Notes under the pieces: generated by a model
The model's database searches: none
What the model was told of the DNA's origin: nothing
Seen by the model: the letters and a program-made list of their open reading frames with translations, nothing else
Assembly: GCA_041742135.1 (NCBI GenBank)
Contig: JBGSJG010000004.1
Span: 45,975 to 109,974 of the forward strand
Direction of reading: 5' to 3'
Source of the DNA: Patescibacteria group bacterium
GTDB lineage: Bacteria > Patescibacteriota > Microgenomatia > UBA8517
DNA length: 64,000 bases
In this document: positions 1 to 64,000 of the stretch, piece by piece
Position numbering within the stretch: the stretch's first letter is position 1
How the letters are laid out: each line of letters opens with the position of its first letter
Made by a program: the position numbers and the translations under genes

Positions 1-525
1 GTCACTTGGAATTGTCGCTACATGAAGAGCTAGAAACACTAACGGTACGACCATAAATCTGTGGGTAAAAAGCCAAATGTGATAGCTGAGTTTAGAGTAC
101 AAAGTAAGCACAATTAAAAGAGTAAAGCCGAAAAGCGCAAGTTTACCGTAGTTGTATGGCATATATGAAATGTTTAAAAAATAAATCTTTATGTTTTGCC
201 AGAGCCCGGCGGAGCCGAACAAGAGGAGTGTGGGGTGCACGAGCATCAGATAAAATGCTACTTTTCCGGTGAGCTTGTGCTGTTTATAGACTTTATCAAG
301 GCCTCCGAAAAGATTTTCAAAATATTTAAGACGGGCGGCAAGGAGTAAATTAAGCCCAACTAGTACTGCGGCAAAAAGCCCAGCCAATTGTGTTAGTGAA
401 GACACTGGGAAGCGAGTGATTAAAGAAAGGTCGCTTTTAGCCATGAGCCACAAGATCAGTGTTCCTCCCAGTAAAAAAGTGTAGGTGGTTGTTAGGTTCT
501 TGCGAGCCTTAGGACTTTGTATCAT
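1..525 (-). CDS. ferric-reductase-like (FRD/MsrQ-type) heme-binding transmembrane protein, N-terminal part; gene runs off window start
   Basis: Minus-strand ORF whose ATG (525-523) overlaps the TGA of the upstream LCP gene (ATGA). Translation is multi-TM with bis-His motifs HKLTGKVAFYLMLVH (H-x13-H) and HRFMVVPLVFLALH (H-x12-H). Confidence 0.45.
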   Translation of the reverse strand, partial: MIQSPKARKNLTTTYTFLLGGTLILWLMAKSDLSLITRFPVSSLTQLAGLFAAVLVGLNLLLAARLKYFENLFGGLDKVYKQHKLTGKVAFYLMLVHPTLLLFGSAGLWQNIKIYFLNISYMPYNYGKLALFGFTLLIVLTLYSKLSYHIWLFTHRFMVVPLVFLALHVATIPSD

Positions 526-1637
526 TTGATTTCAAGTTTAATGAAATTTTGAACTTCTTGCCAGTTTCCGTTACCTGCCTTTGGAATTAATATAAATTGC
601 CCGTCACTGCTGGTTGAGTTTTGAAGATAGTCGTCGAGTGTGATGTTTTTGGGAGTGTAGTCCAGAGGGTTTCCGCTGTGGGCTAGAATTTCAATTAAGC
701 TTACCTCGGTAATGTCGGTTTTAATCATGGAACCAAATTCAGTAAAAAACTTATCGATGTTGTTTAGGGCATCAAGTGAAATTAGTTTGTTACGCACCGC
801 CGTCAGGACCGCCTGCTGGCGCTGCCCGCGGGCAAAGTCACCACCATGCTGATCTGAGTGGCGGGAACGGACAAATTTTAGAGCAGTCGCTCCGTCCATC
901 TCGGTTTTCCCCGCGTCAAAATGCAGGTGTTCATAGCGACAAGTGAATTGTTTTTCCAGATTAAAGCCAGAATAAAGTCTGTGAACCTCCTCCATTTTTT
1001 CGGGGGTGAAGCCACAGGTTTCATTTTCAAGACCTACGACAGGATAAAAGTAATCATCAAACGTCACAGGCACATCGACAACAATTCCATCAATGGCATC
1101 AATGGCGCGTTCAAAACTTCGAAAATCAACTGCGGCATAAAAATCCACGGGAAGGCCCGTTACTTCTTGGGCTGCCATCTTTGCCATTGCTCCGCCGCCG
1201 TCTTGACCTTTAAACTCTGGCTGTTTTAGAGGGTAGCCTGAGTCGTCATTGCCAATCGCAAAAGCTGCATTAATTTTATAATTTTGATTTTGGTCACTTC
1301 TAATTGGAAGCTTTACCCAACTGTCTCGGGGGATAGCGATGAGATTTACCTTTTTAGTTGTAGTGTTGACGTTTGCCAAAACTATTGCATCAGACAAGCC
1401 TCCTCCCGAGTGTCCAGTGCCACCGTAGCCTAAAAGGAGGATGTTAAAAGTATCTTTTTCTGGCTCGGCAAGTGTGTGAGAGCCAACTTTTTCCAAAATT
1501 GCTGAAGTTTTAGGAATAACAACGCTACGTTTTTGGCTTTTTACCAAAAGAATCATAGATACCGAGGCTGCTACAACGGAAGCAATGAAGCAAATAATAA
1601 TTACTCGGCCTGAGAAAGTTTGCAGAAGCGTCTTCAT
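522..1637 (-). CDS. LytR-CpsA-Psr (LCP) family cell-envelope phosphotransferase
   Basis: N-terminal TM anchor. Core LLLGYGGTGHSGGGLSDAIVLANVN matches the LCP catalytic region. Confidence 0.75.
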   Translation of the reverse strand: MKTLLQTFSGRVIIICFIASVVAASVSMILLVKSQKRSVVIPKTSAILEKVGSHTLAEPEKDTFNILLLGYGGTGHSGGGLSDAIVLANVNTTTKKVNLIAIPRDSWVKLPIRSDQNQNYKINAAFAIGNDDSGYPLKQPEFKGQDGGGAMAKMAAQEVTGLPVDFYAAVDFRSFERAIDAIDGIVVDVPVTFDDYFYPVVGLENETCGFTPEKMEEVHRLYSGFNLEKQFTCRYEHLHFDAGKTEMDGATALKFVRSRHSDQHGGDFARGQRQQAVLTAVRNKLISLDALNNIDKFFTEFGSMIKTDITEVSLIEILAHSGNPLDYTPKNITLDDYLQNSTSSDGQFILIPKAGNGNWQEVQNFIKLEIK

Positions 1638-1942
1638 TTGTGCTCTGTGCTTTTTTCCTTTTGTTTTCGAAGCCTACGCTCGAGATCATCCGCTAGGCTG
1701 GTTATCGCAAAAAAAAGCTCTTTGTGAGACCCTTCTGAATAAATGTTCTGTCCGGGGATATCTAGCCTGCACTTGGCTTTAAAACCCCACCGTTCGTTTC
1801 GCTCTATTCGCAGATCAATACCCACAGAATCAGCCGGGGATTTCTTAAAATATTTACTAATCTTCCTTAGAAGTTTCTTTTCGACTTCAGATTTAATTTC
1901 CGGTGTCAGCTCTACTCCTTCTGTGGCAATTTGTAGCTTCAT
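1634..1942 (-). CDS. hpf: ribosome hibernation promoting factor (HPF/RaiA)
   Basis: About 100 aa. Starts MKLQIATEGVELTPEIKSEVEKKL..., the typical HPF/YfiA N-terminus. Stop/start overlap with the LCP gene. Confidence 0.75.
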   Translation of the reverse strand: MKLQIATEGVELTPEIKSEVEKKLLRKISKYFKKSPADSVGIDLRIERNERWGFKAKCRLDIPGQNIYSEGSHKELFFAITSLADDLERRLRKQKEKSTEHK

Positions 1943-1973
1943 GAACTGAGTATATTATACTACTACATACAGC

Positions 1974-2933
1974 ATGGAGAAGGAAGAGTATTTTAAGGCG
2001 GAAATAATTGAGGAAGATGGAGCGCTCCGGCTACGGGCATTGGATGGTAGTCTTAGTAGCCAAGAATTTGAAGTAACGCTTCTAGATGTAGCTCAAGAGA
2101 AGCAGGGTTTTAATGTTGGAGAAAAAGTTGTGGTTTTGGCAACTGCAAATCCCGAAGGAACGCAGTTTACCATTGTCGATTATGTACGCCATGACGCGTT
2201 AACTCTCCTATTTGTCTTGTTTGTATTTGTGGCGGTAATAGTTGGGCGCAAGTGGGGAGTGGCCTCGCTTGTAGGCATGGCATTTTCTTTCTTGGTGATA
2301 TTCATGTTTATATTGCCAAGAATTATCGCCGGGGGGGATCCAGTTTTTAACACAATCTTGGGAGCATCGTTTATAGTCCCTGTCACTTTTTATATGTCGC
2401 ATGGTTTTTCGGACAAGACACATGTAGCGATATTTTCGACAATAATTACGCTTATAATTATAGGCGTGCTTGCGGCGTTTTTTATACAACTGGCGCACCT
2501 GACTGGCTATGCCGCTGAAGAGGCAATCTTTTTACAAAATTTGGGAGAGTTTAATATTCGAGGGATTTTACTGTCGGGAATTATTATTGGTTCTTTGGGA
2601 GTGCTGGACGATATAACGATTTCTCAGGCTAGTATAGTTTTGGAGCTTTACAGCTCTAACGCCAAAACATCAAAAGGCGACCTCTACAGGCGCGCGATGA
2701 ATGTGGGCCGCGACCATATTGCTTCGCTTGTTAACACTTTGGTTTTGGTTTACACCGGAGCTTCTTTGCCTTTACTACTTTTATTCACAGAGTCTGGAAG
2801 GAGCTTTTCCGACATTATTAATATTGAAATGGTTGCGGACGAAATCGTTAGAACGCTGGCTGGCAGCATTGGTCTAATTATTGCTGTTCCTTTGACAACT
2901 TTTATTGCAGTTTATGCATTAGCTAAAAAATAA
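1974..2933 (+). CDS. YibE/F-like integral membrane protein
   Basis: 319 aa. Soluble N-terminal segment followed by six or more hydrophobic helices. Confidence 0.45.
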   Translation: MEKEEYFKAEIIEEDGALRLRALDGSLSSQEFEVTLLDVAQEKQGFNVGEKVVVLATANPEGTQFTIVDYVRHDALTLLFVLFVFVAVIVGRKWGVASLVGMAFSFLVIFMFILPRIIAGGDPVFNTILGASFIVPVTFYMSHGFSDKTHVAIFSTIITLIIIGVLAAFFIQLAHLTGYAAEEAIFLQNLGEFNIRGILLSGIIIGSLGVLDDITISQASIVLELYSSNAKTSKGDLYRRAMNVGRDHIASLVNTLVLVYTGASLPLLLLFTESGRSFSDIINIEMVADEIVRTLAGSIGLIIAVPLTTFIAVYALAKK

Positions 2934-2962
2934 ATGTGTAAAAATTGTCGATGGATTCTTGT

Positions 2963-3805
2963 CTATTCGTCGTGCGAGAATTTGTTTAGCAATTCTTTGA
3001 GCATGTTTTCACTGTAATTCTCTCTTGTTATCTGAAATAACATTTTAAATGTTCCACCTCCAAATTGCTCGTCTGTTTGTGTCTCTAGGTTTTTCCAGTC
3101 ACCAGTTAATCTAGCTTCAATAATCAAGTCCATCCATGAAGGAATTTTGCACTCTATTAGTGAATGTAAACGGACAAAGTTGTCTGCAACCAAAGACATG
3201 CGAGTGCCTAAATCTGTAAAAATATATGAGACATAAGTTTTCGGTGACGGCAAAGACTTTTCTTCCAGTTCTTTTCTCAGGGCTGCCATTTTTTGTGTTT
3301 TTAAAATATAGTCATCTTTGAATAGTAATTTCGCTCGGTGTGTGACGTAGAATTCTTCTTCTTTACTTACAAACCCTTCTTCAAAGAAGTAGCCCTGATA
3401 GCTTCGGATTTCGTTGTTTTTGTTTTTCACCGGAATCGGAACAATCGACTTTAGGCAATAAAGATGATCTAGTTCATGGAAAAGCAATGAAACAATGTCT
3501 AGGTTTGACATTCCCGGTTCTACAAAGATGACCACTACTGCATTTAAAGTAAGAGCTAACGAATTTGAAAAATCACTGTCTTGCCTTCCGCCAGCGTTGA
3601 CATATGCAGCGCTAACGGTGGCATTGTGTTTGCTGGGTATTAAATAGATGCGAGGCTCTGATGATTTAAAATTGTATTTCTCAGCCCGCTTGGAAAAATA
3701 ATTAATTAAATAAGATCGCTCGCTTACTAAACTTGCCCCAACCTTTTTCTGTAGTTTTTTTAAAATAGATTCCATTAAATTTTTCCTATAATTTGTTTTT
3801 ACCAC
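2963..3805 (-). CDS. hypothetical protein with HExxH motif (putative zinc metallohydrolase)
   Basis: LLFHELDHLYC motif in mid-protein. Start overlaps the end of ung by 7 nt, suggesting translational coupling. Confidence 0.35.
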   Translation of the reverse strand: MVKTNYRKNLMESILKKLQKKVGASLVSERSYLINYFSKRAEKYNFKSSEPRIYLIPSKHNATVSAAYVNAGGRQDSDFSNSLALTLNAVVVIFVEPGMSNLDIVSLLFHELDHLYCLKSIVPIPVKNKNNEIRSYQGYFFEEGFVSKEEEFYVTHRAKLLFKDDYILKTQKMAALRKELEEKSLPSPKTYVSYIFTDLGTRMSLVADNFVRLHSLIECKIPSWMDLIIEARLTGDWKNLETQTDEQFGGGTFKMLFQITRENYSENMLKELLNKFSHDE

Positions 3806-4470
3806 TCAATAGGTTCTTTGTCGTGCAGAATTAGGTAAGCATTCGTTTTTGTAAAATGGCGGCAACCAAAAAAGCCTTTGTCTGCTGAAAAAGGGGAAGG
3901 GTGGGGAGCTACGAGGACTAAATGCTTTTCTCGGTCGATGAACTCTCCCTTTTTTTGTGCATATGCTCCCCACAAGAGAAACACTAAGTTTGTTTTGTTA
4001 TTGGCGAGATACTTTACAGCGGCGTCCGTGAACTCCTCCCAGCCTTTTGCTTGGTGGCTTCCCGGACTACCACCGCGAACTGTCAAGGTTGCATTTAAAA
4101 GTAGCACTCCTTGTGTTGCCCAGCGAGTCAAGTTTCCATCGTTTGGCGGCCTTTTGCCTGTGTCGCCTTCAATTTCTTTGTAGATATTGTGAAGAGATGG
4201 GGGAACTGGTACTCCTTCGGGAACAGAAAAAGAAAGCCCGTGTGCTTGGCCTGCCCCGTGGTAGGGATCCTGGCCTAAAATAACCACTTTTGTATTTTCA
4301 ATGGGCGATGCATCAAAAGCTGTGAAAATTTTTTGAGGCGGTGGGTATACCGTGGCAGTGGCATACTCAGATTTTACGAACTTTGCAAGGCTGGCAAAGT
4401 AAGGCTTCTCAAATTCATCTGAAAGTACTTTTTTCCAGGATGACTCAAGTTTTACATCCATCAGCCACAA
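3799..4470 (-). CDS. ung: uracil-DNA glycosylase, family 1
   Basis: VVILGQDPYHGAGQAHGLSFSV (GQDPYH water-activating loop). C-terminal HPSP motif. Confidence 0.9.
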   Translation of the reverse strand: MWLMDVKLESSWKKVLSDEFEKPYFASLAKFVKSEYATATVYPPPQKIFTAFDASPIENTKVVILGQDPYHGAGQAHGLSFSVPEGVPVPPSLHNIYKEIEGDTGKRPPNDGNLTRWATQGVLLLNATLTVRGGSPGSHQAKGWEEFTDAAVKYLANNKTNLVFLLWGAYAQKKGEFIDREKHLVLVAPHPSPFSADKGFFGCRHFTKTNAYLILHDKEPIEW

Positions 4471-4514
4471 GTTTACACCAAATTAGTATATATTTAACTA
4501 AGGGGGTGATTTAG

Positions 4515-4691
4515 ATGAAGAAAAAAGATATGAGACAAGTGTCTCAAGTTTTAATAGCTGGAGCCGTTATCGCCGTAGTATTGGCCGCTATTGGGTATAC
4601 CGGGGTTGATATTTGGCTGGCTTCAACTCAATGGCTTTTGGTCGCGGCTGTTTTGGCCTTGTTTGGAGTTTATACCAAAATAAACTCATAG
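4515..4691 (+). CDS. small membrane protein (58 aa, two TM helices)
   Basis: AGGGGGTGA ribosome-binding site 6 nt upstream of the ATG. Not in the ORF track because it is under 60 aa. Hydrophobic composition. Confidence 0.45.
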   Translation: MKKKDMRQVSQVLIAGAVIAVVLAAIGYTGVDIWLASTQWLLVAAVLALFGVYTKINS

Positions 4692-4728
4692 TTTTGACAC
4701 CTTTATGCTTTTTTGTTAGGCTTGTGTC

Positions 4729-5190
4729 ATGAAAGCCGCCGTATTTTTGGTGGTAGTTTTGCTTCTGGGTCTTGTCGGCTTTTTATTTTTATCAAAGTCT
4801 CGTGACAACACTCCTAAAATTACCGATGAAGCAGCCACTCAAACAGTAGAAGTCGAGAATAAAATTGAGGAAATATTTGGGAGAAATATTCCTGACGATG
4901 TAGAAAAGCTGTCCCTTACAGATTTGACCAACGAAAGCTTGTTGGCTATTGCGACAAGAAAAGAAGAATCGGGCAGTGTCGAATTCTCGGTTTTAGCTGA
5001 TTTGCCAGAAAACCAAGAATCATATGAGGTCTGGGCTGGCGCGAGTAGCCAAACTGCTCAGAAAATTGGGAGTTTGATATCGGCTAAAGCCGGGTACATT
5101 TTTGAAGAAAACTCTCTTGGAGCACTTTCTGATTTTGAGTATGTTGCAATTATGCGTTCTGGCCAGAAAATGCTTGAAGGGTCCTTTTAA
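4729..5190 (+). CDS. membrane-anchored hypothetical protein
   Basis: N-terminal TM helix (AAVFLVVVLLLGLVGFLFL) followed by an acidic soluble domain. Confidence 0.45.
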   Translation: MKAAVFLVVVLLLGLVGFLFLSKSRDNTPKITDEAATQTVEVENKIEEIFGRNIPDDVEKLSLTDLTNESLLAIATRKEESGSVEFSVLADLPENQESYEVWAGASSQTAQKIGSLISAKAGYIFEENSLGALSDFEYVAIMRSGQKMLEGSF

Positions 5191-5200
5191 TACTTCAATT

Positions 5201-5209
5201 TGGTACAAT
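5201..5209 (+). promoter_or_regulatory. extended -10 element TGgTACAAT
   Basis: TGnTAnAAT match 7 nt upstream of the ATG at 5216. Implies a leaderless or very short leader transcript. Confidence 0.3.
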
Positions 5210-5215
5210 GAACTA

Positions 5216-5923
5216 ATGAAAAGGTTGACCGCAATACTGCTCGTGTCTTTATTTTTCATGGTGTCTCTACGCTCGGCGCAGGCTGCAATGCTAACTTTTA
5301 CTAAAAATGGCGAGGTTTATTGGAATGTTTTGGGTCTTGAAGATAGTACCTTGGAAGTGACGAAGGTTGTGGAGAAATTTGTAAGTGGGATGCCTTCAAC
5401 TGTAATTTTGTCAAACGATCAGGGGACAGTAAGGTTAAGTTATGGTGATCGTGGTGAGCGCGAGGTCGACATTTCGGGCTATAACGAGGACATTGTTGAG
5501 ATCGAAGGCAAGGAGTCAGCAAAAAAACTTTTTATTCGAGCGACCGACAACGGTTTTTCGATTCGAGAAAAAGCTATTACCGCAAATACCAGCTTTCCTA
5601 TAAAAATTAATTCGCCCCAAAATAAAATTGCAGTAACCACGCCTTCAGGTGAGAGGTTTCTGTCAGTTTCACCATTTGATGCAGTGAACCAGATTGTGCG
5701 CACCAATATCATAAGCGCGTTTGCGGGGGAGGCAACAATCGATTTAGTCGAAAAAAGTGAGGGGGAAATTGCCTACGTCATAATTGGCAAGAAGGATATT
5801 CAACTTTTTAATATTTTTATGATTGAAGTGCCAATAACAGCTGAAGTTTCAGCACTCAGTGGCAACGTCATTGATGTAGTTAGCCCACTTTGGTATTCTG
5901 TTGTAGATTTTCTGTTGGTTTAA
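5216..5923 (+). CDS. secreted hypothetical protein
   Basis: Start moved to the internal ATG that gives a signal peptide (MKRLTAILLVSLFFMVSLRSAQA). The track start at 5102 overlaps the previous gene. Confidence 0.45.
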   Translation: MKRLTAILLVSLFFMVSLRSAQAAMLTFTKNGEVYWNVLGLEDSTLEVTKVVEKFVSGMPSTVILSNDQGTVRLSYGDRGEREVDISGYNEDIVEIEGKESAKKLFIRATDNGFSIREKAITANTSFPIKINSPQNKIAVTTPSGERFLSVSPFDAVNQIVRTNIISAFAGEATIDLVEKSEGEIAYVIIGKKDIQLFNIFMIEVPITAEVSALSGNVIDVVSPLWYSVVDFLLV

Positions 5924-5938
5924 TTTAGTTCTTATCCA

Positions 5939-6598
5939 ATGTTATTTGTTAATTTTAAAACTTACGAAGAAGCTTCAGGTTTTTTTGGACTGGAACTTCT
6001 CGAAAAACTTGGCGAAGCAGCTCGCGAGAACCAGACAAAAGTTGTTGCAGTTATGCAGGCTGCCGATATCCGAGAAGCTACGATTTCTTCTGGGCTTGAA
6101 ATCTGGGCTCAGCATGTTGATGCAGTAGACTATGGAGCTCACACTGGAGCAATTTTGCCCGAGGCTGTTTTGACAGACGGCGCGGCTGGCACATTTTTAA
6201 ATCACTCAGAGAATAAATATCAGGACCACAAAGCGCTTGAGGCTGTAGTTGAGCGCTGCCGAAAAATTGGGCTCAAGACTTTAGTTTTTGCAGCAGACAT
6301 TTCTGAGCTTAAAAAGATATTGGCTTTAAAGCCAGATTTTGTTTCTTACGAACCACCTGAGCTGGTTGGTAGTAAAACCACGTCAGTTGCCGAGGCTAAG
6401 CCGGAAGTAATTGCTGAAGCGGTTAAGCTTTCACACGAAGCTCGAATTCCTTTAATTGTGGGGGCAGGCATTAAATCTAAAAAAGATGTGGAAGTAAGTG
6501 TTAGTTTGGGAGCAGATGGGGTGGCGGTTGCAAGCGATATTGTTAAGGCCGAGGATCCTAAAAAAGAAACGATCGATCTTTTAGAGGGGTTTAAATAA
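5939..6598 (+). CDS. tpiA: triosephosphate isomerase, archaeal-type (short form)
   Basis: 219 aa. INFKTY-like N-terminus (MLFVNFKTYEE) and GAHTGAILPEAV...GTFLNHSENK align closely to Pyrococcus-type TIM rather than the bacterial NWKMN type. Confidence 0.85.
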   Translation: MLFVNFKTYEEASGFFGLELLEKLGEAARENQTKVVAVMQAADIREATISSGLEIWAQHVDAVDYGAHTGAILPEAVLTDGAAGTFLNHSENKYQDHKALEAVVERCRKIGLKTLVFAADISELKKILALKPDFVSYEPPELVGSKTTSVAEAKPEVIAEAVKLSHEARIPLIVGAGIKSKKDVEVSVSLGADGVAVASDIVKAEDPKKETIDLLEGFK

Positions 6599-6600
6599 TT

Positions 6601-7035
6601 ATGAAAATTTATATTGGTGCGGATCACAGAGGTTTTGAGCTTAAAAAGAAAGTTTTAGCTTGGCTTTCGGAGGCTGTTGACATGGGTGCTTTTGAGTATG
6701 ACCCACAAGACGACTATACGCTTTATGCCGAAAAAGTGGCTTCAATGGTCGTGGACAATAACGCTCGTGGAATATTGCTTTGTGGCTCGGGAGTGGGAGT
6801 TGACGTTGTGGCAAATAAGTTTGATAACGTGCGAGCATCGGTTGGTAAGTCTCCCGAGCAAGTGGCGGCCGGCCGTCGTGACGACAATATGAACATTTTA
6901 GTAATTGCGGCAGACTATACGAATGAAGAAGAAGCCAAACAAATGGTTGAGGCTTTTACTAAAACCAAGTTTTCAGGGAAAGCACGCCACAGGCGAAGAC
7001 TTAAAGATATTGAAAGAATCGAGGCTAATAATTAA
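6601..7035 (+). CDS. rpiB: ribose-5-phosphate isomerase B (RpiB/LacAB family)
   Basis: MKIYIGADHRGFELKK...GILLCGSGVGVDVVANK. Confidence 0.85.
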   Translation: MKIYIGADHRGFELKKKVLAWLSEAVDMGAFEYDPQDDYTLYAEKVASMVVDNNARGILLCGSGVGVDVVANKFDNVRASVGKSPEQVAAGRRDDNMNILVIAADYTNEEEAKQMVEAFTKTKFSGKARHRRRLKDIERIEANN

Positions 7036-8051
7036 TGAAAGTTCAAACTTTTGAGGAGATCGATCTTACTGGCAAGAGAGTTTTAGTGAGAGCTGACTTG
7101 GATGTTCCGTTTGAAGGCACAGAGGTCCGCGATGATTCTAGAATCGTAAACTGCACTCCCACCTTTAAGCGAATTTTGGAAAAAGGAGCAGCCCAGCTTT
7201 TAATTTTGGGGCATATTGGCAAATACGAAGGAGAGGAAAAAACCGTGTCGACTGAGTTTTTAGTTCCAACTTTGGAAAAATTACTTGGGGAGAGTGTGAA
7301 GTTTGTATCCGGAATGCCTCCAACGGGAGAGCTGGCGGGCAGAATAATCTTATTAGATAACGTCCGAAAAGACCCCAGAGAAGAACAAAATAGCGATGAG
7401 TTTTCGAAGGGAATTGCACGACTTGCCGACACTTATGTTAACGAAGCTTTTGCTACTTCTCACAGAGAGCACTCTTCAATTGTTGGCATTTCAAAATTTC
7501 TACCTAAGTACGCTGGGATTCGTTTCGCGCGTGAAGTGGAAACACTCTCGGAGATTTTGGAAAATCCAAAAAAGCCAGTTGTGGCGCTAATTAGTGGAAT
7601 TAAGAGAGATAAATTAACTTATATAAATAATTTTTTGGGCTTTTCCGATCGCATTTTAGTTGCAGGGAGGCTTCCTGAGTACATTGAGGACAACGATCCT
7701 CTGAGAAGTAACTCGAAGGTGGTTGTTGCTCGATTGATTCCAGACAAGGAGGATATAACAATTCATGCGATCGAGGCATTCGAACAGGAAATTGACCGTG
7801 CGGAAACTGTGATTGTCGCTGGAGTTTTGGGCAAATATGAAGAAGAGGGTCACAGGCAGGGGACGAAGCGCGTGTTTGAAAAAGTGGCAAATTCTAGCGC
7901 ATATAAACTTATGGGCGGAGGAGACTCTGAAGCCGCCGCATCGCTTTTTGGCATAACTGACAAATTTGACTGGATTAGTACGGGTGGAGGCGCCATGCTT
8001 GAGTTTTTGGCAAAAGGAACTTTACCTGGGATTGAAGCATTGATACACTGA
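7035..8051 (+). CDS. pgk: phosphoglycerate kinase (short, 338 aa)
   Basis: GKRVLVRADLDVP N-terminus. GGGDSEAAA...GGGAMLEFL C-terminal motifs. ATGA overlap with rpiB. Confidence 0.85.
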   Translation: MKVQTFEEIDLTGKRVLVRADLDVPFEGTEVRDDSRIVNCTPTFKRILEKGAAQLLILGHIGKYEGEEKTVSTEFLVPTLEKLLGESVKFVSGMPPTGELAGRIILLDNVRKDPREEQNSDEFSKGIARLADTYVNEAFATSHREHSSIVGISKFLPKYAGIRFAREVETLSEILENPKKPVVALISGIKRDKLTYINNFLGFSDRILVAGRLPEYIEDNDPLRSNSKVVVARLIPDKEDITIHAIEAFEQEIDRAETVIVAGVLGKYEEEGHRQGTKRVFEKVANSSAYKLMGGGDSEAAASLFGITDKFDWISTGGGAMLEFLAKGTLPGIEALIH

Positions 8052-8054
8052 ACT

Positions 8055-9170
8055 ATGATTAAGGTAGGAATAAATGGATTTGGAAGAATTGGCAGGCTTG
8101 CGTATCGTGTGGCGCTTAGCAAGCACACGGGCGAGATTGAAATTGCGGCAGTGAACACTTCAGGATCGATGAACACGGCAGGTTGGGCGCATTTGGTCAA
8201 CTACGACACGATGTATCGCAGGTTTGAGCACGAAGTTCATGCTGAAGAAATTCGTGACCCAAAAGAAGTAACTGATGAAAATCCTGAGATTGGAAAACTT
8301 AAAACCGAGGGCCATGAAACTGTCGTACTTGCTCAAAGAGAGCCAGACAAAATTCCATGGGGCAAATACGGGGTAGATGTAGTGATCGAATCTACTGGAA
8401 AATTTATTAAAGAAGAGGATGCTAAAAAACATGCAGTGGGTGGAGCCAAGAGGGTAGTAATTTCAGCCCCTTCCAAAGGTGGCAATGTGGGGACTTATGT
8501 CTTGGGTGTAAATGATTACCCTTCGACAAGCTCAGGGCAAGCAGCTCCTACTGTCATATCAAATGCTTCTTGCACCACAAACTGTGTTGCCCCTGTGGCC
8601 TCAGTAATTCATAGTAACTTTGGAATAGAAAAAGCCATGATGACTACGGTTCACGGCTATACTGATGATCAAAACCTTCAAGATAATTCTCACAAAGACT
8701 TGCGCCGTGCTCGTGCGGCTGCTGTAAACATTGTGCCTACTTCCACAGGCGCAGCTATCGCAACAACCGAAACCATCCCCGAACTCAAAGGAATTTTTGA
8801 TGGAATGAGTCTTCGTGTGCCTGTAATTACGGGTTCAATTACTGACTTCACATTCCTTCTTAAAAAAGTTGTAACCATCGAAGAGGTGAATGAGGCTTTT
8901 AAAAAAGCTGCCGAGAATGCGCTATACAAAGGCATTCTGGCAGTAAGCGAGGAGCCATTGGTTAGTAGTGACATAATTGGAAGAAGCGAATCGGCAATAG
9001 TGGATTTGGGATTAACTCAAATTGTCGACGGAAACATGCTTAAAGTTTTTGCTTGGTATGACAACGAATGGGGATATACCAATAGACTTGTCGAACAAGT
9101 TATTCGAGTAGGAAGGACTCTTGAAACTCAAACTGCCCCAAGCGACCCGATAACGCTTTCTCATCAATGA
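8055..9170 (+). CDS. gap: glyceraldehyde-3-phosphate dehydrogenase
   Basis: INGFGRIGR Rossmann motif. Catalytic SNASCTTNC segment. Confidence 0.9.
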   Translation: MIKVGINGFGRIGRLAYRVALSKHTGEIEIAAVNTSGSMNTAGWAHLVNYDTMYRRFEHEVHAEEIRDPKEVTDENPEIGKLKTEGHETVVLAQREPDKIPWGKYGVDVVIESTGKFIKEEDAKKHAVGGAKRVVISAPSKGGNVGTYVLGVNDYPSTSSGQAAPTVISNASCTTNCVAPVASVIHSNFGIEKAMMTTVHGYTDDQNLQDNSHKDLRRARAAAVNIVPTSTGAAIATTETIPELKGIFDGMSLRVPVITGSITDFTFLLKKVVTIEEVNEAFKKAAENALYKGILAVSEEPLVSSDIIGRSESAIVDLGLTQIVDGNMLKVFAWYDNEWGYTNRLVEQVIRVGRTLETQTAPSDPITLSHQ

Positions 9171-9814
9171 AAGACATCGAAATAATTCCTGGCATTTTGA
9201 CCAACAATTCCGAAGAGCTTCGTTCTCTTTTGGCGCGTGCAACGGGCGTGGCAAAACGAGTTCATATAGATATTATCGATGGCGTTTTTGCTGGCAATAA
9301 AACTATCGATCCGTCGGTACTAAACAATATCGACAATTCACTTTTAATTGATTTTCATTTGATGGTAAAAAGCCCCATAAGCTGGCTTGAAAAGTGTTTG
9401 CAAGCTGGAGGAGCTCGTGCGATTGGTCAAGTAGAAAGGATGAATGACCCGGAAGAGTACGTTAAAAAGTGCCAAGGATTGGGATTGTCTCCCGGGTTGG
9501 CATTGGATCTAACTACCCCGGTGGATTATATTGAGCCTCGGATTTTGATGGATGTGGACGTTGTACTTCTAATGAGTGTTCCGGCTGGCTACGGAGGGCA
9601 GAAATTTGAAGACTCGGTTTTAACAAAAATTAAGGAATTAATAGAAATTCGCGGGCGAGACTCTCAGCCTTTTAAAATAATTGATGATGGGGGGATAGTT
9701 TTATCAAACGTTGACGATGTCGCTCGAGCTGGTGTTGACGAGGTAGTAATTGGCCAGAGAATTTTTGAAGGGGATTTGAAAGACAATATCGCAAAATTTA
9801 AAAGTGCCGCATGA
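9167..9814 (+). CDS. rpe: ribulose-phosphate 3-epimerase
   Basis: HIDIIDGVF...DFHLMV motifs. Start overlaps the gap stop. Confidence 0.85.
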   Translation: MKDIEIIPGILTNNSEELRSLLARATGVAKRVHIDIIDGVFAGNKTIDPSVLNNIDNSLLIDFHLMVKSPISWLEKCLQAGGARAIGQVERMNDPEEYVKKCQGLGLSPGLALDLTTPVDYIEPRILMDVDVVLLMSVPAGYGGQKFEDSVLTKIKELIEIRGRDSQPFKIIDDGGIVLSNVDDVARAGVDEVVIGQRIFEGDLKDNIAKFKSAA

Positions 9815-9831
9815 TATGTTAACCTGAAGAC

Positions 9832-10683
9832 ATGGAAAAGCTCTCGCTTGAAGATTTGGAGAAAAAAGCAGTTGAAGTAAGAAAAGACATAATAAAAATG
9901 CTTCTGGCCGCAGAAAGTGGCCACTCAGCAGGCCCCTTGGGAATGGCAGATATTTTTACCGCCATGTACTTTAACGTAATGAACCATAATCCCGAGGATC
10001 CCAACTGGGAGGATCGAGACAGGCTGTTTTTGTCCGCAGGCCACATTGTTCCGGTTCGATATGTCACAATGGCCCACGCCGGATATTTTCCAAAAGTCTG
10101 GTTAAAAAAACTTAGAAAACTGGGCTCACCTTTGCAGGGACACCCAGAGCGCACTAAGCTTCCCGGACTTGAGTCCACCTCTGGCCCCTTGGGCGAGGGC
10201 TTAGCGCAAGCCGCGGGTTATGCTTATGCCGCGCGAATGGACAATAAACGCTTCCGAGTGTTTTGTGTTTGTAGTGATGGAGAGCATGATGCAGGCAACC
10301 ATTGGGAGGCTGTTTTATTTGCCGGCAAATACAGGCTTTCAAATTTAACTGTCTTTGTTGATCGAAATAATATTCAAATAGACGGACACACCGAAGACAT
10401 CATGCCTCTGGAGCCTTTGGCTGCCAAATACGAGGCTTTCAATTGGCATGTTTTACATATTGATGGCCACAATATAGAAGAGATAATTGACGCAGTAAAC
10501 CATGCTCGGGCGGTTTACGAAAAGCCAACTGTGATTATTGCCCACACTATTCCCGGTAAAGGGGTAAGTTTTATGGAAGGAATGTATGAATGGCACGGCA
10601 AGCCACCTAATGAAGAGGAAGCCAAAAAGGCACTACATGAGTTGAGATCTTTGGGTGGCAAAATTCACGGCGAGCATGAGTGA
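9832..10683 (+). CDS. transketolase, N-terminal (TPP-binding) subunit
   Basis: GHSAGPLGMADI...SAGH motif. 283 aa, so a split-type transketolase. Confidence 0.85.
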   Translation: MEKLSLEDLEKKAVEVRKDIIKMLLAAESGHSAGPLGMADIFTAMYFNVMNHNPEDPNWEDRDRLFLSAGHIVPVRYVTMAHAGYFPKVWLKKLRKLGSPLQGHPERTKLPGLESTSGPLGEGLAQAAGYAYAARMDNKRFRVFCVCSDGEHDAGNHWEAVLFAGKYRLSNLTVFVDRNNIQIDGHTEDIMPLEPLAAKYEAFNWHVLHIDGHNIEEIIDAVNHARAVYEKPTVIIAHTIPGKGVSFMEGMYEWHGKPPNEEEAKKALHELRSLGGKIHGEHE

Positions 10684-11107
10684 CTTTCAGTCGAATAATT
10701 CAAGAAAGATAGTTAAAGTGGCGTTGGCTGTGCTTTTGGCAATCTTGTTTACAATTTCAACTCTACTTTATGCAATCACATTTGCATTCGTTTATGACTT
10801 GCGCAGTGTTTTAATTAATGCAAATTCAACACTTTCAATATTTCTGACGATAATCCCGTTCATGTTGGTCGGGTTTTGGTATTTTGTATTTAGAAAAATT
10901 GTTAATACGCCGAAAAAGTTTGTATTATTTTTGCTGATTCTAGCAGTAGTATTAACTTTTAACAAAGTGGTACTTAATCATAAAAGTGAATGCAATCGCA
11001 TAACAGATACTGGTGCTGAGTTCACGATGGCGCATTATTTGTTTACATTCAGGTGCGGTGATCCGCCACCGGCATCACAGTTTTATCAACCAGATTATTT
11101 ATATTGA
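10655..11107 (+). CDS. hypothetical membrane protein
   Basis: Three to four hydrophobic helices. Start is uncertain, with an alternative ATG at 10676. Confidence 0.35.
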   Translation: MAKFTASMSDFQSNNSRKIVKVALAVLLAILFTISTLLYAITFAFVYDLRSVLINANSTLSIFLTIIPFMLVGFWYFVFRKIVNTPKKFVLFLLILAVVLTFNKVVLNHKSECNRITDTGAEFTMAHYLFTFRCGDPPPASQFYQPDYLY

Positions 11108-11148
11108 TAATAAGAGTGTTATTATCTATGATAGTTACAGGTTAAAGC

Positions 11149-11667
11149 ATGAATGATCCACACAATTACGACAAATTAAACGTAGTCAAAATTATTGTTG
11201 AATCCCCAAATGGGAAGATACTTTTGATTCAAGAGCCTGTAATGAACGAATGGATGCCTGGGCGATGGGGGCTTCCAGGTGGCAGAACCGTCGAAAAGCA
11301 GTCTTTAAAAGATGCTGCACAGGCTAAGATGCAGGAGGATTTGGGCCGACAACTCCCGATAATTGGTCTTTTTAAGATTGAGGAGCTATTAATTGATAGC
11401 CGCACAGTTATGATGTTTATAGTTGTTGCTAAAGCTGACGATGAGTTTGTTCCGGGAGGTAAAGCGTACGCCCATAAATGGGCAGATTGGGCAGAAATCT
11501 CTCAGATGCACATAGAGGAGTTTACCGAGTATTACTCACAGAAGCTTTTCGATCAATTTTTTAATCAACCACGAAATCTTTGTTCAATGGACATAATCGA
11601 AAGTCATACATATTATCTTTTCTCAGGAGAATCTGAATACAAGCGCTGGTGGGGACGCGAAAGTTAA
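11149..11667 (+). CDS. NUDIX hydrolase
   Basis: Nudix box region GRWGLPGGRTVEKQSLKDAAQAKMQEDLG. Confidence 0.6.
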   Translation: MNDPHNYDKLNVVKIIVESPNGKILLIQEPVMNEWMPGRWGLPGGRTVEKQSLKDAAQAKMQEDLGRQLPIIGLFKIEELLIDSRTVMMFIVVAKADDEFVPGGKAYAHKWADWAEISQMHIEEFTEYYSQKLFDQFFNQPRNLCSMDIIESHTYYLFSGESEYKRWWGRES

Positions 11668-12662
11668 TGTTAAATCGTGAACTTAAACTATCAAGCAAAC
11701 TCTTCGATAAGGACATAGAAAAACTTCCAACCCGTGATGGATATGGACATGGATTAGTCGAAGCAGGCGAGCAAGATGAGCGGGTGGTAGCCTTGTGTGC
11801 GGACTTATCTGACTCAACTCGTACTTCATGGTTTCGAGATAAATATCCTGAAAGATTTATCCAAGTTGGTGTGGCCGAGCAACTTCTGGCGACTGCTGCC
11901 GCGGGAATGGCAGAATACGGCAAAATTCCATTTATCGCGTCATACGCTACTTTTTCTCCGGGAAGAAACTGGGAGCAAATTAGAACTGCAATTGCCCTAA
12001 ACGATGTCCCTGTAAAAATTGCAGGCTGTCATGCTGGAATTTCCGTTGGCCCGGATGGAGCAACTCATCAGGCTTTGGAAGACTTGGCGACAATGCGAGC
12101 CATTCCCAACATGATAGTTGTCTATCCATGTGACGCAATTGAGGCTAAAAAAGCCACGCTTGAGGCAGCTTTTAACGGCAAGCCAACTTACCTTCGCTTT
12201 GCTCGCGAGAAAACAGCGGTGATGAGCACCGAGGAGACGCCTTTTAAAATTGGCAGGGCGGAAGTCTTTTGGGAAGAAACTGATCCTCAAGTGGCAATTG
12301 TTGCTTGCGGCCCATTGGTTTACGAGGCTTTAAAGGCCGCGAAAAAACTTTCGGCAAGTAAAATCGCCTCGGTTGTTATAAATAATCATACGATTAAGCC
12401 AATCGACGAACGGACGATTGTGAAATTCGCAAAGCTTGCCGGAGCAGTTGTTACTGTTGAAGAGCATCAGGTTAATGGAGGACTGGGAGGGGCGGTGTCT
12501 GAAGTGTTGGCCAAAAATTTCCCAGTACCTATGGAATTTGTGGGCATGCAGGACAGTTTTGGGGAATCGGGCGAGCCAGAGGAGCTGCTTAAAAAATTTG
12601 GCATGAAGGCAGATGACATTGTGGAGGCTGCAAAGAGAGTGATACGACGGAGAACTTCTTAA
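11667..12662 (+). CDS. transketolase, C-terminal (pyrimidine-binding) subunit
   Basis: ATG at 11667 overlaps the NUDIX stop (TAATG). The track start at 11649 is GTG. Pyr-binding and C-terminal domain similarity (FIQVGVAEQ..., AGCHAGIS). Confidence 0.85.
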   Translation: MLNRELKLSSKLFDKDIEKLPTRDGYGHGLVEAGEQDERVVALCADLSDSTRTSWFRDKYPERFIQVGVAEQLLATAAAGMAEYGKIPFIASYATFSPGRNWEQIRTAIALNDVPVKIAGCHAGISVGPDGATHQALEDLATMRAIPNMIVVYPCDAIEAKKATLEAAFNGKPTYLRFAREKTAVMSTEETPFKIGRAEVFWEETDPQVAIVACGPLVYEALKAAKKLSASKIASVVINNHTIKPIDERTIVKFAKLAGAVVTVEEHQVNGGLGGAVSEVLAKNFPVPMEFVGMQDSFGESGEPEELLKKFGMKADDIVEAAKRVIRRRTS

Positions 12663-12711
12663 TCGGAACAATTTGCTTAGTACTACTGAAAGCTGATACA
12701 AATAACTTGCA

Positions 12712-13614
12712 ATGCTTCTTCGATCAAAATTAAATTCAGGTATAGTTCACCTTTTGGTATTAATAATACCTGTTGTCTTGGCGGTAATTGTGGGTGGCTT
12801 TGCTCTTAGCAGGAACACCAAGACAGATAACAATATTGAGAGTGTGACGCCTAGCCCTGAGGCAACTTTGGAGTCTGGAAATACTTCAACCCCGACCTCT
12901 ACAAGTAAGGCCACAACGTCGCCTACCAAGAAGAGTACTTCTACGCCTAAAGCCTCACCAAAAGCAACAGCAACGAGTTCAAACTCTGGGTCCAGTAATT
13001 CTTACAATCTTTCTGTGGCTACTGGTGCCGTAAAAGTTGCAGTTAAAGCTAGTAGTGGGGTGGTGGTGGGAGATCAGCTAGTAGAAATTATGGCTCAATC
13101 TGGTTCGAAAGTTTTAGTAAACAAATCAAGTGACAAAGATACGCAAGTCGCAAGACAGGGAAGTAACACCGTAACTTTTTCTGCCGTACCCCCCGGGCCG
13201 TACACTGTGCGAGCTCAGTACAAAGGCCAATGGACGGGAAATTATAATGTAAATGTTTCCAGTGGCCAAGAAGCTTATGTTGAAATTGTGGTTGTTGGCG
13301 ATACTCCGACAGCGGCTCCCACCCCAACCCCCAAGCCAAAACCAGAGTGCTTTAACCCCGTAATCTATCCGTCTTCTACGGGGACTGCGCCATATGACGT
13401 TTTGCTTCAGCCAGGAGGATCAGCTGGAAGCTCAGGTGGAATGGTGGGTTACCAGTGGGATTACACGGGAGACGGTTCTTGGGACACAGAAGTTTCACCT
13501 AACGCAATCAATTATACTTATCAAACCGCTGGCACTTATAACGTAAAAATGCGTGTGTTGGGAAGTAACGGAGAGTACAGTAATACCTGCCAGACGACAT
13601 TGACTGTTAATTAG
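12712..13614 (+). CDS. secreted S/T/P-rich protein with C-terminal PKD-like domain
   Basis: Signal or TM N-terminus, low-complexity linker. C-terminal YQWDYTGDGSWDTE...TYQTAGTYNVKMRV is PKD-like. Confidence 0.5.
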   Translation: MLLRSKLNSGIVHLLVLIIPVVLAVIVGGFALSRNTKTDNNIESVTPSPEATLESGNTSTPTSTSKATTSPTKKSTSTPKASPKATATSSNSGSSNSYNLSVATGAVKVAVKASSGVVVGDQLVEIMAQSGSKVLVNKSSDKDTQVARQGSNTVTFSAVPPGPYTVRAQYKGQWTGNYNVNVSSGQEAYVEIVVVGDTPTAAPTPTPKPKPECFNPVIYPSSTGTAPYDVLLQPGGSAGSSGGMVGYQWDYTGDGSWDTEVSPNAINYTYQTAGTYNVKMRVLGSNGEYSNTCQTTLTVN

Positions 13615-13642
13615 GATTAAACCTCAGAAGCAAAACGGGTGG

Positions 13643-14674
13643 TTAAAAGAAAGAATACATAAAATCGTCCGGCATATATTCTTCTGAATTCGCTGCCGCG
13701 AGTACTCCAAGACGCTCTTCTTCGGTTTTAATCGACATCCAATTTACCTCGTGTGGACCATGCCCAACCGACTTGTCGTACTCGAAACTCATATTTACTC
13801 TAAAATCAACCGTTTTCGGAATTGTACTGATCACGTCCACTTTAAATTTAGCTGAATCTTCTTCTGCTCCGAATTCTGTGTTTCCCAAGGGCACCCCAGG
13901 AAGTTTTTCCTGATATACAGCAAAGTCATGTCCCTCCTGTTCCGCTGCGCTGAAATTGGGAAGAATATGCTTCGCGCTGTACGGATTTTTATGGTGCCTT
14001 TTGTAGGTATCCAGTGTTGCAATGTCTACTCCAAAGCGGGGAATATAAAGCTCGATTGGATCGGTATTTATTATATCTTCTGTGGAATTTAGGCAAAGAA
14101 CAAACTTTGCCTCAACGCCCGCATCTTTCATGAATGTCACAAATTCTTCCCACCAGACAACGAATTCTTCCCCGTGCCGAATCCCAAACCACTTTTGGAC
14201 CTCTCTTTGATTCGCCTCGTAATTTACCCTTAATCCGGTATCTTTGCCCAACAGTTTCACTCTTTGTGCAAGAACTGCATATTTTCTGAATCTATCTGGA
14301 TCGTGAATGTTGTATCCAAGACTTAGGATTACACTTTTGCCCATCGCTTTTGCTTTATTTATTTCAGCAATATCTGAAGGGTTGGAAAGCTCGTTATCAA
14401 CAAAAAAACCAGCGATTTGGCCCTGTTTGCCAAAGAGTTGAGAATATTCTTCGTAGCGATTGCCGTGGGGCCAATAACCAAAAGCTACCGAGGATGGAGG
14501 AACCACCTCTAACAGTTTTGGTTTTTTATTTCTTACCTCTCTAACGATTTCTGTATATGCGACATGGAGGAATTCTGAGGCAACTGGAGCTCCCACCAAA
14601 GCTCCCGCAGCCGCACCTCCAGACATCTTCAAAAAATCTCTTCTGGACAGCTGCCAATTTGTTTCAATACTCAA
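13643..14674 (-). CDS. Tat-exported hypothetical protein (possible TIM-barrel glycoside hydrolase)
   Basis: Twin-arginine signal SRRDFLKMSGGAAAGAL. The function guess is weak. Confidence 0.4.
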   Translation of the reverse strand: MSIETNWQLSRRDFLKMSGGAAAGALVGAPVASEFLHVAYTEIVREVRNKKPKLLEVVPPSSVAFGYWPHGNRYEEYSQLFGKQGQIAGFFVDNELSNPSDIAEINKAKAMGKSVILSLGYNIHDPDRFRKYAVLAQRVKLLGKDTGLRVNYEANQREVQKWFGIRHGEEFVVWWEEFVTFMKDAGVEAKFVLCLNSTEDIINTDPIELYIPRFGVDIATLDTYKRHHKNPYSAKHILPNFSAAEQEGHDFAVYQEKLPGVPLGNTEFGAEEDSAKFKVDVISTIPKTVDFRVNMSFEYDKSVGHGPHEVNWMSIKTEEERLGVLAAANSEEYMPDDFMYSFF

Positions 14675-14720
14675 CTATCGTGATTGTATATAGTTACCTC
14701 AATAATATCTATGGTTGAGG

Positions 14721-15062
14721 TCACAGATCGGGAACAGGTGACTCGGTCGGTGTAGGTGTGGGAGTTGGAGTAGGTGATGGAGTTGCCGTGGCTTCGATGA
14801 AAACTCTCGTCGGCCTTTGGTTAAGATAAACCCCAACAGGAATTGCCAAAACCATAACAAGAACTACAACAGCCCCGACGATGGTTTTTATTGGATATTT
14901 TTTCTTAAGCTCCTCTATGGGATTGGCTTCGGGAGGCTCGTGAGAAAGAAGTGAAGACACACCTGACGGATCGGTAGGAATGTTGTGGGGGTTAAAGTAA
15001 TCAGGGGTTTTGCCCGAAGGTTGGCTGGGAGATACAAAAGTATCGTTCATTTCCTTGCCCAT
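14721..15062 (-). CDS. membrane-anchored protein with C-terminal (PT)n repeat
   Basis: One TM helix. ATPSPTPTPTPTPT tail. Confidence 0.4.
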   Translation of the reverse strand: MGKEMNDTFVSPSQPSGKTPDYFNPHNIPTDPSGVSSLLSHEPPEANPIEELKKKYPIKTIVGAVVVLVMVLAIPVGVYLNQRPTRVFIEATATPSPTPTPTPTPTESPVPDL

Positions 15063-15088
15063 TATAGCCTAAAATGTTACATTGAAGT

Positions 15089-16084
15089 ATGAGTGAAATC
15101 GCTCTGATTGCCCAAAAACTTGTTAGTGACAATAAGGGAATTTTGGCGGCTGATGAAAGCTTCGGGACGATTGAAAAGCGCTTTGAGAAAATTGGCATTG
15201 AAAATACAGAGGAAAACAGGAGGATTTACCGAGAACTTCTTTTTACCACTCCAAATATTGAAGAGTTTATAAGTGGCGTCATCATGTTTGATGAAACCCT
15301 TCGCCAACACTCGGGCGATGACAGAAGTTTTGTGCAAGTTCTTGCAGACCGCGGCATAATTCCGGGCATAAAAGTGGATCTTGGCAAAGTGCCTCTGGCG
15401 GGCTTTCCCGATGAAGACATCACAGAAGGTATAGATGGGCTCCGGGAACGGCTGGCCGATTACAAAAATCTGGGAGCCAAATTTACCAAATGGCGAGGAG
15501 TCTATAAAATTGGAAGTGGTCTTCCCAGTAAAGCGGCAGTTCATGCAAACTCTCACTTATTGGCCAGATACGCCGCTCTTGCTCAAGAAGCCGGCTTGAC
15601 CCCCATAGTAGAGCCAGAGGTGTTGATGGATGGAGCTCACAACCTCGAGGACTGCGCAAATGTGACAAGGATGGTTTTAGACGCCGTTTTCGAGCAGCTA
15701 ATAATGCACAAAGTTGATCTTACTGGTATTTTACTTAAGCCTAATATGGTTATTCCCGGAGAAGGTGCGACAGATCAGTCCACCCCGGAGGCAATTGCCG
15801 CGGCTACTATAGAAGTATTTAGAACTTCAGTGCCAGCAGATGTGCCGGGAATTGTATTTTTGTCTGGTGGCCAGAGTGCGACTGAAGCTACAAAGAATCT
15901 CTGTGAAATTAACCGCGAGAAAAATAAACACCCTTGGGCATTAAGCTTTTCCTTTGGCCGCGCTTTGCAAAATGATGCCTTAGAAACTTGGCACGGGGAT
16001 GGAAATAATTGGCAAGCTGCTCAAGAAGTTTTTTACAATGCCGCAAAGGCAGATGCCGAGGCCAGAAGGGGAGTGTGCTCATGA
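15089..16084 (+). CDS. fructose-bisphosphate aldolase, class I (eukaryotic-like)
   Basis: GILAADESFGTIEKRF...ENTEENRRIYRELLF is near-identical in pattern to animal ALDOA. Confidence 0.85.
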   Translation: MSEIALIAQKLVSDNKGILAADESFGTIEKRFEKIGIENTEENRRIYRELLFTTPNIEEFISGVIMFDETLRQHSGDDRSFVQVLADRGIIPGIKVDLGKVPLAGFPDEDITEGIDGLRERLADYKNLGAKFTKWRGVYKIGSGLPSKAAVHANSHLLARYAALAQEAGLTPIVEPEVLMDGAHNLEDCANVTRMVLDAVFEQLIMHKVDLTGILLKPNMVIPGEGATDQSTPEAIAAATIEVFRTSVPADVPGIVFLSGGQSATEATKNLCEINREKNKHPWALSFSFGRALQNDALETWHGDGNNWQAAQEVFYNAAKADAEARRGVCS

Positions 16085-17070
16085 ACCAGCTGGTAATTTT
16101 TGGTTCAGCCAGAATTGATGCTTTTTTAACCCTCCCAGATGAAAAGGCGGATACATTTTGTGAACTGGACACCAAAAAATGTGTTCTTCAGCTTTCCTAT
16201 GCCAGTAAAATCCCCATGAAATCGGTTAATTTTCTACTTGGCGGCAATGGTGCCAACGTGGCCGTGGGAACAAAGCGCATGGGAGTTGCCAGCGTCTTGG
16301 CTGCAGAGGTTGGCTTTGGAGTGATGGGAGATTATGCCAAACGGGAGCTGGTCGCGCAAGATGTGGACGTTTCTCACGTTACTCAGACCCCAGACGTTCC
16401 TGCGGGTTTTGGTGCGGTGATTAACTACCAAGGAGAGCGTACAATTTTGTCTTATTATCCACCGGCTGAGCCGCCTTTTCCGGATAATGTTTGCGAAGCC
16501 GAGTGGGCTTATTTAACTTCAGTTGGTGAATCTTTTGAAAAATATTATGAAAAAATTCTTAAATGGGTCAATAACTGCAATCCAAAAATTGCTTTTAACC
16601 CCGGAGGCAGGCAGATTTCTTTAGGCAAAGAGTGGATCGCTCCTTATTTGGCAAAGACAGAGCTTTTATTGGCAAATCGCGAGGAATGCCAAGATATTGT
16701 TGATTTTCATGATAGTTTTGGAAAAGAGAAAGAGCTGATGGGAAAACTCATTGAGACCGGAGTTAAAAAAGTGGTGATTACAGATGGTAGAAATGGCTCT
16801 TTTGGCTATGACGGAGAAAAATATTATCGATTGGGCATCATCCCAGTAGAGGCGATTGAACGAACCGGTGCGGGGGACGCCACAAGTACTGGAATACTCG
16901 CGGCTTTAATAAAAGGCAAGAATCTTGGTGAAGCGATGATGTGGGGAATGCTTAATTCCACTTCTGTAATTGGGTACGTGGGGCCTCAACCGGGACTTTT
17001 GCACGAGCGAGACATTTCAGTCTGGCTTGAGCGGGCAAAAAGTGCAGGAATTGGTGTGGAGGAGTTTTAA
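16081..17070 (+). CDS. PfkB/ribokinase-family sugar(-phosphate) kinase
   Basis: ATGA overlap with the fba stop. C-terminal TGAGDATSTG motif (DTxGAGD anion hole). Confidence 0.75.
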   Translation: MNQLVIFGSARIDAFLTLPDEKADTFCELDTKKCVLQLSYASKIPMKSVNFLLGGNGANVAVGTKRMGVASVLAAEVGFGVMGDYAKRELVAQDVDVSHVTQTPDVPAGFGAVINYQGERTILSYYPPAEPPFPDNVCEAEWAYLTSVGESFEKYYEKILKWVNNCNPKIAFNPGGRQISLGKEWIAPYLAKTELLLANREECQDIVDFHDSFGKEKELMGKLIETGVKKVVITDGRNGSFGYDGEKYYRLGIIPVEAIERTGAGDATSTGILAALIKGKNLGEAMMWGMLNSTSVIGYVGPQPGLLHERDISVWLERAKSAGIGVEEF

Positions 17071-17651
17071 TTTATAAGCTGAAAAGTATCCAACATGTGT
17101 GTGAAGGCTGCTTCTTCTCTAGCTAATTCCTCTTCTGATATGGGATCCTCATTTTGAGGAATATATTCTTTCCTATATGTAAAGCTATACATATTATTTC
17201 CGTTAAGTATGTGAATAGTTCTTTCCTTTTCGTTATCCCTCGTAAGTGCTTGGTAGTTTTTAAAGGGATAGACTTTAAAATTTTCATTCCTAGAAATAGC
17301 ATCAAACGTATCTGCCTTTCCAATTATGAAGTTGAATACAAAAGCAGAGCTTGAATTATTTTTAAAACGTAGATTGGTGTGAAATCCAATGCTAGTTTCT
17401 GAAGGAAGTGCAGACACTCAATCTGGGAATTCAAAACTTATATTATATTTATTACTGGTCACTATTTTGTAATTGTTCTCAACAGGCGTAATAGTAAAAG
17501 ACTCATCGCGATAAACCGTTGAGGCAGGTGTTTGTTGCACCTCTTCTTTAGTGTTGTTAATGTTTGGTCTAAAGATAAATGCAGCTATTCCAATTACGGC
17601 AATAAGTACAATTAGCAGAATTACTTGAATGAATCCTTTAGTGTTTGTCAT
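17067..17651 (-). CDS. hypothetical membrane-anchored protein interrupted by an in-frame TGA (two same-frame ORFs 17651-17418 and 17417-17067)
   Basis: N-terminal TM (IQVILLIVLIAVIGIAAFIF). The 77-aa and 116-aa pieces are in one frame, separated only by TGA at 17420-17418. Confidence 0.3.
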
Positions 17652-17687
17652 CTTTCATAATCTTATCATTTTTGTTAGAGTTTAGTT

Positions 17688-18674
17688 ATGAAGGTGTTTG
17701 TAAGTCGCAAAATCCCCGGAGAAACGCTAAAGCGTCTTTTTGATTCAGGGCATGAAGTGCATGTGTCAGAGTTTGATCGGCCACTGACCTCCGAGGAATT
17801 TTTGGAAGGAGCTCGTGGGTGTGATGCTGTGCTGTCTTTATTGTCGGACAAAATCGATGGGGAAGTAATTGATGCGATTGGGCCGCAGCTAAAAATTGTA
17901 AGTAACTATGCCGTGGGCTTTGACAATATAAAAGTTCCAGAGCTGACTGAAAAAGGCGTGGTTGTGGCAAATACTCCAAGCGATGAAGTCAATGAGTCAG
18001 TTGCCGAGCACGCTTGGGCGCTGATGTTGGCCTTGGCTCGAAGGATTGTTGAAGCAGATGAATCAACTCGAAGGGGAGCGTATAAAGGCTGGGAACCCGG
18101 GATTTTTTTGGGAGTAAATATGATCGGCAAGACTCTGGGAATTGTGGGTATGGGAAGAATCGGAGAAATGACGGCGCGGCGTGCTAAGGGATTTAGTATG
18201 CGAGTGTTATATAACAAAAGAACCCCTGATCCGCGTGCGGAGGCGGAACTCGGGGTGGAGTTTGCTGATCTTGACCGCCTTTATGCAGAGAGTGATTTTA
18301 TTTCTTTGCATGTTCCACTGACGGATGAAACCCGCCATATGATAAACCGCGATTCTATAGGAAAAATGAAGCAAGGTGTGATTATTGTTAACACTGCTCG
18401 AGGGCCTGTGATTGATGAGGGAGATTTAGTGGATGCAATTCGTGCTGGAAAAGTAGGAGGGGCGGGGTTGGATGTTTTTGATAACGAACCAAACATTAAT
18501 CCAGAACTTGTTGCGATGGAGAATGTGATTTTAACGCCTCACATTGCAAGCGCTACTTGGGAGGCTAGAAACAAAATGGGAGAAATGGCAGTGGGAGCAA
18601 TACTTGATACTCTTTCGGGAAATAAACCTTCAAATATTGTAAACGAAGAGGTGTGGGACAGAAGGAGACAGTAA
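17688..18674 (+). CDS. D-isomer-specific 2-hydroxyacid dehydrogenase (glycerate/phosphoglycerate dehydrogenase family)
   Basis: GIVGMGRIGEMTARRAKGF NAD-binding motif. Catalytic R/E/H region (HIASAT). Confidence 0.8.
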   Translation: MKVFVSRKIPGETLKRLFDSGHEVHVSEFDRPLTSEEFLEGARGCDAVLSLLSDKIDGEVIDAIGPQLKIVSNYAVGFDNIKVPELTEKGVVVANTPSDEVNESVAEHAWALMLALARRIVEADESTRRGAYKGWEPGIFLGVNMIGKTLGIVGMGRIGEMTARRAKGFSMRVLYNKRTPDPRAEAELGVEFADLDRLYAESDFISLHVPLTDETRHMINRDSIGKMKQGVIIVNTARGPVIDEGDLVDAIRAGKVGGAGLDVFDNEPNINPELVAMENVILTPHIASATWEARNKMGEMAVGAILDTLSGNKPSNIVNEEVWDRRRQ

Positions 18675-19169
18675 CTATCTTCTTGCCTCAATAACCTCTT
18701 TTTGTTCGCCTTCGGCTCGCACCACAACTCTCCTTGTTTTTGTGTCTTCAAATACAGTATAACCCGTATTTACTGGTTTTCCGTTGGGATCAACTGGAAG
18801 TGACTCAAGGTATTTGGGTACGAGCCATTGTGCCAAGTTGTAGCAGGGGGCGGAGGAACCAACGCAGGTTTCTTTTGAGGGAAAACCTGGGGGAAGCTCT
18901 CCGTCGTTTTCGCTAGCATACTGATAAATAGCACTCCCGATAGCGATTACGTCAGACTGCCTTTGTGTATCTCTTGCTTTTTGGAATTGTTCGCCCGGAT
19001 TGACACTTACAAGTACGCTTGAAGCCATAAAACCCGCAAATGCGATAACGCCAACAAGCACCACTAGAAATACTACTAAACCCCCAAGCAAGAACCATTT
19101 TAGTTTGTTGGACTTTTTTGGAAGCTCAGGAGTAGGTGCCTGGGGTCCTATAAAATTTGTGGGTTCCAT
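18675..19169 (-). CDS. pilin/pseudopilin-like protein with atypical N-terminus
   Basis: TM helix, then ARDTQRQSDVIAIGSAIYQY...YLESLPVDPNG...GYTVF, which resembles a GspG/ComGC-type globular domain. Lacks the canonical G/FTLIE class-III signal. Confidence 0.35.
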   Translation of the reverse strand: MEPTNFIGPQAPTPELPKKSNKLKWFLLGGLVVFLVVLVGVIAFAGFMASSVLVSVNPGEQFQKARDTQRQSDVIAIGSAIYQYASENDGELPPGFPSKETCVGSSAPCYNLAQWLVPKYLESLPVDPNGKPVNTGYTVFEDTKTRRVVVRAEGEQKEVIEARR

Positions 19170-19202
19170 AATTTATTATCTCATAAAGCATATGACAAAA
19201 GT

Positions 19203-20456
19203 CTATTGCCGATATTTTATTGCAGCTACAAAGTCGTCCTCAAAGGCATAAACATAGATGTATGGATCCGCATAGTTAATTTTTAGGTCAGTATCAGCGA
19301 ATGTCTTGAGGCCGAATATTTTAATTGGTTTGAGAGTTTTACTGTCAAAAGCGTAAAAGTTGGTCGTAAACCCTCCGCCGTAAATGACGTCTTTAAGAAA
19401 CACATCACCCGCGTCCGAAACGTGGTCTAACCGGTTGTTGGCTTGCCAGATTGTTTTGCCTGTATCACTATTAAGTGCGTAAAGTTTACTATTTTTATAG
19501 CTGTCAATGTATAAAATGTTGTTTTTGTGTCGCAATGTTGACACCCCACCCTCGATTTTCTGTGACCAAAGTGCGCCCCCGCTCTGAACATCGATTGCCA
19601 GAATCCTTGATGCTTTTGCCGCATAAAGTGTTTTATTTACAATTTCTGTCTGGATATCCTGAAATTCGTCGTCGCTCATGCTATGCGACCACTTTTCTTG
19701 CCCAGAAGGCAGATTATATCCTTTTACGGTTTTATCAAAAACCAATAATGTATTTTCAATAATGTCAAAAGTTGCATCACCTAGATTTTTGTAAACAGCA
19801 ATTAGTTTTCCGTTTTTGGCATTAAGAATATATATGTTTGATCTAACAGGAAGTGAGGTGTAAAGATCATCACAGTAGCCCAAGCCTGCCACATAATCTC
19901 CGAAAAGCCGAAAACCAATAGGGAAGCAGTCAACGCTTGGTATGGAGTATTTCCAGACAGTGTTGCCCCGAGCATCTTTTCGTGTCACAACAGTAGCGCT
20001 GCCCTCTTTTTTAACCGTTATTTCTTCCGTTTTGTATTCTTCTGGCTTCTGATCAACTCTTACCCCTGTTTGTTTTTCGATAGCAATTACTTCTGGTTTA
20101 TTGGTATAGATAAAAGCAAATTCACTGCTTGAATTAACATGTATTCCGCTTATGCCGTCGGCAAAGCTATCTTCCCACTTTTTTTGCCCGGATTTGGCGT
20201 CCAGTACTACCAACTTATTGCCTTGTATGGGTAGAAACAACAATCCTTGGTTGTAAGCCGGGAAGCCGGAGTTTTTTGCGATTGGAGCCTCAAGTTTAAT
20301 TTGCCATGCTTGCCAAGGCTTTTCAATTTCAATATCTTCAAACTTGATTGATTTTTGGTTTTGAAAGTTTAACGAAGTAGGACGGAAAAACAAAACACCT
20401 AACCCAAACAATAAAAAAATGATAAGAAAATGAGCAACACCGCTTTTGTGGGGCAT
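19203..20456 (-). CDS. PQQ-like beta-propeller repeat protein (BamB-like), membrane-anchored
   Basis: Start chosen at the ATG with a GGGT ribosome-binding site. N-terminal TM. Repeated ...G..W...... propeller blades. Confidence 0.55.
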   Translation of the reverse strand: MPHKSGVAHFLIIFLLFGLGVLFFRPTSLNFQNQKSIKFEDIEIEKPWQAWQIKLEAPIAKNSGFPAYNQGLLFLPIQGNKLVVLDAKSGQKKWEDSFADGISGIHVNSSSEFAFIYTNKPEVIAIEKQTGVRVDQKPEEYKTEEITVKKEGSATVVTRKDARGNTVWKYSIPSVDCFPIGFRLFGDYVAGLGYCDDLYTSLPVRSNIYILNAKNGKLIAVYKNLGDATFDIIENTLLVFDKTVKGYNLPSGQEKWSHSMSDDEFQDIQTEIVNKTLYAAKASRILAIDVQSGGALWSQKIEGGVSTLRHKNNILYIDSYKNSKLYALNSDTGKTIWQANNRLDHVSDAGDVFLKDVIYGGGFTTNFYAFDSKTLKPIKIFGLKTFADTDLKINYADPYIYVYAFEDDFVAAIKYRQ

Positions 20457-20487
20457 AACTACCCTAGTATAGTACAATTGTTTTGCC

Positions 20488-21510
20488 ATGAAATTATTCG
20501 GTCGTAGAAAAAAAGAAGAAGACGACGTAGAATCCAAAGAACCTAAGGATCTTGAGAGGCCCAAGCGCATTCGCAAAAAGAAAGAGGAGCCGCCAAAGCC
20601 TTGGGGACGCTCTGAGCGCTACTTGGTACTTGGCGTACTTGGAGTGACTGTTATAGGGGCTGCATTTTTAGCTCTTTCCGCGCGTGAATGGAAACTTCCT
20701 GGCCTGCCTCGTCTGGGGCTTCCTAAAGGCATGCTTGAGCAAAGCTATGTCTTGGAAGGTGAAGTACCCGCAAAGGACACGAGTCTTATTATCAGTGAGT
20801 TTAATCGTTTGACACAAGAGTTGTCAGGAGTATACGGCCTTTATGTGGCAAACCTAAACACCGACGCTACTTATGGCATAAATGAAGGAGAAGAGTTTGA
20901 AGCGGCTTCACTTATGAAGCTTCCCGTAATGGCAATGATGTATTCGATGCACGAAAATGGTGACATTGACTTGGATGATGTTTATTCGCTGAAGGATACG
21001 GATCGAGTTGGAGGGTCGGGGAGCATTGTTTATCAGCCTACGGGAACTGAATACTCCTATCGTGAGCTGGTTGATTACATGGGGCAACAATCTGACAACA
21101 CTGCTCTTCGCGCCTGTTTAAATTTACTGGGTGAGGGGAATGTAGAAAATTATATACAAAGCATTGGAATGACCAATACATCTTTTGCTGATAACTCAAC
21201 AACTCCGCGTGACATTGGATTGTTTTTTAAAAAGCTTTGGACCGCCAAGTTAGTCGAGAAGAAAAATCGTGACGCAATACTAAAGTCTTTGACAGATACG
21301 ATTTACGAAGACTGGATTCCACTTGGAATACCAGAAGTTCGCGTTGCTCATAAATTTGGCCGAGAGGTGCATGTGGTGAACGATGCTGGTATTGTCTTTG
21401 GCTCAGACCCTTTTGTTTTGGTAATTATGAGTAAAGGTGTTTTGGAAAAAGAAGCTGACGAATTTATTCCGGCGATGGCGTCGGTCGTGTACAATTTTGA
21501 GGCACGCTAG
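20488..21510 (+). CDS. class A beta-lactamase-like serine hydrolase, membrane-anchored, K-rich N-terminus
   Basis: SLMK (SxxK) and SDN motifs. HKFG approximates the KTG triad element. Confidence 0.55.
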   Translation: MKLFGRRKKEEDDVESKEPKDLERPKRIRKKKEEPPKPWGRSERYLVLGVLGVTVIGAAFLALSAREWKLPGLPRLGLPKGMLEQSYVLEGEVPAKDTSLIISEFNRLTQELSGVYGLYVANLNTDATYGINEGEEFEAASLMKLPVMAMMYSMHENGDIDLDDVYSLKDTDRVGGSGSIVYQPTGTEYSYRELVDYMGQQSDNTALRACLNLLGEGNVENYIQSIGMTNTSFADNSTTPRDIGLFFKKLWTAKLVEKKNRDAILKSLTDTIYEDWIPLGIPEVRVAHKFGREVHVVNDAGIVFGSDPFVLVIMSKGVLEKEADEFIPAMASVVYNFEAR

Positions 21511-23515
21511 ATTCTTCTAAAAACCATTCAGTTCGCCCACATACTTTTTTTTGTACCAAACCAGCGGGTATTTCCCAGGGATGATTACTCGCGTCGGCTA
21601 CTAAATTTGTCATTATTGAATTCCAAATTGGTGAAGCACCGGTGATTCCGGACGCCACTCGGCTCATGGGAGCATTGTTATTATTGCCCACCCAGACTGC
21701 CACTAGATAGTTTTGATTGTAGCCAACAGTAAGATTGTCGCGCAGATCATTGCTTGTTCCAGTTTTGACAGCGATTTCACGATGATTTGGAATTACAAGC
21801 GCAGAATGGCTCCCAAAAGCTGGGGAGCGTGCATCATTGTCGCGAAGAATATCAGTCAAGATAAAGGCGACTCTGGGGTCTAGGGCCTGGGTTTCTGTTG
21901 GCTTATGTGTGAATATTACTTTGTCTTCAGAGTTTTTTATTTCTTTTATTGCCGAAAATTCTGGACGGTTACCGCTATTGGCTAGGGTTGTATATACGCT
22001 TGAAAGCTCAAGAAGTGTCACTTCACCACCTCCAAGAGTTAGGGATAACCCGAACCGTGACGGGTCACTCCATGAATTAATTCCCATTTTTCGACCCATT
22101 TGAATCATGTTACTAACTCCAATTGAATTTAGTACACGAACGGCTGGAATATTTCTTGACTCGGCCAAGGCACTTCGAAGAGTTATCTTGCCACGATATT
22201 TATTGTCATAATTTTTGGGAACATATGGCTGTGTTCCCGCGGCTTCAAATTTGACAGGGCTATCATCAAGTAGCGTCATCGCTGTGAAGCCGTGCGACAA
22301 GGCGTAAGCGTAGTTAACAACTTTTATTGAAGACCCGGGCTGTCGCGGCATGAGGGTTACGTTCACGTTTCCGTCAATGTCTTGAGCAAAGTAATTTTTC
22401 GATCCAACCATCGCAAGAATTTCCCCTTTTTTTGGGTCTATCACCAAAGCTGCGCCGTTACCCACCTTTAGGTTTGTCAATTTATCAACTTCGCGGGCAA
22501 CTGCTTCTTCGGCCAAATTTTGAATATTTATGTCAAGAGTTGTGGTAACTTCGTAGCCTTTGGTAAAAATTTCTTCGCCATACATTTTTACTAAAAGTTC
22601 TCGAACATAAAATACAAAATGTGGAGCTTTAATATCGGTTGTGTGAGGGACAACCTCGACATGTTCTGTCATTGCCTCGTCATATCGTGGTCCGGAAATA
22701 TACCCTTCGTTTTTCATGAGTCCCAAGACTTCATCTTTTCGTTTTTGGGCCAAATCTGGATCTGTGCCGTGTGGGGAAAGCAGACTTGGGCTTTTGGGAA
22801 GGCCAGCTAAAAGAGCGGCTTGGGCAAGGCTGAGCTCGTTTATAGGCTTATTAAAATAATATTGTGACGCTTCGGCAATTCCGTAGGCCGTTCCGCCATA
22901 ACTTACTTCGTTTAGGTACATTTCAAGTATTTCATCTTTTGAGTATTTTTGCTCCACCGCGATCGCAATTAAAACCTCACGGACTTTTCGCCACAAGGTC
23001 TTTTCAGGCGACAGAAGGGCATTTTTAACCAATTGCTGTGTAATTGTCGATCCGCTAGTTATTCTGCCGTCTTTGGCAAATTTTATTATCGCCCTCCCCA
23101 TACCTTTTATGGAAAACCCGGGATGATTGTAAAATTCTGCGTCTTCAGCGGCTAGTGTCGCAAGCCGTACATGCAGAGGAACATCCGCGAGGTGCACTAG
23201 TGTTCTGTCTTTGTCTTTAAAAAGTTTGTATAGAAGAACTCCATTTTTGTCGTAAATTTTTGTTGTAACATCGATGTTTCTTTTCGAAAGCTCATCAGGG
23301 CGAGGAAGACTGCGCATAAAAAAATTCCAAAAAAAAGCTACAGACAAATAAAATATCAAGATGGAAAGGATAAGAGAGAGGGTGATTTTTGGAAGTACTC
23401 CACGCAAAGAAATTTGTGATATAGCAAACACTATAAGAGATATCCCTACGAACCCAAAATATAATGGAAGCCCGATAATACGGAATATTTTCGCAATAAC
23501 GTTTCTAGGACCCAC
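21464..23515 (-). CDS. class A penicillin-binding protein (glycosyltransferase GT51 + transpeptidase)
   Basis: EDAEFYNHPGFS GT51 motif. Transpeptidase SxxK/SxN region. N-terminal TM. Confidence 0.85.
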   Translation of the reverse strand: MGPRNVIAKIFRIIGLPLYFGFVGISLIVFAISQISLRGVLPKITLSLILSILIFYLSVAFFWNFFMRSLPRPDELSKRNIDVTTKIYDKNGVLLYKLFKDKDRTLVHLADVPLHVRLATLAAEDAEFYNHPGFSIKGMGRAIIKFAKDGRITSGSTITQQLVKNALLSPEKTLWRKVREVLIAIAVEQKYSKDEILEMYLNEVSYGGTAYGIAEASQYYFNKPINELSLAQAALLAGLPKSPSLLSPHGTDPDLAQKRKDEVLGLMKNEGYISGPRYDEAMTEHVEVVPHTTDIKAPHFVFYVRELLVKMYGEEIFTKGYEVTTTLDINIQNLAEEAVAREVDKLTNLKVGNGAALVIDPKKGEILAMVGSKNYFAQDIDGNVNVTLMPRQPGSSIKVVNYAYALSHGFTAMTLLDDSPVKFEAAGTQPYVPKNYDNKYRGKITLRSALAESRNIPAVRVLNSIGVSNMIQMGRKMGINSWSDPSRFGLSLTLGGGEVTLLELSSVYTTLANSGNRPEFSAIKEIKNSEDKVIFTHKPTETQALDPRVAFILTDILRDNDARSPAFGSHSALVIPNHREIAVKTGTSNDLRDNLTVGYNQNYLVAVWVGNNNNAPMSRVASGITGASPIWNSIMTNLVADASNHPWEIPAGLVQKKVCGRTEWFLEESSVPQNCTRPTPSPE

Positions 23516-23543
23516 TTTAATAATATTATCAAAAACCCTATAG

Positions 23544-25838
23544 TCAGTGAAGAGGATATTTTACTGAAACTTGTAGCATTGGGCCTGTGCAATCAAGGCA
23601 TATAACCGTCTCTAGTGGATCGCGGATTATCAAATGGCTTTCGGGATGTACCTGCTCTGGAAGAGCTTCGGCGTTGGCAAGGTTTCCAGTATCGTTAAAA
23701 ACCAGTACGTCTTGGCGAATAGCACTGCCTTCAGGTACAGTGTCAGCCAGATAGTACTCAAACCGAGTAGGGCAATCGTGAGTAGCATCGTTGGGTATGG
23801 CGCCAGTTGTGGCACAAACACTTGCCCCCACAACGTCGCTCGGTTGTTTTGGCCAAGCATGGCCTTTTTCTTCGGAAGAGTAGTAACCGCTCTCGGCTTT
23901 GCTTAAAACTTCTTTCATAATTTTATTCCATATAGGTGATGCTCCTGAAACGCCGGATACCGCGCCTCCCATGGGGGAGTTATCATTGTTTCCCACCCAA
24001 ATTAATGTAAGCGCTTGCTCGGTATAGCCAATTGTCCAGTTGTCACGCCCGTCGTTTGTGGTACCTGTTTTGACGGAAACTTCTGGGTGGCCGGAAACTA
24101 CCAAGTAGGAGCTGCCTCCAAAAGCAGCACTTCTGGCATTATTATCGTGGAGAATATGCGAGATAATAAATGCCGGACCGGGATCCATGACACGATCTCC
24201 TTCAATATCGGCATTGGGCTTTTTTTCATAAAGAACTTGGCCTTTCCAGTCTGTGATCTTAATGAAAGCTGAGAATTCCTTTTTGACTCCCTGATTAGCG
24301 AGGGTTGAGAAAGCCTGCGCCATGTCAATTGGGCGCACCTCGCCACCACCTAAGGTCAAAGAAAGACCATAATCAGAAGTGTTGTTAAACGTTGTAATAC
24401 CCATTTTTCCAGCAAAGTCTATGAACTCTTTGAGACCATTTAGGGCTAAAACGCGGACCGCTGGGATATTGTATGAGTTGCCAAGAGCGAACCTAGTTTG
24501 AGTCGCACCATGGAAGCTTCCATCGTAATTTTTGGGGCAATAAGCGGCTTGGCCTAAAACATTAAAACATGTAGGAATATCAGCTAGGGGAGTGCTTGCA
24601 GTAATTGTTTTGTTTTGGATCGCAAGAGCATAGTTTAAAGGTTTGATTGAAGATCCTGGTTGGCGAAGAGCAAAAATAATATTTACCTTACCGTCTTCAT
24701 CTTGGGCAAAATAGTCTTTCGAGCCGACCATGGCGAGGATTTCGCCTGTATTGGGCTTGACCACAAGAGCTGCTCCATTGCCCACTTTAAGTTCCGAAAG
24801 CTTGTCAACTTCGGCAAAAACAGCTTCTTGAGCGTGCTCTTGTAACTCCAAATCCAAAGTAGTTGTAACTCGCAAGCCCCCTTGCTCCACGACAGCCTCA
24901 CCGTACTCTTCGGCCAATTGCTCTTTTATCCACAGCACGAAGTGGGGTGCTTTGAGGGAAGTTGGCTCGGCATAGACAATCTCTGAATCGCGAGCCGCAT
25001 CTGCTTCTTCCTGGCTAATGTGGCCATCCTCGACCATTCGGGCTAGTACGGTTTTTTGCCGATCACGCGCAAGCTCTGGGCGCGAACCAAAAGGCGAGTA
25101 TCTACTCGGAGCTGCTGGGAGGCCAGCCAATAGCGTGGCCTCAGAAAGTGTTAAGTCTTTTGCCTTTTTACCAAAATACATCTCACTTGCAGCCTCGATC
25201 CCGTACGAGGTCGAGCCGTAAGGAATTTGATTTAAATACATACTTAATATCTCGTCTTTGGAGTATCTTGCCTCGACAATAAGAGCCAAGACAAACTCGC
25301 GGATTTTGCGCCTTACAGTGCGCTCTGGGGACAAAAGTGTGTTTTTGACAAGCTGTTGGGTGAGTGTTGAGCCACCCTCTAGCTTTTGCCTAAAAAGATT
25401 TTTATATAGTGCTCGAGCCATACCTGTCACCGAAAAACCGGGGTGCTTATAAAAATCTTTATCTTCGATTGATATTGTGGCGTCTACAACATAGTCGGGA
25501 AGCTCCGAAATGTCGATTGGCGAGCGGCGCTTGTCAGCAAATATTTCATAAACAAGCTCTCCATTGCGGTCAAAAATCTTTGTAGATACTGGTTCTTGTT
25601 CTTTAAAAAGTCCCGCTATTGGAAGCCCCCAAAAGACCCAAACACCAAAGCCTCCGAGTAAAACACTCATAAGTACTATTGGGATAGCGATTTTTTTGGA
25701 AACTTTTAGCTTTCTCGGAAGCTTAAACTTAAGCCTAGGCACGCTGAGTTGTTTTCTTGGTTTTGCTTTCTTGGTTACTTTGACAATTTGCTTGTCTCGG
25801 GCCAGCTTTTTAGATAGTTTTTTTGCACTTTTTGCCAT
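23544..25838 (-). CDS. class A penicillin-binding protein paralog with C-terminal extension
   Basis: EDKDFYKHPGFS GT51 motif. Transpeptidase domain. K-rich N-terminus plus TM. Confidence 0.85.
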   Translation of the reverse strand: MAKSAKKLSKKLARDKQIVKVTKKAKPRKQLSVPRLKFKLPRKLKVSKKIAIPIVLMSVLLGGFGVWVFWGLPIAGLFKEQEPVSTKIFDRNGELVYEIFADKRRSPIDISELPDYVVDATISIEDKDFYKHPGFSVTGMARALYKNLFRQKLEGGSTLTQQLVKNTLLSPERTVRRKIREFVLALIVEARYSKDEILSMYLNQIPYGSTSYGIEAASEMYFGKKAKDLTLSEATLLAGLPAAPSRYSPFGSRPELARDRQKTVLARMVEDGHISQEEADAARDSEIVYAEPTSLKAPHFVLWIKEQLAEEYGEAVVEQGGLRVTTTLDLELQEHAQEAVFAEVDKLSELKVGNGAALVVKPNTGEILAMVGSKDYFAQDEDGKVNIIFALRQPGSSIKPLNYALAIQNKTITASTPLADIPTCFNVLGQAAYCPKNYDGSFHGATQTRFALGNSYNIPAVRVLALNGLKEFIDFAGKMGITTFNNTSDYGLSLTLGGGEVRPIDMAQAFSTLANQGVKKEFSAFIKITDWKGQVLYEKKPNADIEGDRVMDPGPAFIISHILHDNNARSAAFGGSSYLVVSGHPEVSVKTGTTNDGRDNWTIGYTEQALTLIWVGNNDNSPMGGAVSGVSGASPIWNKIMKEVLSKAESGYYSSEEKGHAWPKQPSDVVGASVCATTGAIPNDATHDCPTRFEYYLADTVPEGSAIRQDVLVFNDTGNLANAEALPEQVHPESHLIIRDPLETVICLDCTGPMLQVSVKYPLH

Positions 25839-25866
25839 GCTTCAAATTATACCCTAAAATGGAAAG

Positions 25867-26373
25867 GTGAAGATAAAGTCTAAGCCTTGGTGGAATTATT
25901 TAGAGGATGATTTGAAAGAGTCGCTGGAGCTGTCGTTTTATTTGGCAACGCGCTCAAGCGAGTGGAGTAAAAAGTTTTACGATTATTCATTTATAGTCTT
26001 TCCTGCGGCAAAAGCGTATGAAGGTTTTTTGAAAAAATTGTTTTACGATATGGATCTTATATCAAAAGAAGATTATTTTGGTAAACATTTTAGGATCGGC
26101 AAAGCCTTAAATCCGGAGCTTGAAGAGCGATTCAAAGCAGAGGGTTGGGTTTATGGCCGCTTAAGCCAATTTTGCGGTGGTGACAACTTGCCGGAAACTC
26201 TGTGGCAGACATGGAAGCAATCAAGAAATCTTCTTTTTCATTGGTTTCCGAACGAAAAAAATACAGTAAGCCACAACGAGGCAGTCGAGAGGCTTTTGAC
26301 CATAACCAATGCAATAGATACAGTTTACTCGGTATGTCCTGTACAATTAAACAAAGGTAAGTATGGGCAGTAA
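25867..26373 (+). CDS. hypothetical protein, possible HEPN-like (RNxxxH)
   Basis: SRNLLFHWF fits the HEPN R-[N]-x3-H motif. No other recognisable domain. Confidence 0.3.
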   Translation: MKIKSKPWWNYLEDDLKESLELSFYLATRSSEWSKKFYDYSFIVFPAAKAYEGFLKKLFYDMDLISKEDYFGKHFRIGKALNPELEERFKAEGWVYGRLSQFCGGDNLPETLWQTWKQSRNLLFHWFPNEKNTVSHNEAVERLLTITNAIDTVYSVCPVQLNKGKYGQ

Positions 26374-27022
26374 AAGTCAGCCAAATCTTTTTCATTTAAA
26401 GCACGCGTTAGTTTTTTATACATATTTGTTTATTGTATGGGGTTTTTATCGGCTTTTGTTTCAAGCTCCTGTTGCCATCGAAGAACTTTTGGTTAAGCCA
26501 GTAGTGTGGCTCGTTCCTCTTATATATTTACTGCGCGTTGAGCGCGCGAGCTTGGCAAGCATTGGGGTTGTTTTTAATAATTTCTTCAAAGTCATTTATT
26601 TTGTCCTTGGTCTTGGGTTTGTGTTTAGTATTTTTGCGCTGCTTGTGAATTTTCTTAAATATAATAATTTGAACTTTGGAGCAAATCTCGGTGAAGTCAG
26701 CTTTGGTTTGGCTATTGGGCTTTCTTTTATTACGGCCGTTACCGAAGAAATTACCTTTAGGGGATACATGCTCACTCGCCTTATGACATTTGTAAAAAAC
26801 CAAACTCAAGCAACTGTGATAATCAGCTTAGGTTGGACCCTGGTACATTTGCCAATTGCGATTTTTGATTGGAAGCTGGATGTTATCCCGCTTTTAGTTT
26901 ACGTTGTGGTGATTTTTCTGTTTTCAGCCGGGACAACTTATGTATTTCTGAAAACCCGTAACATTATCGCCCCGATTCTTCTTCATGTTTTATGGCAATG
27001 GCCAATTATTTTGTTCAGGTAG
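26363..27022 (+). CDS. CPBP family intramembrane metalloprotease (CAAX protease/Abi)
   Basis: TAVTEEITFRGY (EExxxR motif). Multi-TM. Overlaps the preceding ORF by 11 nt. Confidence 0.7.
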   Translation: MGSKSQPNLFHLKHALVFYTYLFIVWGFYRLLFQAPVAIEELLVKPVVWLVPLIYLLRVERASLASIGVVFNNFFKVIYFVLGLGFVFSIFALLVNFLKYNNLNFGANLGEVSFGLAIGLSFITAVTEEITFRGYMLTRLMTFVKNQTQATVIISLGWTLVHLPIAIFDWKLDVIPLLVYVVVIFLFSAGTTYVFLKTRNIIAPILLHVLWQWPIILFR

Positions 27023-27092
27023 CACGAATAATCCCCGAAACGTTGACATAAAACGCTGCCGCCGTTACGATAGTAACTACCCAATGCGAAAT

Positions 27093-27686
27093 AAGTTGGC
27101 CCTGCTGCCTAGTCTTTTAGTCGCCTTCATAGTTTTGTTTATTTCTATATATAAAACAGCTTCCGTTAAATACGTCTTTAGCCAAGAGCCTTCACCCACC
27201 CCCGCAAATTCTGTCGTGAATGTTGATTATCCACTTCCCAGTCCCGTGATGACGCCTGAGAATTTTTTGTGGCCTGCACATGCATTCGCGGATCGACTGC
27301 ACGCTTCAGTTGCAACCAGTGAAATTGAGAGGGCGGAACTTCTACTGGGAGACGCAGACAATCGGCTGGTCTCAGGGCGCGATATGTACAATCGAGGAAA
27401 GATTGAAGAAAGTTTTGTTGTTTTGGCCAAGGCAGAAGGTTATTTATTTCAAAGCTTAGAAATGGCGATTTTAAGCGAGCAAGTGGAAGAAAAAGAACTA
27501 TTTTTGGCCCATCTCGCTATAGCATCGCTTAAGCATCGAGAAATTCTAGAGACAATACTCATTACTTCGCCTGAAGATGGTCGTGCAGTGATGTCGCGTT
27601 TACTGGACACTCCCAAGCTAGTTTATGAATTGTCTTCTGGCGAGCTTCGCAACAACGGCCTCACAGCACCCTCAAACCCTTTTTAA
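27093..27686 (+). CDS. secreted hypothetical protein
   Basis: Start moved to the ATG giving a signal or TM N-terminus (MRNKLALLPSLLVAFIVLFISIY). Confidence 0.4.
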   Translation, partial: KLALLPSLLVAFIVLFISIYKTASVKYVFSQEPSPTPANSVVNVDYPLPSPVMTPENFLWPAHAFADRLHASVATSEIERAELLLGDADNRLVSGRDMYNRGKIEESFVVLAKAEGYLFQSLEMAILSEQVEEKELFLAHLAIASLKHREILETILITSPEDGRAVMSRLLDTPKLVYELSSGELRNNGLTAPSNPF

Positions 27687-27806
27687 AACTGACATCTTCT
27701 GATACATTTATTAATGGTTGACAATGCATATGTAGTGGTGTTTGATGGAGACTACTACTGTCCATGGTGATTTTGAGTTTCACGAATGAAAAGCTGAAGG
27801 AGTTAA

Positions 27807-28250
27807 ATGAAATGTCCGTTTTGCACAAATTCAAGTTCACAAGTGCTGGAGTCCAGAACAGTAGAAGAGGGTAAAGCAATACGCAGGAGGCGCGAATGCG
27901 AACACTGCGGTAAACGATTTACTACTTACGAAAGGACAAAAAGTAGTGTACTTTGGATTATCAAAAAGGATGGGAAACGCGAACCTTTTGATAAAGACAA
28001 AGTAAGACGAGGGATTTTGAGGGCTATCGAGAAGCGTCCGGTGTCACTCGACTTAGTCGAGGACATTGTTTCTGATCTCGAGCGGGAGATGCTTAAAAAA
28101 GAGAGAGCCGAGATTCCTTCGAAAGTGATTGGTAGGGCGATTATGAGGAGGCTTAAGCGGATTGATAAGGTTGCATGGCTCAGGTTCGCAAGTGTATATT
28201 TGGAGTTTGAAGATGTAAGTGATTTTGAAAAAGCAATCAATAAAATATGA
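27807..28250 (+). CDS. nrdR: transcriptional repressor NrdR
   Basis: MKCPFCTNSSSQVLESR...CEHCGKRFTTYE zinc ribbon plus ATP-cone. Confidence 0.9.
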   Translation: MKCPFCTNSSSQVLESRTVEEGKAIRRRRECEHCGKRFTTYERTKSSVLWIIKKDGKREPFDKDKVRRGILRAIEKRPVSLDLVEDIVSDLEREMLKKERAEIPSKVIGRAIMRRLKRIDKVAWLRFASVYLEFEDVSDFEKAINKI

Positions 28251-30823
28251 CAAAAAACGGTTTAGATAAGACAAAAAAAGGTGATTTTCGCGATGAACGC
28301 AAGTCTAAACTCTTCTTTGTACCCAAAGATGAGCTAACCTCCAAGACGGAACTTGAAGATCTTCGAAAGACCGTGTTTATGGATCGCTATTCTCTTCGCG
28401 ACGCGGATGACACGCCAATGGAGCAGTACCCCGAGCAAATGTGGACGAGAGTGGCCAAAGGTGTCTCGCAATTTGAGAAAAATAAAACGCTTCAGGCAAA
28501 GTGGGAAAAGAAATTTTATTCTGTTATGAAAGACTTTAAGTTTGTTCCTGCAGGGCGTATTTTGTCGGGCGCTGGAACTGGTTATGAAGTGACTTTTTTC
28601 AACTGCTACGTAATTCCTTCTCCTAGTGACTCTCGAGGTGGAATTATGGAAAACATTACCCAAACTGTTGAAATTCAATCTCGCGCTGGCGGAGTAGGGG
28701 TAAACCTCTCGACTCTTCGCCCCCGTGGGGCACGCGTCAGAAAAGTAAACGGCACAAGTAGCGGCCCTGTTAATTGGGCGGCACTATACTCAACAGCTAA
28801 TCACGATGTCATTCAACAAGGCGGAAGCCGCCGCGGCGCCCTGATGCTCATGCTTAACGATTGGCACCCCGATGTTGAAGAATTTATTCGTGTTAAAGAA
28901 GATCTGACTAAAATCCCGGGAGCCAACTTGTCTGTATGTGTAACTGACAAATTTATGGATGCGGTCAAGGCTGATGGCAATTGGGATCTTATTTTCCCAG
29001 ATTATGCCAACACTCCCGATTATGATGATTTTTGGGATGGAGACATAGATAAATGGATTGAATCTGGCCGCAAAGTCACGGTCTATAAAACCGTCAAAGC
29101 TCGCGAAGTATGGGACATGATTGCCGGCGCGGCGTGGAGGAGTGCTGAGCCCGGGCTTCACTTTATTGAGCGAAGTAATAAAAGAAGCAACACCTATTAC
29201 TTTGAAAAGCTCATTGCCACAAATCCCTGTGGTGAGCAGCCTCTAGGGGCTTGGGCGGTGTGTAACCTTGGTGCCATGAATTTAACCGCGTATGTTAAAA
29301 AGGATGGCAGTTTTGACTACGAATCTCTTGAGCGCGATGCCTCAGTTGCGATGCGTTTTATGGACAATGTGATTGAAGCGAATTTCTACTTTTACTCCGA
29401 AACATATGAATCTCAAATGGATATTAGGCGCACGGGCTTGGGAACAATGGGCCTTGGGGATGCGCTTATTATGATGAAAATCAAATACGGCTCGGACGAG
29501 TCTGTGAGGGTGATTGAGAAAATCTATAAGACAATTCGCGATTCAGCTTATCGCACCTCTGCACTTTTGGGAGCTGAAAAAGGTGTGTTTAGAAAATTTG
29601 ATCGCGATAAATATCTTAATGCTTGGTTTGTAAAAAGATTGCCAGAGGACGTTCGTGAATCCATTTCCAAAAATGGCATCCGAAATGCTGTACTTTTGAC
29701 CCAAGCCCCCACAGGAACTACATCGCTTTTGGCAGGAGTGAGCTCCGGAATCGAGCCTGTATACAATTTTGAATTTAAACGTAAAGATCGAACAGGGGAG
29801 CATATTGTCTACCATCCACTATTTGAGGCATGGAAGAAAGAGCACCCCAGTGAGCCCAAGCCAGAGCACTTTGTATGTGCCATGGATTTGTCCCCCGAGG
29901 AGCACTTGAAAGTTCAAGCAAAGGTTCAGGAATATACCGACAGCTCTATTAGTAAAACCGTGAATGCCCCCGAGAACTATTCGGTGGATGATGTTCGAGA
30001 ACTTTATACGAAAGCCTATGAATGGGGTTGTAAAGGTATAACCTTTTTCCGTGATGGATCCCGCGCTGGAGTTTTGGAAAGTGTCAAAGAGGAAAAGCCA
30101 AAAGAAACCTCTGCGGATGCACCGGCGAGAGTTGAACCAGAAAAAGAGCCAGAGCCTGTGGTGGCAAGTGCACCTATCCGTGAGGCAGATCAGTTGGCAC
30201 TGCCAGTGTCGCCTGAGGCTGGAGCAAGACTTATTAATCGCCCGTTTGTGGTTCACGGAGCTACTTATAAACTTAAAACTCCAGTAGGGACGGCATTTAT
30301 CACCATCAATAACGATGACGCAGGGGAGCCTTTGGAAATGTTTATTAATATCGGTAAAGCCGGAAGCGACGTCAGCGCCTTTGCAGTGGCTTTGGGTCGC
30401 ACGATTTCTGCTTCACTTCGGTTCAGAAGCACGCTTTCAGCTAAAGAGCGAGCCTTGGAGATTGCGGAGCAGCTTAAAGACATTGGAGGCCGCCGCTCAG
30501 TTGGCTTTGGCCAGAGCAGAATTCGCTCGCTTCCAGATGCCATAAGTGTAGCTTTGACTACTCATTTTGGTTTTACATTAAATGGTAACGGGCTTCACAC
30601 AAATGGCCATTCGCAGGACAAAGTAACTTTGACGCAAAATGAGACGGAGCTTATGGGTGTAGGAGCTTTGGGAGTGGATAACCCCGGAGGGCAAGTTATG
30701 ATGATGGCTGAGGAGCCCCAGTATGGGGCCAAGGTGGACCTCTGCCCCGAGTGCGGTGAACATACACTAGTTTTTGAAGAAGGCTGCGCCAAGTGCTACT
30801 CGTGTGGCCATGCTGAGTGCTAG
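28247..30823 (+). CDS. nrdJ: ribonucleoside-diphosphate/triphosphate reductase, class II (adenosylcobalamin-dependent)
   Basis: NPCGEQPL catalytic motif. 858 aa. C-terminal CxxC...CxxC tail. ATGA overlap with nrdR. Confidence 0.9.
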   Translation: MTKNGLDKTKKGDFRDERKSKLFFVPKDELTSKTELEDLRKTVFMDRYSLRDADDTPMEQYPEQMWTRVAKGVSQFEKNKTLQAKWEKKFYSVMKDFKFVPAGRILSGAGTGYEVTFFNCYVIPSPSDSRGGIMENITQTVEIQSRAGGVGVNLSTLRPRGARVRKVNGTSSGPVNWAALYSTANHDVIQQGGSRRGALMLMLNDWHPDVEEFIRVKEDLTKIPGANLSVCVTDKFMDAVKADGNWDLIFPDYANTPDYDDFWDGDIDKWIESGRKVTVYKTVKAREVWDMIAGAAWRSAEPGLHFIERSNKRSNTYYFEKLIATNPCGEQPLGAWAVCNLGAMNLTAYVKKDGSFDYESLERDASVAMRFMDNVIEANFYFYSETYESQMDIRRTGLGTMGLGDALIMMKIKYGSDESVRVIEKIYKTIRDSAYRTSALLGAEKGVFRKFDRDKYLNAWFVKRLPEDVRESISKNGIRNAVLLTQAPTGTTSLLAGVSSGIEPVYNFEFKRKDRTGEHIVYHPLFEAWKKEHPSEPKPEHFVCAMDLSPEEHLKVQAKVQEYTDSSISKTVNAPENYSVDDVRELYTKAYEWGCKGITFFRDGSRAGVLESVKEEKPKETSADAPARVEPEKEPEPVVASAPIREADQLALPVSPEAGARLINRPFVVHGATYKLKTPVGTAFITINNDDAGEPLEMFINIGKAGSDVSAFAVALGRTISASLRFRSTLSAKERALEIAEQLKDIGGRRSVGFGQSRIRSLPDAISVALTTHFGFTLNGNGLHTNGHSQDKVTLTQNETELMGVGALGVDNPGGQVMMMAEEPQYGAKVDLCPECGEHTLVFEEGCAKCYSCGHAEC

Positions 30824-30880
30824 AAAATCCTCAAATCATCCTCGCCTTGGATAAATGGTAAGATTTATTTATCACTACTT

Positions 30881-31873
30881 ATGTCAGAGGATGGGCAGAT
30901 CATCAAACCAGAAGATATCGGCATTGAACCTGAAACAGTAATTCATGAGAAATCTGACGGGTCGGTTATGGGAGGTTTGTACGCCGCTCCCTGGGGAAGC
31001 TCGACAGGAAACCATGAGATTTTTATAGACACAATCGACTCAGAAAGAAGCGCAACTCTACAAAGAATAACAAGAGCAGCTGATAATATTAGAAACCCAA
31101 ATCAAACAACAGAAATTAACGGGTTGTTCTCTGCTTCTGAACGGGAGGTTGTTGCATCAAGACTGGAAGAGATATCAGAAAAATTACTAATGGATGAAGC
31201 TTACCGGAAATCTATGGTTGATCTCATGAGAATGCACGAAGAAATGCATAGGCTTAGAGAAGTGAGAATTCCCTCTAGTGGGTTTAATGTCGAAGATTCT
31301 GTGATGGACCACTTAGCCGATGGAATGGATGACGAGGAGGATTACAGTCAATTATTGAACAATTACTACAAAGGTTTAAATCAATTCGCGATTTACGATG
31401 AAACTTACGCACAGATTGGTGGAATTAGAAATGCTTACGGTGAGAGTGATCAAGATGTTAGGCGGGATTTTGTCTTTATGTCTTTTGCATTTTCTGCGCA
31501 AGAATTACTGGCAAGCAGCGAACCTGATATTTTAGGCAGTCTTTATAAAGTTCATCAAAATCCCACAATACCATTTCTTTTACCAAGTCATGAATTATCA
31601 AAAATTATTATAGCGTCTGGGGCGGGGGACTTGTCAGCTAAAGCGATGCGTGGAGAAATTTCTGAAAGTGAGTACAAGCAAATCGCAAGAACTTCAATTA
31701 AACGAGCTGTTTTAACCCCAGAATCAATTCTTTTCGAACTTGATAATAAAAACAGTCTGGTGATTGAGGTCGATCGTTGCTTGGGTGATAGCGCAAGATT
31801 AGTTAATGAATCTGTTTTACAAATGAATAGTGCCTATGAAAACAGTCAGCAAAGTGCTGGTAGTGAGCAATAA
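30881..31873 (+). CDS. acidic hypothetical protein (orphan ORF inside duplicated nrdJ 3' ends)
   Basis: 330-aa ORF with no recognisable motifs. Confidence 0.4.
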   Translation: MSEDGQIIKPEDIGIEPETVIHEKSDGSVMGGLYAAPWGSSTGNHEIFIDTIDSERSATLQRITRAADNIRNPNQTTEINGLFSASEREVVASRLEEISEKLLMDEAYRKSMVDLMRMHEEMHRLREVRIPSSGFNVEDSVMDHLADGMDDEEDYSQLLNNYYKGLNQFAIYDETYAQIGGIRNAYGESDQDVRRDFVFMSFAFSAQELLASSEPDILGSLYKVHQNPTIPFLLPSHELSKIIIASGAGDLSAKAMRGEISESEYKQIARTSIKRAVLTPESILFELDNKNSLVIEVDRCLGDSARLVNESVLQMNSAYENSQQSAGSEQ

Positions 31874-31881
31874 ATTTACAT

Positions 31882-31926
31882 GAAGGCTGTGCCAAGTGTT
31901 ATGCTTGCGGACATAGTGAATGTTAG
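31882..31926 (+). repeat. second copy of the last 15 codons of nrdJ (EGCAKCYACGHSEC*), diverged mainly at synonymous sites
   Basis: Compare 30779-30823. Differences are mostly third-position or conservative (S/A swaps). Confidence 0.8.
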
Positions 31927-31951
31927 TTCGCAAATATAACGAGTGAAACGA

Positions 31952-31980
31952 GTTACTCCTGCGGCCACGCAGAGTGCTAG
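31952..31980 (+). repeat. third partial copy of the nrdJ 3' end (..YSCGHAEC*)
   Basis: 29-nt match with synonymous substitutions, 25 nt downstream of copy 2. Confidence 0.7.
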
Positions 31981-32014
31981 GATAAACTCCGTATTTGTGG
32001 TAAAATCACGAACT

Positions 32015-32455
32015 ATGAGTTTAGAAAGGTATCCCGACAACCGCCTCGATGACATTCCAGATCAAACACACTTTCCAGAGATAGTTGACGATTTGTGTCG
32101 TCTTTATGATTCTCACAATGGTCTATCACTTTTGGATCTTGATGAGATCGGTATATCAGTGCCTGGGTTCTTAGAAGTACGACCCAGGGTCAGTTCGCAA
32201 GATCAGAATTCAGGCGAGGAATACAATTGGTTTGCGGTTTTTGTGTTTAATGTTGATGGCAGCGAAGTCCGCGCAGCAATTCCTTGGAGAAATGACAGTG
32301 ATCGGGCTGGCGATGTGGCGCTAGGGAGGTCAATTACGTTTTTTGCTCCAGAAGGCATTGATAATGAAAAGGTAGAAGGATTAGCTCAGGAGCTGTTTGA
32401 TTCTCTAAACGCTTATACAAAGAAGCAATTTTTACCTCCTGATATGGTAAATTAA
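32015..32455 (+). CDS. hypothetical protein
   Basis: Start placed at MSLERYPD. The upstream part of the track ORF reads through the nrdJ-end repeat in another frame. Confidence 0.35.
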   Translation: MSLERYPDNRLDDIPDQTHFPEIVDDLCRLYDSHNGLSLLDLDEIGISVPGFLEVRPRVSSQDQNSGEEYNWFAVFVFNVDGSEVRAAIPWRNDSDRAGDVALGRSITFFAPEGIDNEKVEGLAQELFDSLNAYTKKQFLPPDMVN

Positions 32456-32456
32456 C

Positions 32457-33002
32457 TTGATGCCTATCTATACCAAAAAAGGGGACAAGGGGGAGACGGG
32501 GTTAATTGCCCAAAACCCAGAAGAGAAAATTCGAGTATCAAAAGACTCGGCTCGTGTTGAAGCCATCGGAGCAATTGATGAGCTTAATTCTTATCTTGGA
32601 GTTTGTCTTTCGTTTAGCAATATTCCCGAGCGCGCACCATTTTTGAAAGCGATTCAAGTGAATCTTTTTACTATAAACTCGATACTGGCTGGGAGTGACC
32701 TGAAATTTAATAAAAGCCACACCACACGATTGGAAAAGGAAATCGATAAAATCGACCTCAAAGTTACAAAACTTACGACTTTTGTAATGCCTGCTGGGAC
32801 TGTGTTCGCAACTCATTTGATGTATGCTCGCACACTAGCACGAAAAGCCGAGAGGCGCGCTGCAGGGCTTGCCAAAATCGAAAAAGTTCACCCAAATATT
32901 TTGATGTATCTAAACAGACTTAGTGACATGATTTTTACGCTTTTCCGAGAAGCCAATCACGAAGCGGGAATCCCTGAGACTTATTGGAAGGGCAAGCCCT
33001 AA
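32457..33002 (+). CDS. ATP:cob(I)alamin adenosyltransferase, PduO/MMAB type
   Basis: MMPIYTKKGDKGETGL...SKDSARVEAIGAIDELNSYLG, the classic PduO-type N-terminus. Confidence 0.85.
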   Translation: MMPIYTKKGDKGETGLIAQNPEEKIRVSKDSARVEAIGAIDELNSYLGVCLSFSNIPERAPFLKAIQVNLFTINSILAGSDLKFNKSHTTRLEKEIDKIDLKVTKLTTFVMPAGTVFATHLMYARTLARKAERRAAGLAKIEKVHPNILMYLNRLSDMIFTLFREANHEAGIPETYWKGKP

Positions 33003-33844
33003 CAACCTTCGTAAACGCCGTCGCATTTCGGACAGTGATCTCCCGCCGACATATATCCATTAATTGAGGCGCCGCAGTTGCCACAATTTTTGACATACTT
33101 TTTCTCACCACTTGCAGGCGAGTAAATTAAGAGTCTTGCTCCACTAGTACTTAAGTTTGCAAAAGTCTTCATGCCAACGGGGCAGCTTATGGGGTTTTCC
33201 CCCAGAAACCCTGATGTTTGCATCTCCTGAACTACAAGTTCGGGGGCGATACCCGCTCGAATTTTTTCTGCGAAATATTCTGCATTACTACGATTTGTTG
33301 GTTGAAGCACCTCTGGTTTTTTGTGTGACACAGACTCGATCCAGGTAAGTACCGCAAAGTATGTTTCATCTTCGTCTGGTGCGCTAATTAAGACACCTCT
33401 TTGTTCCTCGGGCTTAGGAATTTCTCCGTCGTATAGGATTGCAGAGTAGAGGAGAACCTTTTGCATTTTTTCGTTATAAACAATTTGATAAATCATTGTT
33501 TTGTTGCAGGGATAAACCCCTTCGAGTTTTGGGCTATGCCAGATAAAGACTCCTTCTTCTGTCTCTGCAACGCGTTTTTGAAGTTCCTGGGCAATTTGAT
33601 ATTCAACGCCGGGTGCAATGTGGGAAAGTATCGGGTCGCCCGTGTCCTCATCTATTAAAACTCCATCTTGGATTAGGTAAGGACGCGAATCTGGTGTGCG
33701 GTTGGTTTCGTTCGAGATACTTAGAAGTCTTGTTGTTAAGTCTTCTTTTTTAATGGATGGGTCTACCCAGTCGGAGGTCACCCAATTTAAAACCGTAACT
33801 TCGGGTGATTCTGCAAACGATGGTCTGATATCTACTGCCAACAT
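32999..33844 (-). CDS. hypothetical protein with C-terminal double zinc-ribbon (CGNCG...CPKCDG)
   Basis: Cysteine pairs at the C-terminus. No catalytic motif recognised. Confidence 0.4.
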   Translation of the reverse strand: MLAVDIRPSFAESPEVTVLNWVTSDWVDPSIKKEDLTTRLLSISNETNRTPDSRPYLIQDGVLIDEDTGDPILSHIAPGVEYQIAQELQKRVAETEEGVFIWHSPKLEGVYPCNKTMIYQIVYNEKMQKVLLYSAILYDGEIPKPEEQRGVLISAPDEDETYFAVLTWIESVSHKKPEVLQPTNRSNAEYFAEKIRAGIAPELVVQEMQTSGFLGENPISCPVGMKTFANLSTSGARLLIYSPASGEKKYVKNCGNCGASINGYMSAGDHCPKCDGVYEGC

Positions 33845-34057
33845 ATTTCTTGCTCGAGAACCCCTCGGTTTACTCGGGGTAAACAGTTGCTAGTTTTCCG
33901 GCTCTTCGACTCATTACACTCGCTCAAAGCTATAGCTTTCGTACTATAGTGGTGAGCGTAGTCGAACCACGGTTGCGGCACAGCTTGGGATTTTCACCCA
34001 ATTCCTTGAACACAACTTGTAACTATCAATATACAATTAATCGCAAAGAATACAAGA

Positions 34058-34101
34058 TCCTTCGACTGCCTGCCCGCGCAGGCTGGCGCTCAGGATGAAT
34101 C
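34058..34101 (+). repeat. 44-nt GC-rich palindrome-containing repeat, copy A
   Basis: tccttcgactgcctgcccgcgcaggctggcgctcaggatgaatc. 39/44 identical to copy B at 38667. Confidence 0.8.
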
Positions 34102-34151
34102 TGTCAGTTTGCTTTTGAGGTTATAAGCCTAAAAGTATACAATAGTACAGT

Positions 34152-34496
34152 ATGACAATTGCAGAATCCCAGCCTCCCATCGATGCGTCTGTTGTTGAAA
34201 TTCCGGATCAGCCAGAAATTCCATCCAATATTGAAACTGCAACCGGGGTAACGAGCGTTCCCACGACACCTGCTCCAATTCAAGGACCTGCTGACCAGCC
34301 AGTCGTGCAATCAGTGCCCGCCCCCGCACAAAATACGCCACAGGTAAAAATTCCAGCGGTTGATGAGAAACAACTTGAGGAATATTCTCGCGGCAACAAG
34401 ACCGACGCGAAGACTTGGTTTGGAGTTTTTTGGATCCGAAAAATTAAGCAGGCAATAGGTGGCGGGCTTTCAGTAATTTTTGGGAAAACACAATGA
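34152..34496 (+). CDS. proline-rich small protein, translationally coupled to the downstream ATPase
   Basis: P/Q/V-rich. C-terminal amphipathic WFGVFWIRKIKQAIGG. ATGA overlap with the next gene. Confidence 0.4.
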   Translation: MTIAESQPPIDASVVEIPDQPEIPSNIETATGVTSVPTTPAPIQGPADQPVVQSVPAPAQNTPQVKIPAVDEKQLEEYSRGNKTDAKTWFGVFWIRKIKQAIGGGLSVIFGKTQ

Positions 34497-36823
34497 ATGT
34501 GCTTACTAGCTTACTAACAACAATTTTTTTGGGGTTGTTCGCGTTTATGTTCTTTTTTTTGTTTTTTCTGGCAATTCTTTGGTACGTAATCGAGCGTGTG
34601 CGGGCGAATGATCGTGAAGAAAAATCACTAGAATCAATTTTGCTTGAGGTTACGGTTCCTCGGGGGAATGAAATAAAAGTTGACGCTATGGAGCAGCTTA
34701 TTTCTTCGTTTGCTTCGATTAAGAAAAGCGGCTGGAAAATGCGCTTTAAGAGCCAGCCCACAATTTCGTTTGAAATACTTGGCAGAAACGAAGACATCAG
34801 GTTTTTCATCTGGGTACCTAAAGACCTTCGTGATTTTATCGAAAAACAAATTAACGGAGCTTACTCGGATGCTCATGTAATTGAAGTCCCCGAATACGAA
34901 ATTTTTACTGAGGAGGGCAAGGTTGCTTATAAAGCTTTTGAGCTTCGTAAAGAAAATTATTTTCCAATTAAAACATTCAAGGAGTTGCCAACTGATGCTC
35001 TGGCGACAATTACTTCGGCAATAGGGAAGATGAGTAAAGGTGAAGCAGCGGCTGTACAAATTCTTGTGTCTCCTACGCAGTCAGAGTGGCAAAAGGAAGG
35101 CCGAGCTTTTATCTCAAACACTAAAAAGCAGGAGTCAGACCCCACAAAGGCCAAGTTTTCTGTTTCTGCAAAAACTCTGGAAGCTGTAGAAAACAAAGTA
35201 AGTAAACCCGGTTTTGCAGTGGCTATTAGGATTGTAGTGGTATCTGAATCGGAGACGACGGCCAATGTTCATCTAAGTAATATCGCCAGCTCCTTTGCTC
35301 AGTATTCTAGCGATGTAAACAGTTTTACTTCCAAGAAAATCAAAAACAAAGGAGCTTTTGTCGAAAACTTCATTTACCGTTACATGCCTTCTGGCATTTT
35401 TGACAGAAGTGTTTCAATTTTAAATTCTGAAGAAATTGCTACGGTGTTTCATTTTCCAAACAAACTTGTTGCCACTCCGCACATTAAATGGCTCAATGCA
35501 AAAACTGCTCCGGCCCCAGCAGAGATTCCTCAAGAGGGCTTATTTATGGGCTATTCCACATATCGAGGTCTCAAGCGACCGGTTTACATTTCTGAAGTTG
35601 ATCGCCAGAGACACACATACATCATCGGAAAAACCGGTACTGGTAAATCTAAATTTTTGCAAAGCCAGATCTTACAAGACATTGAAGCAGGCCGCGGGCT
35701 TTGCTTTATGGATCCACACGGTGACGCTGTGGAGGAGCTTTTGGGCATGATTCCGCCTGAGCGTGCGGAGGATGTGATTTATTTTAGGCCAAGCGATTCG
35801 CTTCGCCCGATGGGCTTGAATTTACTTGAAGCCAAAACTGAAGATCAAAAGCATTTCGTGGCAACATCGGTTATTAACATGATGTACAAGCTTTTTGATC
35901 CATATAAAACTGGAATTGTGGGGCCGAGATTTGAACATGCTGTGAGAAACGCCATTTTGACTGTCTTGGCGGATGAAGGTGCTACGTTTGTGGAGGTTAT
36001 GCGTGTTTTGACGGATGCTAATTATGTTCGCGAATTACTGCCTAAAGTTGATGACCCGATTGTTCGCAGATACTGGACAGATCAGATTGCCCAAACCTCT
36101 GACTTTCATAAATCCGAAGTTTTGGACTACATAACCTCTAAGTTCGGGCGTTTTGTTACCAATAAAATGATCAGAAACATTATTGGTCAGTCTCAATCAT
36201 CGTTTAACTTTCGCGAGGTGATGGATCAAGGAAAAATTTTGTTTATTAATTTGTCTAAGGGTGAGCTTGGGGAGGAGAACTCTAACTTTTTGGGCTTGGT
36301 CATTGTGCCAAGAATCTTAATGGCTGCCATGAGCCGCTCTGATATTCCTGAAGAACAGCGTCGTGATTTTTATCTTTATGTCGACGAGTTTCAGAATTTT
36401 GCCACGCCAGATTTTGCCCAGATACTTTCAGAAGCCAGAAAATATCACTTAAGTTTGACTGTGGCAAATCAGTTTATTGGCCAAATTGACGATGAGATTA
36501 AAAACGCAATATTTGGTAACGTAGGTACGCTCATCACGTACCGCGTAGGTGTGAGCGATGCGCAATATCTGGCGCACGAATTTACACCGACTTTTGGTGA
36601 GGATGACCTTCTTAATATCGAAAAATACAACGTCTACATGAAGACGATTGTCCAAAATGAGCCAGTTCCGCCATTTTCTATGGCTGTGCCGGGAGACATC
36701 ATGGATAAGCTTAAAAACAGAAATCTCAAGCTTGCCGAGGCCTTAAAGGAAATGAGCCGGCTCAAATTTGGTCGAGACGTACGGCTTGTGGAACAAGAGA
36801 TTACGAGACGTGCCAAGTTGTAA
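34493..36823 (+). CDS. VirD4/TrwB/TraG-like type IV coupling-protein family ATPase
   Basis: Two N-terminal TM helices. Walker A IIGKTGTGKSKF, then CFMDPHGD. C-terminal YVDEFQNF...RKYHLSLTVANQ (TraG-D_C-like). Confidence 0.65.
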   Translation: MNVLTSLLTTIFLGLFAFMFFFLFFLAILWYVIERVRANDREEKSLESILLEVTVPRGNEIKVDAMEQLISSFASIKKSGWKMRFKSQPTISFEILGRNEDIRFFIWVPKDLRDFIEKQINGAYSDAHVIEVPEYEIFTEEGKVAYKAFELRKENYFPIKTFKELPTDALATITSAIGKMSKGEAAAVQILVSPTQSEWQKEGRAFISNTKKQESDPTKAKFSVSAKTLEAVENKVSKPGFAVAIRIVVVSESETTANVHLSNIASSFAQYSSDVNSFTSKKIKNKGAFVENFIYRYMPSGIFDRSVSILNSEEIATVFHFPNKLVATPHIKWLNAKTAPAPAEIPQEGLFMGYSTYRGLKRPVYISEVDRQRHTYIIGKTGTGKSKFLQSQILQDIEAGRGLCFMDPHGDAVEELLGMIPPERAEDVIYFRPSDSLRPMGLNLLEAKTEDQKHFVATSVINMMYKLFDPYKTGIVGPRFEHAVRNAILTVLADEGATFVEVMRVLTDANYVRELLPKVDDPIVRRYWTDQIAQTSDFHKSEVLDYITSKFGRFVTNKMIRNIIGQSQSSFNFREVMDQGKILFINLSKGELGEENSNFLGLVIVPRILMAAMSRSDIPEEQRRDFYLYVDEFQNFATPDFAQILSEARKYHLSLTVANQFIGQIDDEIKNAIFGNVGTLITYRVGVSDAQYLAHEFTPTFGEDDLLNIEKYNVYMKTIVQNEPVPPFSMAVPGDIMDKLKNRNLKLAEALKEMSRLKFGRDVRLVEQEITRRAKL

Positions 36824-36831
36824 GCTTCATT

Positions 36832-36840
36832 TGGTATAAT
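36832..36840 (+). promoter_or_regulatory. extended -10 TGgTATAAT upstream of the tRNA cluster
   Basis: Perfect TATAAT with TG at -14/-15, about 10 nt before the first tRNA-like sequence. Confidence 0.45.
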
Positions 36841-36850
36841 ATCCTCACTT

Positions 36851-36887
36851 GGGCCATTCGTTCATCGGCTAGGACGGGATTCTTATA
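36851..36887 (+). pseudogene. 5' half of a split tRNA gene (tRNA#2), ending in anticodon loop CTTATA
   Basis: GGGCCAT acceptor strand and D-arm. Pairs with the 3' half at 36994-37033. Confidence 0.6.
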
Positions 36888-36998
36888 GCGCAAAAATGGG
36901 CCTGTCGTTCAATGGTAGGACACCATTCTTATAAAGTGGACACGAAGGTTCGATTCCTTCCAGGCCCACATTTTTGCGATATATCGTGATGCGTTATA
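36883..36998 (+). mobile_element. 106-nt insertion in the anticodon loop of tRNA#2, carrying an intact tRNA gene
   Basis: Flanked by 10-nt inverted repeats CGCAAAAATG (36889-36898) and CATTTTTGCG (36969-36978), and by a duplicated TTATA (36883-87 and 36994-98). Confidence 0.4.
36898..36968 (+). tRNA. tRNA, anticodon UAU (Ile-type, AUA-reading) by manual cloverleaf; no encoded CCA
   Basis: Acceptor GGGCCTG/CAGGCCC. D-stem GTTC/GGAC. Anticodon stem CCATT/AGTGG, loop CTTATAA. T-arm GAAGG-TTCGATT-CCTTC. 71 nt. Confidence 0.6.
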
Positions 36999-37033
36999 AA
37001 GTCCAAAGGATGGTTCGACTCCATCATGGCCCA
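36994..37033 (+). pseudogene. 3' half of split tRNA#2
   Basis: TTATAA-AGTCC...GATGG-TTCGACT-CCATC-ATGGCCC-A. Anticodon stem and acceptor are perfectly complementary to the 5' half at 36851-36887. Confidence 0.6.
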
Positions 37034-37103
37034 CAAGTAGGACGGATTTTTGTGACAACGAAGATTCGAAAATTTTGCGAAGCAAAAGAGTCAAGCTTTG
37101 CTT

Positions 37104-37121
37104 ATTCCTTCCAGGCCCACA
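37104..37121 (+). repeat. 18-nt direct repeat identical to the 3' end of the tRNA (ATTCCTTCCAGGCCCACA)
   Basis: Exact match to 36953-36970. Att-core-like, about 210 nt from the end of the integrase gene. Confidence 0.6.
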
Positions 37122-37124
37122 CTA

Positions 37125-37340
37125 ATGACAAAAGACGAAAAGAAAAAATACGACACTCTGGTAGAGGAACACAAGAAAGTTGCCGAGAAGTTAGAGTTTC
37201 TTCACAGAGGATTTCGGGGAGTGAGCCACGAAAATTCTGCTGCTGAGATGCGCTACACTACAATTCAGGTGTACGAAGCCCATCTTAAAAGTATCGAGGA
37301 AGCCATGAAACTACTGATTGCTGATGAGAAAAGCTTATAA
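37125..37340 (+). CDS. small charged hypothetical protein
   Basis: 71-aa ORF (MTKDEKKKYD...) between the tRNA-end repeat and the integrase. Confidence 0.3.
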   Translation: MTKDEKKKYDTLVEEHKKVAEKLEFLHRGFRGVSHENSAAEMRYTTIQVYEAHLKSIEEAMKLLIADEKSL

Positions 37341-38204
37341 CTCTTCTAGCCTTGGCGAGTGGCCACTTTCTTTTACGTTGGCAATTTGAAGATAGCGCTC
37401 TGTGGTTGATAGTCTTCTATGTCCTGCCGCTTGAGAAATAGTTACAAGGTCAACACCTCTTTTAATGTTTTCAATCAAAAAAGTGTTGCGAAGGTCGTTG
37501 ACCGAAAACTCAGAAAGCTCTGCTCTTTGAAGATATCTGTCAATTAAGGCTCGAATATTTCTTATTGCTAGTGGGTTGCCCGTTTTACTGACGAATAAAT
37601 AAGGAGAAGTAGCATCGCTTCGCTCGCGAAGATAATCCTCAATTGCGGCTCTGGCGGTTTTATTTAGAGGAATTCTGCGCTCTGGTTGAGTAGCATATGC
37701 GTCGATAACCACTTCATCCCTTTTAACATCAGACACTTTTAAGTTTGCAACTTCCGATATTCGCATGCCAGTCTGAAGAATTAGTTCAATCATTGCAGCG
37801 ACTTTACGGTCATATTTTGCTGTATCACGAAGCGATCGGTACTCAATGGGGGACAAATATCCGGGCTCTGGGGCGTTAATTTCTGGGTGGCTTACTTCGC
37901 GCGACGGATCTTCCTCGATGTAGCCTTCATCTTTTACCCAACGGAAAAAAGTTTTCACCGCGTTAAGTTTTCGCGATGTCGATTTTGGGGTATATTTATG
38001 AGACAAAAGATGATCACGAAAACCCTCCAAGTCTCGCAAGGTTATGTTTCTCGGGTCGACAACGCTCTTGTGGCTCAAGTATTCAGTTAGCTGTTCCAAA
38101 TCGGAGCCATAAGCTAGAATGGTGGAAGGGGAGCGCTTTTTGTCTGTAAGTTCTTGAATAAATCTTGGCACAAGGTCGCCTAAAGTGACGCTAAATTGGT
38201 TCAT
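37335..38204 (-). CDS. tyrosine site-specific recombinase (phage-integrase/XerCD family)
   Basis: N-terminal SAM-like core-binding domain (TILAYGSDLEQLTEYL). C-terminal R...HRRLSTTERYLQ catalytic signature. Confidence 0.8.
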   Translation of the reverse strand: MNQFSVTLGDLVPRFIQELTDKKRSPSTILAYGSDLEQLTEYLSHKSVVDPRNITLRDLEGFRDHLLSHKYTPKSTSRKLNAVKTFFRWVKDEGYIEEDPSREVSHPEINAPEPGYLSPIEYRSLRDTAKYDRKVAAMIELILQTGMRISEVANLKVSDVKRDEVVIDAYATQPERRIPLNKTARAAIEDYLRERSDATSPYLFVSKTGNPLAIRNIRALIDRYLQRAELSEFSVNDLRNTFLIENIKRGVDLVTISQAAGHRRLSTTERYLQIANVKESGHSPRLEEL

Positions 38205-38306
38205 TTTAAATTACTATATACATTTGATGATACCATATTACTATTCGCAGTCAACATTATGGGACAGAAATATTCTTGTAGTAAATTACTATAAACAATA
38301 AATACC

Positions 38307-38666
38307 ATGAAAAAATTTTCATCGGCGGTACTGATTTTTGTATCATTTTTATTGATATTGTCCTTCGCCAGAGGTGTTTTTAGGCTTATCTCATCAAGAG
38401 ATAAAATTGACAAAGCACGGGAGCGACTTTCACAACTACAGGTAGAAAAAGAACAGCTGACTACCAAGCTCAAAGAAATAAACTCGGATACTTTTAAAGA
38501 GGTTCAGTTGAGGGACAATCTTGGCTTGGCAAGGGAAGAGGAGACTGTGGTGGTCCTTCCGAGCGAAGATGTTCTTCGCAAGCTTTCACCCAGAATTCAA
38601 AAGGAACAACTACAAAAAGAAGATAAGCCCATTTGGCAAAAATGGGTTGATTTATTTACTGAATAG
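38307..38666 (+). CDS. septum formation initiator family protein (FtsB/DivIC-like)
   Basis: TM plus coiled coil plus LRDNLGLAREEETVVVLPSE, similar to the FtsB C-terminal motif. Confidence 0.55.
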   Translation: MKKFSSAVLIFVSFLLILSFARGVFRLISSRDKIDKARERLSQLQVEKEQLTTKLKEINSDTFKEVQLRDNLGLAREEETVVVLPSEDVLRKLSPRIQKEQLQKEDKPIWQKWVDLFTE

Positions 38667-38710
38667 TCCTTCGACTGCCTGCCTGTGCAGGCGGGCGCTC
38701 AGGACGACTC
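38667..38710 (+). repeat. 44-nt GC-rich palindrome-containing repeat, copy B, followed by further GC-rich hairpins to about 38750
   Basis: Starts 1 nt after the FtsB-like stop. GGCCGGG-AGTCGCG-CCCGGCC hairpin downstream. Confidence 0.8.
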
Positions 38711-38844
38711 CGTCGTCGGTTGCGGGGCCGGGAGTCGCGCCCGGCCTAGGAGATTATGAGCCTCCTGTGCAACTCTACACTACCCCGCATATCACCCTCA
38801 ATTGTTTTCAAGGGTGTCCTATTATACCTCGAAGTGTAAAGATG

Positions 38845-38904
38845 GCAAAACAAGTTTGAGTTTGGAAGCTCAAAAAGGTAAAATTGACTCACGTCAGGGT
38901 AGCT
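38845..38904 (+). repeat. 60-nt perfect direct repeat, copy A (tRNA-Met promoter plus first 12 nt of the tRNA)
   Basis: Identical to 40574-40633. Followed here by a non-foldable tRNA-like tail, not a tRNA. Confidence 0.9.
38879..38884 (+). promoter_or_regulatory. -10 box TAAAAT inside repeat copy A (duplicated tRNA promoter now facing the lipoprotein gene)
   Basis: Same element at 40608-40613 sits about 9 nt upstream of the tRNA-Met 5' end. Confidence 0.35.
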
Positions 38905-38970
38905 AACTCCGAAGAGATAGGGGCTCATAATCACTAGGTTGGAGTTCGATCCTTTCCCTTGATACAAAAC

Positions 38971-40464
38971 ATGACCGACACCGAAGAGCCAACAGTAGCT
39001 AATAACACGATAAGTAGGCGAACTTTTCTTAAAATGGCGGTTGCTACTGGCGCAGGATTGTTGGCTTCTTGTGTTCCAGGTTCCACTGAACCCAGCACTT
39101 CAACTCCGACTCCAGAACCTTCTCGGACACCAACTATTGCACCTCCAACTCACGAGCCGACGCCAACAGAAACTCCTGACCCGATTGAGCGTTATAACGA
39201 GTTAAAAGAAATGGACGTCACTGAATTGGATTTGGACGAAGCTCTGAATATCGTAAATGAATCGTATAGAGCAATTACGGCCAGAGATAGAACGCAGATT
39301 GCGTTTGACGAGGACTCTTTTGCTTTTGACAGAAGTGTGCCGGCAATAGACGAGAGAAGAAGAGAACGAGTTCGTGGCCAAAAGCAGACTTTGCAGTATC
39401 TTAAAAATGCAATGTTTGCTTTGGATGAAATTAGAAAAGAGGCCGATGCTGAGCAATATATTTATTCCACGCGCCATCAGAGAATCGTACTGGTGAATGA
39501 TCAAGGAATGGAAACCGGTGCAGGGAGGACATCTTTCAGCGTTAATCAGCCATACGAAGACGTTCAGATTCGTTTTAACGAGAGAATGGATCAAGAGGTT
39601 GCGGCAAACGAGCTGGTTCCGGCCATGCTTTGGCCAGGGCAGATTCCTCAGGGGGAGCCACCCTCTTATAATGCTGATGAATGGGACCTGTTATCCAGTT
39701 TTCTTCATGTCGCGATTGCGGAGAAACTGGGTATTGATAACCAGTTTGAAAGAGTTGCTCAAAATCAGTTCGGAGTTGTTTTTCCAGAAGGACAAGATTT
39801 AAGAAGCACTGGTGAATTTTACGGCTTGCAAACGGTTGGACTCTCGCAAGAAAACAGAAACGCCCTGTCCTATTTTAACGAAGCGTACCATTTAGTTATA
39901 TTTAATCGGATGCGGGCAGCGGGAATTGAAGCCACAGATATATTAAAAGCACTCGATGAAATTTGGATGGCCGATCGGAGCTATTGGATAGATAGTGGGC
40001 AATTTGAGCAAACAAGACAAGACCTTTCGCAAGCGAGTATTTATGAAAGAGATTTTGAAGGAAGTAGTGATAAGCCGTTCTCAACTGTATTCGCGATCCA
40101 AGTTTGGGGGGAAAATGGTATTCGACTCATATCGACTCGGCGCAATAACGTTGAAGTTACTTTAGGTGTTGATCCGAGTAACCCTCGTGAAGCTGGGCTT
40201 TATTGGCCTCAAAACGACTATTTTAGAGTTGAGAGGGGAGATGGTGAAATTCTTTATGAGGGTGGTGGCTATCAAGAATTGCCTCAAAGTACAGATAATG
40301 AGTTGAACTTTGTTCGACTACAAGAAATACCTAACGTGTCTCCGGGAGAAAAATTGAAAATCATTCATCGAGAGGCACGATTCAATCCAGAAAATGGTGC
40401 TTTTGAGGATGTTTCTGAGGGAGACAAAGAGTATGAAGTATTGGCACCTCGGTGGATTAATTAA
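38971..40464 (+). CDS. Tat-signal lipoprotein, hypothetical
   Basis: SRRTFLKMAVATGAGLLASC (twin-arginine plus lipobox). T/P-rich linker. ATG at 38971 preferred over the TTG at 38959. Confidence 0.5.
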   Translation: MTDTEEPTVANNTISRRTFLKMAVATGAGLLASCVPGSTEPSTSTPTPEPSRTPTIAPPTHEPTPTETPDPIERYNELKEMDVTELDLDEALNIVNESYRAITARDRTQIAFDEDSFAFDRSVPAIDERRRERVRGQKQTLQYLKNAMFALDEIRKEADAEQYIYSTRHQRIVLVNDQGMETGAGRTSFSVNQPYEDVQIRFNERMDQEVAANELVPAMLWPGQIPQGEPPSYNADEWDLLSSFLHVAIAEKLGIDNQFERVAQNQFGVVFPEGQDLRSTGEFYGLQTVGLSQENRNALSYFNEAYHLVIFNRMRAAGIEATDILKALDEIWMADRSYWIDSGQFEQTRQDLSQASIYERDFEGSSDKPFSTVFAIQVWGENGIRLISTRRNNVEVTLGVDPSNPREAGLYWPQNDYFRVERGDGEILYEGGGYQELPQSTDNELNFVRLQEIPNVSPGEKLKIIHREARFNPENGAFEDVSEGDKEYEVLAPRWIN

Positions 40465-40573
40465 TTTCACGAACTGAAAGGGTCGCAAAATTATTTTTGT
40501 CCTATCGAGAAGAGTTTGTTTCGGAGTATGGAATGCTTGTCGAATGCGCCATACGCCTCTTAGTTCAAATTAC

Positions 40574-40633
40574 GCAAAACAAGTTTGAGTTTGGAAGCTC
40601 AAAAAGGTAAAATTGACTCACGTCAGGGTAGCT
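40574..40633 (+). repeat. 60-nt perfect direct repeat, copy B (native promoter and 5' end of tRNA-Met)
   Basis: See copy A. Confidence 0.9.
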
Positions 40634-40695
40634 CAGCTGGTTAGAGCACAGCATTCATAACGCTGCGGTCGTGGGTTCGAATCCCACCCCTGACA
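40623..40695 (+). tRNA. tRNA-Met (anticodon CAU; could alternatively be a lysidine-type Ile2)
   Basis: GTCAGGG/CCCTGAC acceptor. GCTC-AGCTGGTTA-GAGC D-arm. Loop TTCATAA. GTGGG-TTCGAAT-CCCAC T-arm. Confidence 0.8.
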
Positions 40696-40723
40696 CTTTA
40701 TTTTTTCCGTTTACGGTATAAAA

Positions 40724-41014
40724 TTGCTTATGTCTTCCTTTGATAATTTTAAACACGACGAACATCCACGCATGGGTGACACCCTGACTCTAAACACCAA
40801 CGGCATTGATTTCGTTAATGTGATTCTTGAACCAGCAGGAGACACTGTAACCAGCCCATACAAGGTAACTCATGGAGGAGAATTGCCTGATGGTTCAGTT
40901 TGGATGAACTTTGGAGATTGTTGTGGCTGGACAAAACCGGGCTTTGAATTAAAAGAATTTAGCAGAGACTTGTTTGTTTGCATGTCAGTACCGGCAGGAA
41001 CAGAAAGAAGATGA
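40724..41014 (+). CDS. hypothetical protein
   Basis: 96-aa ORF. No motif recognised. Confidence 0.3.
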   Translation: MLMSSFDNFKHDEHPRMGDTLTLNTNGIDFVNVILEPAGDTVTSPYKVTHGGELPDGSVWMNFGDCCGWTKPGFELKEFSRDLFVCMSVPAGTERR

Positions 41015-41061
41015 ATTGGCTCACTCTTTAAATAACTTCTAATCTAAGCTACTATTGACCC

Positions 41062-42042
41062 ATGGATAAAGTGATTTTTTCTGGCATTAAGCCTTCAGGA
41101 AAACCTCATTTGGGCAATTATATTGGTGCTATTAAACACTGGGCCACAGACCAAGGTGTGGGTAAGCAATATTTTTGTATTGTCGATCTGCACGCGATAA
41201 CCGTTGAGCAAGACCCAGTGGAGCTCAAAGAAAACGCCTTGGAATTGGCGGGGCTACTTTTAGCCTGTGGAATTGATCCTGAAAAGTCTACACTGTTTAT
41301 TCAGTCCCATAACCCCGATCACGCTAATTTGGGCTGGATATTAAACTGCTACACCTCAATGGGGCAGATGAGCCGCATGACTCAATACAAGGAGAAAAGT
41401 GAAGGCCGTGAATTTGTAAGTGTTGGATTGTTTGATTATCCAGCTTTGATGGCCGCCGACATTCTCTTGTATGACACAACAGAAGTGCCAATTGGAGATG
41501 ATCAAAAGCAGCACGTTGAGCTTACTCGCGATATTGCCCAGCGTTTTAATGCTCGTCACGGTGAAACATTTTTTTTGCCAGAACCGATAATTCCTAAAAT
41601 GGGTGCTAGGATAATGAGCTTGTCAGATCCAACAAAAAAGATGAGTAAAAGCATTACTGATCCATCAGGAACTATTAATTTAACTGATTCAGCTGATGAA
41701 ATAAGAAAAAAGATAATGTCAGCTGTTACTGATAATGAAAATCTTGTAGCTTTTGATGAAGCAAGACCTGGGATTTCCAATTTAATGCAAATTTTTAGTC
41801 AGACCACTGGTAAAAATATGCAAGAAATCGAGAGTGAATTTGGAACTAGTGGTTATGGCGATTTCAAAAAAGCAGTGGCAGAGTCAGTAATTCTTGCTTT
41901 GGATCCAATTCAAAAGAGATATGAAGAACTAAGAAGTAACGGTGCTCTTGAGGAAATTCTAAGAAAGGCAGCTGAGGGAGCATATGCCGTATCTCATAAA
42001 AAACTTACCGAGGTTTATCGTAAAATTGGCTTTATCGAATAA
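41062..42042 (+). CDS. trpS: tryptophanyl-tRNA synthetase
   Basis: HIGH-type PSGKPHLGNYIGA and KMSKS motifs. Confidence 0.9.
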   Translation: MDKVIFSGIKPSGKPHLGNYIGAIKHWATDQGVGKQYFCIVDLHAITVEQDPVELKENALELAGLLLACGIDPEKSTLFIQSHNPDHANLGWILNCYTSMGQMSRMTQYKEKSEGREFVSVGLFDYPALMAADILLYDTTEVPIGDDQKQHVELTRDIAQRFNARHGETFFLPEPIIPKMGARIMSLSDPTKKMSKSITDPSGTINLTDSADEIRKKIMSAVTDNENLVAFDEARPGISNLMQIFSQTTGKNMQEIESEFGTSGYGDFKKAVAESVILALDPIQKRYEELRSNGALEEILRKAAEGAYAVSHKKLTEVYRKIGFIE

Positions 42043-42404
42043 TGGACGAAATTACATTTGATCAATTTCAGGCGATTGATATCCGAATTGGAACAGTTAC
42101 CGAAGCCTCAGTTCCCGAGTGGAGCCATTGGGTGATGAAGTTGACGGTAGATTTGGGTGAAGAAATCGGGACAAGAATCATTTTTTCGGGAATCATGAAT
42201 TTTTATAAACCGGAAGAATTGGTGGGCAGACAGTTTCCCTTCGTTGTTAATTTGAAACCCAAAAAGATAGGTCCAGCAGGGGATTTCTCCCAAGGCATGA
42301 TGCTTATGGCCGTTGTTCCGGATGAATCCGGAGAACCGGAAAAAGAATTACCGGTGTTACTGGGTATTGAAAAGAAGGTTCCAGACGGTTCAAAAGTGAG
42401 GTAA
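42042..42404 (+). CDS. tRNA-binding domain protein (Trbp111/CsaA/EMAP-like OB fold)
   Basis: IDIRIGTV...VVNLKPKKI...GMMLM pattern of pfam01588-type domains. ATG overlaps the trpS stop. Confidence 0.65.
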   Translation: MDEITFDQFQAIDIRIGTVTEASVPEWSHWVMKLTVDLGEEIGTRIIFSGIMNFYKPEELVGRQFPFVVNLKPKKIGPAGDFSQGMMLMAVVPDESGEPEKELPVLLGIEKKVPDGSKVR

Positions 42405-42446
42405 GTTGCGCTCGCAATAGTGAACTTCGAATGATATAATCCCACT

Positions 42447-44288
42447 GTGGCGAAAAAGAAAAGAATTGAGCTTAAATTCAAGATAAATCTTTGGAGAATC
42501 GCGATTGTTGGCCTCTTCGTGCTTTTCATGGCTCCCTTCGTTTTGGCCATGTTTCAGACCAGAATTGATAATTCTAAAATCGACCTTTCACAAGCTTTAG
42601 TGGACATTAAAGAAGGAAAAGTTGAAACTGTGGAAGTTGAAAGCGAAAGCCTGACTTTAATTTACAAAGACGGTGAAGAAAAGACCACTGTTAAAGAGGC
42701 GACAGTTAGCTTCCCAGAACTTCTAGACACCTCTGGAATTGAGCCTCAAAACGTTAAATACACAGTGAGTGACCAAACTGTCTCCCGAGCTTTGGGCGAA
42801 ATTATGGGCATAGTTTTGCCTCTACTTATTATGGCTGTGATATTTATTGTAATTTTTAGAATGCAATCCCGTGGGGCTCAGGAAATTTTTAGCTTCGGCA
42901 GAAGCAAGGCAAAGCTCTTTGCAAAAGGTAAGCAATCTGTAACTTTTAAAGACGTAGCAGGAGTCGATGATGCTAAAAAAGAACTTGAAGAGGTCGTCGA
43001 CTTTTTGAAAAATCCACTTAAATATCGAAAAATAGGAGCACGAACTCCCAAAGGCGTACTTTTGTTTGGACCAGCCGGAGTTGGTAAAACTCTTTTAGCT
43101 CGTGCGGTTGCCGGGGAGGCAGGAGTGCCTTTCTTCTCGATGGCCGGGTCCGAATTTATGGAAATGCTTGTTGGAGTGGGGGCTTCCCGTGTACGTGATT
43201 TATTTGCTCAAGCTAAAGCAAGTGCACCAGCAATAATTTTCATCGATGAAATAGACGCTATTGGCAGGCAGCGTGGGCGTGGCGTTATGGGTGGGCACGA
43301 TGAGCGCGAGCAAACCTTGAACCAGATACTAGTCGAGATGGATGGCTTTACTCCCAATGACAACGTAGCAGTTATTGCAGCAACTAACAGGGGAGATTTA
43401 CTTGATCCGGCTCTTCTTCGCCCCGGCCGTTTTGATCGAAGAGTGGTTTTGGATATGCCTGACAAAGATGGCAGGCTTGCAATACTCCATATTCACGCAC
43501 GAGGAAAGAAGTTTGGTAAAGGCATAAAGTGGGAGAAAATTTCTGATCGGACAGTTGGCTTTTCTGGGGCGGATCTGGAAAACATGCTTAATGAAGCTGC
43601 GATTGCCGCGGCGCGTGAAGATAAAGATGCTATAAGCATGAGCGAAATTGAGGAAGCGGCTACTAAGGTAAAACTTGGGCCGGCTAAAAAGAGGCTTCAG
43701 TCAGAAGAAGACAAAAAAATAACGGCTTATCACGAAGCGGGGCATGCAATAGTGACGCATTATTTGCCTAAAACCGATCCGGTTCAGAGGATTTCCATTG
43801 TTGCTCGTGGAATGAGCTTGGGCCACACACTGATTCCTCCGGCCGCTGATCGCACTCATGAGACCCGCAGCCGTCTCTTGGATCAAATTGCCGCAATGCT
43901 TGGTGGTCGTGCTGCGGAAGAAGTGGTATTTAACGAAATGACAGCCGGAGCTTCAAATGATATTGAGCACGCCACAACGGTAGCCCGCGCAATGGTTGAG
44001 GACTTTGGAATGAGCGCCTTGGGACCGGTTAACTTTGGCTCAACTTCAGAGGAGCTGGCAACAGCTATGCCTTGGGAAGGTGGGGATTTGTCTGACTCCA
44101 TGAGAGAGAAAATTGACAAAGAGGTTTCAGGAATTATCGAAGCAGGCCGCAAAAAAGCTATTGAGATCGTCAAAAAGAATAGAAAAATGCTTGATAAGGT
44201 TGCACTGGCCTTGCTTGAGAAAGAAACTCTTGATCAGGATGATTTTGAAAAAATCGTTGGGAAAAAGAAAAACGGCGAAGAAAAGTAA
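42447..44288 (+). CDS. ftsH: ATP-dependent zinc metalloprotease FtsH
   Basis: N-terminal TM pair. AAA Walker [18 protein letters not shown] zinc site. Confidence 0.9.
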
Positions 44289-44316
44289 GACCTGGACTCT
44301 GCTAAAATAGCTTCAG

Positions 44317-45210
44317 ATGAATAAATTAGTAATTTTTGATGGCAATGCCATAATGCACCGGGCATATCATGCATTGCCACCCTTAAACGCCAGAAATGGT
44401 GAGCCAATAAATGCAGTTTATGGGCTCATTTCCATGCTTCTTAAGGTAATTGAAGACATCCGCCCGACACATATTATTTTTGCATTTGACCGCCCTGAGC
44501 CGACATTCAGAAAAAAAATACTAGAAAGCTATCAAGCCCAGCGACCCGAGATGGAAGCGGAACTGTCTTCTCAATTTAAAAAAGCCCAAGACGTGCTTCG
44601 TGCCTTTGGAGTTCCGGTTTATGACAAGGCAGGCTTTGAAGCAGATGATGTAATTGGAACTATTGCGAAAAAAATCAAAAACGAGGAAGTGCTAATTGTG
44701 ACTGGAGACCGTGATATGCTGCAGTTGGTACATAAAAATATTAAGCTTTACATGCCAGTTAAGGGTTTGACGGATGCACGGGAGTTTGGAGACGCCGAAA
44801 CAATTGAGCGAATGGGCGTGCCACCAGATCAAATTGTTGATTTTAAAGCACTTGTTGGAGACCCTTCAGACAACTATAAAGGTGTTCCTGGAATTGGTCC
44901 TAAAACTGCCATCAGCTTGTTGGAAAAGTATAAAAATCTCGACGACATTTACGAGCATCTTGCCGAACTACCTCCAAAAATTAAAGAAAAACTTGTGATG
45001 CATAAAGACTCGGCGTATCAGTCCCAAACTCTTGCGCGAATTGTCACAGATGTGGAAATTAATTTTGATTTAGATAGCGCAAAAGCATGGAATCTTTATT
45101 CTGGCGAAGTAGATAAATTATTTGAGCAAATCGGCTTTAGAACGCTAAGCCGCAGAGTGAAAGAAGTGGGGAAAAAGTTAGTTGACGAAAAACAAATGAG
45201 TTTGTTGTGA
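44317..45210 (+). CDS. standalone 5'-3' exonuclease (PolI N-terminal/FEN-like)
   Basis: LVIFDGNAIMHRAYHA N-terminus. H3TH motif GVPGIGPKTA. Confidence 0.8.
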   Translation: MNKLVIFDGNAIMHRAYHALPPLNARNGEPINAVYGLISMLLKVIEDIRPTHIIFAFDRPEPTFRKKILESYQAQRPEMEAELSSQFKKAQDVLRAFGVPVYDKAGFEADDVIGTIAKKIKNEEVLIVTGDRDMLQLVHKNIKLYMPVKGLTDAREFGDAETIERMGVPPDQIVDFKALVGDPSDNYKGVPGIGPKTAISLLEKYKNLDDIYEHLAELPPKIKEKLVMHKDSAYQSQTLARIVTDVEINFDLDSAKAWNLYSGEVDKLFEQIGFRTLSRRVKEVGKKLVDEKQMSLL

Positions 45211-45224
45211 AATAAAATATAAAA

Positions 45225-46328
45225 ATGAAAATTGCACTTGTGCACGATTATCTACGCGATCTAGGGGGAGCTGAGCGGGTACTTTTGGCCTTAAGTGATA
45301 TTTATCCCGAGGCGCCGATTTATACGGCTTTTTACAGCAAAAATTCTCCTGCTGGCGAAGTGTTTGCCAAGAAAACAATTCACGAAAGCGCGTTTGCGCC
45401 ACTACTTAAAATTTGGCGGCTTTATAGCCCTTTGCGCTTTTTACTTCCTTGGATTTGGGGGAGTATTGATTTGTCTGATTATGATTTGGTGATAACTTCG
45501 TGTTCCAACTACATTGCCCGTGGCTTTAAGGTAGGGAAAAACACAAAAGTTGTAGCTTATTGCCACACTCCACCAAGATTTTTATATGGAATGAAAACTG
45601 GGTATGATTGGAAAAAGAACTTTTTTACCAGAATGTACGGCTTGGTTGTCGCACATTTTTTAAGAGTTTTTGATTGGGAGAGCGCACAAAAAATTGATCA
45701 CTGGATTGTAAATTCCGAAAATGTTCGCGCTCGTGTTAAAAAATATTACAGAAAAGATGCTGTAGTTATATACCCCCCGATAGAAACCGAGAAGCTCTCG
45801 CGTGCCACCCAGGGAGTTACGAAAGAAAATTATTTTTTGATAGTTGCCCGGCTTGTTGGTTCCAAGGGTTTGGAAGAGGCAATTGTTGCGGCGAATGAGC
45901 TTGATGTTCCTCTTAAAGTTGTCGGGGACGCCGATGGCTTTACGGCTGTGGCAAATAGGCTTAGAGGAATTGGTAAAAGTAATGTAGAGTTTGTTGGAAG
46001 AGTGAATGACGAGAAGCTTTGGAAATTATATGCCAAAGCTCGCGGTTTTATAGCTTTAGCGCGGGATGAGGATTTTGGCATGACTGTTGTAGAAGCTCAA
46101 GCGGCAGGTACGCCGGTTATCGCCTTTAATGGCGGCGGGTTTACAGAGAGCATAATCGATGGTAAAACAGGTATTTTTGTCAACGACACTGATGTCGCAA
46201 CTCTCAAAAAGGCTTTTAAGCGCTTTAGTCAAATAAAGTGGGACAAAAAAGTAATAATGAAAAATGCTGATAGATTCGGAGTAGCGAGATTTGAGAGAGA
46301 AATTAAGCAGCTTGTGGAAGCTGTTTAA
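45225..46328 (+). CDS. glycosyltransferase family 4
   Basis: ALVHDYL..GGAERV N-terminus. EDFGMTVVEAQAAGTPVIA C-terminal GT-B motif. Confidence 0.75.
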   Translation: MKIALVHDYLRDLGGAERVLLALSDIYPEAPIYTAFYSKNSPAGEVFAKKTIHESAFAPLLKIWRLYSPLRFLLPWIWGSIDLSDYDLVITSCSNYIARGFKVGKNTKVVAYCHTPPRFLYGMKTGYDWKKNFFTRMYGLVVAHFLRVFDWESAQKIDHWIVNSENVRARVKKYYRKDAVVIYPPIETEKLSRATQGVTKENYFLIVARLVGSKGLEEAIVAANELDVPLKVVGDADGFTAVANRLRGIGKSNVEFVGRVNDEKLWKLYAKARGFIALARDEDFGMTVVEAQAAGTPVIAFNGGGFTESIIDGKTGIFVNDTDVATLKKAFKRFSQIKWDKKVIMKNADRFGVARFEREIKQLVEAV

Positions 46329-47162
46329 TTTTTTCGACATGTGCATTAAGTTCTGCCAGGTCGGTAATTCCATCCATTACATTTATCAGAGTCCGATCGA
46401 CTCCATATTCGACCACATTCCCTTCGGCGTCAACAAAAGACTGGAGTGGGGTAAAAAGCTCAAGCAGCCCTTTTCTCTCTAAGGTCTTATGCTGGGCGTT
46501 TTCCACATCTGCAATTTTCTCAGGATCACTCATTCGTGTTTCGATTAAGATAGCATGAGTCTCGCGGCGAAATTGTTCGAATGTAATTTCCCCCGCCAAA
46601 TTGTACTTTTTGCAAAATCATAAGATTTTGCCTCGGCGCTCCGCGCCTCGTCATGATATTTTTTGCCTATAATCCAAGCATTTTTAAATTCGCACGCCAG
46701 CGTGCGGTCGGTGATACGAAAGTTCGAACCAATCTTTTTAAAAAAATCTCTAATTATTTCAGGATTTTTTTGTTGAGCAAAATTTTGGGCTCGGTTGGCC
46801 TCTTTTAGAAATTCAAAGGCAAGTTCGAACCGATTATTGCTCTTTCGCCCAAAAGCAGTTATTTTTTCCTCCAAATCTTTTTTGGCGAGAATGAGTTTAT
46901 ATTTTTTAGAGGTGTATTCTGTTTGTGACAAACTGCCTTCTAGATGCAAATCGAGTAGTCGGTCAAGTTTTGTTTCGGTATCGAGTAACTCACTTCTCGC
47001 TTTTTGGGCGAAGGAGCTTTCGGCTTGGTTAATTTCAATTTTTTCTTTTTCAAATTCTGCAATTGAGGCATTAACCCAAGCCGAAGACAAAGAAACTTTT
47101 TTGATTTCTTCTTTTATTTGAAAAGTGATGGAAGAACGGTTGTTGTAACAAGAGGAAAGCAA
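46303..47162 (-). pseudogene. remnant of a large serine recombinase gene (C-terminal coiled-coil/DUF4368-like region only, frameshifted, catalytic domain missing)
   Basis: LDRLLDLHLEGSLSQTEYTSKKYKLILAKKDLEEKI coiled-coil pattern. Two overlapping ORFs (46545-47162 and 46303-46599) in different frames. Confidence 0.4.
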
Positions 47163-47423
47163 GGATCAGATATCTATTACACAGAAAAAGGTATTTTAAA
47201 AACAAATCATATTAATGCAATTTTGACAGATGAGATTGTTGATCACACAGGTGCTGGTGATTGTTATAAATCAGGTTTTTTTGCAACATATTTTAAAAAT
47301 AAAGGTGTTGTAAGAGCATGTGAAGTTGGTGCATTGGCAGGTAAATTTTGTGTATCTGAAAAAGGGGGACTTTTGTCTAATAATTCTATATTACAGATTA
47401 AAAAGGAAATACAGAATGTTTAA
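47118..47423 (+). pseudogene. C-terminal fragment of a PfkB/ribokinase-family kinase (5'-truncated), AT-rich
   Basis: VVTRGKQGS...DHTGAGDCYKSGF equals only the last 100 aa or so of a ribokinase fold. About 30% GC versus about 43% in flanks. Confidence 0.45.
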
Positions 47424-48072
47424 AACAATCGACGAAATAGGTAAAAGATATCGTTTTGCAACAACACTGCCAATAGTTGGTGACGAAGAAGGTTTGGGGC
47501 TTACAAGTTATCAATCTGCTTCTGAACATACGGCCAAGAGAATTTTAGAAAAACTAGGAACAGTAAATGTATTAGAACTTTGTTCAGGGGTTGGTGGTAC
47601 TACTGTGTTTTTAGCAAAAAAATTAGAACACATATATTCAATAGATTTAAAACCATTGAGAATCAAGGCAGCAAAGATTAACGCACAATCATTTGGTGTT
47701 GCAAATAAAATTACATTTATTTGCGGTGATGTGTTAGATGAAAAGTTGTTAATTAAATTTAAAAATAATAATATTCAGGCTGTTGTTACTGATGTAGAGT
47801 GGAGGGACGATTTGTCTAACTCATTATTAGAAACTACACCAGATATTACAAAAACTATTCCACCTACTCCTATACTTTTTGAAAAAATAAATAGACTTAT
47901 TTGCCCAAATATTATTATGCATATGGCGGCAAATACCAACAAAGAACAACTTCAGCAACTTTGTGATTGTGAAATTGAAGAAATGATATTTGGGGGGGTG
48001 GTTAAGTTCATAAATGTTTACTTTGGAAAATTAATAAATAGTATTGGAACTACCCAATTTATTATGAGATAA
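47416..48072 (+). CDS. class I SAM-dependent methyltransferase (TGS1/RNA-cap-guanine-N2-like pattern), AT-rich
   Basis: VLELCSGVGGTTVFLA (motif I) and ITFICGDVLD. Confidence 0.5.
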   Translation: MFKTIDEIGKRYRFATTLPIVGDEEGLGLTSYQSASEHTAKRILEKLGTVNVLELCSGVGGTTVFLAKKLEHIYSIDLKPLRIKAAKINAQSFGVANKITFICGDVLDEKLLIKFKNNNIQAVVTDVEWRDDLSNSLLETTPDITKTIPPTPILFEKINRLICPNIIMHMAANTNKEQLQQLCDCEIEEMIFGGVVKFINVYFGKLINSIGTTQFIMR

Positions 48073-48127
48073 TTAATGAAATAAAGTAGTAAAATACTTT
48101 CAGTTATATATTTTTAAAATAAAAAAC

Positions 48128-48580
48128 ATGGCAGATCAAATAGACATTTCCAAACTTCACTCAGTAATTGTTAATGCAGTTGTCGAAAAAGATGGAAAAA
48201 TATTAGTTTCTCAAAGAAGCTTCGAAGAGGCTCATGAACCAGGTAAATGGACTATTCCAGGGGGAAAGGTGGATAAGACCGAAGGAGATGTTTTTAATAT
48301 AGTTGAAAAAACTTGTGCTCGAGAAGTAGAGGAAGAAACAGGCGTAATAATAAAGGAAGACGCTCATTTAATTACAAACAATACTTTTATTAGATCAAAC
48401 GGACAACATGTTATCGCTTTGATTTGTTTGTGTCATTGGTCATCAGGTGAAGCGCAGGCACTTGAAGATACGATTGGCGTCAAGTGGATTTCTGAAAATG
48501 AAATCGATTCAATTGAATTTGCTCCAAATGTCAAAGGTTATATTAAAAAGGGATTTGAAATACTTAATAATTTAAAATAA
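48128..48580 (+). CDS. NUDIX hydrolase (second copy)
   Basis: Nudix box GKWTIPGGKVDKTEGDVFNIVEKTCAREVEEETGV. Confidence 0.7.
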   Translation: MADQIDISKLHSVIVNAVVEKDGKILVSQRSFEEAHEPGKWTIPGGKVDKTEGDVFNIVEKTCAREVEEETGVIIKEDAHLITNNTFIRSNGQHVIALICLCHWSSGEAQALEDTIGVKWISENEIDSIEFAPNVKGYIKKGFEILNNLK

Positions 48581-48581
48581 T

Positions 48582-48755
48582 ATGACCGAGAAAAAACCAG
48601 TTATAGCCCAAGATACTATCGATGAAATTAATCAAGGTAAGATAAAATTACCCACAAATGAGGCATATGATGCCGCTGATGAATTTGGTGAGTCAAGAAT
48701 GAGACCACCAGCACCAGTGGTTAAAACTGAGAAATCAGAAAAGAAACCAGCATAA
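48582..48755 (+). CDS. small hypothetical protein (57 aa)
   Basis: ATG 2 nt after the NUDIX stop. K/E-rich. Below the ORF-track size cutoff. Confidence 0.25.
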   Translation: MTEKKPVIAQDTIDEINQGKIKLPTNEAYDAADEFGESRMRPPAPVVKTEKSEKKPA

Positions 48756-48797
48756 TCGATTGACACCAAATTCATCCCCAAAACAATCCTCATCCCT

Positions 48798-48852
48798 GCT
48801 CGAGTATGACGGAAGGAGGGGGTTGGGGGGAGGAATTCCGTCATAATCGAGC
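48798..48852. repeat. 17-bp inverted repeat (1 mismatch) enclosing a G-rich 21-nt loop (GGAGGGGGTTGGGGGGAGGAA)
   Basis: GCTCGAGTATGACGGAA / TTCCGTCATAATCGAGC. Confidence 0.7.
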
Positions 48853-48898
48853 AATTACAAATAACGGTCGTCCCCGCCGTTATGAAAGAATTGAAATC

Positions 48899-48987
48899 AC
48901 CCAGCAAAAAATTATTCTTTTCCTTTTTGATTTAAATTTTCGGCGCGCATTCATAAAAATAAATAAAGAAAATTTTTTTGCTGGGTG
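48899..48987. repeat. 16-bp inverted repeat CACCCAGCAAAAAATT / AATTTTTTTGCTGGGTG flanking a 56-nt AT-rich segment (MITE-like)
   Basis: Seen directly. A third small hairpin ATAACGG-TCGTCCCCG-CCGTTAT lies at 48861-48883. Confidence 0.65.
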
Positions 48988-49034
48988 GCAATCCATGAGC
49001 AAGTGGAGTGCAACGGCGGGGATGACCTCCTTAT

Positions 49035-49592
49035 TCAGGGTTTTGTCCAAAAAATGTTCGAACTTCGTCCAAAAAACACTCTGTCGTATTGGGTATGGAG
49101 AAAAGCGTGATAACCATTTAGGTGTTTTCCAGTGGCAATTGTTTGTAAGGCTATGGCCTTTACATGTTCAAGAGTTTGTAGCCTTTGAGTCTCACCGCCA
49201 TATATAAAAGCATGTTCTGGGTGAGAGGGGTCAAATGAATGGGCAACTTCGTGGTCAGAAGCACTATCAATTGCCTGTGCAGGTAAAGCAACGAGCCGAC
49301 TATAAAATGTTAACTTTCCTTTATCTGGGCCGCTTGGTGTGTGAGTTCCCAACAAATCAGGATGGTCGGCTGAGTTTTCGGCCTCCTCAAGAGCGGGAAT
49401 CATATCTACAGGCAGTCCTCTCCTTGCGATTCTTTGGCGGACATCAGCCATATCAAAAATGTAATACTCGTCGTCTGGTCGTGAAATTGATTCCAAGTGG
49501 CGCAGCCTGGCTTCGTATCCTTCAATTCTTGTTCTTTCAGGTTCTATGTAATCTCGGCGTGGGTCAAAACTAACTCTTCTTTTCTCTGCCAT
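49035..49592 (-). CDS. YgjP/DUF45-like metal-dependent hydrolase (HExxH)
   Basis: HEVAHSFDPSHPEHAF resembles the YgjP HELAHLxHxNHSxxFW signature. Confidence 0.5.
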   Translation of the reverse strand: MAEKRRVSFDPRRDYIEPERTRIEGYEARLRHLESISRPDDEYYIFDMADVRQRIARRGLPVDMIPALEEAENSADHPDLLGTHTPSGPDKGKLTFYSRLVALPAQAIDSASDHEVAHSFDPSHPEHAFIYGGETQRLQTLEHVKAIALQTIATGKHLNGYHAFLHTQYDRVFFGRSSNIFWTKP

Positions 49593-49672
49593 GGAGGAAA
49601 TTATAACCTGTTGTCGGGCTTAATGCAAAAATTTCTTTGTGATAAGGTATACTAATTTATTCGCAACTACTT

Positions 49673-50521
49673 ATGCCAGAGCTTCCAGAGGTCCAATCAA
49701 TCAGAAACCAGCTTGAGAAATATGTCACAGGGCATAAGCTCGAGAGCGTAGAAGTTATAAATAAAAAAATTGCTCCTGACGATTTTACTCCTATTGTTGG
49801 GTCAAAATTTAAAGGTTTCCGGCGTTTTGGAAAGGTGCTTGTTTTTGATTTTGATAATGGTTACTCTACAGTTTCTCATATTAAACTGACCGGACAGTTT
49901 GTTTATCGTGGGCCAAATCTCAAAAACCCACCCACATTATCAAAAAAAATCAACGATGGCTTGGGAGGGCGCCACACGCATGTGGTATTTCATTTAGACC
50001 GCAAAGGACTTTTGTATTACAATGATTTTCGCCGATTTGGATGGATAAAGCTTACTAAAACCAAAGACGTTCCCGAATTTGATTTTATTAAAAAGCTCGG
50101 GCCCGAGCCCTTGGACGAGCTCACTTTTGAGAAATTTAGCGCTTTACTTGGCAAAACTCGCCGTGCTGTAAAAGTGGTGATTATGGATCAGTCCAAAATG
50201 GGTGGAGTTGGCAATATCTATGCAAACGATGCCTTGTGGGATAGCCAAATTTTGCCGAGCCGTCCGGCAAATAGCCTTAGTCAAAACGAAGCAAAAGCAT
50301 TGTTTAATTCGATTGAAAAAGTGTTAAAAAAAGGAATCGCGACTGGGGGCGCAAGCGAGCTTTCTTTTGTGACTCCAGACGGAGGTGAAGGGGATTACCA
50401 AAATCACTTTCTGGCATATGGAAAACAGGGAACTCTCTGCCCAAGATGCAAAAAAGAAAAGTTCAAAAAGGTAGCCTTGGGTGGCCGGGGAACTTACTTC
50501 TGTCCGAGGTGTCAAAAATAA
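49673..50521 (+). CDS. mutM: formamidopyrimidine-DNA glycosylase (Fpg/Nei family)
   Basis: MPELPEVQ N-terminus (catalytic Pro2/Glu3). H2TH. C-terminal CPRC...CPRC zinc finger. Confidence 0.8.
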   Translation: MPELPEVQSIRNQLEKYVTGHKLESVEVINKKIAPDDFTPIVGSKFKGFRRFGKVLVFDFDNGYSTVSHIKLTGQFVYRGPNLKNPPTLSKKINDGLGGRHTHVVFHLDRKGLLYYNDFRRFGWIKLTKTKDVPEFDFIKKLGPEPLDELTFEKFSALLGKTRRAVKVVIMDQSKMGGVGNIYANDALWDSQILPSRPANSLSQNEAKALFNSIEKVLKKGIATGGASELSFVTPDGGEGDYQNHFLAYGKQGTLCPRCKKEKFKKVALGGRGTYFCPRCQK

Positions 50522-51580
50522 ATGCTTCAAAAACTAGAACTTAAAAACTTCAGAAACTTTGCCAAAAAGTCACTTGATTTTACAGGTGGAATCACTGTTG
50601 TAGTTGGGGAAAACGCATCGGGCAAAACAAATATATTGGAGGCAGTCGCGCTTTTGTCCACCGCAAAAAGTTTTCGGGCTGGGGTCGAGGAGGAAATGGT
50701 CAATTATGATGAGGAAGTGGGAAGAGTCTCGGGTAAAATATCAGACGAAACTAGCCTAGAAGTAGTGCTTACAAGAGGAGTAATCACTCGAGGCGAGATT
50801 ACCGAGCGCGTGGCACGCAAGAAGCTACTGGTAAATGGGGTTAGTAAGCGCATGGTCGATTTTGCTGGAATTTTTAAGACCGTGTTATTTAGACCTCAGG
50901 ATATGGATTTGGTAAGCCAATCGCCGTCCCTTCGAAGAAAGTTTTTAGACTCAGTGCTTTCTCAAGTCGACCGTGAATATCATCGAGCAATTCTGTCTTA
51001 CGAAAAAGGACTACGCCGCCGCAATAAACTTTTGTATCGCATACGCGAAGAAGGCATATCGCGATCGCATTTGTACTTTTGGGACAAGCTTCTTATTAAA
51101 AATGGCGACTACATTAGCGCAAAGCGTGAAGAGCTGATCGACTATATTAATGAAACCCAAAAACTTGGGGATAATAATTTTAGCCTTACTTACGACAAAA
51201 GCGTAATTTCGGAAAGTAGACTTTTGCAGTATAAACTTGAAGAAGTCGCATCAGCCACGACTTTGGTCGGCCCTCATCGCGATGATTTGATTTTTTTGGA
51301 AGGCAAACGCGATTTGGCCAAATACGGCTCGCGAGGAGAGCAGAGGATGAGCGTTTTATGGCTTAAAATAGGCGAATTAGATTACATCACGAAATCAAGT
51401 GGTGACCTGCCTGCGCAGGCAGGAAAACCAACCCTTCTTTTGGACGATATTTTCTCAGAGCTTGATCACGAGCACAGAAGGCTGGTGGGGGAGATCGCAG
51501 GGCGGCAACAAACCATAATCTCAACAGCAGATCCGCATTATCTTGAGTTTGAAGATGGGTTTGACAAGATTGAACTATAA
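50522..51580 (+). CDS. recF: DNA replication and repair protein RecF
   Basis: Walker A GENASGKTN. C-terminal LLLDDIFSELD Walker B/D-loop. Confidence 0.8.
   Translation: MLQKLELKNFRNFAKKSLDFTGGITVVVGENASGKTNILEAVALLSTAKSFRAGVEEEMVNYDEEVGRVSGKISDETSLEVVLTRGVITRGEITERVARKKLLVNGVSKRMVDFAGIFKTVLFRPQDMDLVSQSPSLRRKFLDSVLSQVDREYHRAILSYEKGLRRRNKLLYRIREEGISRSHLYFWDKLLIKNGDYISAKREELIDYINETQKLGDNNFSLTYDKSVISESRLLQYKLEEVASATTLVGPHRDDLIFLEGKRDLAKYGSRGEQRMSVLWLKIGELDYITKSSGDLPAQAGKPTLLLDDIFSELDHEHRRLVGEIAGRQQTIISTADPHYLEFEDGFDKIEL
51406..51423. repeat. perfect 18-nt palindrome CCTGCCTGCGCAGGCAGG inside recF, encoding LPAQAG
   Basis: Self-complementary. Identical to the copy in the GH57 gene. Related to the core of the 44-nt intergenic repeats. 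Confidence 0.85.
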
Positions 51581-51615
51581 GCAAAGCTTGAGATTTTCAA
51601 TCATAGGGCATAAAA

Positions 51616-51834
51616 TTGGTCATGCCAGCTGAAAGACCATCGGCTCAACCGCCTCTTCCGGGGATAGGACTAGAGGAGACTTCTGTTTATGATGCTTTGC
51701 ACCTTAAACACCCACAACTAGTCGTAATCGCTCCAACCCCCGATAGAGGCAAAGTTGTAAAAAGAGTTCAGGCCAGGCCACAATCAACGCAGGCTCGGAC
51801 AAGCTGGATAGATTATAGCAACCCAGATAAATAA
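51616..51834 (+). CDS. small hypothetical protein
   Basis: 72-aa ORF downstream of recF. Confidence 0.3.
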   Translation: MVMPAERPSAQPPLPGIGLEETSVYDALHLKHPQLVVIAPTPDRGKVVKRVQARPQSTQARTSWIDYSNPDK

Positions 51835-51866
51835 TATTGGGAGTTAGAATCTAGTATACTTACTTC

Positions 51867-52706
51867 ATGGATGTGTTTGACCCCAAAGACGTAAAAAAAA
51901 TTTATACACCTCTTAAGAATTCTTCTGGTGAGCAAAATGGCCAAGTGACAATTATTGGAGGCTCGAGTCTCTTTCACGGACCACCATTTCTAGCTATCCA
52001 GGCCGCGTCTCGGATTGTTGACATGGTTTTTTTTGCCACTCCGCACGAGCCGCTGCGCGATGTTGCGGCTAACTTGAAAGCAAGAGTCTCAAGCTTTATC
52101 TGGGTGCCATTTGACGAAGTGGAGGACTATGTTAAAAAGTCCGATGCCATTTTGATCGGCCCGGGATTCATGCGTGCTCACAGCGAAAAAGCTAACGGAG
52201 AGGCGAGTCATTATTGTGATGAAGCGTGTAAGTTATCAAAAGAAATAACTCAAAATTTACTAACCAAGTTTCCCGATAAACGGTGGGTGATTGATGCAGG
52301 AAGCTTACAAGTGATGGACCCAACTTCTATTCCGCCGATGGCAATTCTTACTCCAAATAAAAAAGAATACAAAATTCTGTTTGATGACTTAGATCCTTAC
52401 GAGGCGGCTCATAAATATAATTGCGTTATAGTTCTTAAAGGTCCAACAACTTTTGTTTACTCTCCAAGCGAAAGTGTGGAGGTACATGGAGGCAATCCGG
52501 GCATGACTAAGGGTGGAACGGGAGATACAATGGCGGGCCTAACCGTGGCACTTTTGGCTAAGAATGAACCATTTTTGGCTGCAACTGTCGGAGCTTACGT
52601 AGTTAAAGCGGCTGGAGACGCGTTATATAAAAAACAGGGAGTTTATTACAATTCTGACGATTTAGCTGCTCAAGTGCCTCAGACTTTATTTGAATTACTA
52701 AAGTAA
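51867..52706 (+). CDS. ADP-dependent NAD(P)H-hydrate dehydratase (YjeF C-terminal domain family)
   Basis: GGNPGMTKGGTGDTMAGLTVALLA C-terminal signature. Confidence 0.7.
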   Translation: MDVFDPKDVKKIYTPLKNSSGEQNGQVTIIGGSSLFHGPPFLAIQAASRIVDMVFFATPHEPLRDVAANLKARVSSFIWVPFDEVEDYVKKSDAILIGPGFMRAHSEKANGEASHYCDEACKLSKEITQNLLTKFPDKRWVIDAGSLQVMDPTSIPPMAILTPNKKEYKILFDDLDPYEAAHKYNCVIVLKGPTTFVYSPSESVEVHGGNPGMTKGGTGDTMAGLTVALLAKNEPFLAATVGAYVVKAAGDALYKKQGVYYNSDDLAAQVPQTLFELLK

Positions 52707-52745
52707 ACCTTGTTTTTTCCGCAGGTTTTGCAATAATTAATCACA

Positions 52746-53807
52746 ATGTATTCTCCTAAGTTTCTAATTTCTAATGCGATACTCAAGCACATTGGCCAGA
52801 TTGAGGCTGCTAAAGAGGTTGTAGAAAATGCTCCACTAGTTCCTGACTTTGTTAAAGATTTTAAGTCGGACGCCATGGTTCGTACGGTTTACCACGGAAC
52901 TCAGATGGAAGGTAACGACTTGACCCTTCTTCAGGCAAAGCAAGTTATTGAAGGTGAATCGGTAATTGCACACGAACGAGATATCCAAGAAGTAATTAAC
53001 TATCGAAATGTTGCGGAGCTTTTGGACCAGCTGGCAGTTAAGCGTGCAGGGTATGACATGGAGTCCTTGCTCGACATTCATAGGACCACTGTCGACAAGC
53101 TAGTAGACCCTTCTAAGTCAGGTGTGCTTCGCACATCTCAGGTGGTTATTAAGGAGCAGGGAACAGGGAAGGTTATTTTTACTCCTCCCGCGGCTGTTGA
53201 AGTGCCTTACTTGCTTGCGGATTTTCTGACTTGGCTAAACGACGCATCGGCTCGTGAAATCCACCCCGTTCTTCGTGCTGGGATTACGCATTATGTAATG
53301 GTAACAATCCATCCATTTGTGGAAGGCAACGGCAGAACTGTTCGCGCTTTTAGCACTCTAGTTCTTATTCGCGAAGGCTATGACATCAAGAGGTTTTTTG
53401 CGATAGAGGAGCACTTCGACCGCGATTTGGCAGCTTATTACGATGCCTTTTTCAAAGTCGATAGCCAAGGTGGCGATATTTCCATTCGCGATTTGACTCC
53501 TTGGCTGGAGTATTTTTCTCGTGTTGTGGCGGTTGAACTGACTAAAATCAAAGAAAAAGTCAGGCAACTTTCGGTAGACAGTCGCCTTAAAGTGAAAATT
53601 GGCGAACAAGTGGCGCTTTCTGCTCGTCAAGTGAAGCTGATAGAATATTTAAGTGAACACGGAAGTGCCGTCATGAAGGATCTGCGTGATGTAATGCCTA
53701 TGATTTCGGAGGATACCGTACTTCGGGATTTAAAAGACATGCAACATAAGAATATAATAGATAAGGAGGGTAGCACGAAAGCCGCCCGTTATGTGTTAAA
53801 ACACTAA
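52746..53807 (+). CDS. Fic family protein (AMPylator-type) with C-terminal winged-helix domain
   Basis: HPFVEGNGRTVRA Fic motif. N-terminal QMEGN (putative inhibitory-helix variant). Confidence 0.8.
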   Translation: MYSPKFLISNAILKHIGQIEAAKEVVENAPLVPDFVKDFKSDAMVRTVYHGTQMEGNDLTLLQAKQVIEGESVIAHERDIQEVINYRNVAELLDQLAVKRAGYDMESLLDIHRTTVDKLVDPSKSGVLRTSQVVIKEQGTGKVIFTPPAAVEVPYLLADFLTWLNDASAREIHPVLRAGITHYVMVTIHPFVEGNGRTVRAFSTLVLIREGYDIKRFFAIEEHFDRDLAAYYDAFFKVDSQGGDISIRDLTPWLEYFSRVVAVELTKIKEKVRQLSVDSRLKVKIGEQVALSARQVKLIEYLSEHGSAVMKDLRDVMPMISEDTVLRDLKDMQHKNIIDKEGSTKAARYVLKH

Positions 53808-54011
53808 ATGGTTCCAACTGACCCACAATTTTTGTATATGATTTTGGTACTCCCAACTCTTTTTGGGCTAACTTTGGTCGGCGAAGGTTTAAACAAAGTA
53901 GTCCACCATGAGTGGCATGGGTTAATTAGCCTCCTGTTTGGCTCGGCTTTTATTGGACTTGTCGTTTTTGCTTTCTTGTTTTTCTCCACGTATATTAAAA
54001 AATCTATTTGA
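53808..54011 (+). CDS. small two-TM membrane protein
   Basis: Hydrophobic 67-aa ORF. ATGA overlap with the ligase start. Confidence 0.35.
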   Translation: MVPTDPQFLYMILVLPTLFGLTLVGEGLNKVVHHEWHGLISLLFGSAFIGLVVFAFLFFSTYIKKSI

Positions 54012-55714
54012 AATTCATGACTGCGAGCAATCTGAGTAAGTATTTTGAGGAGCTTGAAAAAACTTCTTCAAGAATTTCGATTACAAAAATATTAGCGGAG
54101 CTTTTTAATGAGCTTTCAGAAGAGGAAATTGATAAAGCTGTTTATATGATGCTTGGGAGCTTGGCTCCAAATTATAGAAGCATTGTTTTTAATGTGGCGG
54201 AAGCCATGATGATGCGTGCAATATCTCGGGCGTATAACGTAGAGCCGCAAGAAGTAAAAACTATTTACAAAAAAATGGGCGACTTGGGGAAAGTCGCAGA
54301 GAGTCTTAATCGTGGTAAAGGTAATGATTTAATTGTCAGTGAGTTGTACTCAAAGCTTTCCCAAATCGCGAAGTGTGAAGGGGAGGGAAGCCAAGAGAGA
54401 AAGATTGAACTACTGGCAGATCTTCTTGTTTCTGTAAATCCCCTCACATCTCGTTTTGTAGCAAGAATTACGCTTGGGAAACTAAGACTTGGCTTTTCTG
54501 ACAAAACCGTTATCGATGCGCTTTCATGGATGGAAACGGGAGATAAAACAAACTCCAAAAAGATTGAAGCTGCTTTTCAAGTTGTGCCTGATATTGGCAA
54601 AATCGCGCGCGAGGTTAGGGCAAAAGGATCGGGAGGCCTGCTTAACGAGATCTCTCCAACCATTGGAATTCCTGTGATTCCCATGCTTGCCCAAAGAATC
54701 AAGTCGGCTGATGAAATGATTAAAAAGATGGACAATGTGGCGGTTGAGCCAAAATTCGACGGTCTGCGCGTTCAAATACATTTTGCGCGGGGTAAGAAAA
54801 TTGGTGCATTTACAAGAAACCTTAACGACATTAAGGATATGTTTCCAGAACTTGAGTCAATTGGTGAGTATGTGAATGCCGATTCGGTGATTTTGGACTC
54901 AGAAGCTGTTGGGCTTGATGCTGAAACTATGAAGATGGCAGATTTCCAGACCACAATGCATCGGCGCCGCAAGCATGATATTGAAAATTTTGCTAAGGCA
55001 AACCCGTTAACATTTCAGGTTTTTGATGTGATGAGTAAAGACGGGGAAAGTTTTATGGATAAAAATTATGAAGAGCGAAGAGCGGTGCTAAAAAAGCTAT
55101 TTTCAAAAAACAAGACTTTCTTGGTGGATGAGTACATGATAACTCAAAATGCAGGAGATATTCGAAAAAAACATGAAGAATATCTAGCACGGGGACTAGA
55201 GGGGGCGATGATTAAAAAGGTCGACAGTGGATATGTGCCGGGTAGAACGGGTTGGAGATGGGTCAAGATGAAAGAGGTGGATGGCACACGCGGAAAATTA
55301 TCTGACACTGTTGACTGTGTTGTGATGGGCTATACACGAGGAAAAGGAAAGCGAGCAGACTTTGGAGTTGGCCAGTTTTTAGCGGGTGTACTCGACCATG
55401 ACAAAATTAAGTCTATTACAAAAGTGGGAACGGGGCTGACGGACGAGCAGTTTCGCGCATTAAATGACAAATTGAAAGATATTGTAGTGGCCCTAAAACC
55501 AGTTGAGTACGAAGTGCATAAAGATCTATATCCTGATTTTTGGGTAGAGCCGAAAGTGGTGGTTGAGCTTGCGGCCGATGAGCTGACTAAATCGCCAAAG
55601 CACACAGCAGGGCTGGCTTTAAGGTTTCCAAGACTGGTGAGGTTTAGAGAAGATAAGTCGGTCAAGCAAATCACTACAATTTCGGAAATTCTAGAGATCG
55701 CTAAGCTCGGTTAA
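54008..55714 (+). CDS. ATP-dependent DNA ligase (archaeal/eukaryotic LigI-like)
   Basis: Motif I EPKFDGLR (KxDG). 568 aa with N-terminal DNA-binding, adenylation and OB domains. Confidence 0.8.
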   Translation: MKFMTASNLSKYFEELEKTSSRISITKILAELFNELSEEEIDKAVYMMLGSLAPNYRSIVFNVAEAMMMRAISRAYNVEPQEVKTIYKKMGDLGKVAESLNRGKGNDLIVSELYSKLSQIAKCEGEGSQERKIELLADLLVSVNPLTSRFVARITLGKLRLGFSDKTVIDALSWMETGDKTNSKKIEAAFQVVPDIGKIAREVRAKGSGGLLNEISPTIGIPVIPMLAQRIKSADEMIKKMDNVAVEPKFDGLRVQIHFARGKKIGAFTRNLNDIKDMFPELESIGEYVNADSVILDSEAVGLDAETMKMADFQTTMHRRRKHDIENFAKANPLTFQVFDVMSKDGESFMDKNYEERRAVLKKLFSKNKTFLVDEYMITQNAGDIRKKHEEYLARGLEGAMIKKVDSGYVPGRTGWRWVKMKEVDGTRGKLSDTVDCVVMGYTRGKGKRADFGVGQFLAGVLDHDKIKSITKVGTGLTDEQFRALNDKLKDIVVALKPVEYEVHKDLYPDFWVEPKVVVELAADELTKSPKHTAGLALRFPRLVRFREDKSVKQITTISEILEIAKLG

Positions 55715-55725
55715 AAAAACTAACT

Positions 55726-58191
55726 GTGTTAGCATTGGGTATGGGCAACACTCTTAAAGGCTTAAGTCAAGTTGAGGCTGATGCTTTACTGGCAAAATTT
55801 GGCCCAAATGTCCTGCCAGAAACCCCTCCGCCTTCAGACATTCAAATTCTTCTGTCTCAGATTAAAAGCCCTTTGGTGTATATTCTTATTTTTGCCGGGG
55901 TTGTGACCTTTTTTCTTCGTGATTACAGTGACACGACAATAATTCTTTTAGCTGTGCTGATTAATACAATGTTGGGCTTTTTCCAAGAAAGACGAGCCGG
56001 GAGAGCTCTGGCGGCACTCAAAAACATGCTCCGGCCAGAAGCTTTGGTAATTCGAGAAGGCGAGCGACTTAAGATACCGGTCGAAAATCTTGTGCCCGGA
56101 GATATCGTAGTTTTGCCCCAAGGGGAAAAGGTTCCCGCTGATGGCGAAATCATAGAGGCTAGTCGTTTGTATGTTGAGGAGGCAATGCTCACAGGGGAGA
56201 GCGCGCCAGTCTCCAAAGAGCTGACGGACAAAATATATATGGGGACTATTGTTACTGCGGGATTTGGAATGATGAGAGTAGAGCTCACAGGCAACAAGAC
56301 CAAGCTTGGAGATATTGCTCTTAGCGTCCAAGGCGCAGGAGAGGATACTCCTCTTCGTAAACAGCTAAAGGCCTTAAGTAGACAATTGTCTTTGTTGATT
56401 GTGGCGATGATAGTCTTTGTCTTTGTTCTGGGGCTAGTTCGCGGTCGCGATTTTTATGAAATTTTTACTACTTCAGTGGCTCTTGCCGTTTCTGCCATCC
56501 CCGAGGGCTTACTGGTTGCATTGACGGTAATTTTGGCAGTTGGCATGCAAAGGATTCTTAAGGCAAAAGGGCTTGTTCGTAATCTCCTGTCGGCGGAGAC
56601 ACTAGGTGGAGTGACGACTATTTGTGTTGATAAGACCGGCACACTGACGGAAGGCCACATGAAGCTCGTGAGCTTGGCGGGCGAGCGACCATTGATGGCA
56701 AAGCAGGCAGTCTTGTCTAATGACCGAGACGATCCTTTGACAATAGCCGCTTGGGAGTGGGGAGTGCGTGAACTGCGCGATGTAGATGTTAAAGGAGAAA
56801 AAATCGACGATTACATAGATAAACATGCGAGGCTTGATACTATTCCGTTTTCATCTCACGATCGCTTTTCTGCAACACTCCATAAATGGAGAGATGGCAA
56901 AAATATGATGTTTGTAAATGGCGCACCAGATTTTGTGTTGGAGTGGTGCAAATTAAACCGAAGTGAAAAAGATGATTGGACCAATGTCATTAATAAAATG
57001 ACTTCAAAAGGCATGAGAGTTATGGGCATGGCTACAAGAATGTTGCCAGCCCGAAAAACCAAGATTTCAAAGGAGCTGGCTAATGAAGATCTGTCGTGGA
57101 TTGGTCTTATGGGGTTTTCAGATCCAGTTCGATCTGGGGTTTCCGATAGCTTGTCGCTTGCCCGCAAAGCGGGAATAAGGACTATTATCATAACTGGAGA
57201 TTATCCCCAAACTGCAAAAAACGTTGCGTCCCAGTTGGGAATCGAAATCCAAAACGATAAAATCGTACTTGGTGAAGAGTTGTCCAAGATGGGGGCGGAT
57301 GAGCTTTCAACAATTTTAGCGGACCGCTCGCCAATACTTTTTGCTCGGACAACTCCGGAGCAGAAGTTAAAGATTGTAGAAGCCCTGAAAAAGAACGGAG
57401 AAGTTGTTGCGATGACTGGGGACGGGGTAAATGATGCACCGGCGCTTTCACAAGCTGATATCGGTATTGCGGTAGCGGAGGCGACAGATGTTAGTAAAGA
57501 ATCCGCAGATCTCGTTTTACTCGACTCTAATTTTAAAACCATAATCGCATCAGTCGAGGAAGGCCGCGGCATATTTGATAATGTCAGGAAGGTGCTTCTG
57601 TACTTACTAAGTGGCGCATTTAGCGAAATTTCTGCAGTATGCTTGGCAATTTTGTTTGCCTTGCCTTTGCCCGTTACGGCTACGCAAATTCTTTGGATCA
57701 ATTTGGTGTCTGACAGTTTCCCGAGCCTTGCTTTGACTTTGGACCCCAAACGCCCAAGCGCCATGAGTGAGCCACCGCGTGATCCTCGGCAGCCGCTTGT
57801 AACCAGGTGGATGGTGCTCTTGATTGCTTTTGTCAGTGTATTTTCTGGAGCTTCAGCTTTGTTTCTTTTTAATATGGTGATTAGCTCAACTGGGGATCTT
57901 ACTTTGGCCCGCTCGGTGGCCTTTGCCGCACTTGGGGTTAACTCTTTGGTTTATGTGTTTTCGCTTCGTTCACTTAAGGCCTCGATCTTTAAGTCAAATC
58001 CTTTTAAGAATAGATGGCTTTTAGCCGGAGTATTCGGCGGGTTTGTGCTGCAAGTTGTACCATTTGTTTTTAGCCAGACCCAATCCTTTTTTGGAGTAAG
58101 TGCGATTCCGGCGATTTATTGGTTATATATTATGGTACTTACTTTACTCATGCTTGTATTGATAGAATTGTCTAAACTTTTAATCAAATGA
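55726..58191 (+). CDS. P-type cation-transporting ATPase, Ca2+ (type IIA)-like
   Basis: DKTGTLT, PEGL (SAIPEGLLVAL), GDGVNDAPAL. Confidence 0.8.
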   Translation: MLALGMGNTLKGLSQVEADALLAKFGPNVLPETPPPSDIQILLSQIKSPLVYILIFAGVVTFFLRDYSDTTIILLAVLINTMLGFFQERRAGRALAALKNMLRPEALVIREGERLKIPVENLVPGDIVVLPQGEKVPADGEIIEASRLYVEEAMLTGESAPVSKELTDKIYMGTIVTAGFGMMRVELTGNKTKLGDIALSVQGAGEDTPLRKQLKALSRQLSLLIVAMIVFVFVLGLVRGRDFYEIFTTSVALAVSAIPEGLLVALTVILAVGMQRILKAKGLVRNLLSAETLGGVTTICVDKTGTLTEGHMKLVSLAGERPLMAKQAVLSNDRDDPLTIAAWEWGVRELRDVDVKGEKIDDYIDKHARLDTIPFSSHDRFSATLHKWRDGKNMMFVNGAPDFVLEWCKLNRSEKDDWTNVINKMTSKGMRVMGMATRMLPARKTKISKELANEDLSWIGLMGFSDPVRSGVSDSLSLARKAGIRTIIITGDYPQTAKNVASQLGIEIQNDKIVLGEELSKMGADELSTILADRSPILFARTTPEQKLKIVEALKKNGEVVAMTGDGVNDAPALSQADIGIAVAEATDVSKESADLVLLDSNFKTIIASVEEGRGIFDNVRKVLLYLLSGAFSEISAVCLAILFALPLPVTATQILWINLVSDSFPSLALTLDPKRPSAMSEPPRDPRQPLVTRWMVLLIAFVSVFSGASALFLFNMVISSTGDLTLARSVAFAALGVNSLVYVFSLRSLKASIFKSNPFKNRWLLAGVFGGFVLQVVPFVFSQTQSFFGVSAIPAIYWLYIMVLTLLMLVLIELSKLLIK

Positions 58192-59177
58192 TAGTTGTTT
58201 ATCTTGTTTTGATTGCTATTTGTTCTTTAATCCTTATTAAGGCTGCCGATTTGACAGTAAGTGCAATTTCGCGCTTAAGCGAGGTGACGCGCGCCGGGTC
58301 CTTTTTCATTTCAGCGATTGTAATAGCAATTGGTACATCTTTCCCTGAATTGTTTGTTGGTCTAACTTCAGCAATCAACGGTTCTCCTAATTTGAGTTTT
58401 GGAAATGTACTTGGCGCAAATATCGCCAACATTGCTCTGATTGCCGGAATTGGAGCCGTCGTTTTTAATCGCGTCCAAGTGCAAGGAGAAATTGTCAGGC
58501 GGGACTTGGCGATTGCTCTAATTGCAGGCCTTACTCCTTTTATTCTTGTTTTCGATCTAGAGCTTGGTCGCGTAGACGGTTTGGTTCTGCTGTCAATTTA
58601 TGGTGTGTATGTTTCAAGCTTGTTCCGCGAGCGATATATGCAAATTGCCAAGACTCGAAGCGAGTCGGGCAGTCAAAATTTAGATAAGATTTTTCGGCAA
58701 ATATCTACGGTTGGTAAAAATCACTTTCAGGACTTTGGAAGAATGTTTTTAGGTGTTGCCTTACTCTTAGCTTCAGCAGAGGGGATAGTTCGAATTGCAA
58801 AACAGATATCGTTAATGCTATCTATTCCTGTTTTTATCGTAGGTTTGATCATTGTTTCTCTTGGCACAACTTTGCCCGAGTTGGCTTTTTCGATACGGTC
58901 TTTAAGAGACCGGCATCCAACAATGTTTTTTGGCAACTTGCTGGGTTCAATTATCGCTAACTCAACGCTAGTTATTGGACTGACTTCTGTAATTTCGCCG
59001 CTTCAAATAGAGGCGATTAACGAATATGCGGTGGCTCTTGCGACTTTTGTTTTGGTGTTTTTATTGTTCTCTCTTTTTGTACGCACCAAAGCTGCTCTTG
59101 TTAGGTGGGAAGCGGTGATTTTACTACTTTGTTATATTGTATTTGTGATAGTAGAATTCTTTGGAGTAGGGAGGTGA
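58188..59177 (+). CDS. Ca2+/cation antiporter (CaCA family, YrbG-like)
   Basis: Two alpha-repeats GTSFPELFVGL and GTTLPELAFSI. ATGA overlap with the ATPase gene. Confidence 0.75.
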   Translation: MIVVYLVLIAICSLILIKAADLTVSAISRLSEVTRAGSFFISAIVIAIGTSFPELFVGLTSAINGSPNLSFGNVLGANIANIALIAGIGAVVFNRVQVQGEIVRRDLAIALIAGLTPFILVFDLELGRVDGLVLLSIYGVYVSSLFRERYMQIAKTRSESGSQNLDKIFRQISTVGKNHFQDFGRMFLGVALLLASAEGIVRIAKQISLMLSIPVFIVGLIIVSLGTTLPELAFSIRSLRDRHPTMFFGNLLGSIIANSTLVIGLTSVISPLQIEAINEYAVALATFVLVFLLFSLFVRTKAALVRWEAVILLLCYIVFVIVEFFGVGR

Positions 59178-59181
59178 TTTT

Positions 59182-59499
59182 GTGAGCGAAACATCAACAG
59201 GGCTTAAAAAAGAAACGGCAGCAGCATTGTCCTATCTTTTAGGTCCAATTACTGGCGTTATTGTTTTGGTTTTGGAAAAAGACGAGTACATACGTTTCCA
59301 AGCGATGCAATCAATTGTCGTATTTATAAGCTTGTTTGTTCTGCACTGGGTGCTCGGAATTACCGTAATATTGGCATTTTTGTTACCCTTGGTATCATTA
59401 GTCTCTTTTGTTCTTTGGCTGGTTTTAATCTATAAAGCGCTACAGGGAGAAAAATTTCAAGTTCCCTTTTTGGGCAAGTACGTAACGAAATTGTTATAA
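59182..59499 (+). CDS. DUF4870-like small membrane protein
   Basis: YLLGPITGVIVLVLEKDEYIRFQAMQS pattern. Confidence 0.45.
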   Translation: MSETSTGLKKETAAALSYLLGPITGVIVLVLEKDEYIRFQAMQSIVVFISLFVLHWVLGITVILAFLLPLVSLVSFVLWLVLIYKALQGEKFQVPFLGKYVTKLL

Positions 59500-59503
59500 A
59501 AAA

Positions 59504-59989
59504 ATGAAGCTTATAGTAGGCTTGGGAAATGTTGGAGCAAAGTATGAAAATACTAGGCATAATGCTGGGTTTAAGTTTGTTGATGAGTTTGACAAATTTA
59601 AACCCAAAGGCGCGGCTCTTCATAAGCCAGACACCATGATGAATAATTCTGGTGCTTTTGTCGCGAAATTAATAAATAAAAACAACTTGGACATTAGCAA
59701 TCTTTACATTGTGCATGATGATTTGGATTTGCCTCTAGGGGGTTTTAAGATTCAATTTGGCAAAGGCCCTAAGGTTCACAATGGTATTAACTCTATTGAA
59801 GAGCACCTTGGATCAGGCGATTTCTGGCGTGTACGCATTGGGGTAGACAACCGCGACACAGATAACCGCACTCCTGGAGATAAATATGTGCTCGAGGAAT
59901 TTACGCCAGAGGAGCGGGAAAAGCTATTTCAAGTAATGAAAAATGCGACTACAGAATTAGTTTTGCACTTACAAAATGTCGACCGATAA
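59504..59989 (+). CDS. pth: peptidyl-tRNA hydrolase
   Basis: MKLIVGLGNVGAKYENTRHNAGF N-terminus. Confidence 0.85.
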   Translation: MKLIVGLGNVGAKYENTRHNAGFKFVDEFDKFKPKGAALHKPDTMMNNSGAFVAKLINKNNLDISNLYIVHDDLDLPLGGFKIQFGKGPKVHNGINSIEEHLGSGDFWRVRIGVDNRDTDNRTPGDKYVLEEFTPEEREKLFQVMKNATTELVLHLQNVDR

Positions 59990-60281
59990 AAAAGCTGGCT
60001 TTACAAGTATTGGAAAAGTACTTGGAGGAATTGAACGCACGAAAGATAAATACATTTCTCGAGAGTTTCAAAAATACGGCTACGATTTGGCAGTCGAGTT
60101 GGGAGACGAAAAGCACAAGGCACTTTACATCAAGCTGGCCAAGCAGCACTCCAGAGGTCATCTGGAGGCTGCGCGCAACTTCGTCAAAGACGCTTATCAG
60201 GTTAAATCTAAAGGCAGGCTCTTTATGTGGAAATTAAAAGAGCTGGCTCGCGCCCGTGAGAATAAAGACGGTGGCAAATAG
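59976..60281 (+). CDS. basic hypothetical protein
   Basis: 101-aa ORF overlapping the pth stop by 14 nt. Confidence 0.3.
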   Translation: MSTDKKAGFTSIGKVLGGIERTKDKYISREFQKYGYDLAVELGDEKHKALYIKLAKQHSRGHLEAARNFVKDAYQVKSKGRLFMWKLKELARARENKDGGK

Positions 60282-60328
60282 ATTTTGCATGCGCTAATAT
60301 GAGTTAGTATGCGAGTGTTTCTAGTGGT

Positions 60329-60862
60329 ATGAAAAAACAACTGGTAATTTATTATGCTTTATTTATTCTTTTATTTTTACTAATTTCACTGGCACGCGGA
60401 TGGCTCGCGGCACCATATATCGCTTTGTGGATCGGAGGCGCGATTGGCGCAATCTTGCCCGATGTGGACCACCTTATTTATATTTACTTACTAAAACCTC
60501 ACGAGCTTACAAGCCAGAGGGCGAGCAGGATGATTTCGCGCCGGGAAGTTTGGTCGGCTTTAAATTTACTTGCAACTACGCGATCTGAGAGGACAAACTT
60601 AATATTTCACACGGCGGTGTTTCAATTAGTTTTTGCTGCATTTACCTTTTTTGTTATCACTTCCTCATCCAATCTCTTTGGCAGGGGGATTGTTTTGGCT
60701 TTTTATTTGCATCTTTTGATAGATCAATACCTTGATTTTACTCAGCTTGGAAATATATCCCATTGGACAAAAGGCCTAAATATCAACTTGGATCGCGACA
60801 AGACTGTTTTTTACTGGGCAGCGATGGGGCTGTTGCTGGTTTTGTTTAGTTTTATTTTTTAG
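60329..60862 (+). CDS. membrane protein, possibly metal-dependent hydrolase (YdjM/DUF457-like)
   Basis: Four to five TM helices. LPDVDH and conserved His residues. Confidence 0.3.
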   Translation: MKKQLVIYYALFILLFLLISLARGWLAAPYIALWIGGAIGAILPDVDHLIYIYLLKPHELTSQRASRMISRREVWSALNLLATTRSERTNLIFHTAVFQLVFAAFTFFVITSSSNLFGRGIVLAFYLHLLIDQYLDFTQLGNISHWTKGLNINLDRDKTVFYWAAMGLLLVLFSFIF

Positions 60863-60879
60863 TCCATTGGTTATACAAC

Positions 60880-62079
60880 ATGAAAGTATTAATGTTCGGT
60901 TGGGAATTTCCGCCGTTTAATAGCGGCGGCTTAGGCGTGGCCTGCCAAGGGCTTGCGCATGCGTTGTGCTCACAAGGAGTTGATCTTACTTTCGTGCTTC
61001 CCAGAAGACTCGGAGTTTCTTCCAACCGTTTCCGTTTTCGCTTTGCAGATGGCAATGGTTTTGAGGAGCTTGAGGTTGATTCGCTTTTAGTGCCCTACGT
61101 GACTTCAAAAAAATACGGCAACCTACTTCGTGATGCACCTGTCGGGATGTACGGCTCAAACTTGTTTGCTGAAGTAAAAAGATACGCAGCTGCGGCTAAA
61201 CAAATTGCTCGAAGTGAGTCTTTTGATGTTATTCATGCACACGATTGGCTAAGTTTTGGTGCAGGAATTGCCGCAAAAGAAGTTAGTGGTAAGCCTTTGG
61301 TAACCCATGTTCATGCTACCGAAGTGGATCGCACGGCTGGGCATGTTAATGATTATATTTTTAACGAAGAAAAAAGAGGAATTACCGCTTCGGACAGAGT
61401 GATCACAGTAAGCGATTTTACTAAACGTGTACTCATTGATAAGTATGGGGTTGATGGCGGCAAAATTAGTGTGGTTCATAACGGCGTAGATCCTGGGAAC
61501 TTTACCACTAAAGCATCAGTTTCAAAGATTACCAAGCTTAAGTCGAAGGGTTACAAAATTGTTTTGTTTGTTGGCAGAATTACGATCATGAAAGGCGTGG
61601 ATTATTTTATTTCTGCGGCGCGCAAAGTACTTGTCTATGACCCGAAGGTGATGTTTTTGATTGTTGGTGCGGGGGACATGGAAGGCCAAGTGATGCAGCA
61701 AGCGGCTTCCTTGGGAATCTCGAATAAGGTTCTTTTCCCAGGTTTTTTGCGTGGAGAAGAGTTGTCGGAGGCTTACCGCTCTGCTGACTTGTTTGTTATG
61801 CCCTCGGTTGCTGAGCCTTTCGGCCTGACTTCGCTTGAGTCTCTCTTGCACGGAACACCGGTCCTTATTTCTAAGCAATCAGGGGCTTCGGAGGTTTTAA
61901 GAAATGCCCTAAAGACAGATTTTTGGGATGTGGATGACATGGCGGACAAAATTCTCTCAGCGGTTAATTACAAAAGTCTTCATGACGAATTGGCTATTAA
62001 TGGAAGAAGAGATGTTGAGGCTTGTAATTGGCCCAAGGCAGCCAACGAATGCATTCAAATTTATCAAAGCCTATTATGA
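60880..62079 (+). CDS. glycogen/starch-synthase-like glycosyltransferase (GT-B; GT4/GT5)
   Basis: FPPFNSGGLGV resembles the GlgA K-x-GGL region. C-terminal E..G.T..E GT-B motif. Confidence 0.6.
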   Translation: MKVLMFGWEFPPFNSGGLGVACQGLAHALCSQGVDLTFVLPRRLGVSSNRFRFRFADGNGFEELEVDSLLVPYVTSKKYGNLLRDAPVGMYGSNLFAEVKRYAAAAKQIARSESFDVIHAHDWLSFGAGIAAKEVSGKPLVTHVHATEVDRTAGHVNDYIFNEEKRGITASDRVITVSDFTKRVLIDKYGVDGGKISVVHNGVDPGNFTTKASVSKITKLKSKGYKIVLFVGRITIMKGVDYFISAARKVLVYDPKVMFLIVGAGDMEGQVMQQAASLGISNKVLFPGFLRGEELSEAYRSADLFVMPSVAEPFGLTSLESLLHGTPVLISKQSGASEVLRNALKTDFWDVDDMADKILSAVNYKSLHDELAINGRRDVEACNWPKAANECIQIYQSLL

Positions 62080-63311
62080 CAAGTATTTGCTTCTATTTTC
62101 AGGTTCATCAGCCAAGGCGAATTAAAAAATATCGTTATTTTGACATTGGCAATAACTCCTCATATTTCGACGACTCAAGTGAATCAAATTTAAACAATAA
62201 AAAAATTCTCCAAAAAGTTGCAGCTAAAAGCTACATTCCTACCAATCGTGTTCTTTTGGAACTTCTTCGCGCACATCCCGAATTTAAGGTGTCTTTTTCT
62301 CTTTCAGGCCTTGCAATTGAGCAGTTTGAAGAATTTTCCCCTGAAACTTTAGAGTCATTCCATGACCTTTTTTCCACAGGCCAGGTGGAGGTTTTAAGTG
62401 AAACTTATTATCATTCTTTGTCCTTTTTGTATTCAGGAGCAGAATTTAAAAGCCAAGTTGATCTTCACGCAAAAAAACTTAAAAAGGTGTTTGGCTTGTC
62501 CAAGCCTAAGGTTTTTAGAAATACAGAGTTAATTTACAACAACGATCTTGCTCGTGAAGTTGAAAAAATGGGTTATGTTGGAATCTTGGCCGAAGGGGCG
62601 GACCATGTGATGGGTTGGCGTAGCCCGAATTTTGTATACCTGCCTGCGCAGGCAGGTCGGCCAATTGAAAGAAAACAGATTAAGTTATTACTTAAAAACT
62701 ACAAACTGTCTGACGATATTGCTTTTCGATTTTCTGAAAAATCTTGGAAAGAGTATCCCCTGACCGCCGAGAAGTTCGCAAATTGGGTGAATGCCATAAA
62801 TGGAAATGGCCAGGTTGTTAATTTGTTTATGGATTATGAGACATTCGGGGAGCACCAGTGGGAAGACACTGGGATTTTTGATTTTTTGCGAGCTTTGCCC
62901 GGAGAACTCCTTAAACACCCAGACAATGATTTTGTGACTCCATCTGAAGCGGTTAAGCGTTACGCGCCGGTCGGTGAAATTGATATGCCAAATTTTGTTT
63001 CTTGGGCGGATGTTGAGCGAGATTTGTCTGCTTGGCTTTCTAATTCCATGCAATCAGACGCGATAGTGAAATTGTATGCCATGAAAGACAAAGTGTTGGC
63101 CACTAAAAACAAGAAACTTGCCGAGGATTGGAGGAGGCTGACTACTTCGGATCATTTTTATTACATGTGTGTTAAATGGTTCGCTGACGGCGATGTTCAT
63201 GCTTACTTCAACCCTTACGAGTCGCCTTACGATGCGTTTCGTTATTACATGAATGTATTGACAGATCTGCAAACGCGCATAAAACCCGCAAAAAAAGTGA
63301 GATCGCTATGA
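62076..63311 (+). CDS. glycoside hydrolase family 57
   Basis: CFYFQVHQP N-terminus (GH57 HQP motif). ATGA overlap with the upstream GT. Confidence 0.6.
   Translation: MTSICFYFQVHQPRRIKKYRYFDIGNNSSYFDDSSESNLNNKKILQKVAAKSYIPTNRVLLELLRAHPEFKVSFSLSGLAIEQFEEFSPETLESFHDLFSTGQVEVLSETYYHSLSFLYSGAEFKSQVDLHAKKLKKVFGLSKPKVFRNTELIYNNDLAREVEKMGYVGILAEGADHVMGWRSPNFVYLPAQAGRPIERKQIKLLLKNYKLSDDIAFRFSEKSWKEYPLTAEKFANWVNAINGNGQVVNLFMDYETFGEHQWEDTGIFDFLRALPGELLKHPDNDFVTPSEAVKRYAPVGEIDMPNFVSWADVERDLSAWLSNSMQSDAIVKLYAMKDKVLATKNKKLAEDWRRLTTSDHFYYMCVKWFADGDVHAYFNPYESPYDAFRYYMNVLTDLQTRIKPAKKVRSL
62638..62657. repeat. perfect 20-nt palindrome ACCTGCCTGCGCAGGCAGGT inside the GH57 gene, encoding (Y)LPAQAG(R)
   Basis: Self-complementary. 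The core 18 nt are identical to the recF copy. Confidence 0.85.
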
Positions 63312-64000
63312 ACCCTTGGTGGCACAATGCAGTAATTTACGAAGTTTATGTTGACAAGTTCGCGGGGAACTTTAAAAGCCTGAGCACAAAGCTGGATTAT
63401 TTTAATTACCTTGGAGTTAACACTTTGTGGCTTTTGCCTCACTACAGTTCACCTATGATTGATGGTGGGTATGATATTTCTGATTACACCTCTGTTAGAG
63501 CAGATTTAGGAGACACTCAAGACTTTGAGGAGTTTGTCTCTGAGGCGCACCGAAAAGGAATTAGAGTGATAGTGGATCTTGTTTTAAACCACACATCAGA
63601 TGTGCATCAGTGGTTTATAGATGCGCGCTCGTCCAAGTCGGACCCCAAACGTGATTGGTACTTGTGGTCCGATAACACCGATAGGTTTTCTGAGGCCTTT
63701 GTGCACTTTAGGAACATTAAGGCTAGCAATTGGATACAAAACGCCCAAACTAATGATTATTATTACGCCAGTTTTTATCCTCAGCAACCTGACTTGAATT
63801 GGGACAATCCAGAAGTTTACGAAGCAATGCTTGGTGTCATGAAGTTTTGGCTTGTGCGTGGGGTAGATGGATTTAGACTTGACGCTGTCTCGCGGCTAAT
63901 TAAGCGTGATAACACAAATTGTTTTGCACTTCCCGAAACACACCAGATAATTAAAAGACTTAGAGCAGACATTGGCCGTGAGTACCCCGATGCAATCCTT
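63308..64000 (+). CDS. GH13 alpha-amylase-family enzyme (trehalose-synthase/amylosucrase-like), 3'-truncated by window end
   Basis: DLVLNHTSDVHQWF (GH13 region II). Start overlaps the GH57 stop. Confidence 0.8.
   Translation, partial: MNPWWHNAVIYEVYVDKFAGNFKSLSTKLDYFNYLGVNTLWLLPHYSSPMIDGGYDISDYTSVRADLGDTQDFEEFVSEAHRKGIRVIVDLVLNHTSDVHQWFIDARSSKSDPKRDWYLWSDNTDRFSEAFVHFRNIKASNWIQNAQTNDYYYASFYPQQPDLNWDNPEVYEAMLGVMKFWLVRGVDGFRLDAVSRLIKRDNTNCFALPETHQIIKRLRADIGREYPDAIL

Follow-up and report, generated by a model that had tools for sequence, protein, structure and literature searches.

Relics of nrdJ at the nrdJ-PduO junction of a Patescibacteria contig as possible marks of one-sided homologous recombination

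The window analyzed here, a stretch of 64,000 nt, was taken from a metagenome-assembled contig (453,693 nt, NCBI). It was compared with related loci (labelled L001, L007, L009 and so on) in which flanks of 7 kb were covered, so that the far repeat of a larger element would fall outside. The window contains nrdJ, which encodes a class II ribonucleotide reductase. An upstream nrdR is kept in 56 related loci, and PduO is the conserved right-hand neighbor, lying downstream of nrdJ in 59 loci. Between nrdJ and PduO, the window carries two ORFs and two further copies of the nrdJ end. The features of the region are as follows.

27807..28250, + strand: nrdR, repressor with Zn-ribbon and ATP-cone (Pfam Zn_ribbon_NrdR, 7e-21; ATP-cone, 1e-18).
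28247..30823, + strand: nrdJ, class II (B12-dependent) ribonucleotide reductase of 858 aa with a Cys-rich C-terminal tail (Pfam Ribonuc_red_lgC, 8e-120; Ribonuc_red_lgN; TSCPD).
30779..30823, + strand: copy 1, the functional nrdJ end of 15 codons including the stop, EGCAKCYSCGHAEC and stop (from the sequence).
30881..31873, + strand: ORF330, cargo between copies 1 and 2, member of a rare HExxH protein family.
31882..31926, + strand: copy 2, displaced nrdJ end of 15 codons including the stop, EGCAKCYACGHSEC and stop; 34/45 nt identical to copy 1.
31898..31940, + strand: hairpin in which the 5' part of copy 2 pairs with the beginning of the spacer, which is an inverted tail copy (RNA and DNA folding).
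31927..31953, + strand: spacer S, 27 nt, between copies 2 and 3 (from the sequence).
31954..31980, + strand: copy 3, displaced nrdJ end of 9 codons including the stop, YSCGHAEC and stop; 23/27 nt identical to copy 1.
32015..32455, + strand: ORF146, orphan ORF of uncertain status, 3' of the relics (no family match).
32460..33002, + strand: PduO-type cobalamin adenosyltransferase (Pfam Cob_adeno_trans, 1.5e-44).

A preliminary description of this DNA had reported that the nrdJ end recurs at 31882-31926 and again from 31952. The first position was confirmed, and the start of copy 3 was corrected to 31954. A degenerate pattern of the tail, TGYGGNCAYNNNGARTGYTAR, matched three times in the window as compared to 0.00 matches expected from 100 shuffles. 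Among the 71 ORFs of at least 120 aa in the window, nrdJ is the only one followed by a downstream copy of its own last 8 codons and stop. Copy 1 is identical at 41/45 nt to the nrdJ end of L001, the closest relative, and the C-terminal 358 residues of nrdJ share 82% identity with L001 and 81% with L007.

The differences between the copies follow the reading frame. Copies 1 and 2 differ at 11 nt, distributed as 2, 1 and 8 over codon positions 1, 2 and 3 and including two S/A swaps; the 4 differences between copies 1 and 3 are all third-position and all synonymous. Across five diverged pairs of real and relic ends from this and related loci, third positions carry 38/48 differences (P ~1e-10), and 34 of the 39 differing codons are synonymous, including switches between TCN and AGY serine codons. 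Because the differences are overwhelmingly synonymous, the relics are frozen ex-coding ends of other nrdJ alleles and not decayed local duplicates, which upholds the earlier view that the copies diverged while coding. A diversity-generating retroelement had been judged unlikely, and remains so: none of the 11 differences between copies 1 and 2 falls at an A of copy 1, codon position governs where they fall, and no reverse transcriptase was seen among the neighboring ORFs scanned.

All 8 relics retain an intact frame and stop, except that one Cys codon has become a stop in L057 and L063. Between the sister lineages L078 and L079, the relics differ by 7 nt, each a synonymous change, and no half-decayed relics were observed among the related loci. 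The nearest real tail in the sample, as a donor, matches copy 2 at only 38/45 nt and copy 3 at only 24/27 nt. Expression of the relics as small ORFs or as products of readthrough, frameshifting or bypass was rejected, since their frames are inconsistent (0, +1 and +2); in L078 a stop codon lies directly upstream of the relic. A phage origin was also rejected, as phage nrdJ ends differ (e.g. CGSSKCG and stop) and have no relics. Relic-like sequences farther away, at +5 to +6 kb in L014 and in L076, are chance matches within other reading frames.

The preliminary description had predicted that relatives would show nrdJ and PduO without the insert. This was observed: the two genes are 0-450 nt apart in 45/59 related loci, and 41 nt or less apart in 17. 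The 45 loci with such gaps suggest that the junction was originally tight and is now an insertion hotspot. Its inserts are varied and include toxin-antitoxin pairs, NUDIX, aminoglycoside-phosphotransferase-like, MazG-like and DUF1653 genes, and DUF4430 with a membrane protein.

ORF330 and ORF146 had been described as lacking recognizable domains, and neither matches Pfam, NCBIfam or PHROGs. ORF330 is not the orphan it was taken for, but belongs to a family tied to this locus. It has six distant homologs, four of which sit in the same islet, and genes of the family occupy the nrdJ-PduO junction in the window, L007, L009, L090 and probably L091. An invariant HExxH motif in the family suggests a possible zincin-like hydrolase, and structure modeling predicts, with confidence, a new and mostly helical fold; sequence comparison with Pfam, NCBIfam, PHROGs and PDB sequences gave nothing on function. 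The GC content of ORF330 (0.39) is inside the local range. No homologs of ORF146 were found; among 5.8e9 proteins it matches itself alone, in a database entry that is a 170-aa call starting at a GTG at 31943 and crossing copy 3 in another frame. Its AF2 model is poor (pLDDT 53).

Displaced gene ends flank an ORF330-family gene in three genomes. In the window, copy 2 begins 8 nt after the ORF330 stop. In L090, the homolog lies between two nrdJ tail copies, as the preliminary description had anticipated for relatives, and the scar is at least 63 nt and directly abuts the stop of ORF315. In L009 the arrangement is mirrored: ORF331 lies between a 5' relic of PduO and the real PduO. This relic (~22 nt, MAIYTKK) is 46 nt upstream of ORF331 and matches the PduO start of L012, a locus without ORF330, at 19/22 nt, with all 3 differences in third positions. 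The scars at ORF330-family genes therefore vary (45 nt and at least 63 nt of nrdJ, ~22 nt of PduO), and the fixed attachment site implied earlier is not supported. The preliminary description would have been overturned if every relative carried the gene beside a single nrdJ end. One relative goes partway in that direction: L007 has the order nrdJ-ORF322-PduO with a single nrdJ end and no scar. Because of this locus, it is possible that the family gene resided there vertically and that other DNA was inserted beside it later.

No integrase, transposase or nuclease was visible in or beside any insert among ~80 related loci, inspection of the inserts of ~30 related loci showed no recombinase, and the earlier notion of an element that integrates itself is not supported. 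The only recombinase found in the window is an Xer-like gene (37335-38204), which is outside the insert, 5.4 kb away, separated from it by four other genes and housekeeping-like. Neither ORF330 nor ORF146 has a recombinase domain in Pfam, NCBIfam or PHROGs. In fungal mitochondria, the mobile ORF at Allomyces atp6, which carries a replacement gene 3' end, encodes the homing endonuclease driving the event. The order there is similar to that in the window, with the gene body followed by a foreign C-terminal piece, the inserted ORF and then the displaced native C-terminal piece. Unlike the Allomyces ORF, ORF330 has no likeness to a nuclease or recombinase and no LAGLIDADG, HNH, GIY-YIG or PD-(D/E)xK domain or fold; a homing endonuclease with a co-transferred gene end was rejected on the absence of a nuclease domain.

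The reading we favor, to which we give an even chance, is that the cassette was acquired by recombination in which only one side, with its anchor in nrdJ or PduO, was homologous, and not as a self-integrating element. The junction, tight at first (0-40 nt in many Patescibacteria), would have become a recombination hotspot, at which accessory DNA from diverged relatives enters with nrdJ or PduO as the homology anchor. One side would be homologous, and the other end of the incoming DNA would be joined illegitimately within the terminal codons of the resident gene. The incoming DNA would bring a complete replacement gene end, leaving the resident end as a short, non-functional and still codon-like relic. 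In the window, a block containing the 3' part of nrdJ (ending in copy 1) and ORF330 would have been joined to the resident gene 45 nt before its stop, stranding copy 2. Downstream of copy 2, the spacer with its inverted tail and copy 3 would already have been present from an earlier event of a second kind. We infer the one-sided mechanism itself, the direction of events (which copy is the donor's and which the recipient's) and a transformation-like entry.

In homology-facilitated illegitimate recombination, an established route of DNA integration, one end is joined through homology and the other illegitimately (PMC3240628); this process resembles the present case in requiring no mobile-element machinery. 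Because it has one anchor and one illegitimate joint, it would account for the variable scar length, the scars on either flank and the lack of mobility genes. It differs in having been described from laboratory transformation and conjugation (PMC3240628). No recombination breakpoint is visible in nrdJ as compared to L001 and L007, because third positions are saturated (40-55% identity) throughout the gene, and the identity of PduO by thirds is uninformative on a breakpoint. To our knowledge, recurrent natural use of one junction with displaced-end footprints is undescribed for nrdJ/PduO or for Patescibacteria.

The best-surviving alternative, which we nonetheless consider rather unlikely, is that site-specific integrative elements carried an attP containing the nrdJ end and were moved by a tyrosine or serine recombinase, either their own or one supplied in trans. 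The inserts would then be decayed, integrase-less remnants stacked by accretion. There are precedents for such footprints. As summarized in PMC13626634 (citing Hill et al. 1989), the e14 prophage at icd/icdC of E. coli K-12 spans 15 kb, encodes its own integrase and uses a fixed att site; in that summary, as in the reading of the window, incoming DNA replaces the 3' end of an essential gene and the old end becomes a downstream, codon-like pseudogene with mainly synonymous differences. As compared to e14 so described, the window's insert is a single 1-kb gene without a recombinase, and the scars vary in length and in one relative affect the PduO 5' side. Accretion of tandem ICE/IME remnants (CIMEs) at a target gene's 3' end (PMC5704250; ICESt1/ICESt3 at fda, PMC3234194) likewise leaves integrase-less remnants between att repeats that include the gene end, with several ends stacked in tandem. 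However, a CIME requires the integrase of its cognate ICE at a defined core, neither of which was found here.

Within the present data, direct repeats of the target 3' end do flank both ORF330 and its L090 homolog, and the identical 26 nt with which the L090 contig begins and ends are compatible with a circle. An Xer-like recombinase is present in the window, but its distance and character, described above, speak against a role. Boundaries at the ORF330-family genes are unequal (-45 vs at least -63), and a single att core cannot yield the PduO-side scar of L009. No nucleotide-conserved tail block that could serve as an att core was found beyond the amino-acid constraint, and no literature was found on nrdJ as an attachment site. 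In five cargo-less relics the 5' boundary falls at -24 to -27, with no excess of shorter relics, which looks site-specific. In five lineages, the 'element' enclosed by the repeats measures only 25-125 nt.

Copies 2 and 3 and the spacer between them make up a separate, compact "tail, inverted tail, tail" module, found in four other lineages with a boundary at 24-27 nt. The module also occurs elsewhere without cargo, and the proposal that copy 3 is the displaced end of a second cargo element is not supported. The 5' boundary of copy 3 (-27) is that of the relics in L087 and L079 (-27) and near that in L062 and L078 (-24). The spacer equals the relic in length in the window (27 nt) and nearly so in L062 (25 vs 24) and L087 (30 vs 27). 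The tail segment GTTATGCTTGCG matches the reverse complement of the window spacer at 10/12 positions (shuffle p = 0.04), and the spacers of L087 (p 0.017) and L057 (p 0.0007) likewise open with an inverted tail copy. Fisher combination of the three gives ~6e-5, for a test devised after seeing the data, and no significant inverted repeat is present in L062, L078 or L079. In L057 it forms an 18-bp hairpin (z -4.1), and relic boundaries coincide with the hairpin base. A general hairpin after nrdJ was rejected, as duplex z-scores average ~0 over 79 loci and only L057 and L063 stand out. One-sided recombination does not predict the common boundary of the cargo-less relics or the inverted tail copies in their spacers. 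Nor does it account for the divergence between adjacent copies at 30/34 third positions, as compared to 53% in random tail pairs (P ~1.5e-5).

Shared boundaries and an inverted copy beside a direct one, as in the copy 2-spacer-copy 3, L087 and L057 modules, recall local replication error. A fold-back template switch would give tail, inverted tail and tail in one step, with later divergence mimicking foreignness. The matching lengths of spacer and relic fit, as do L087 and L062, where only 1-2 nt separate the two direct copies. Template-switch (quasipalindrome) mutation predicts copies that are identical at birth and then decay neutrally. In a copy that does not code, changes should accumulate at every codon position, whereas most relics differ only synonymously (window, L057, L078 and L079), and the half-decayed forms are absent. 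The placement of copies 1 and 2 around a 1-kb gene is also left unexplained. We regard this origin as distinctly unlikely.

It is very improbable that the extra tails are themselves functional, whether as RNA arms, with the spacer pairing alternately with the translated nrdJ end or the downstream copy and coupling downstream expression to nrdJ translation, or as a reservoir for exchange of nrdJ tails. Their intact frames and stops and the excess difference between adjacent copies would agree with a function. In L078 and L079, the relics with purely synonymous differences stand beside a conserved 14-nt spacer motif complementary to the tail, and cobalamin riboswitches lie downstream of the relic in L087 and L062. 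However, no consistent frame, start codon or terminator accompanies the tails, folding z-scores are unremarkable except in L057, and the TCN/AGY serine switches do not fit a pairing constraint. No known RNA family (Rfam) was matched in 30700-32600, and the related loci yielded only cobalamin riboswitches and tRNAs. The module is also missing from ~90% of loci. Finally, a chimeric join of strain variants at their common nrdJ tail during assembly or binning is scarcely credible: the contig is metagenome-assembled and such repeats can break assemblies (cf. the L090 contig ends), but the copies are only 76-85% identical, in a single orientation and with unique sequence between them, so that collapse or duplication of repeats by the assembler is no explanation, and analogous modules occur in independent assemblies, with identical spacer and relic in L057 and L063.

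Displaced gene ends are normally read as proof of an integrase-driven element, and here the same footprint is seen without any recombinase, on both flanks of one tight junction. It recurs across several lineages of the Patescibacteria, a group about whose gene exchange little is known. The analysis also links an HExxH protein family not seen before to the B12-dependent nrdJ-PduO cluster. In a speculative extension that we hold to be improbable, the Cys-rich nrdJ tail and the PduO start would form a natural, integrase-free landing pad in Patescibacteria, spreading between lineages both the rare HExxH cassette and a hairpin-bearing 'replacement end' mini-insert of 50-60 nt. The displaced ends would be kept maximally recoded and intact for a role, such as blocking repeat-mediated loss or supplying, ahead of B12-regulated genes, the third arm of an RNA structure that senses translation. 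If one-sided recombination is the true mechanism, the relics would provide a cheap, sequence-only marker of homology-anchored gene acquisition, and would also mark the conserved genes that serve as anchors.

The nrdJ gene of the window encodes ribonucleotide reductase barrel, all-alpha and TSCPD domains, and its product ends in EGCAKCYSCGHAEC*. The preliminary description had reported this 3' end as triplicated, and sequence identities, a pattern search and codon-position counts all bear this out. The region is arranged as follows.

28247-30823 (+): nrdJ, with its functional end (copy 1) at 30779-30823
30881-31873: ORF330, a 330-aa gene
31882-31926: copy 2, 15 codons including the stop, 34/45 nt identical to the nrdJ end
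31954-31980: copy 3, the last 9 nrdJ codons, 23/27 nt identical
32015-32455: ORF146
32460-33002: PduO

The degenerate pattern CGHxEC* occurs at exactly three sites in the window, those of the three copies, and at none in 100 shuffles. Among the 71 ORFs of the window, nrdJ alone has downstream copies of its tail. Copies 1 and 2 differ at 2, 1 and 8 sites for codon positions 1, 2 and 3, respectively, and all 4 sites distinguishing copy 3 from copy 1 are third-position and synonymous. Translation of the relics (leftover gene ends) gave no consistent reading frame. A collapsed or duplicated repeat is ruled out because the copies are only 76–85% identical, and a diversity-generating retroelement, already doubted in the preliminary description, is unsupported because no A of copy 1 is changed. 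The repeat feature is real. ORF146, which follows copy 3, is an orphan whose structural model is poor. Its public annotation (170 aa, 31943-32455) starts at GTG 31943 and crosses copy 3 in another frame; a start at ATG 32015, after TGGTAAAAT, is more likely.

About 80 nrdJ loci were scanned for short relics directly after nrdJ, with the following results.

L087: relic of 27 nt, spacer of 30 nt, 1 difference
L062: relic of 24 nt, spacer of 25 nt, 2 differences
L057 and L063: relics orthologous to that of L062, with a stop in place of the last Cys codon
L078: relic of 24 nt
L079: relic of 27 nt

Across these loci relics of 9–21 nt were not in excess and none was half decayed; relic length therefore peaks at 24–27 nt. 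After copy 2 of the window, in L087 and in L057, the first part of the spacer is the preceding tail copied in inverted orientation (shuffle p of 0.04, 0.017 and 0.0007, from a post hoc test), and the L057 hairpin spans 18 bp (z -4.1). Because spacer and relic are also of about equal length and the relic starts at the position of the hairpin base, the whole stretch from copy 2 through the spacer to copy 3 is best treated as one such module. This module would once have stood at the end of a functional nrdJ and later have been displaced whole by the block of copy 1 and ORF330.

A layout of tail, inverted tail and tail is just what a template-switch error yields, and such an error fits L087 and L062. 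However, in the window, L057, L078 and L079 the differences are synonymous, with 38/48 at third positions (P ~1e-10), serine TCN/AGY switches included. A decaying non-coding copy would not give this pattern, so these relics derive from other coding alleles. The layout and the substitutions could be reconciled if recombination involved a diverged donor that already had the hairpin in its tail.

Where a real end and a relic are neighbours, 30 of 34 third positions differ, compared to 53% for tails of different loci paired at random (P ~1.5e-5). This excess may be a survivorship effect that filters out similar direct repeats, between which slippage or recombination could occur. In the sister lineages L078 and L079 the relics differ from each other only synonymously, and alongside lies a conserved 14-nt spacer motif whose sequence complements the tail's Cys-Gly-His codons. 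The shared stretch, AATG(Y)TTAG(Y)C(Y)ACGAAGTGGTCGCA (L078:2206-2228 and L079:3603-3625), stands in otherwise unalignable spacers, and its start may be a further decayed 'EC*' relic.

Related loci share the order CPBP-type (Rce1-like) protease, hypothetical gene, nrdR, nrdJ and then PduO. The nearest genome found was L001, a Candidatus Woesebacteria MAG (nrdJ C-terminal part 80–82% identical). In 45/59 loci having both genes, nrdJ and PduO are 0–450 nt apart (17 at 41 nt or less), so a tight junction is the original state; a tight or empty site of this kind had been predicted. Larger inserts vary by lineage.

L001: AbrB/PIN, NUDIX and aminoglycoside-phosphotransferase-like genes
L009: HD, MazE/PIN and other genes
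L002, L029, L031 and L043: a DUF4430-like gene and a membrane protein gene
Other loci: MazG-like, DUF1653-like and four-helix-bundle genes

The islets of L001 and L009 share an almost identical AbrB/MazE-PIN toxin-antitoxin pair (L001:7094-7731 and L009:7301-7941), their remaining insert genes being different; this suggests exchange of modules within the nrdJ-PduO islet. AdoCbl or AdoCbl-II riboswitches lie just 3' of nrdJ relics or adjoin PduO in L087 (8037-8166 and 9643-9711), L062 (3104-3156) and L001 (10899-10974, minus strand). None was found in the window, and Rfam gave no family match in its nrdJ-PduO region. Convergent with PduO in the window is a 281-aa orphan (32999-33844, minus strand) with a CxxC...CxxC zinc-ribbon-like C-terminal tail; its only homolog, a very weak one (E 2e-4), has the same position in L001. 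Elsewhere in the window, a tandem of two class A penicillin-binding protein genes (21464-25838, minus strand) precedes a small ORF (25867-26373, plus strand) whose RnlA/HEPN-like matches are weak; this neighbour pair is also present in L009.

A word-indexed search of 5.8e9 proteins with ORF330 returned only itself, and a complete HMMER search of 1.8e9 representatives gave six homologs at 25–29% identity. Invariant across the family are H119 E120 xx H123, E127, R129 and E174. AlphaFold2 on the 7-sequence alignment (pLDDT 85, pTM 0.86) modeled a small N-terminal sheet with helices after it, and ORF330 showed no resemblance to a recombinase or nuclease. Homologs were found in the following contexts.

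L007: nrdR-nrdJ-ORF322-PduO, with one nrdJ end only
L090: nrdJ end, ORF315 and, abutting the ORF315 stop, an ORF reading MPHLTPKELDNRLEKAKKEADLCPECGEHSLVFEEGCAKC... that is a second nrdJ tail (63 nt or longer)
L009: nrdJ, five other genes, ATGGCGATTTATACAAAGAAGG (MAIYTKK), 24 nt, ORF331 and the real PduO (MSIYTKK)
L091: ORF294 after a DUF1653-like gene, a kind also in the L001 islet
L092 and L093: homolog in unrelated context

ORF330 thus belongs to a genuine rare family tied to the nrdJ-PduO junction. In L090, a 1153-nt Logan contig with ORF315 carries an identical 26 nt of nrdJ tail at 1-26 and 1128-1153, which fits either two tail copies in the genome or a circular or looped assembly path. 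The L009 PduO 5' relic (7955-7976) lies 46 nt upstream of ORF331, with the real PduO starting at 8993. It matches the PduO start of L012, a locus lacking an ORF330 gene, at 19/22 nt, all three differences being third-position, and mirrors the nrdJ-tail scars. Hence, in three independent cases, an ORF330-family gene lies between two copies of the end of a neighbouring gene; that neighbour is nrdJ in two of them and PduO in the third, and the scars measure ~45, at least 63 and ~22 nt.

The preliminary description had proposed elements integrating at the nrdJ 3' end. A replacement end brought in from outside, ORF330 as cargo and a displaced host end are retained from that model; an integrating element is unsupported, since the scars vary in length and flank and mobility genes are lacking. 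No integrase, transposase or homing nuclease was seen in the larger inserts of the related loci. The sole tyrosine recombinase in the window (37335-38204, minus strand) is Xer-like and lies 5.4 kb off, with four genes and a tRNA in between, and nothing was found to connect it with the nrdJ repeats. It matches TIGR02225 XerD at 6e-45, under the family cutoff, ~370 nt from the tRNA at 36898-36968. Both e14 at icd/icdC (PMC13626634) and CIME accretion (PMC5704250) use a fixed att core, unlike the three ORF330-family scars of varying length and side, and the nrdJ tail has no nucleotide-conserved core. A phage source was rejected: phage nrdJ tails are different and without relics.

Scars of varying length on either flank, without mobility genes, fit homology-facilitated illegitimate recombination (PMC3240628), in which one joint is homologous and the other illegitimate. 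Incoming DNA would bring an ORF330-type gene plus part of nrdJ or PduO, and its far end would join inside the terminal codons of the resident gene. The complete incoming gene end would then take over, leaving the resident end stranded. Third positions are saturated among the window, L001 and L007 and no nrdJ breakpoint is visible, so either copy 1 or copy 2 may be the donor's; no donor was identified. The original inference is sound, with its mechanism reinterpreted, and this kind of footprint is already known. The finding bears on genome dynamics in Patescibacteria and on a new HExxH family linked to nrdJ/PduO.

Follow-up and report, generated by a model that had tools for sequence, protein, structure and literature searches.

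RPEs are palindromic repeats of ~100–150 bp that make up about ten families and are found only in Rickettsia, and prokaryotic MITEs are non-autonomous repeats able to create in-frame fusions (PMC10969869). MITEs such as Correia, ERIC, and Nezha measure ~50–500 bp and have inverted repeats at their termini together with duplications of the target site. REPs, which by definition lie outside genes, are lineage-specific, imperfect palindromes of 20–40 nt that bear a conserved GTAG-type tetranucleotide on their 5′ side. The GC clusters of yeast mitochondria are short GC-rich palindromes, 30–50 nt in length and belonging to several families, that reside in AT-rich, compact genomes, occasionally in coding or rRNA genes, and are polymorphic among strains; byp elements are bypassed by the ribosome and not translated. 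Finally, HIP1 of cyanobacteria and the DNA uptake sequences of Neisseria and Pasteurellaceae are over-represented motifs of 8–12 nt that accumulate by substitution to a density of about one per kb; they are found in coding DNA too, with a bias in frame.

Here, we describe an 18-nt sequence, CCTGCCTGCGCAGGCAGG (hereafter, PAL), from a member of the CPR (Patescibacteria), bacteria with ~1-Mb genomes that constitute a major part of bacterial diversity and are known chiefly through metagenomes. In its behaviour, PAL resembles a mobile DNA element of extremely small size, and we found no description of it in the literature; our searches on LPAQAG, the 18-mer, the module sequences discussed below, and palindromic in-frame insertions in CPR all came back empty. 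PAL is a GC-rich perfect palindrome composed of short repeats, (CCTG)2-CG-(CAGG)2, that forms a hairpin with a perfect stem of 7–8 bp (−8 kcal/mol folded as DNA). Its 18 nt make up 6 whole codons, and none of its frames contains a stop codon.

The window, i.e., the whole 64-kb stretch of DNA analysed, has a GC content of 0.39–0.45 and contains 2 exact copies of PAL, both within genes and both identified by sequence match and orthologue alignment, with no strand assigned. Copy 1 (51406–51423) is located inside recF, an ORF of 352 aa on the plus strand (50522–51580) that matches the Pfam SMC_N and AAA families, whereas copy 2 (62639–62656) is located inside a gene for a GH57 glycoside hydrolase, also on the plus strand (62028–63311; Pfam Glyco_hydro_57, E=7e-75), where the flanking A and T extend it to a 20-nt palindrome (62638–62657). 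Both copies are read in frame as L-P-A-Q-A-G, in recF within GAC CTG CCT GCG CAG GCA GGA and in the GH57 gene within TAC CTG CCT GCG CAG GCA GGT. The main coordinates and sequences given in the initial annotation are borne out. Palindromes overall are not in excess within the window (18 observed versus 16 expected). PAL itself is another matter: the base composition predicts 1.9e-7 exact copies per 64 kb, and a window search allowing up to 3 mismatches returned 5 matches, equivalent to 4 distinct copies, compared to 0.15 expected from shuffled sequences. Its frequency is far above chance, and it recurs in many genomes within unrelated flanks. A variant at 49274, previously listed as a weaker family member, has to be dropped: it differs from the 18-mer at 6 positions, chance alone would yield ~5 matches of this quality in the window, and the proteins local to it do not align with relatives. 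No Rfam family was found at E≤1 over PAL or over the intergenic 44-mers described below, the only matches nearby being tRNAs and a cobalamin-riboswitch-like RNA.

Comparison with orthologues shows how the 2 genic copies arose. In the closest relative (L123), the recF site reads GGC GAA AAG, and therefore GGT GA[PAL]A AAA in the window represents a clean 18-nt insertion after GA; another relative (L191) has the empty site GGC GAG AAA. At the protein level, G-E-K becomes G-D-LPAQAG-K, 3 residues upstream of the Walker B motif LLLDD. Likewise, TA[PAL]T CGG in the GH57 gene corresponds to TAC CGT CCT in a relative (L150), with Y-R-P becoming Y-LPAQAG-R-P. The orthologue alignment suggested in the initial annotation thus identifies LPAQAG as an insertion, missing from 116 of the 120 RecF homologues and from 118 of the 120 GH57 homologues, with the nearest syntenic relatives carrying empty sites. 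Both copies are clean insertions between codon positions 2 and 3, without target duplication. The comparison of a PAL-bearing UvrD-like protein with its PDB homologue similarly yields a clean 6-residue gap; for the PAL regions of CysRS and Pol I, the alignments with PDB homologues fall in variable regions. More generally, PAL enters both spacers and ORFs as a clean 18-nt block, with neither duplication nor loss of target sequence, and no direct repeat exceeds chance at PAL junctions. The presence or absence of PAL varies between close relatives, and this insertion polymorphism suggests that PAL is mobile.

A scan of 185,579 species genomes for PAL identified at least 120 loci. Among the matches listed, 71 are labelled Patescibacteria (CPR), representing many classes, and 15 Bacteroidota; their flanks are AT-rich and unrelated to each other. 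PAL is present in isolate genomes, too, namely, those of Litoribacter ruber KCTC 22899 and Rosettibacter primus. Across ~1 Mb of retrieved DNA, there are 128 exact copies, 6 copies with one mismatch, 2 with two, and none with three. Such identity across phyla requires either horizontal spread or a sequence constraint. A viral vector was considered and set aside, given that only 25 viral contigs carry PAL and that, in the one locus inspected (L135, which is GC-rich), both copies lie in inter-ORF spacers. In 3 pairs of more distant homologues within a random sample in which both members carry PAL, the positions of the insertion differ.

The 68 PAL copies located in long ORFs are unevenly distributed among the frames, with 52 encoding LPAQAG, 10 PACAGR, and 6 CLRRQ (p=4e-13). 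This bias indicates that PAL is translated and that, in genes, its protein product is visible to selection. In loci with less than 50% GC, 54 copies are inside ORFs of at least 100 aa and ~40 are outside; of the intergenic copies, 19 are between convergent or tandem genes versus 2 between divergent genes.

How, then, does PAL compare with the described systems? PAL and RPEs are both palindromic repeats of small, reduced genomes that are inserted in frame in unrelated housekeeping genes, encode a conserved peptide, also occur in non-coding DNA, and have no known transposase. The initial annotation had proposed a small mobile palindromic element that enters proteins in frame, as RPEs do, and this proposal is supported by the empty sites and the dispersal of PAL, from which mobility would follow. 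Unlike RPEs, PAL is an 18-nt perfect palindrome that adds only 6 residues and is identical over many CPR classes and other phyla. With the REP/REPIN system, which involves RAYT, a Y1 HUH enzyme, PAL shares the short GC-rich hairpin present in many copies that are sometimes nested or mosaic, the location of intergenic copies mostly between convergent or tandem genes, the absence of target duplication, and residence in a REP-like composite module. In contrast to REPs, roughly one in two PAL copies of low-GC genomes lies in an ORF, the PAL flank profile includes no conserved 5′ GTAG/GTGG tetranucleotide but only a purine at position −1, and PAL is common to several phyla. The mitochondrial GC clusters and byp elements resemble PAL as short GC-rich palindromes but differ in that the frame bias indicates translation of PAL. 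PAL and MITEs can both give rise to in-frame fusions, but, unlike MITEs, PAL involves no duplication and no internal sequence, and there is no larger element ending in PAL halves: we rejected the possibility that PAL is the footprint of a larger transposon with PAL-half termini because no such pairs were found, except for small nested hairpins in L070. The analogy with HIP1, also drawn in the initial annotation, does not hold: HIP1 is an 8-mer and originates by substitution, whereas PAL is an 18-nt insertion, such that PAL-bearing and empty orthologues differ in length by 6 codons; furthermore, the half-site of PAL is not enriched, and its density (4 copies in 64 kb) is far lower than that of HIP1 and uptake sequences.

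We regard it as probable that PAL is a REP-like insertion element, a GC-rich hairpin that is miniature and non-autonomous, turns over fast, and is translated where tolerated. We know of no precedent for an autonomous transposition unit of 18 nt. PAL might be moved in trans, on single-stranded hairpin DNA, by an HUH/Y1-type enzyme, either a RAYT or an IS200/IS605-like protein. This putative enzyme would act by seamless cut-or-copy-and-paste and would be supplied by a gene at another place in the genome or on a mobile vector. We saw no RAYT gene in the 64-kb window or between the paired PAL copies of 3 loci (L033, L094, and L135), which enclose only ordinary genes, and found neither a transposase nor another candidate enzyme adjoining PAL. 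Thanks to its length and the lack of stop codons in all frames, PAL would be read through by the ribosome, and, of the reading frames, selection would retain chiefly the one giving the bland LPAQAG, in surface loops such as the RecF loop just ahead of Walker B. Seamless loss and re-insertion could ensure rapid turnover, which, we propose, accounts for the near-uniformity of the copies, nearly all of which are exact or differ at one or two positions, and for the filling of one permissive codon in scattered lineages. More tentatively, it is possible that an undescribed mechanism seamlessly writes and removes one fixed 18-nt hairpin at recurrent sites in Patescibacteria and other phyla, such sites being the shared codons of recF and GH57 and the shared position in tRNA-Gln-like fragments described below. 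If so, PAL would be the smallest mobile unit known in prokaryotes and would be served by a dedicated, possibly guided or structure-directed enzyme.

The sequences adjoining the insertions bear on the question whether an enzyme is needed at all. A purine occupies position −1 in 82% of the coding and 75% of the non-coding copies; when the targets were oriented by EM, this was the only informative position (0.48 bit), with weak purines at −2 and −3. The −1 purine and the absent duplication are properties of the element and not of the host protein. Positions +1 and −1 are complementary in 39% of the copies, compared to the expected 25%, so that R…Y flanks often lengthen the palindrome. This excess fits enzyme-free templated insertion, whereby an existing PAL copy would serve as template for new sites, either when replication switches templates or during microhomology-mediated repair of hairpin-prone DNA, as do the lack of target duplication, the absence of an associated enzyme gene at the inspected loci, and the (CCTG)2-CG-(CAGG)2 repeats, which favour slippage and snap-back. 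Nevertheless, we consider this route unlikely. Every junction is exact to the nucleotide, with neither variable microhomology nor partial copies; mismatches are point changes only, and isolated half-sites are rare, with only 17 over 0.79 Mb of loci carrying PAL, of which several are part of mutated PALs. Moreover, the same 18-mer in distant phyla is hard to derive from templating alone.

The recurrence of PAL at particular codons can be read in more than one way. PAL, with 0–1 mismatch, occupies one and the same codon in 4 RecF lineages that have sister sequences without PAL, which implies either 4 gains or 1 gain followed by 18 precise losses. In the GH57 family, 2 lineages are occupied, the second one (L149) by a decayed copy with 3 mismatches at the same codon. 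Because target preference is weak, targeting can hardly account for 4 hits on one recF codon, which would have to be attributed to a small number of permissive sites. Among the PAL-bearing recF alleles, codon identity at conserved residues is 6/6 and 4/5 within LPAQAG, compared to 43% and 40% elsewhere, and synonymous sites outside PAL are conserved at only ~42%. Thus, PAL in recF is conserved at the DNA level and not as protein. The flanking codons of these alleles differ and are not co-conserved, and we therefore reject homing by homologous recombination or allele transfer. Conservation above the synonymous expectation, the same codon filled in 4 RecF and 2 GH57 lineages, and the preference of intergenic copies for convergent or tandem over divergent neighbours are all compatible with an ancient functional site (for example, one that binds a protein, serves recombination, or signals RNA stability or pausing), gained once, kept by selection as a DNA or RNA hairpin, and precisely lost in most lineages. 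Such a history seems to us quite improbable, for a single gene tree would have to contain 18 independent losses, each removing exactly 18 nt, despite the supposedly strong constraint. Decayed copies exist, not only in L149 but also in the 44-mers of the window (2 mismatches); the same 18-mer is found in unrelated host genes and in many phyla, with unrelated flanks; and the strong frame bias indicates that, in genes, it is the protein product that is under selection.

In Neisseria and Haemophilus, uptake sequences show a frame bias within genes, are over-represented in genes for DNA repair, and also form inverted pairs, and CPR bacteria are believed to take up DNA. PAL could be viewed as a 9-mer uptake signal present as an inverted pair and spread among naturally competent CPR bacteria through biased DNA uptake and recombination, a view with which its presence in the repair gene recF is in line. 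However, in the window, the 9-mer half-site occurs in exact form only inside PAL and, with one mismatch, 9 times outside the known copies compared to ~10 expected, which, along with the paucity of isolated half-sites noted above, is at odds with an uptake signal enriched in its own right. PAL originated by insertion rather than substitution, the flanks of PAL-bearing alleles are not co-transferred, and one sequence extends over CPR classes and Bacteroidota, unlike the lineage-specific dialects of uptake sequences. An uptake function is thus very unlikely.

In addition to the genic copies, the window contains 2 intergenic composite repeats, both on the plus strand. The first (34058–34105) consists of TCCTTCGACTG, the PAL-like core CCTGCCCGCGCAGGCTGG (34069–34086, 2 mismatches), and CGCTCAGGATGA; it is located just 5′ of the cobalamin-riboswitch-like RNA on the minus strand (33871–34053; 29.1 bits versus the gathering score of 31.5, E=1e-5) and upstream of a plus-strand ORF at 34152. 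The 8-mer at 33901, formerly listed as a possible and weakly matching degenerate repeat copy, belongs instead to a stem of this RNA. The second (38667–38718) comprises TCCTTCGACTG, the core CCTGCCTGTGCAGGCGGG (38678–38695, 2 mismatches), and CGCTCAGGA, ends with another small hairpin, GACGAC-TCC-GTCGTC (38703–38717), and lies between the stop codon of DivIC and the 3′ end of a minus-strand tRNA-Met(CAT) gene. In L123, this spacer is only TTAT, and therefore ~52 nt were inserted in the window; folded as DNA, this copy yields −15.9 kcal/mol (z=−3.3). Alignment confirms that 34058–34101 and 38667–38710 are identical at 39 of 44 positions, as initially reported, with the similarity reaching 48 nt at 88% identity. 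The intergenic repeats span 44–55 nt, and their ungapped alignment to the 18-mer reads LPAQAG and LPVQAG. The composite flanks match a module widespread in high-GC metagenomes and sphingomonad plasmids; PAL is also the hairpin core of this REP-like repeat module, CTTCGAC-hairpin-GCTCAGGA, and is thereby linked to a cross-phylum module family of which, again, we found no description in the literature.

These 44-nt direct repeats, 4.6 kb apart, flank genes for a TrwB/TraG-like ATPase (34493–36823) and a phage-integrase-family protein (37335–38204) and could, on that account, be taken for the attL and attR of an integrated element with a TraG-like gene and a tyrosine recombinase between them, an alternative in line with the recombination sites contemplated in the initial annotation. 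Synteny contradicts this interpretation, which we find scarcely credible: the TraG-like, integrase, and DivIC genes are syntenic in L123 and L121, L123 retains the genes but has no repeat in the DivIC/tRNA-Met spacer, and the repeat is part of a widely dispersed module. The sole recombinase in the window is a syntenic, Xer-like gene.

That PAL originates from sequencing or assembly, for instance as an adaptor or a palindromic chimera, can be dismissed even though metagenome-assembled genomes provide most of the matches listed, because the same codon is filled in independent samples and assemblers, including point-mutated copies from ENA, JGI, and Logan samples, identical proteins, RecF among them, occur in independent NCBI and Logan assemblies, the frame bias is strong (p=4e-13), and the 2 isolate genomes carry PAL.

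If PAL is, as we favour, a mobile REP-like hairpin, it would extend the phenomenon of selfish DNA inside protein genes, exemplified by the RPEs of Rickettsia, to a unit far smaller and a host range far broader. PAL would represent a new source of protein indels in CPR and a reason for caution when CPR proteins are aligned, placed in phylogenies, or modelled in structure, and could serve as a very sharp presence/absence marker of recent genome dynamics and, possibly, of DNA exchange within communities. It further points to a seamless hairpin insertion/excision activity, and the enzyme, if found, would be of mechanistic and possibly biotechnological interest. Some PAL copies are nested, or are located at the apex of longer hairpins, and tRNA-Gln-like fragments carry PAL at the same position in 5 genomes.

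The window carries two exact copies of an 18-nt GC-rich perfect palindrome, CCTGCCTGCGCAGGCAGG (hereafter PAL), one at positions 51406-51423 inside the recF open reading frame (ORF; 50522-51580, SMC_N and AAA families) and the other at 62639-62656 inside the ORF of a GH57 glycoside hydrolase (62028-63311), where the flanking A and T extend the palindrome to 20 nt (62638-62657). Both host ORFs read PAL as LPAQAG, and the sequences, positions and frame claimed in the initial annotation are confirmed. The two PAL copies are the longest palindromes of the window, where the GC content is 0.39-0.45 and palindromes in general are not over-represented (18 with a length of 12 nt or more vs about 16 in shuffles). 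Base composition predicts 1.9e-7 exact copies per 64 kb, and allowing up to 3 mismatches the window contains 5 matches (4 distinct copies) vs 0.15 expected from dinucleotide shuffles. Two further suggested copies do not hold: the weak variant at 49274, differing from PAL at 6 positions, is at chance level, and the possible degenerate copy at 33901 falls in a stem of a cobalamin-riboswitch-like RNA. A separate 14-nt GC-rich perfect palindrome, GCTCGGGCCCGAGC, lies at 50095-50108 within an fpg-like ORF (49673-50521); the encoded protein has 282 aa, as in the related loci L121 and L123, so that, judged by length, this palindrome is probably not an insertion.

Alignment of orthologues bore out the expectation that LPAQAG is inserted relative to homologues. 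The six residues are missing in 116 of 120 RecF homologues, the common G-E-K-P-T-L-L-L-D-D becoming G-D-LPAQAG-K-P-T-L-L-L-D-D in the window, and the GH57 insertion is missing in 118 of 120 homologues. RecF homologues place the source organism among Microgenomates/Woesebacteria-like Patescibacteria (candidate phyla radiation, CPR). Relative to its closest syntenic relative, L123 (RecF identity 81%), GGC GAA AAG corresponds to GGT GA[C CTG CCT GCG CAG GCA GG]A AAA, that is, PAL is an exact 18-nt block set between codon positions 2 and 3. Likewise, TAC CGT CCT in the GH57 gene of the relative L150 corresponds to TA[PAL]T CGG CCA in the window.

An exact 18-mer scan of one genome per species (185,579 species) yielded at least 120 loci, which represent a sample rather than a census. 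Among the matches listed, 71 of 120 loci are CPR-labelled and span many classes (WWE3, Microgenomates, Paceibacteria, Saccharibacteria, Dojkabacteria, Kaiserbacteria and others), 15 belong to Bacteroidota, 7 of these in one Sphingobacteriales metagenome-assembled genome (MAG), and about 10 come from bins labelled in the database as uncultured Gammaproteobacteria/Pseudomonadales. A few are from high-GC genomes, where chance occurrence is plausible; two isolate genomes, Litoribacter ruber and Rosettibacter primus, are among the matches listed, and PAL was found in only 25 viral contigs. The flanks of the fetched loci are mutually unrelated and mostly AT-rich, and no target-site duplication was found at the junctions of the fetched copies. 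The flanks show a single signal, namely a purine at -1 and, by symmetry, a pyrimidine at +1; because it occurs in both coding (82%) and non-coding (75%) copies, it is a trait of the element or its insertion rather than of protein selection. PAL is stop-free in every frame and its length is a multiple of three; the 68 copies in long ORFs are read as LPAQAG in 52 cases, PACAGR in 10 and CLRRQ in 6 (p=4e-13), a bias which argues that PAL is translated and the peptide filtered by selection. The fetched DNA (about 1 Mb), ascertained on exact copies, yielded 128 exact, 6 one-mismatch, 2 two-mismatch (the window composites) and 0 three-mismatch copies; despite this ascertainment, a tail of decayed copies is all but missing. 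Intergenic copies have tandem (13) or convergent (6) neighbours more often than divergent ones (2), and some sit at the apex of a longer hairpin (L065, L069 and L077). At L070:7385-7423, 21 nt belonging to a different GC-rich hairpin (CCTGCCTGC-CGCGCCGCTTCACTTTGCGGC-GCAGGCAGG) lie between the PAL arms, which suggests nesting of hairpin modules in one another.

The same codon of recF is occupied by PAL in four RecF lineages: exactly in the window and in L121 (P0003), and with one mismatch in L122 (P0018; LPAQVG) and L190 (P0077; LSAQAG). Each lineage has sister sequences without PAL, and the sisters of the window and L121 (L123 and L191, respectively) are syntenic and have empty sites. At conserved residues outside the insert, recF codon identity of the window is 43% with L121 and 40% with L122, whereas the codons of the insert agree at 6/6 and 4/5, respectively; given that the flanking codons differ, block exchange of PAL-bearing alleles did not occur. 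In GH57, L149 (68% identical) carries TCTGCCTGCGCAGACTGG, read as LPAQTG with 3 mismatches, at the same codon. PAL also interrupts a tRNA-Gln-like 5' fragment, TTGCCGGATCG^TCTAATGGTAGGA, at one shared position in five CPR genomes (L027:1735, L037:3540, L042:372, L038:6792 and L110:728), with an intact tRNA-Gln adjoining or near each fragment; in L038 the interrupted copy is a tandem duplicate whose acceptor stem is degenerate. In three pairs of distant homologues in which both members carry PAL, the positions differ. Same-site recurrence is more than so weak a preference for target sequence can account for; the simplest account, few permissive sites combined with high turnover, covers it in part. 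Placed on a neighbour-joining tree built from 118 RecF sequences, the pattern calls for either 4 gains or 1 gain and 18 exact losses, the latter corresponding to the rival reading of an ancient functional site lost precisely many times.

Our results support the interpretation of PAL as a miniature hairpin insertion element, non-autonomous and, where it falls within genes, translated: it inserts cleanly, is dispersed among unrelated flanks, is present or absent among relatives, is filtered by frame and exists as near-identical copies. Such an element would be gained and lost rapidly and seamlessly, possibly by a trans-acting enzyme handling single-stranded hairpins. The best precedent is an HUH/Y1 enzyme (RAYT or IS200/IS605 type), which moves DNA seamlessly, without target duplication. 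No candidate enzyme was found in the 64 kb covered of the source genome or between the paired copies of L033, L094 and L135, and enzyme-free template switching is a rival reading. An uptake-sequence-like drive is largely refuted, as 9-mer half-sites show no enrichment outside PAL, and so is an artefactual origin.

By form, PAL is closest to REP/REPIN hairpins and the GC clusters of yeast mitochondria, but it lacks the extragenic location and GTAG foot of REPs. Terminal repeats and target duplication, as in MITEs, are absent too, and PAL shows neither the origin by substitution nor the enrichment of half-sites that HIP1 or uptake sequences would lead one to expect. By behaviour, the closest system is the Rickettsia palindromic element, which measures about 150 bp and inserts in frame into housekeeping genes (PMC10969869), although PAL does not share its defining size and host range. 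Full-text searches gave no match for the LPAQAG peptide, the 18-mer or the module, nor for such a phenomenon in CPR. We rate PAL as selfish palindromic DNA inside protein genes, a phenomenon already known; same-site recurrence and cross-phylum identity could point to something more novel.

Two intergenic composite repeats, which extend the 44-mers of the initial annotation to 48 nt (34058-34105 and 38667-38714; 88% identity over this length), contain PAL-like cores at 34069-34086 and 38678-38695, each with 2 mismatches in ungapped alignment, flanked by TCCTTCGACTG and CGCTCAGGAYGA. The second copy is an insertion relative to L123: the spacer that separates the stop codon of DivIC from the 3' end of a minus-strand tRNA-Met(CAT) is 4 nt (TTAT) in L123 vs about 52 nt in the window. 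The proposal that these repeats are recombination sites, as att sites of an island, is largely refuted, since the enclosed TraG/TrwB-like, Xer-like recombinase and DivIC genes are syntenic in relatives. A metagenome scan with the left flank and hairpin retrieved 37 loci, all GC-rich (GC 0.54-0.78), of which 35 contain CTTCGAC-TGCCTGCC(A/G)G(G/A)GCAGGC-GCTCAGG, often with CTTCGACAAGCTCAGGGCGAACGG next, and two (L155 and L173) lack the GCTCAGG arm; sphingomonad plasmids contain the composite module too. These matches to GC-rich contigs and plasmids identify the window 44-mers as the CPR form of a REP-like module shared across phyla, with flanks matching those of the 44-mers and hairpin arms CCTGCC/GGCAGG, the centre in the window's genome being the PAL-type TGCGCA. 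In GC-rich soil and water contigs and sphingomonad plasmids, the module takes the form CCCTTCGAC-TGCCTGCCAGGGCAGGC-GCTCAGGAC-AGG-CTTCGACAAGCTCAGGGCGAACGG (metagenome contigs L151-L187; L189:3000-3075; L188:3001-3053); neither an Rfam family nor a paper was found for it. Elsewhere, PAL has another conserved module attached on one side in intergenic DNA, GCGTTAACGACGGTAGCGG-PAL, in a Sphingobacteriales MAG and, for L040, a bin labelled Gammaproteobacteria (L033:3463, L033:5735, L083:7179 and L040:5733), and thus PAL combines with differing partner modules in differing phyla.

Composite copy 1 lies immediately 5' of the cobalamin-riboswitch-like RNA, which is full-length (33871-34053, minus strand; 29.1 bits vs a gathering score of 31.5, E ~1e-5 to 2e-4) and upstream of a minus-strand ORF (32999-33844; 281 aa) with no Pfam match. 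A 78-nt direct repeat (90%; 38827-38904 and 40556-40633) surrounds ORF 38959-40464; a segment of about 1.7 kb here, whose 501-aa product has a weak TAT-signal match, appears to have inserted at the 5' end of tRNA-Met(CAT) 40622-40696, duplicating the upstream region together with the initial 12 nt of the tRNA and leaving a degenerate tRNA-like remnant (38893-38964; 22.9 bits). In L123, the repeat region is single-copy, with the tRNA directly after. The L121 orthologue of the window's minus-strand tRNA-Met(CAT) (L121:1066-1340, minus strand) is interrupted by about 200 nt matching the group I intron model (47.1 bits vs a gathering score of 50, E=5e-11). Finally, the window encodes a tRNA-Ile with anticodon TAT (36898-36969, plus strand; ARAGORN; Rfam tRNA, 65 bits), which is uncommon in bacteria, where AUA is usually decoded by a lysidine-modified CAU tRNA.

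Follow-up and report, generated by a model that had tools for sequence, protein, structure and literature searches.

An intact tRNA-Ile(UAU) gene has been found nested in the anticodon loop of a second, split tRNA-Ile(UAU) gene in a Microgenomates (CPR) bacterium, with remains of a third copy directly downstream, and the best reading of this arrangement is that of three generations of tRNA-Ile(UAU) at one locus. The stretch of DNA analysed here, referred to as the window, comprises 64,000 nt from a Patescibacteria group bacterium (Microgenomatia; UBA8517; GCA_041742135.1, JBGSJG010000004.1, positions 45,975-109,974, forward strand). That a DNA insertion has left a split pseudogene around a working gene appears highly probable. 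The fuller statement, according to which a DNA-level hairpin cassette replaces the resident tRNA gene in situ, is favoured with more reserve, as a compromise between the confidence placed in its two parts; the other part, a dedicated mobile-cassette mechanism behind the nests, is a serious candidate that falls somewhat short of being probable. The nested architecture itself is, judging from the sequences, not due to chance, and its recurrence with different sequences in independent assemblies from NCBI, JGI, ENA and Logan excludes an assembly artefact.

The inner tRNA-Ile(UAU) (36898-36968, plus strand) is intact and has no encoded CCA. ARAGORN has called it as tRNA-Ile(tat) at 36898-36969, and its Rfam RF00005 score (36898-36968) is 65 bits (E = 7e-14). 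Around it, the outer tRNA-Ile(UAU) is present as a 5' half that covers nt 1-35 and ends in CTTA (36851-36885, plus strand) and a 3' half that covers nt 36-73 (36997-37033, plus strand). The two halves have been recovered independently by nhmmer with a tRNA-Ile(UAU) profile (profile positions 1-37 and 32-73; E = 1e-3 and 2e-4), and upon joining in silico they are called by ARAGORN as a perfect tRNA-Ile(tat) cloverleaf with the stems GGGCCAT/ATGGCCC, GGATT/AGTCC and GATGG/CCATC; 36851-36887 plus 36999-37033, or any cut within the TTATA repeat, yields the same perfect cloverleaf. An earlier sequence-only reading of this DNA had assembled a second tRNA from two such pieces, which is borne out, and the nested tRNA, the halves, their stems, the inverted repeats and a nearby recombinase gene have all been recovered where it had placed them. 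Run in intron mode (0-300 nt) on 36800-37150, ARAGORN has called the inner tRNA alone and missed the split gene. The halves are separated by a promoterless cassette of 111 nt, inserted between anticodon nt 35 and 36 (36886-36996, plus strand), which consists of a 5' flank (TAGCGCAAAAAT), the inner tRNA and a 3' flank (CATTTTTGCGATATATCGTGATGCGTTA), amounting to 71 nt of tRNA and about 40 nt of other sequence, and which has the orientation of the host gene. TTATA occurs on both sides (36883-36887 and 36994-36998), as described in the sequence-only reading; its notion of a 106-nt insert bounded by a duplication has been revised, as the duplication is not general among nests and the insert measures 111 nt if no target duplication is counted. 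The putative junction of a circular or excised cassette would be …GATGCGTTA followed by TAGCGCAAAAATG…, and the putative empty-site junction …GGATTCTTA followed by TAAAGTCC…. Besides tRNA, the insert has matched no RNA family in Rfam. The inner tRNA is probably the sole functional copy, and the outer tRNA would not be produced.

An exact 10-nt inverted repeat (CGCAAAAATG, 36889-36898; CATTTTTGCG, 36969-36978) lies within a longer pairing recovered by repeat search, in which a left arm of 15 nt (TATAGCGCAAAAATG, 36884-36898) is 93% complementary to a right arm (CATTTTTGCGATATA, 36969-36983). This clamp helix encloses the inner tRNA; the right arm of the main 10-nt repeat lies 15 nt from the right boundary of the insert. 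In the MFE fold of 36851-37034, the 3' end of the insert together with TAA (TGCGTTATAA, 36990-36999) is predicted to pair with 36883-36892 (TTATAGCGCA), by which the outer anticodon stem would gain ten pairs as an alternative to the clamp helix; an equivalent terminal pairing (TTATGACAAA/TTTGTCATAA) is present at the related locus L101. Flanking helices of at least 9 pairs have been obtained in about 7% of shuffled controls, as compared with every nested case listed by the test. The arm sequences differ among nests while their pairing is kept, and they vary by compensating substitutions, as seen in L163 (CAGTCAAAATTT/AAATTTTGATTG) and L149 (CAAACAAAATT/AATTTTGTTTG), whose inner tRNAs are about 89% identical and differ mainly in the acceptor stem. 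The inserts are built alike, with ends complementary to each other, a clamp helix that encloses the inner tRNA and a second hairpin on the 3' side, and the cassette ends have been read as TAGCGC.../...GCGTTA, TGAC.../...GTCA and CCCGCC.../...GGCAGG. We infer that the clamp helix acts at the RNA level.

The locus has conserved neighbours. A gene for a VirD4/TrwB-like coupling protein of 776 aa (34493-36823, plus strand; Pfam TrwB_AAD_bind and TraG-D_C, with NCBIfam VirD4-like matches under cut-off) is the conserved left neighbour and has served as the anchor for fetching orthologous loci; its Microgenomates orthologs are followed by tRNA-Ile(UAU). On the right, a small conserved ORF of 71 aa with no family match (37125-37340, plus strand) is the neighbour of the tRNA in relatives, and its orthologs lie directly 3' of the tRNA in L002, L005, L180, L181, L184 and L186. 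Beyond it, a Xer-like tyrosine recombinase of 289 aa is encoded on the minus strand (37335-38204; Pfam Phage_integrase and SAM_1), for which XerD/XerA/XerC are the best NCBIfam matches, all under their cut-offs. This recombinase is a resident syntenic gene outside the insert. A dif site for it at the locus has been considered and found no support, and the GC skew of the window is monotonic. The deposited sequences of two complete genomes place the locus at 11-20% of their length. A similarity search of 36000-39000 against 50,697 phage records has given zero matches, and exact look-ups of the window's recombinase, its VirD4-like protein and P0001 have returned one 1.6-kb Logan contig ending before the tRNA, or nothing. 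The sole visible promoter for the entire nest is an extended -10 promoter-like element, TGGTATAAT (36832-36840, plus strand), read by eye 11 nt 5' of the outer tRNA; a CTTCATTTGGTATAAT / CTTCATTTTGCTATAAT block is also found upstream of the tRNA in L179, L005 and L181. Because a strict two-hexamer sigma-70 scan has called no promoter at 36832-36840 or in the insert region of the window, the function of this element is presumptive. The sole 'terminator' called in the region of the nest coincides with the D arm of the outer tRNA, and a second called site lies upstream of that arm.

An insertion is indicated by L181, in which the neighbouring protein is 85% identical and the same spot is occupied by an uninterrupted ortholog of the outer tRNA, that is, by an empty site. 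The L181 tRNA is identical to the spliced outer tRNA at 64/72 positions and to the inner tRNA at 55/72, and it has the same promoter upstream and the same small ORF directly downstream. Once 36886-36996 and 37036-37121 are removed, the window is colinear with L181, as determined by piecewise alignment, global MAFFT having misplaced the gaps. Insertion into a once-intact tRNA, as the sequence-only reading had suggested, is thereby supported at the orthologous locus. The closest sampled genome stands at 88% protein identity, and for pairs of genomes in which the neighbouring protein reaches 85% identity or more (85-97%), the median identity of tRNA-Ile is 73%. In L158, the T loop of the outer tRNA, ATCGTCA, is the clade-specific one shared with the un-nested relatives L012, L017 and L028, and the inner tRNA is nearest to genes of more distant hosts. 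The outer copy would thus represent the resident gene and the inner copy the incoming one.

Downstream of the nest, a third and oldest tRNA-Ile copy, termed Z (37037-37121, plus strand; recovered from repeat families), is decayed and 5'-truncated in the D arm (GTAGGACGGATT). Its last 18 nt, ATTCCTTCCAGGCCCACA, occur exactly at 36953-36970 and 37104-37121, the former being the 3' end of the inner tRNA. The sequence-only reading had seen this exact copy correctly, and it has now been reassigned as the 3' end of an older truncated tRNA. The block 37036-37121 is not found in L181 and is bounded by an 8-nt direct repeat, GGCCCACA; L223 shows a layout like that of the window, in which a 5'-truncated copy lies downstream of a working tRNA. 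The anticodon position of Z, as read by eye, is occupied by a tRNA-less hairpin element of 41 nt (37053-37093, plus strand) with TGAC...GTCA ends and the hairpins CGAA-GA-TTCG and TTTTGC-GAA-GCAAAA, so that Z appears to be a decayed copy with a tRNA-less insert. L223 has a tRNA-less insert at CTTA/.../TAA with the same TGAC...GTCA ends and two hairpins, and a comparable one is present in L105; such cargo-less inserts have been seen in dead gene copies only. Exact matches to TTTGCGAAGCAAA are confined to the 37053-37093 element and the cassette flank of L051 (exact 13-mer, window and L051). Positions 37058-37069 had been read as a T-arm remnant, which after the comparison with L223 has been superseded by the first hairpin of the tRNA-less insert. 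When 1.5 Mb of related loci were searched by regular expression for additional inserts with TGAC...GTCA ends, the known cases and chance-level matches alone were returned. Mini-hairpins of the type d(GCGAAGC) have been considered as a hallmark and dropped, as they are not clearly enriched near tRNAs (11 observed, 6.9 expected).

The arrangement recurs. In an automated screen, same-strand half-gene fragments beside tRNA-Ile(UAU) have been detected in 14 of 99 related loci, and inspection by eye reveals more. Profile positions 34-38 mark the ends of the 5' pieces, and most of the 3' pieces begin at 32-35. Complete nests have been read in the window, L014, L101, L146, L158, L163, L149 and L051. 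The nest in L026 is interrupted by the end of its contig (contigs sometimes end at the nest site), L038 contains stacked 5' halves without 3' halves, and L105 holds a nest of three layers in tRNA-Met(CAU), with flanks similar to those of the Ile cassette of L101. All readable junctions fit CTTA/insert/TAA, corresponding to anticodon positions 35/36, and this form is found besides the window in L014, L158, L163, L101, L146, L026 and L038. The apparent duplication amounts to 5 nt in the window, 4 nt in L026, 2 nt in L101 and 0 nt in L158 (CTTA/CCCG...CAGG/TAA), L163 and L014; since several junctions have no duplication, TTATA is not a general target-site duplication. The nests that were read are all co-oriented with the host gene, with a spacer before the inner tRNA of 10-24 nt (about 60 nt in L051). 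Among the outer copies, the state of preservation runs from perfect to heavily decayed, and the inner tRNA is always intact. ARAGORN accepts the spliced outer tRNA in the window, L014, L101, L146, L158 and the tRNA-Met of L105, mis-calls that of L163 and rejects that of L149; the outer copy of L051 is riddled with extra inserts, and 3' halves have been lost in L038, L099 and L109. Flawless outer cloverleaves are thus present in 6 of about 9 complete nests, which fits frequent recent insertion but also selection on the outer gene. Related flanks occur around inserts in differing outer tRNA types (L149 and L163), in tRNA-Met (L105) and in the tRNA-less inserts (L223, L105, Z). Neither a free nor a circular form of the cassette has been found, limited scans of viral contigs having given chance matches only: a generic nested-tRNA pattern has matched once, by chance, in a coding region, and a family-3 flank motif 36 times, close to the chance level estimated from the collection size, with none of the matches adjoining a tRNA. 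Phage tRNA arrays in these viral contigs also include tRNA-Ile(UAU) of the unusual GTTC/GGAC D-arm type, though never nested.

These observations can be combined into the following scenario. A 111-nt promoterless cassette would have split the resident outer tRNA at the DNA level between nt 35 and 36, exactly midway through the TTA/TAA palindrome. Transcription from the resident -10 element (36832-36840) would cross the dead 5' half as a transcribed leader and continue into the cassette, in which the clamp helix would separate the inner cloverleaf from the homologous outer halves, so that RNase P and 3'-end processing enzymes could release the inner tRNA. The outer halves would constitute a split pseudogene destined to decay, and Z would be a still older truncated copy bearing, at its anticodon position, a tRNA-less hairpin insert of the same kind. 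Because the cassette brings a complete tRNA-Ile(UAU), the cell would keep this tRNA function, and cassettes with a cognate tRNA may be tolerated in a live gene since they supply a substitute. The cassettes would form families of small hairpin-ended inserts that recur at this Microgenomates locus, in each case interrupting the host tRNA at 35/36, and that are presumably mobilised by a dedicated structure-dependent cut-and-join activity. In its most general form, which we put forward only tentatively, the proposal is that Microgenomates harbour unrecognised minimal mobile elements, hairpin cassettes of 40-130 nt inserted after the 4th nt of the 7-nt anticodon loop by a structure-specific, probably ssDNA, cut-and-join reaction. 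Some of these would carry a complete cognate tRNA in the first hairpin and overwrite an essential single-copy tRNA in situ, and repeated rounds would yield Russian-doll nests and drive an unusually rapid turnover of tRNA-Ile(UAU) and sometimes tRNA-Met.

The sequence-only reading had offered an intron-like arrangement, a transposon-like insertion and integrative-element scars as explanations, none of which is supported for the nest in the form proposed. If the 111 nt were a functional intron, they would be spliced out and both tRNAs made, one of them housed in the intron of the other. The insert ends do pair and lengthen the anticodon stem, the flank helix covaries like an RNA structure and most complete nests have flawless outer cloverleaves; nevertheless, we regard this as very improbable. 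The insert matches neither an intron nor a ribozyme family, with no Intron_gpI match whether at the gathering threshold or with E <= 1, its approximately 40 non-tRNA nt are far below the size of a group I core, and wherever the junction of a nest is unambiguous, the last nucleotide of the 5' exon is A35 and not U. Bulge-helix-bulge processing fares no better, as the MFE fold of 36851-37034 predicts a continuous 10-pair helix across both junctions without such a motif, the L158 junctions, by reading, cannot form two 3-nt bulges 4 pairs apart, and to our knowledge no protein-dependent tRNA splicing exists in bacteria. Moreover, many outer genes are decayed, truncated or deprived of one half (in the stacks of L038, the 3' halves) while the inner tRNA always stays intact, and the outer product would be redundant because its anticodon is identical to that of the inner tRNA. 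Expression of the outer gene through a new bacterial type of tRNA splicing would be a bolder reading still, and is much less likely than the mobile cassettes proposed above. Scars of an integrase-mediated element, with tRNA-Ile as the attachment site, the element body deleted, and the nest and the 18-nt repeat as attL/attR remnants of the neighbouring recombinase, are quite improbable as well. TTATA on both sides of the insert in the window, the tRNA 3' end repeated directly and exactly over 18 nt, a classic mark of integration at the 3' ends of tRNA genes, and the recombinase gene 214 nt from that repeat (37104-37121) speak for them. However, the recombinase, which the sequence-only reading had noted, is Xer-like and belongs to the surroundings of the gene: in 57 of 92 related loci, the empty site of L181 among them, it stands no more than 1.5 kb from tRNA-Ile(UAU), and it is missing from L014, L038 and L099, which are long loci with nests. 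In addition, the junctions of L158, L163 and L014 share no core beyond the split loop, no nest contains an element gene between its halves, and a dozen independent, near-complete body deletions each leaving about 100 nt would be implausible. Integrative elements are known to restore the tRNA that they enter by means of a partial copy, and are not known to leave a split host with a whole gene inside. An att scar may account for the 18-nt repeat, not for the nest. A MITE moved by a DDE transposase, with the 10-nt inverted repeats as its ends and TTATA as a 5-bp target-site duplication, is scarcely credible and already contradicted. It has been suggested by the inverted repeats and flanking TTATA of the window, but the right arm lies 15 nt from the right boundary, the duplication varies from 5 to 4, 2 or 0 nt by nest, the arms conserve their pairing and not their sequence, and the search for other copies of the termini, as proposed with the sequence-only reading, has found none in the 64-kb window.

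A different objection concerns the mobility of the cassettes. No dedicated element would be required if the nests were scars of ordinary recombination in CPR cells that import DNA naturally, with a few ancient nests shuffled among relatives by allele swaps via homology in the VirD4-like gene and the Xer/small-ORF region, one-sided illegitimate recombination and short gene-conversion tracts in the tRNA. We consider this explanation unlikely overall, although several observations favour it. Fragments that consist of a 3' end only and lie 3' of a different tRNA type (L029, L042, L105, L154, L165, L179 and the window block 37036-37121 with its GGCCCACA repeat) are the residue expected from one-sided replacement, and mosaic tRNAs exist, such as that of L185, which combines the acceptor stem of the inner tRNA with the core of the outer tRNA, or the pair L163/L149, which are close to identical apart from differences mainly in the acceptor stem. 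A nearly identical tRNA occurs in three flank contexts (L051, L024 and L153). Since the cassette flank families track host clades, an exchange of whole alleles could spread a few old nests without dedicated mobility, and it may also account for the inserts with related flanks, which all reside in tRNA genes of one syntenic region. Recombination leaves unexplained, however, how a nest originates and why the 35/36 bond is constant at both junctions, with unrelated flanks and also in tRNA-Met. In old nests, the outer halves ought to have decayed, but the outer copies of most complete nests are without flaw. Within a single clade, related cassettes occupy outer tRNAs of two types (L149 and L163), and tRNA-less inserts have the same ends at the same position. 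Replacement of the resident gene by a hairpin cassette remains our preferred reading.

Full-text literature searches have returned no account of bacteria in which a whole tRNA gene sits in the anticodon loop of its own predecessor, and we know of no such bacterial case. As the nesting recurs in many CPR relatives, it appears to represent a mode of tRNA gene replacement that has not been described, in which an essential single-copy tRNA gene can be exchanged while never being absent. It may explain the divergence of about 27% in tRNA-Ile(UAU) where the neighbouring protein is 85-97% identical. For annotation, it means that tRNA finders miss the split copies and that an apparent single gene is a stack of generations. 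If truly mobile, the cassettes would be among the smallest cargo-carrying elements known and would point to a structure-specific recombination activity in CPR bacteria.

Among known systems, group I introns have been described at position 35/36 of the genes for tRNA-Asn and tRNA-Asp of Patescibacteria (Nakagawa et al. 2026, PMC13011429), in the same phylum and at the same unusual anticodon-loop position, and there, too, the interrupted gene is missed by standard tRNA finders. In contrast, the hosts found here are tRNA-Ile(UAU) and tRNA-Met(CAU), no ribozyme is present, the 111-nt insert holds a 71-nt tRNA, the 5' exon ends in A and the outer genes decay. Archaeal bulge-helix-bulge introns and split or tri-split tRNA genes, which can house small RNAs and are thought to spread among tRNA genes (PMC4090602), likewise interrupt the anticodon loop and have their halves held by complementary sequences near the break. 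The present case differs in that the host is a bacterium, no bulge-helix-bulge is predicted, the break lies at 35/36 instead of 37/38 and what is enclosed is another copy of the same tRNA. Phages, islands and ICEs that integrate into tRNA genes share the site-specific targeting of tRNA, often of the symmetric anticodon stem-loop, carry function-keeping sequence and leave tRNA-fragment scars. Here, a whole tRNA is nested and the host stays split instead of being rebuilt from a partial copy, the insert of about 100 nt has no integrase or other genes, the junctions lack a constant core, and the recombinase is resident and also found at the empty site.

In size and shape, the inserts come closest to MITEs, REP/BIME sequences, Rickettsia palindromic elements and Correia elements, which are likewise tens to about 150 nt long, hairpin-forming and non-coding, occur inside genes and form families with shared ends; the tRNA-less members (L223, L105 and 37053-37093 of the window) add to this likeness. 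The insert of the window, being short, non-coding, hairpin-forming and absent from L181, may be a variant of such small palindromic non-autonomous insertion elements. It departs from them in its target, the centre of the 7-nt loop of a tRNA hairpin, in the lack of a constant duplication and in the cognate tRNA that some members carry in the first hairpin, and no multi-copy spread is seen in the sequence at hand. Integron cassettes offer a further parallel, as they are also promoterless, stand in one orientation behind a resident promoter, conserve the shape of a hairpin and not its sequence, and accumulate in layers by successive insertion. The cassette ends described here, by reading, do not contain the attC R'/R'' core GTTRRRY, and the recombinase scores 48.9 and 24.6 bits against integron-integrase models with cut-offs of 265 and 435. 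Whereas integron cassettes line up one behind the other, each new cassette at the tRNA-Ile(UAU) locus nests within the previous one.

In the window, the gene for a VirD4/TrwB-like protein (776 aa, stop at 36823) is followed by a promoter-like element, TGGTATAAT (36832-36840), the 5' half of an outer tRNA gene, GGGCCATTCGTTCATCGGCTAGGACGGGATTCTTA (36851-36885), an inserted block of 111 nt (36886-36996) and the outer 3' half, TAAAGTCCAAAGGATGGTTCGACTCCATCATGGCCCA (36997-37033), all on the plus strand as read from the sequence. An intact tRNA-Ile(UAU) has been called inside the block by ARAGORN and Rfam (36898-36968, 65 bits), and no RNA family of Rfam other than tRNA has been matched in the insert. 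The outer pieces, spliced in silico without the block, give a flawless tRNA-Ile(UAU) by ARAGORN, are each matched independently by the tRNA-Ile(UAU) gene profile, and are 76% identical to the inner tRNA. The sequence-only reading of an intact tRNA within two homologous halves has thus been borne out by ARAGORN, Rfam and profile search; the exact 10-nt inverted repeat that it described has been recovered by repeat search together with a 15-nt extension, and both the TTATA on either side of the insert and an exact 18-nt repeat at 37104-37121 are present. With the tRNA calls, both halves and the repeats confirmed, the observation of the nest stands. The intron mode of ARAGORN missed the split gene.

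Nearer relatives (80-88% identity) have been collected by protein search with the VirD4-like gene and their contigs then compared; loci compared with the window carry L numbers. L181 (85% VirD4-like identity) has an uninterrupted tRNA, GGGCCCTTCGTTCAGCGGTTAGGACGGGACTCTTATAAAGTCCAGATGATGGTTCGATTCCATCAGGGCCCA, behind the same CTTCATTT(T)G.TATAAT block, identical to the spliced outer tRNA at 64/72 positions and to the inner one at 55/72. The eight differences from the outer tRNA are all in loops, compensatory or wobble-preserving, as judged from the alignment by eye. The same small ORF (MTKDEK...) starts three bases past the L181 tRNA, and removal of 36886-36996 and 37036-37121 makes the stretch of the window between the VirD4-like gene and this ORF, both included, colinear with L181. 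The empty-site comparison suggested earlier has therefore yielded an uninterrupted relative, which supports insertion into a once-intact tRNA gene.

For 14 of the 99 tRNA-Ile(UAU) genes, an automated screen has detected half-gene fragments on the same strand no more than 250 nt away; the 5' pieces stop at 34-38 in the profile, and the 3' pieces mostly start at 32-35. When the loci were read, complete nests were assigned to the window, L014, L101, L146, L158, L163, L149 and L051, and a nest truncated by the contig end to L026. Two stacked 5' halves precede one intact gene in L038, a 5' half stands alone in L099, L109 and L019, L182 and L040 combine an inner-type gene, next to a cassette flank, with a 3' piece of the outer one, and plain 3' remnants occur in L029, L042, L105, L154, L165 and L179. 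As the assemblies are independent and the sequences differ, an assembly artefact is excluded. Contigs ending within or a few bases past the tRNA-Ile anticodon loop (L183, 4871-4907; L026, 8496) may reflect strain heterogeneity, with filled and empty alleles breaking the assembly graph. A three-layer nest has also been seen in a tRNA-Met(CAU) gene (L105, 6050-6360), in which the outermost layer has its break in the D loop, the middle one is split in the anticodon loop (TTCA/.../TAA, slashes marking breaks) and forms a valid tRNA-Met once spliced in silico, and the innermost is intact; the flanks of this nest (TGACACAAATTT ... GATGTCA) are similar to the tRNA-Ile cassette found in L101.

All readable junctions are compatible with CTTA/insert/TAA, or TCA/insert/TAA in the tRNA-Met version, which breaks the anticodon between nucleotides 35 and 36, in the middle of the TTA/TAA palindrome. 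The number of duplicated bases varies, from none in L158, L163 and L014 to 2 nt in L101, 4 nt in L026 and 5 nt in the window, so that the TTATA duplication described from the sequence is not a general target-site duplication. The inserts always share the orientation of the host gene, and the inner tRNA begins 10-24 nt from the break (∼60 nt in L051). Common to them is a clamp helix of 8-16 pairs joining the two flanks of the inner tRNA, formed by CGCAAAAATG/CATTTTTGCG in the window, CAAAAATCT/AGATTTTTG in L101, CAGTCAAAATTT/AAATTTTGATTG in L163, CAAACAAAATT/AATTTTGTTTG in L149 and GTGAAAATTTT/GAAATTTTCAC in L014. Flanking helices of at least 9 pairs occur in ∼7% of shuffled controls versus every nested case listed by this test; as the arms vary by compensating changes, the pairing rather than the sequence is conserved. 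The 3' flank usually holds a second small hairpin, and the extreme ends are often complementary, lengthening the outer anticodon stem (TTATAGCGCA/TGCGTTATAA in the predicted fold of the window, TTATGACAAA/TTTGTCATAA in L101). Flank families track host clades: ...AAATTTTG(A/T)TTGGGTGTATT is found in L149, L163, L040 and L154, ...CAAGATGTATTCTTGCGAATA in L026 and L051, and TGAC...GTCA or TAGCGC...GCGTTA in L101, L182, L105-Met and the window. In L003 (10150-10290) an un-nested tRNA-Met also lies within a perfect inverted repeat of 10 nt (GCCAGCAAGT / ACTTGCTGGT), whose arms are 11 and 27 nt away; this could be a cassette minus its outer halves or a processing stem.

The inner gene is intact in all cases, and the outer copies range from perfect to ruined, which is the look of pseudogenes of differing ages. 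ARAGORN accepts the spliced outer tRNA of the window, L014, L101, L146, L158 and L105-Met, mis-calls that of L163 (three stem mismatches) and rejects that of L149; the L051 outer copy has acquired additional inserts in the D arm and variable region, and L038, L099 and L109 are without 3' halves. In L158 the outer tRNA has the odd T loop ATCGTCA of the un-nested relatives L012, L017 and L028, and the inner one is nearest to genes from more distant hosts. Turnover of tRNA-Ile(UAU) is fast, with a median identity of 73% between genomes whose VirD4-like C-termini are at least 85% identical; tRNA-Met of the same type in both genomes, a rough control, is mostly 85-99% identical.

Inserts without a tRNA have been found as well. 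In L223 a second copy, of the same type as the working tRNA, comes directly after it; this copy lacks the first ∼20 nt and carries a 38-nt two-hairpin insert at CTTA/TGAC...GTCA/TAA. The ends of this insert are those of the tRNA-bearing cassettes in L101 and L105-Met, and by eye its first hairpin sits where these have clamp helix and tRNA; a comparable tRNA-less insert is present in the L105 remnant. The dead L223 copy also has a 28-29-nt hairpin insert in its T loop (4836-4900, minus strand in the tRNA sense; TTCA/A.../ATTCC), a single example whose position may, like that of the anticodon-loop inserts, be behind the fourth nucleotide of the loop. Parsed by eye, the window block 37036-37121 has the layout of the L223 second copy, with a D-arm/anticodon-stem piece, GTAGGACGGATT (37037-37048), a 41-nt TGAC...GTCA insert of two hairpins (37053-37093), a deletion, and the 18-nt tRNA 3' end (37104-37121, by repeat search), which makes the 18-nt repeat the tail end of an older copy of the gene. 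The sole other exact occurrence of the block's hairpin TTTGCGAAGCAAA is the cassette flank of L051. Since a direct repeat, GGCCCACA, bounds the block, it could owe its position to one-sided replacement or to an old event of the att type.

The nearest genomes belong to Woesebacteria-like Microgenomates (Candidate Phyla Radiation), and the window neighbours are cellular (ribonucleotide reductase, a class I Trp/Tyr-type tRNA synthetase, FtsH, the VirD4-like ATPase). In most loci of these bacteria tRNA-Ile(UAU) immediately follows the VirD4-like gene. A 289-aa tyrosine recombinase, with top matches to XerD, XerA and XerC all under curated cut-offs, is encoded no more than 1.5 kb from the tRNA at 57 of the 92 loci. 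As it also adjoins the uninterrupted tRNA of L181 and is missing from L014, L038 and L099, which are long and nested, it is a resident neighbour and no sign of an integrated element. The promoter-plus-tRNA module stands in either orientation just past the VirD4-like stop of close relatives (same tRNA type in L179, 2707-2780, plus, and L186, 4834-4907, minus; also L185, L121, L130, L151), and seems to be often re-inserted or inverted.

Further tRNA genes have been noted. A promoter and tRNA-Met(CAU) gene and its degenerate copy lie at 38824-38965 and 40551-40696 of the window, with a 501-aa TAT-signal ORF (38959-40464) between pseudogene and intact gene; ∼60 nt are identical (leader and first 23 nt of the tRNA), the remainder is strongly decayed, and the copy looks like another replacement or duplication scar with its junction in the D loop. 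The D arm (GTAGTGTAGAGTTGCAC) of an initiator-like tRNA-Met (38718-38789, minus; ARAGORN, below the Rfam tRNA gathering score) is unusual and is kept in relatives. Viral loci L082-L097 (IMG/VR phage tRNA arrays) contain tRNA-Ile(UAU) with the window's unusual D arm TCGTTCA...TAGGAC. The 3' halves of tRNA-CAU genes in L013 (∼7045-7150, minus), L032 (∼10400-10520, plus) and L136 (∼3096-3200, minus), none called by ARAGORN, are preceded by AAGATATAGTCC...G/CATAA, which by eye is the conserved 3' core of an intron of group I that was inserted ahead of the anticodon.

The DNA insertion relative to the empty site, its constant break point and co-orientation and the decay of outer copies are direct observations, on which a mechanism may be proposed. 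A strict scan found no two-hexamer promoter anywhere in the region and called no promoter-like site in that of the window insert; as the resident TGGTATAAT is the only visible promoter of the nest, a transcript would begin with the dead outer 5' half, from which RNase P and 3' processing would free the inner tRNA, the clamp helix plausibly keeping its cloverleaf from mispairing with the outer halves. Among the loci seen, cargo-less inserts occur in dead copies only and cargo-bearing ones in the cognate gene only, as would be expected from selection if hitting a live single-copy tRNA gene were lethal unless a substitute came with the insert. The insert ends mimic the target (TYA/TR) in the window, L101, L182 and L105-Met. 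Together with a break at one constant bond, duplications of no constant length and a shape that is conserved where the sequence is not, this points to entry by structure-dependent cut-and-join on hairpin DNA or by homing-type repair, and argues against a DDE transposase or classical integrase. Integrase scars, which are improbable, and a MITE with target duplication, which is scarcely credible, both fail on the membership features tested.

Ordinary recombination between DNA-importing relatives would account for the plain 3' remnants, the clade-bound flank families and mosaics such as L185, in which the acceptor stem of the window's inner tRNA sits on the outer core, but it leaves unexplained both the origin of a nest and the constant 35/36 position of both junctions, and we regard it as an unlikely source of the nests and fragments. 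That the insert is a functional intron would agree with the intact outer genes and with its position, at which self-splicing group I introns also occur in tRNA genes of Patescibacteria (PMC13011429). However, Rfam detects no ribozyme, A is the last base of the 5' exon, the predicted fold is a continuous helix instead of a bulge-helix-bulge, and many outer genes are decayed or half-missing, which makes this reading very improbable.

A full-text literature search on nested or split bacterial tRNA genes, tRNA-in-tRNA insertions and CPR tRNA-Ile turned up the work on group I introns and, apart from that, only unrelated papers. That the cassettes form a distinct new class of mini-elements with cargo is conceivable, at somewhat less than even chances. 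Compared with the group I introns of Patescibacteria (PMC13011429), the cassette occupies the same 35/36 position but is without a ribozyme, and we class the nest as a variant, either of small palindromic insertion elements or of insertions that target tRNA genes and bring compensation with them.
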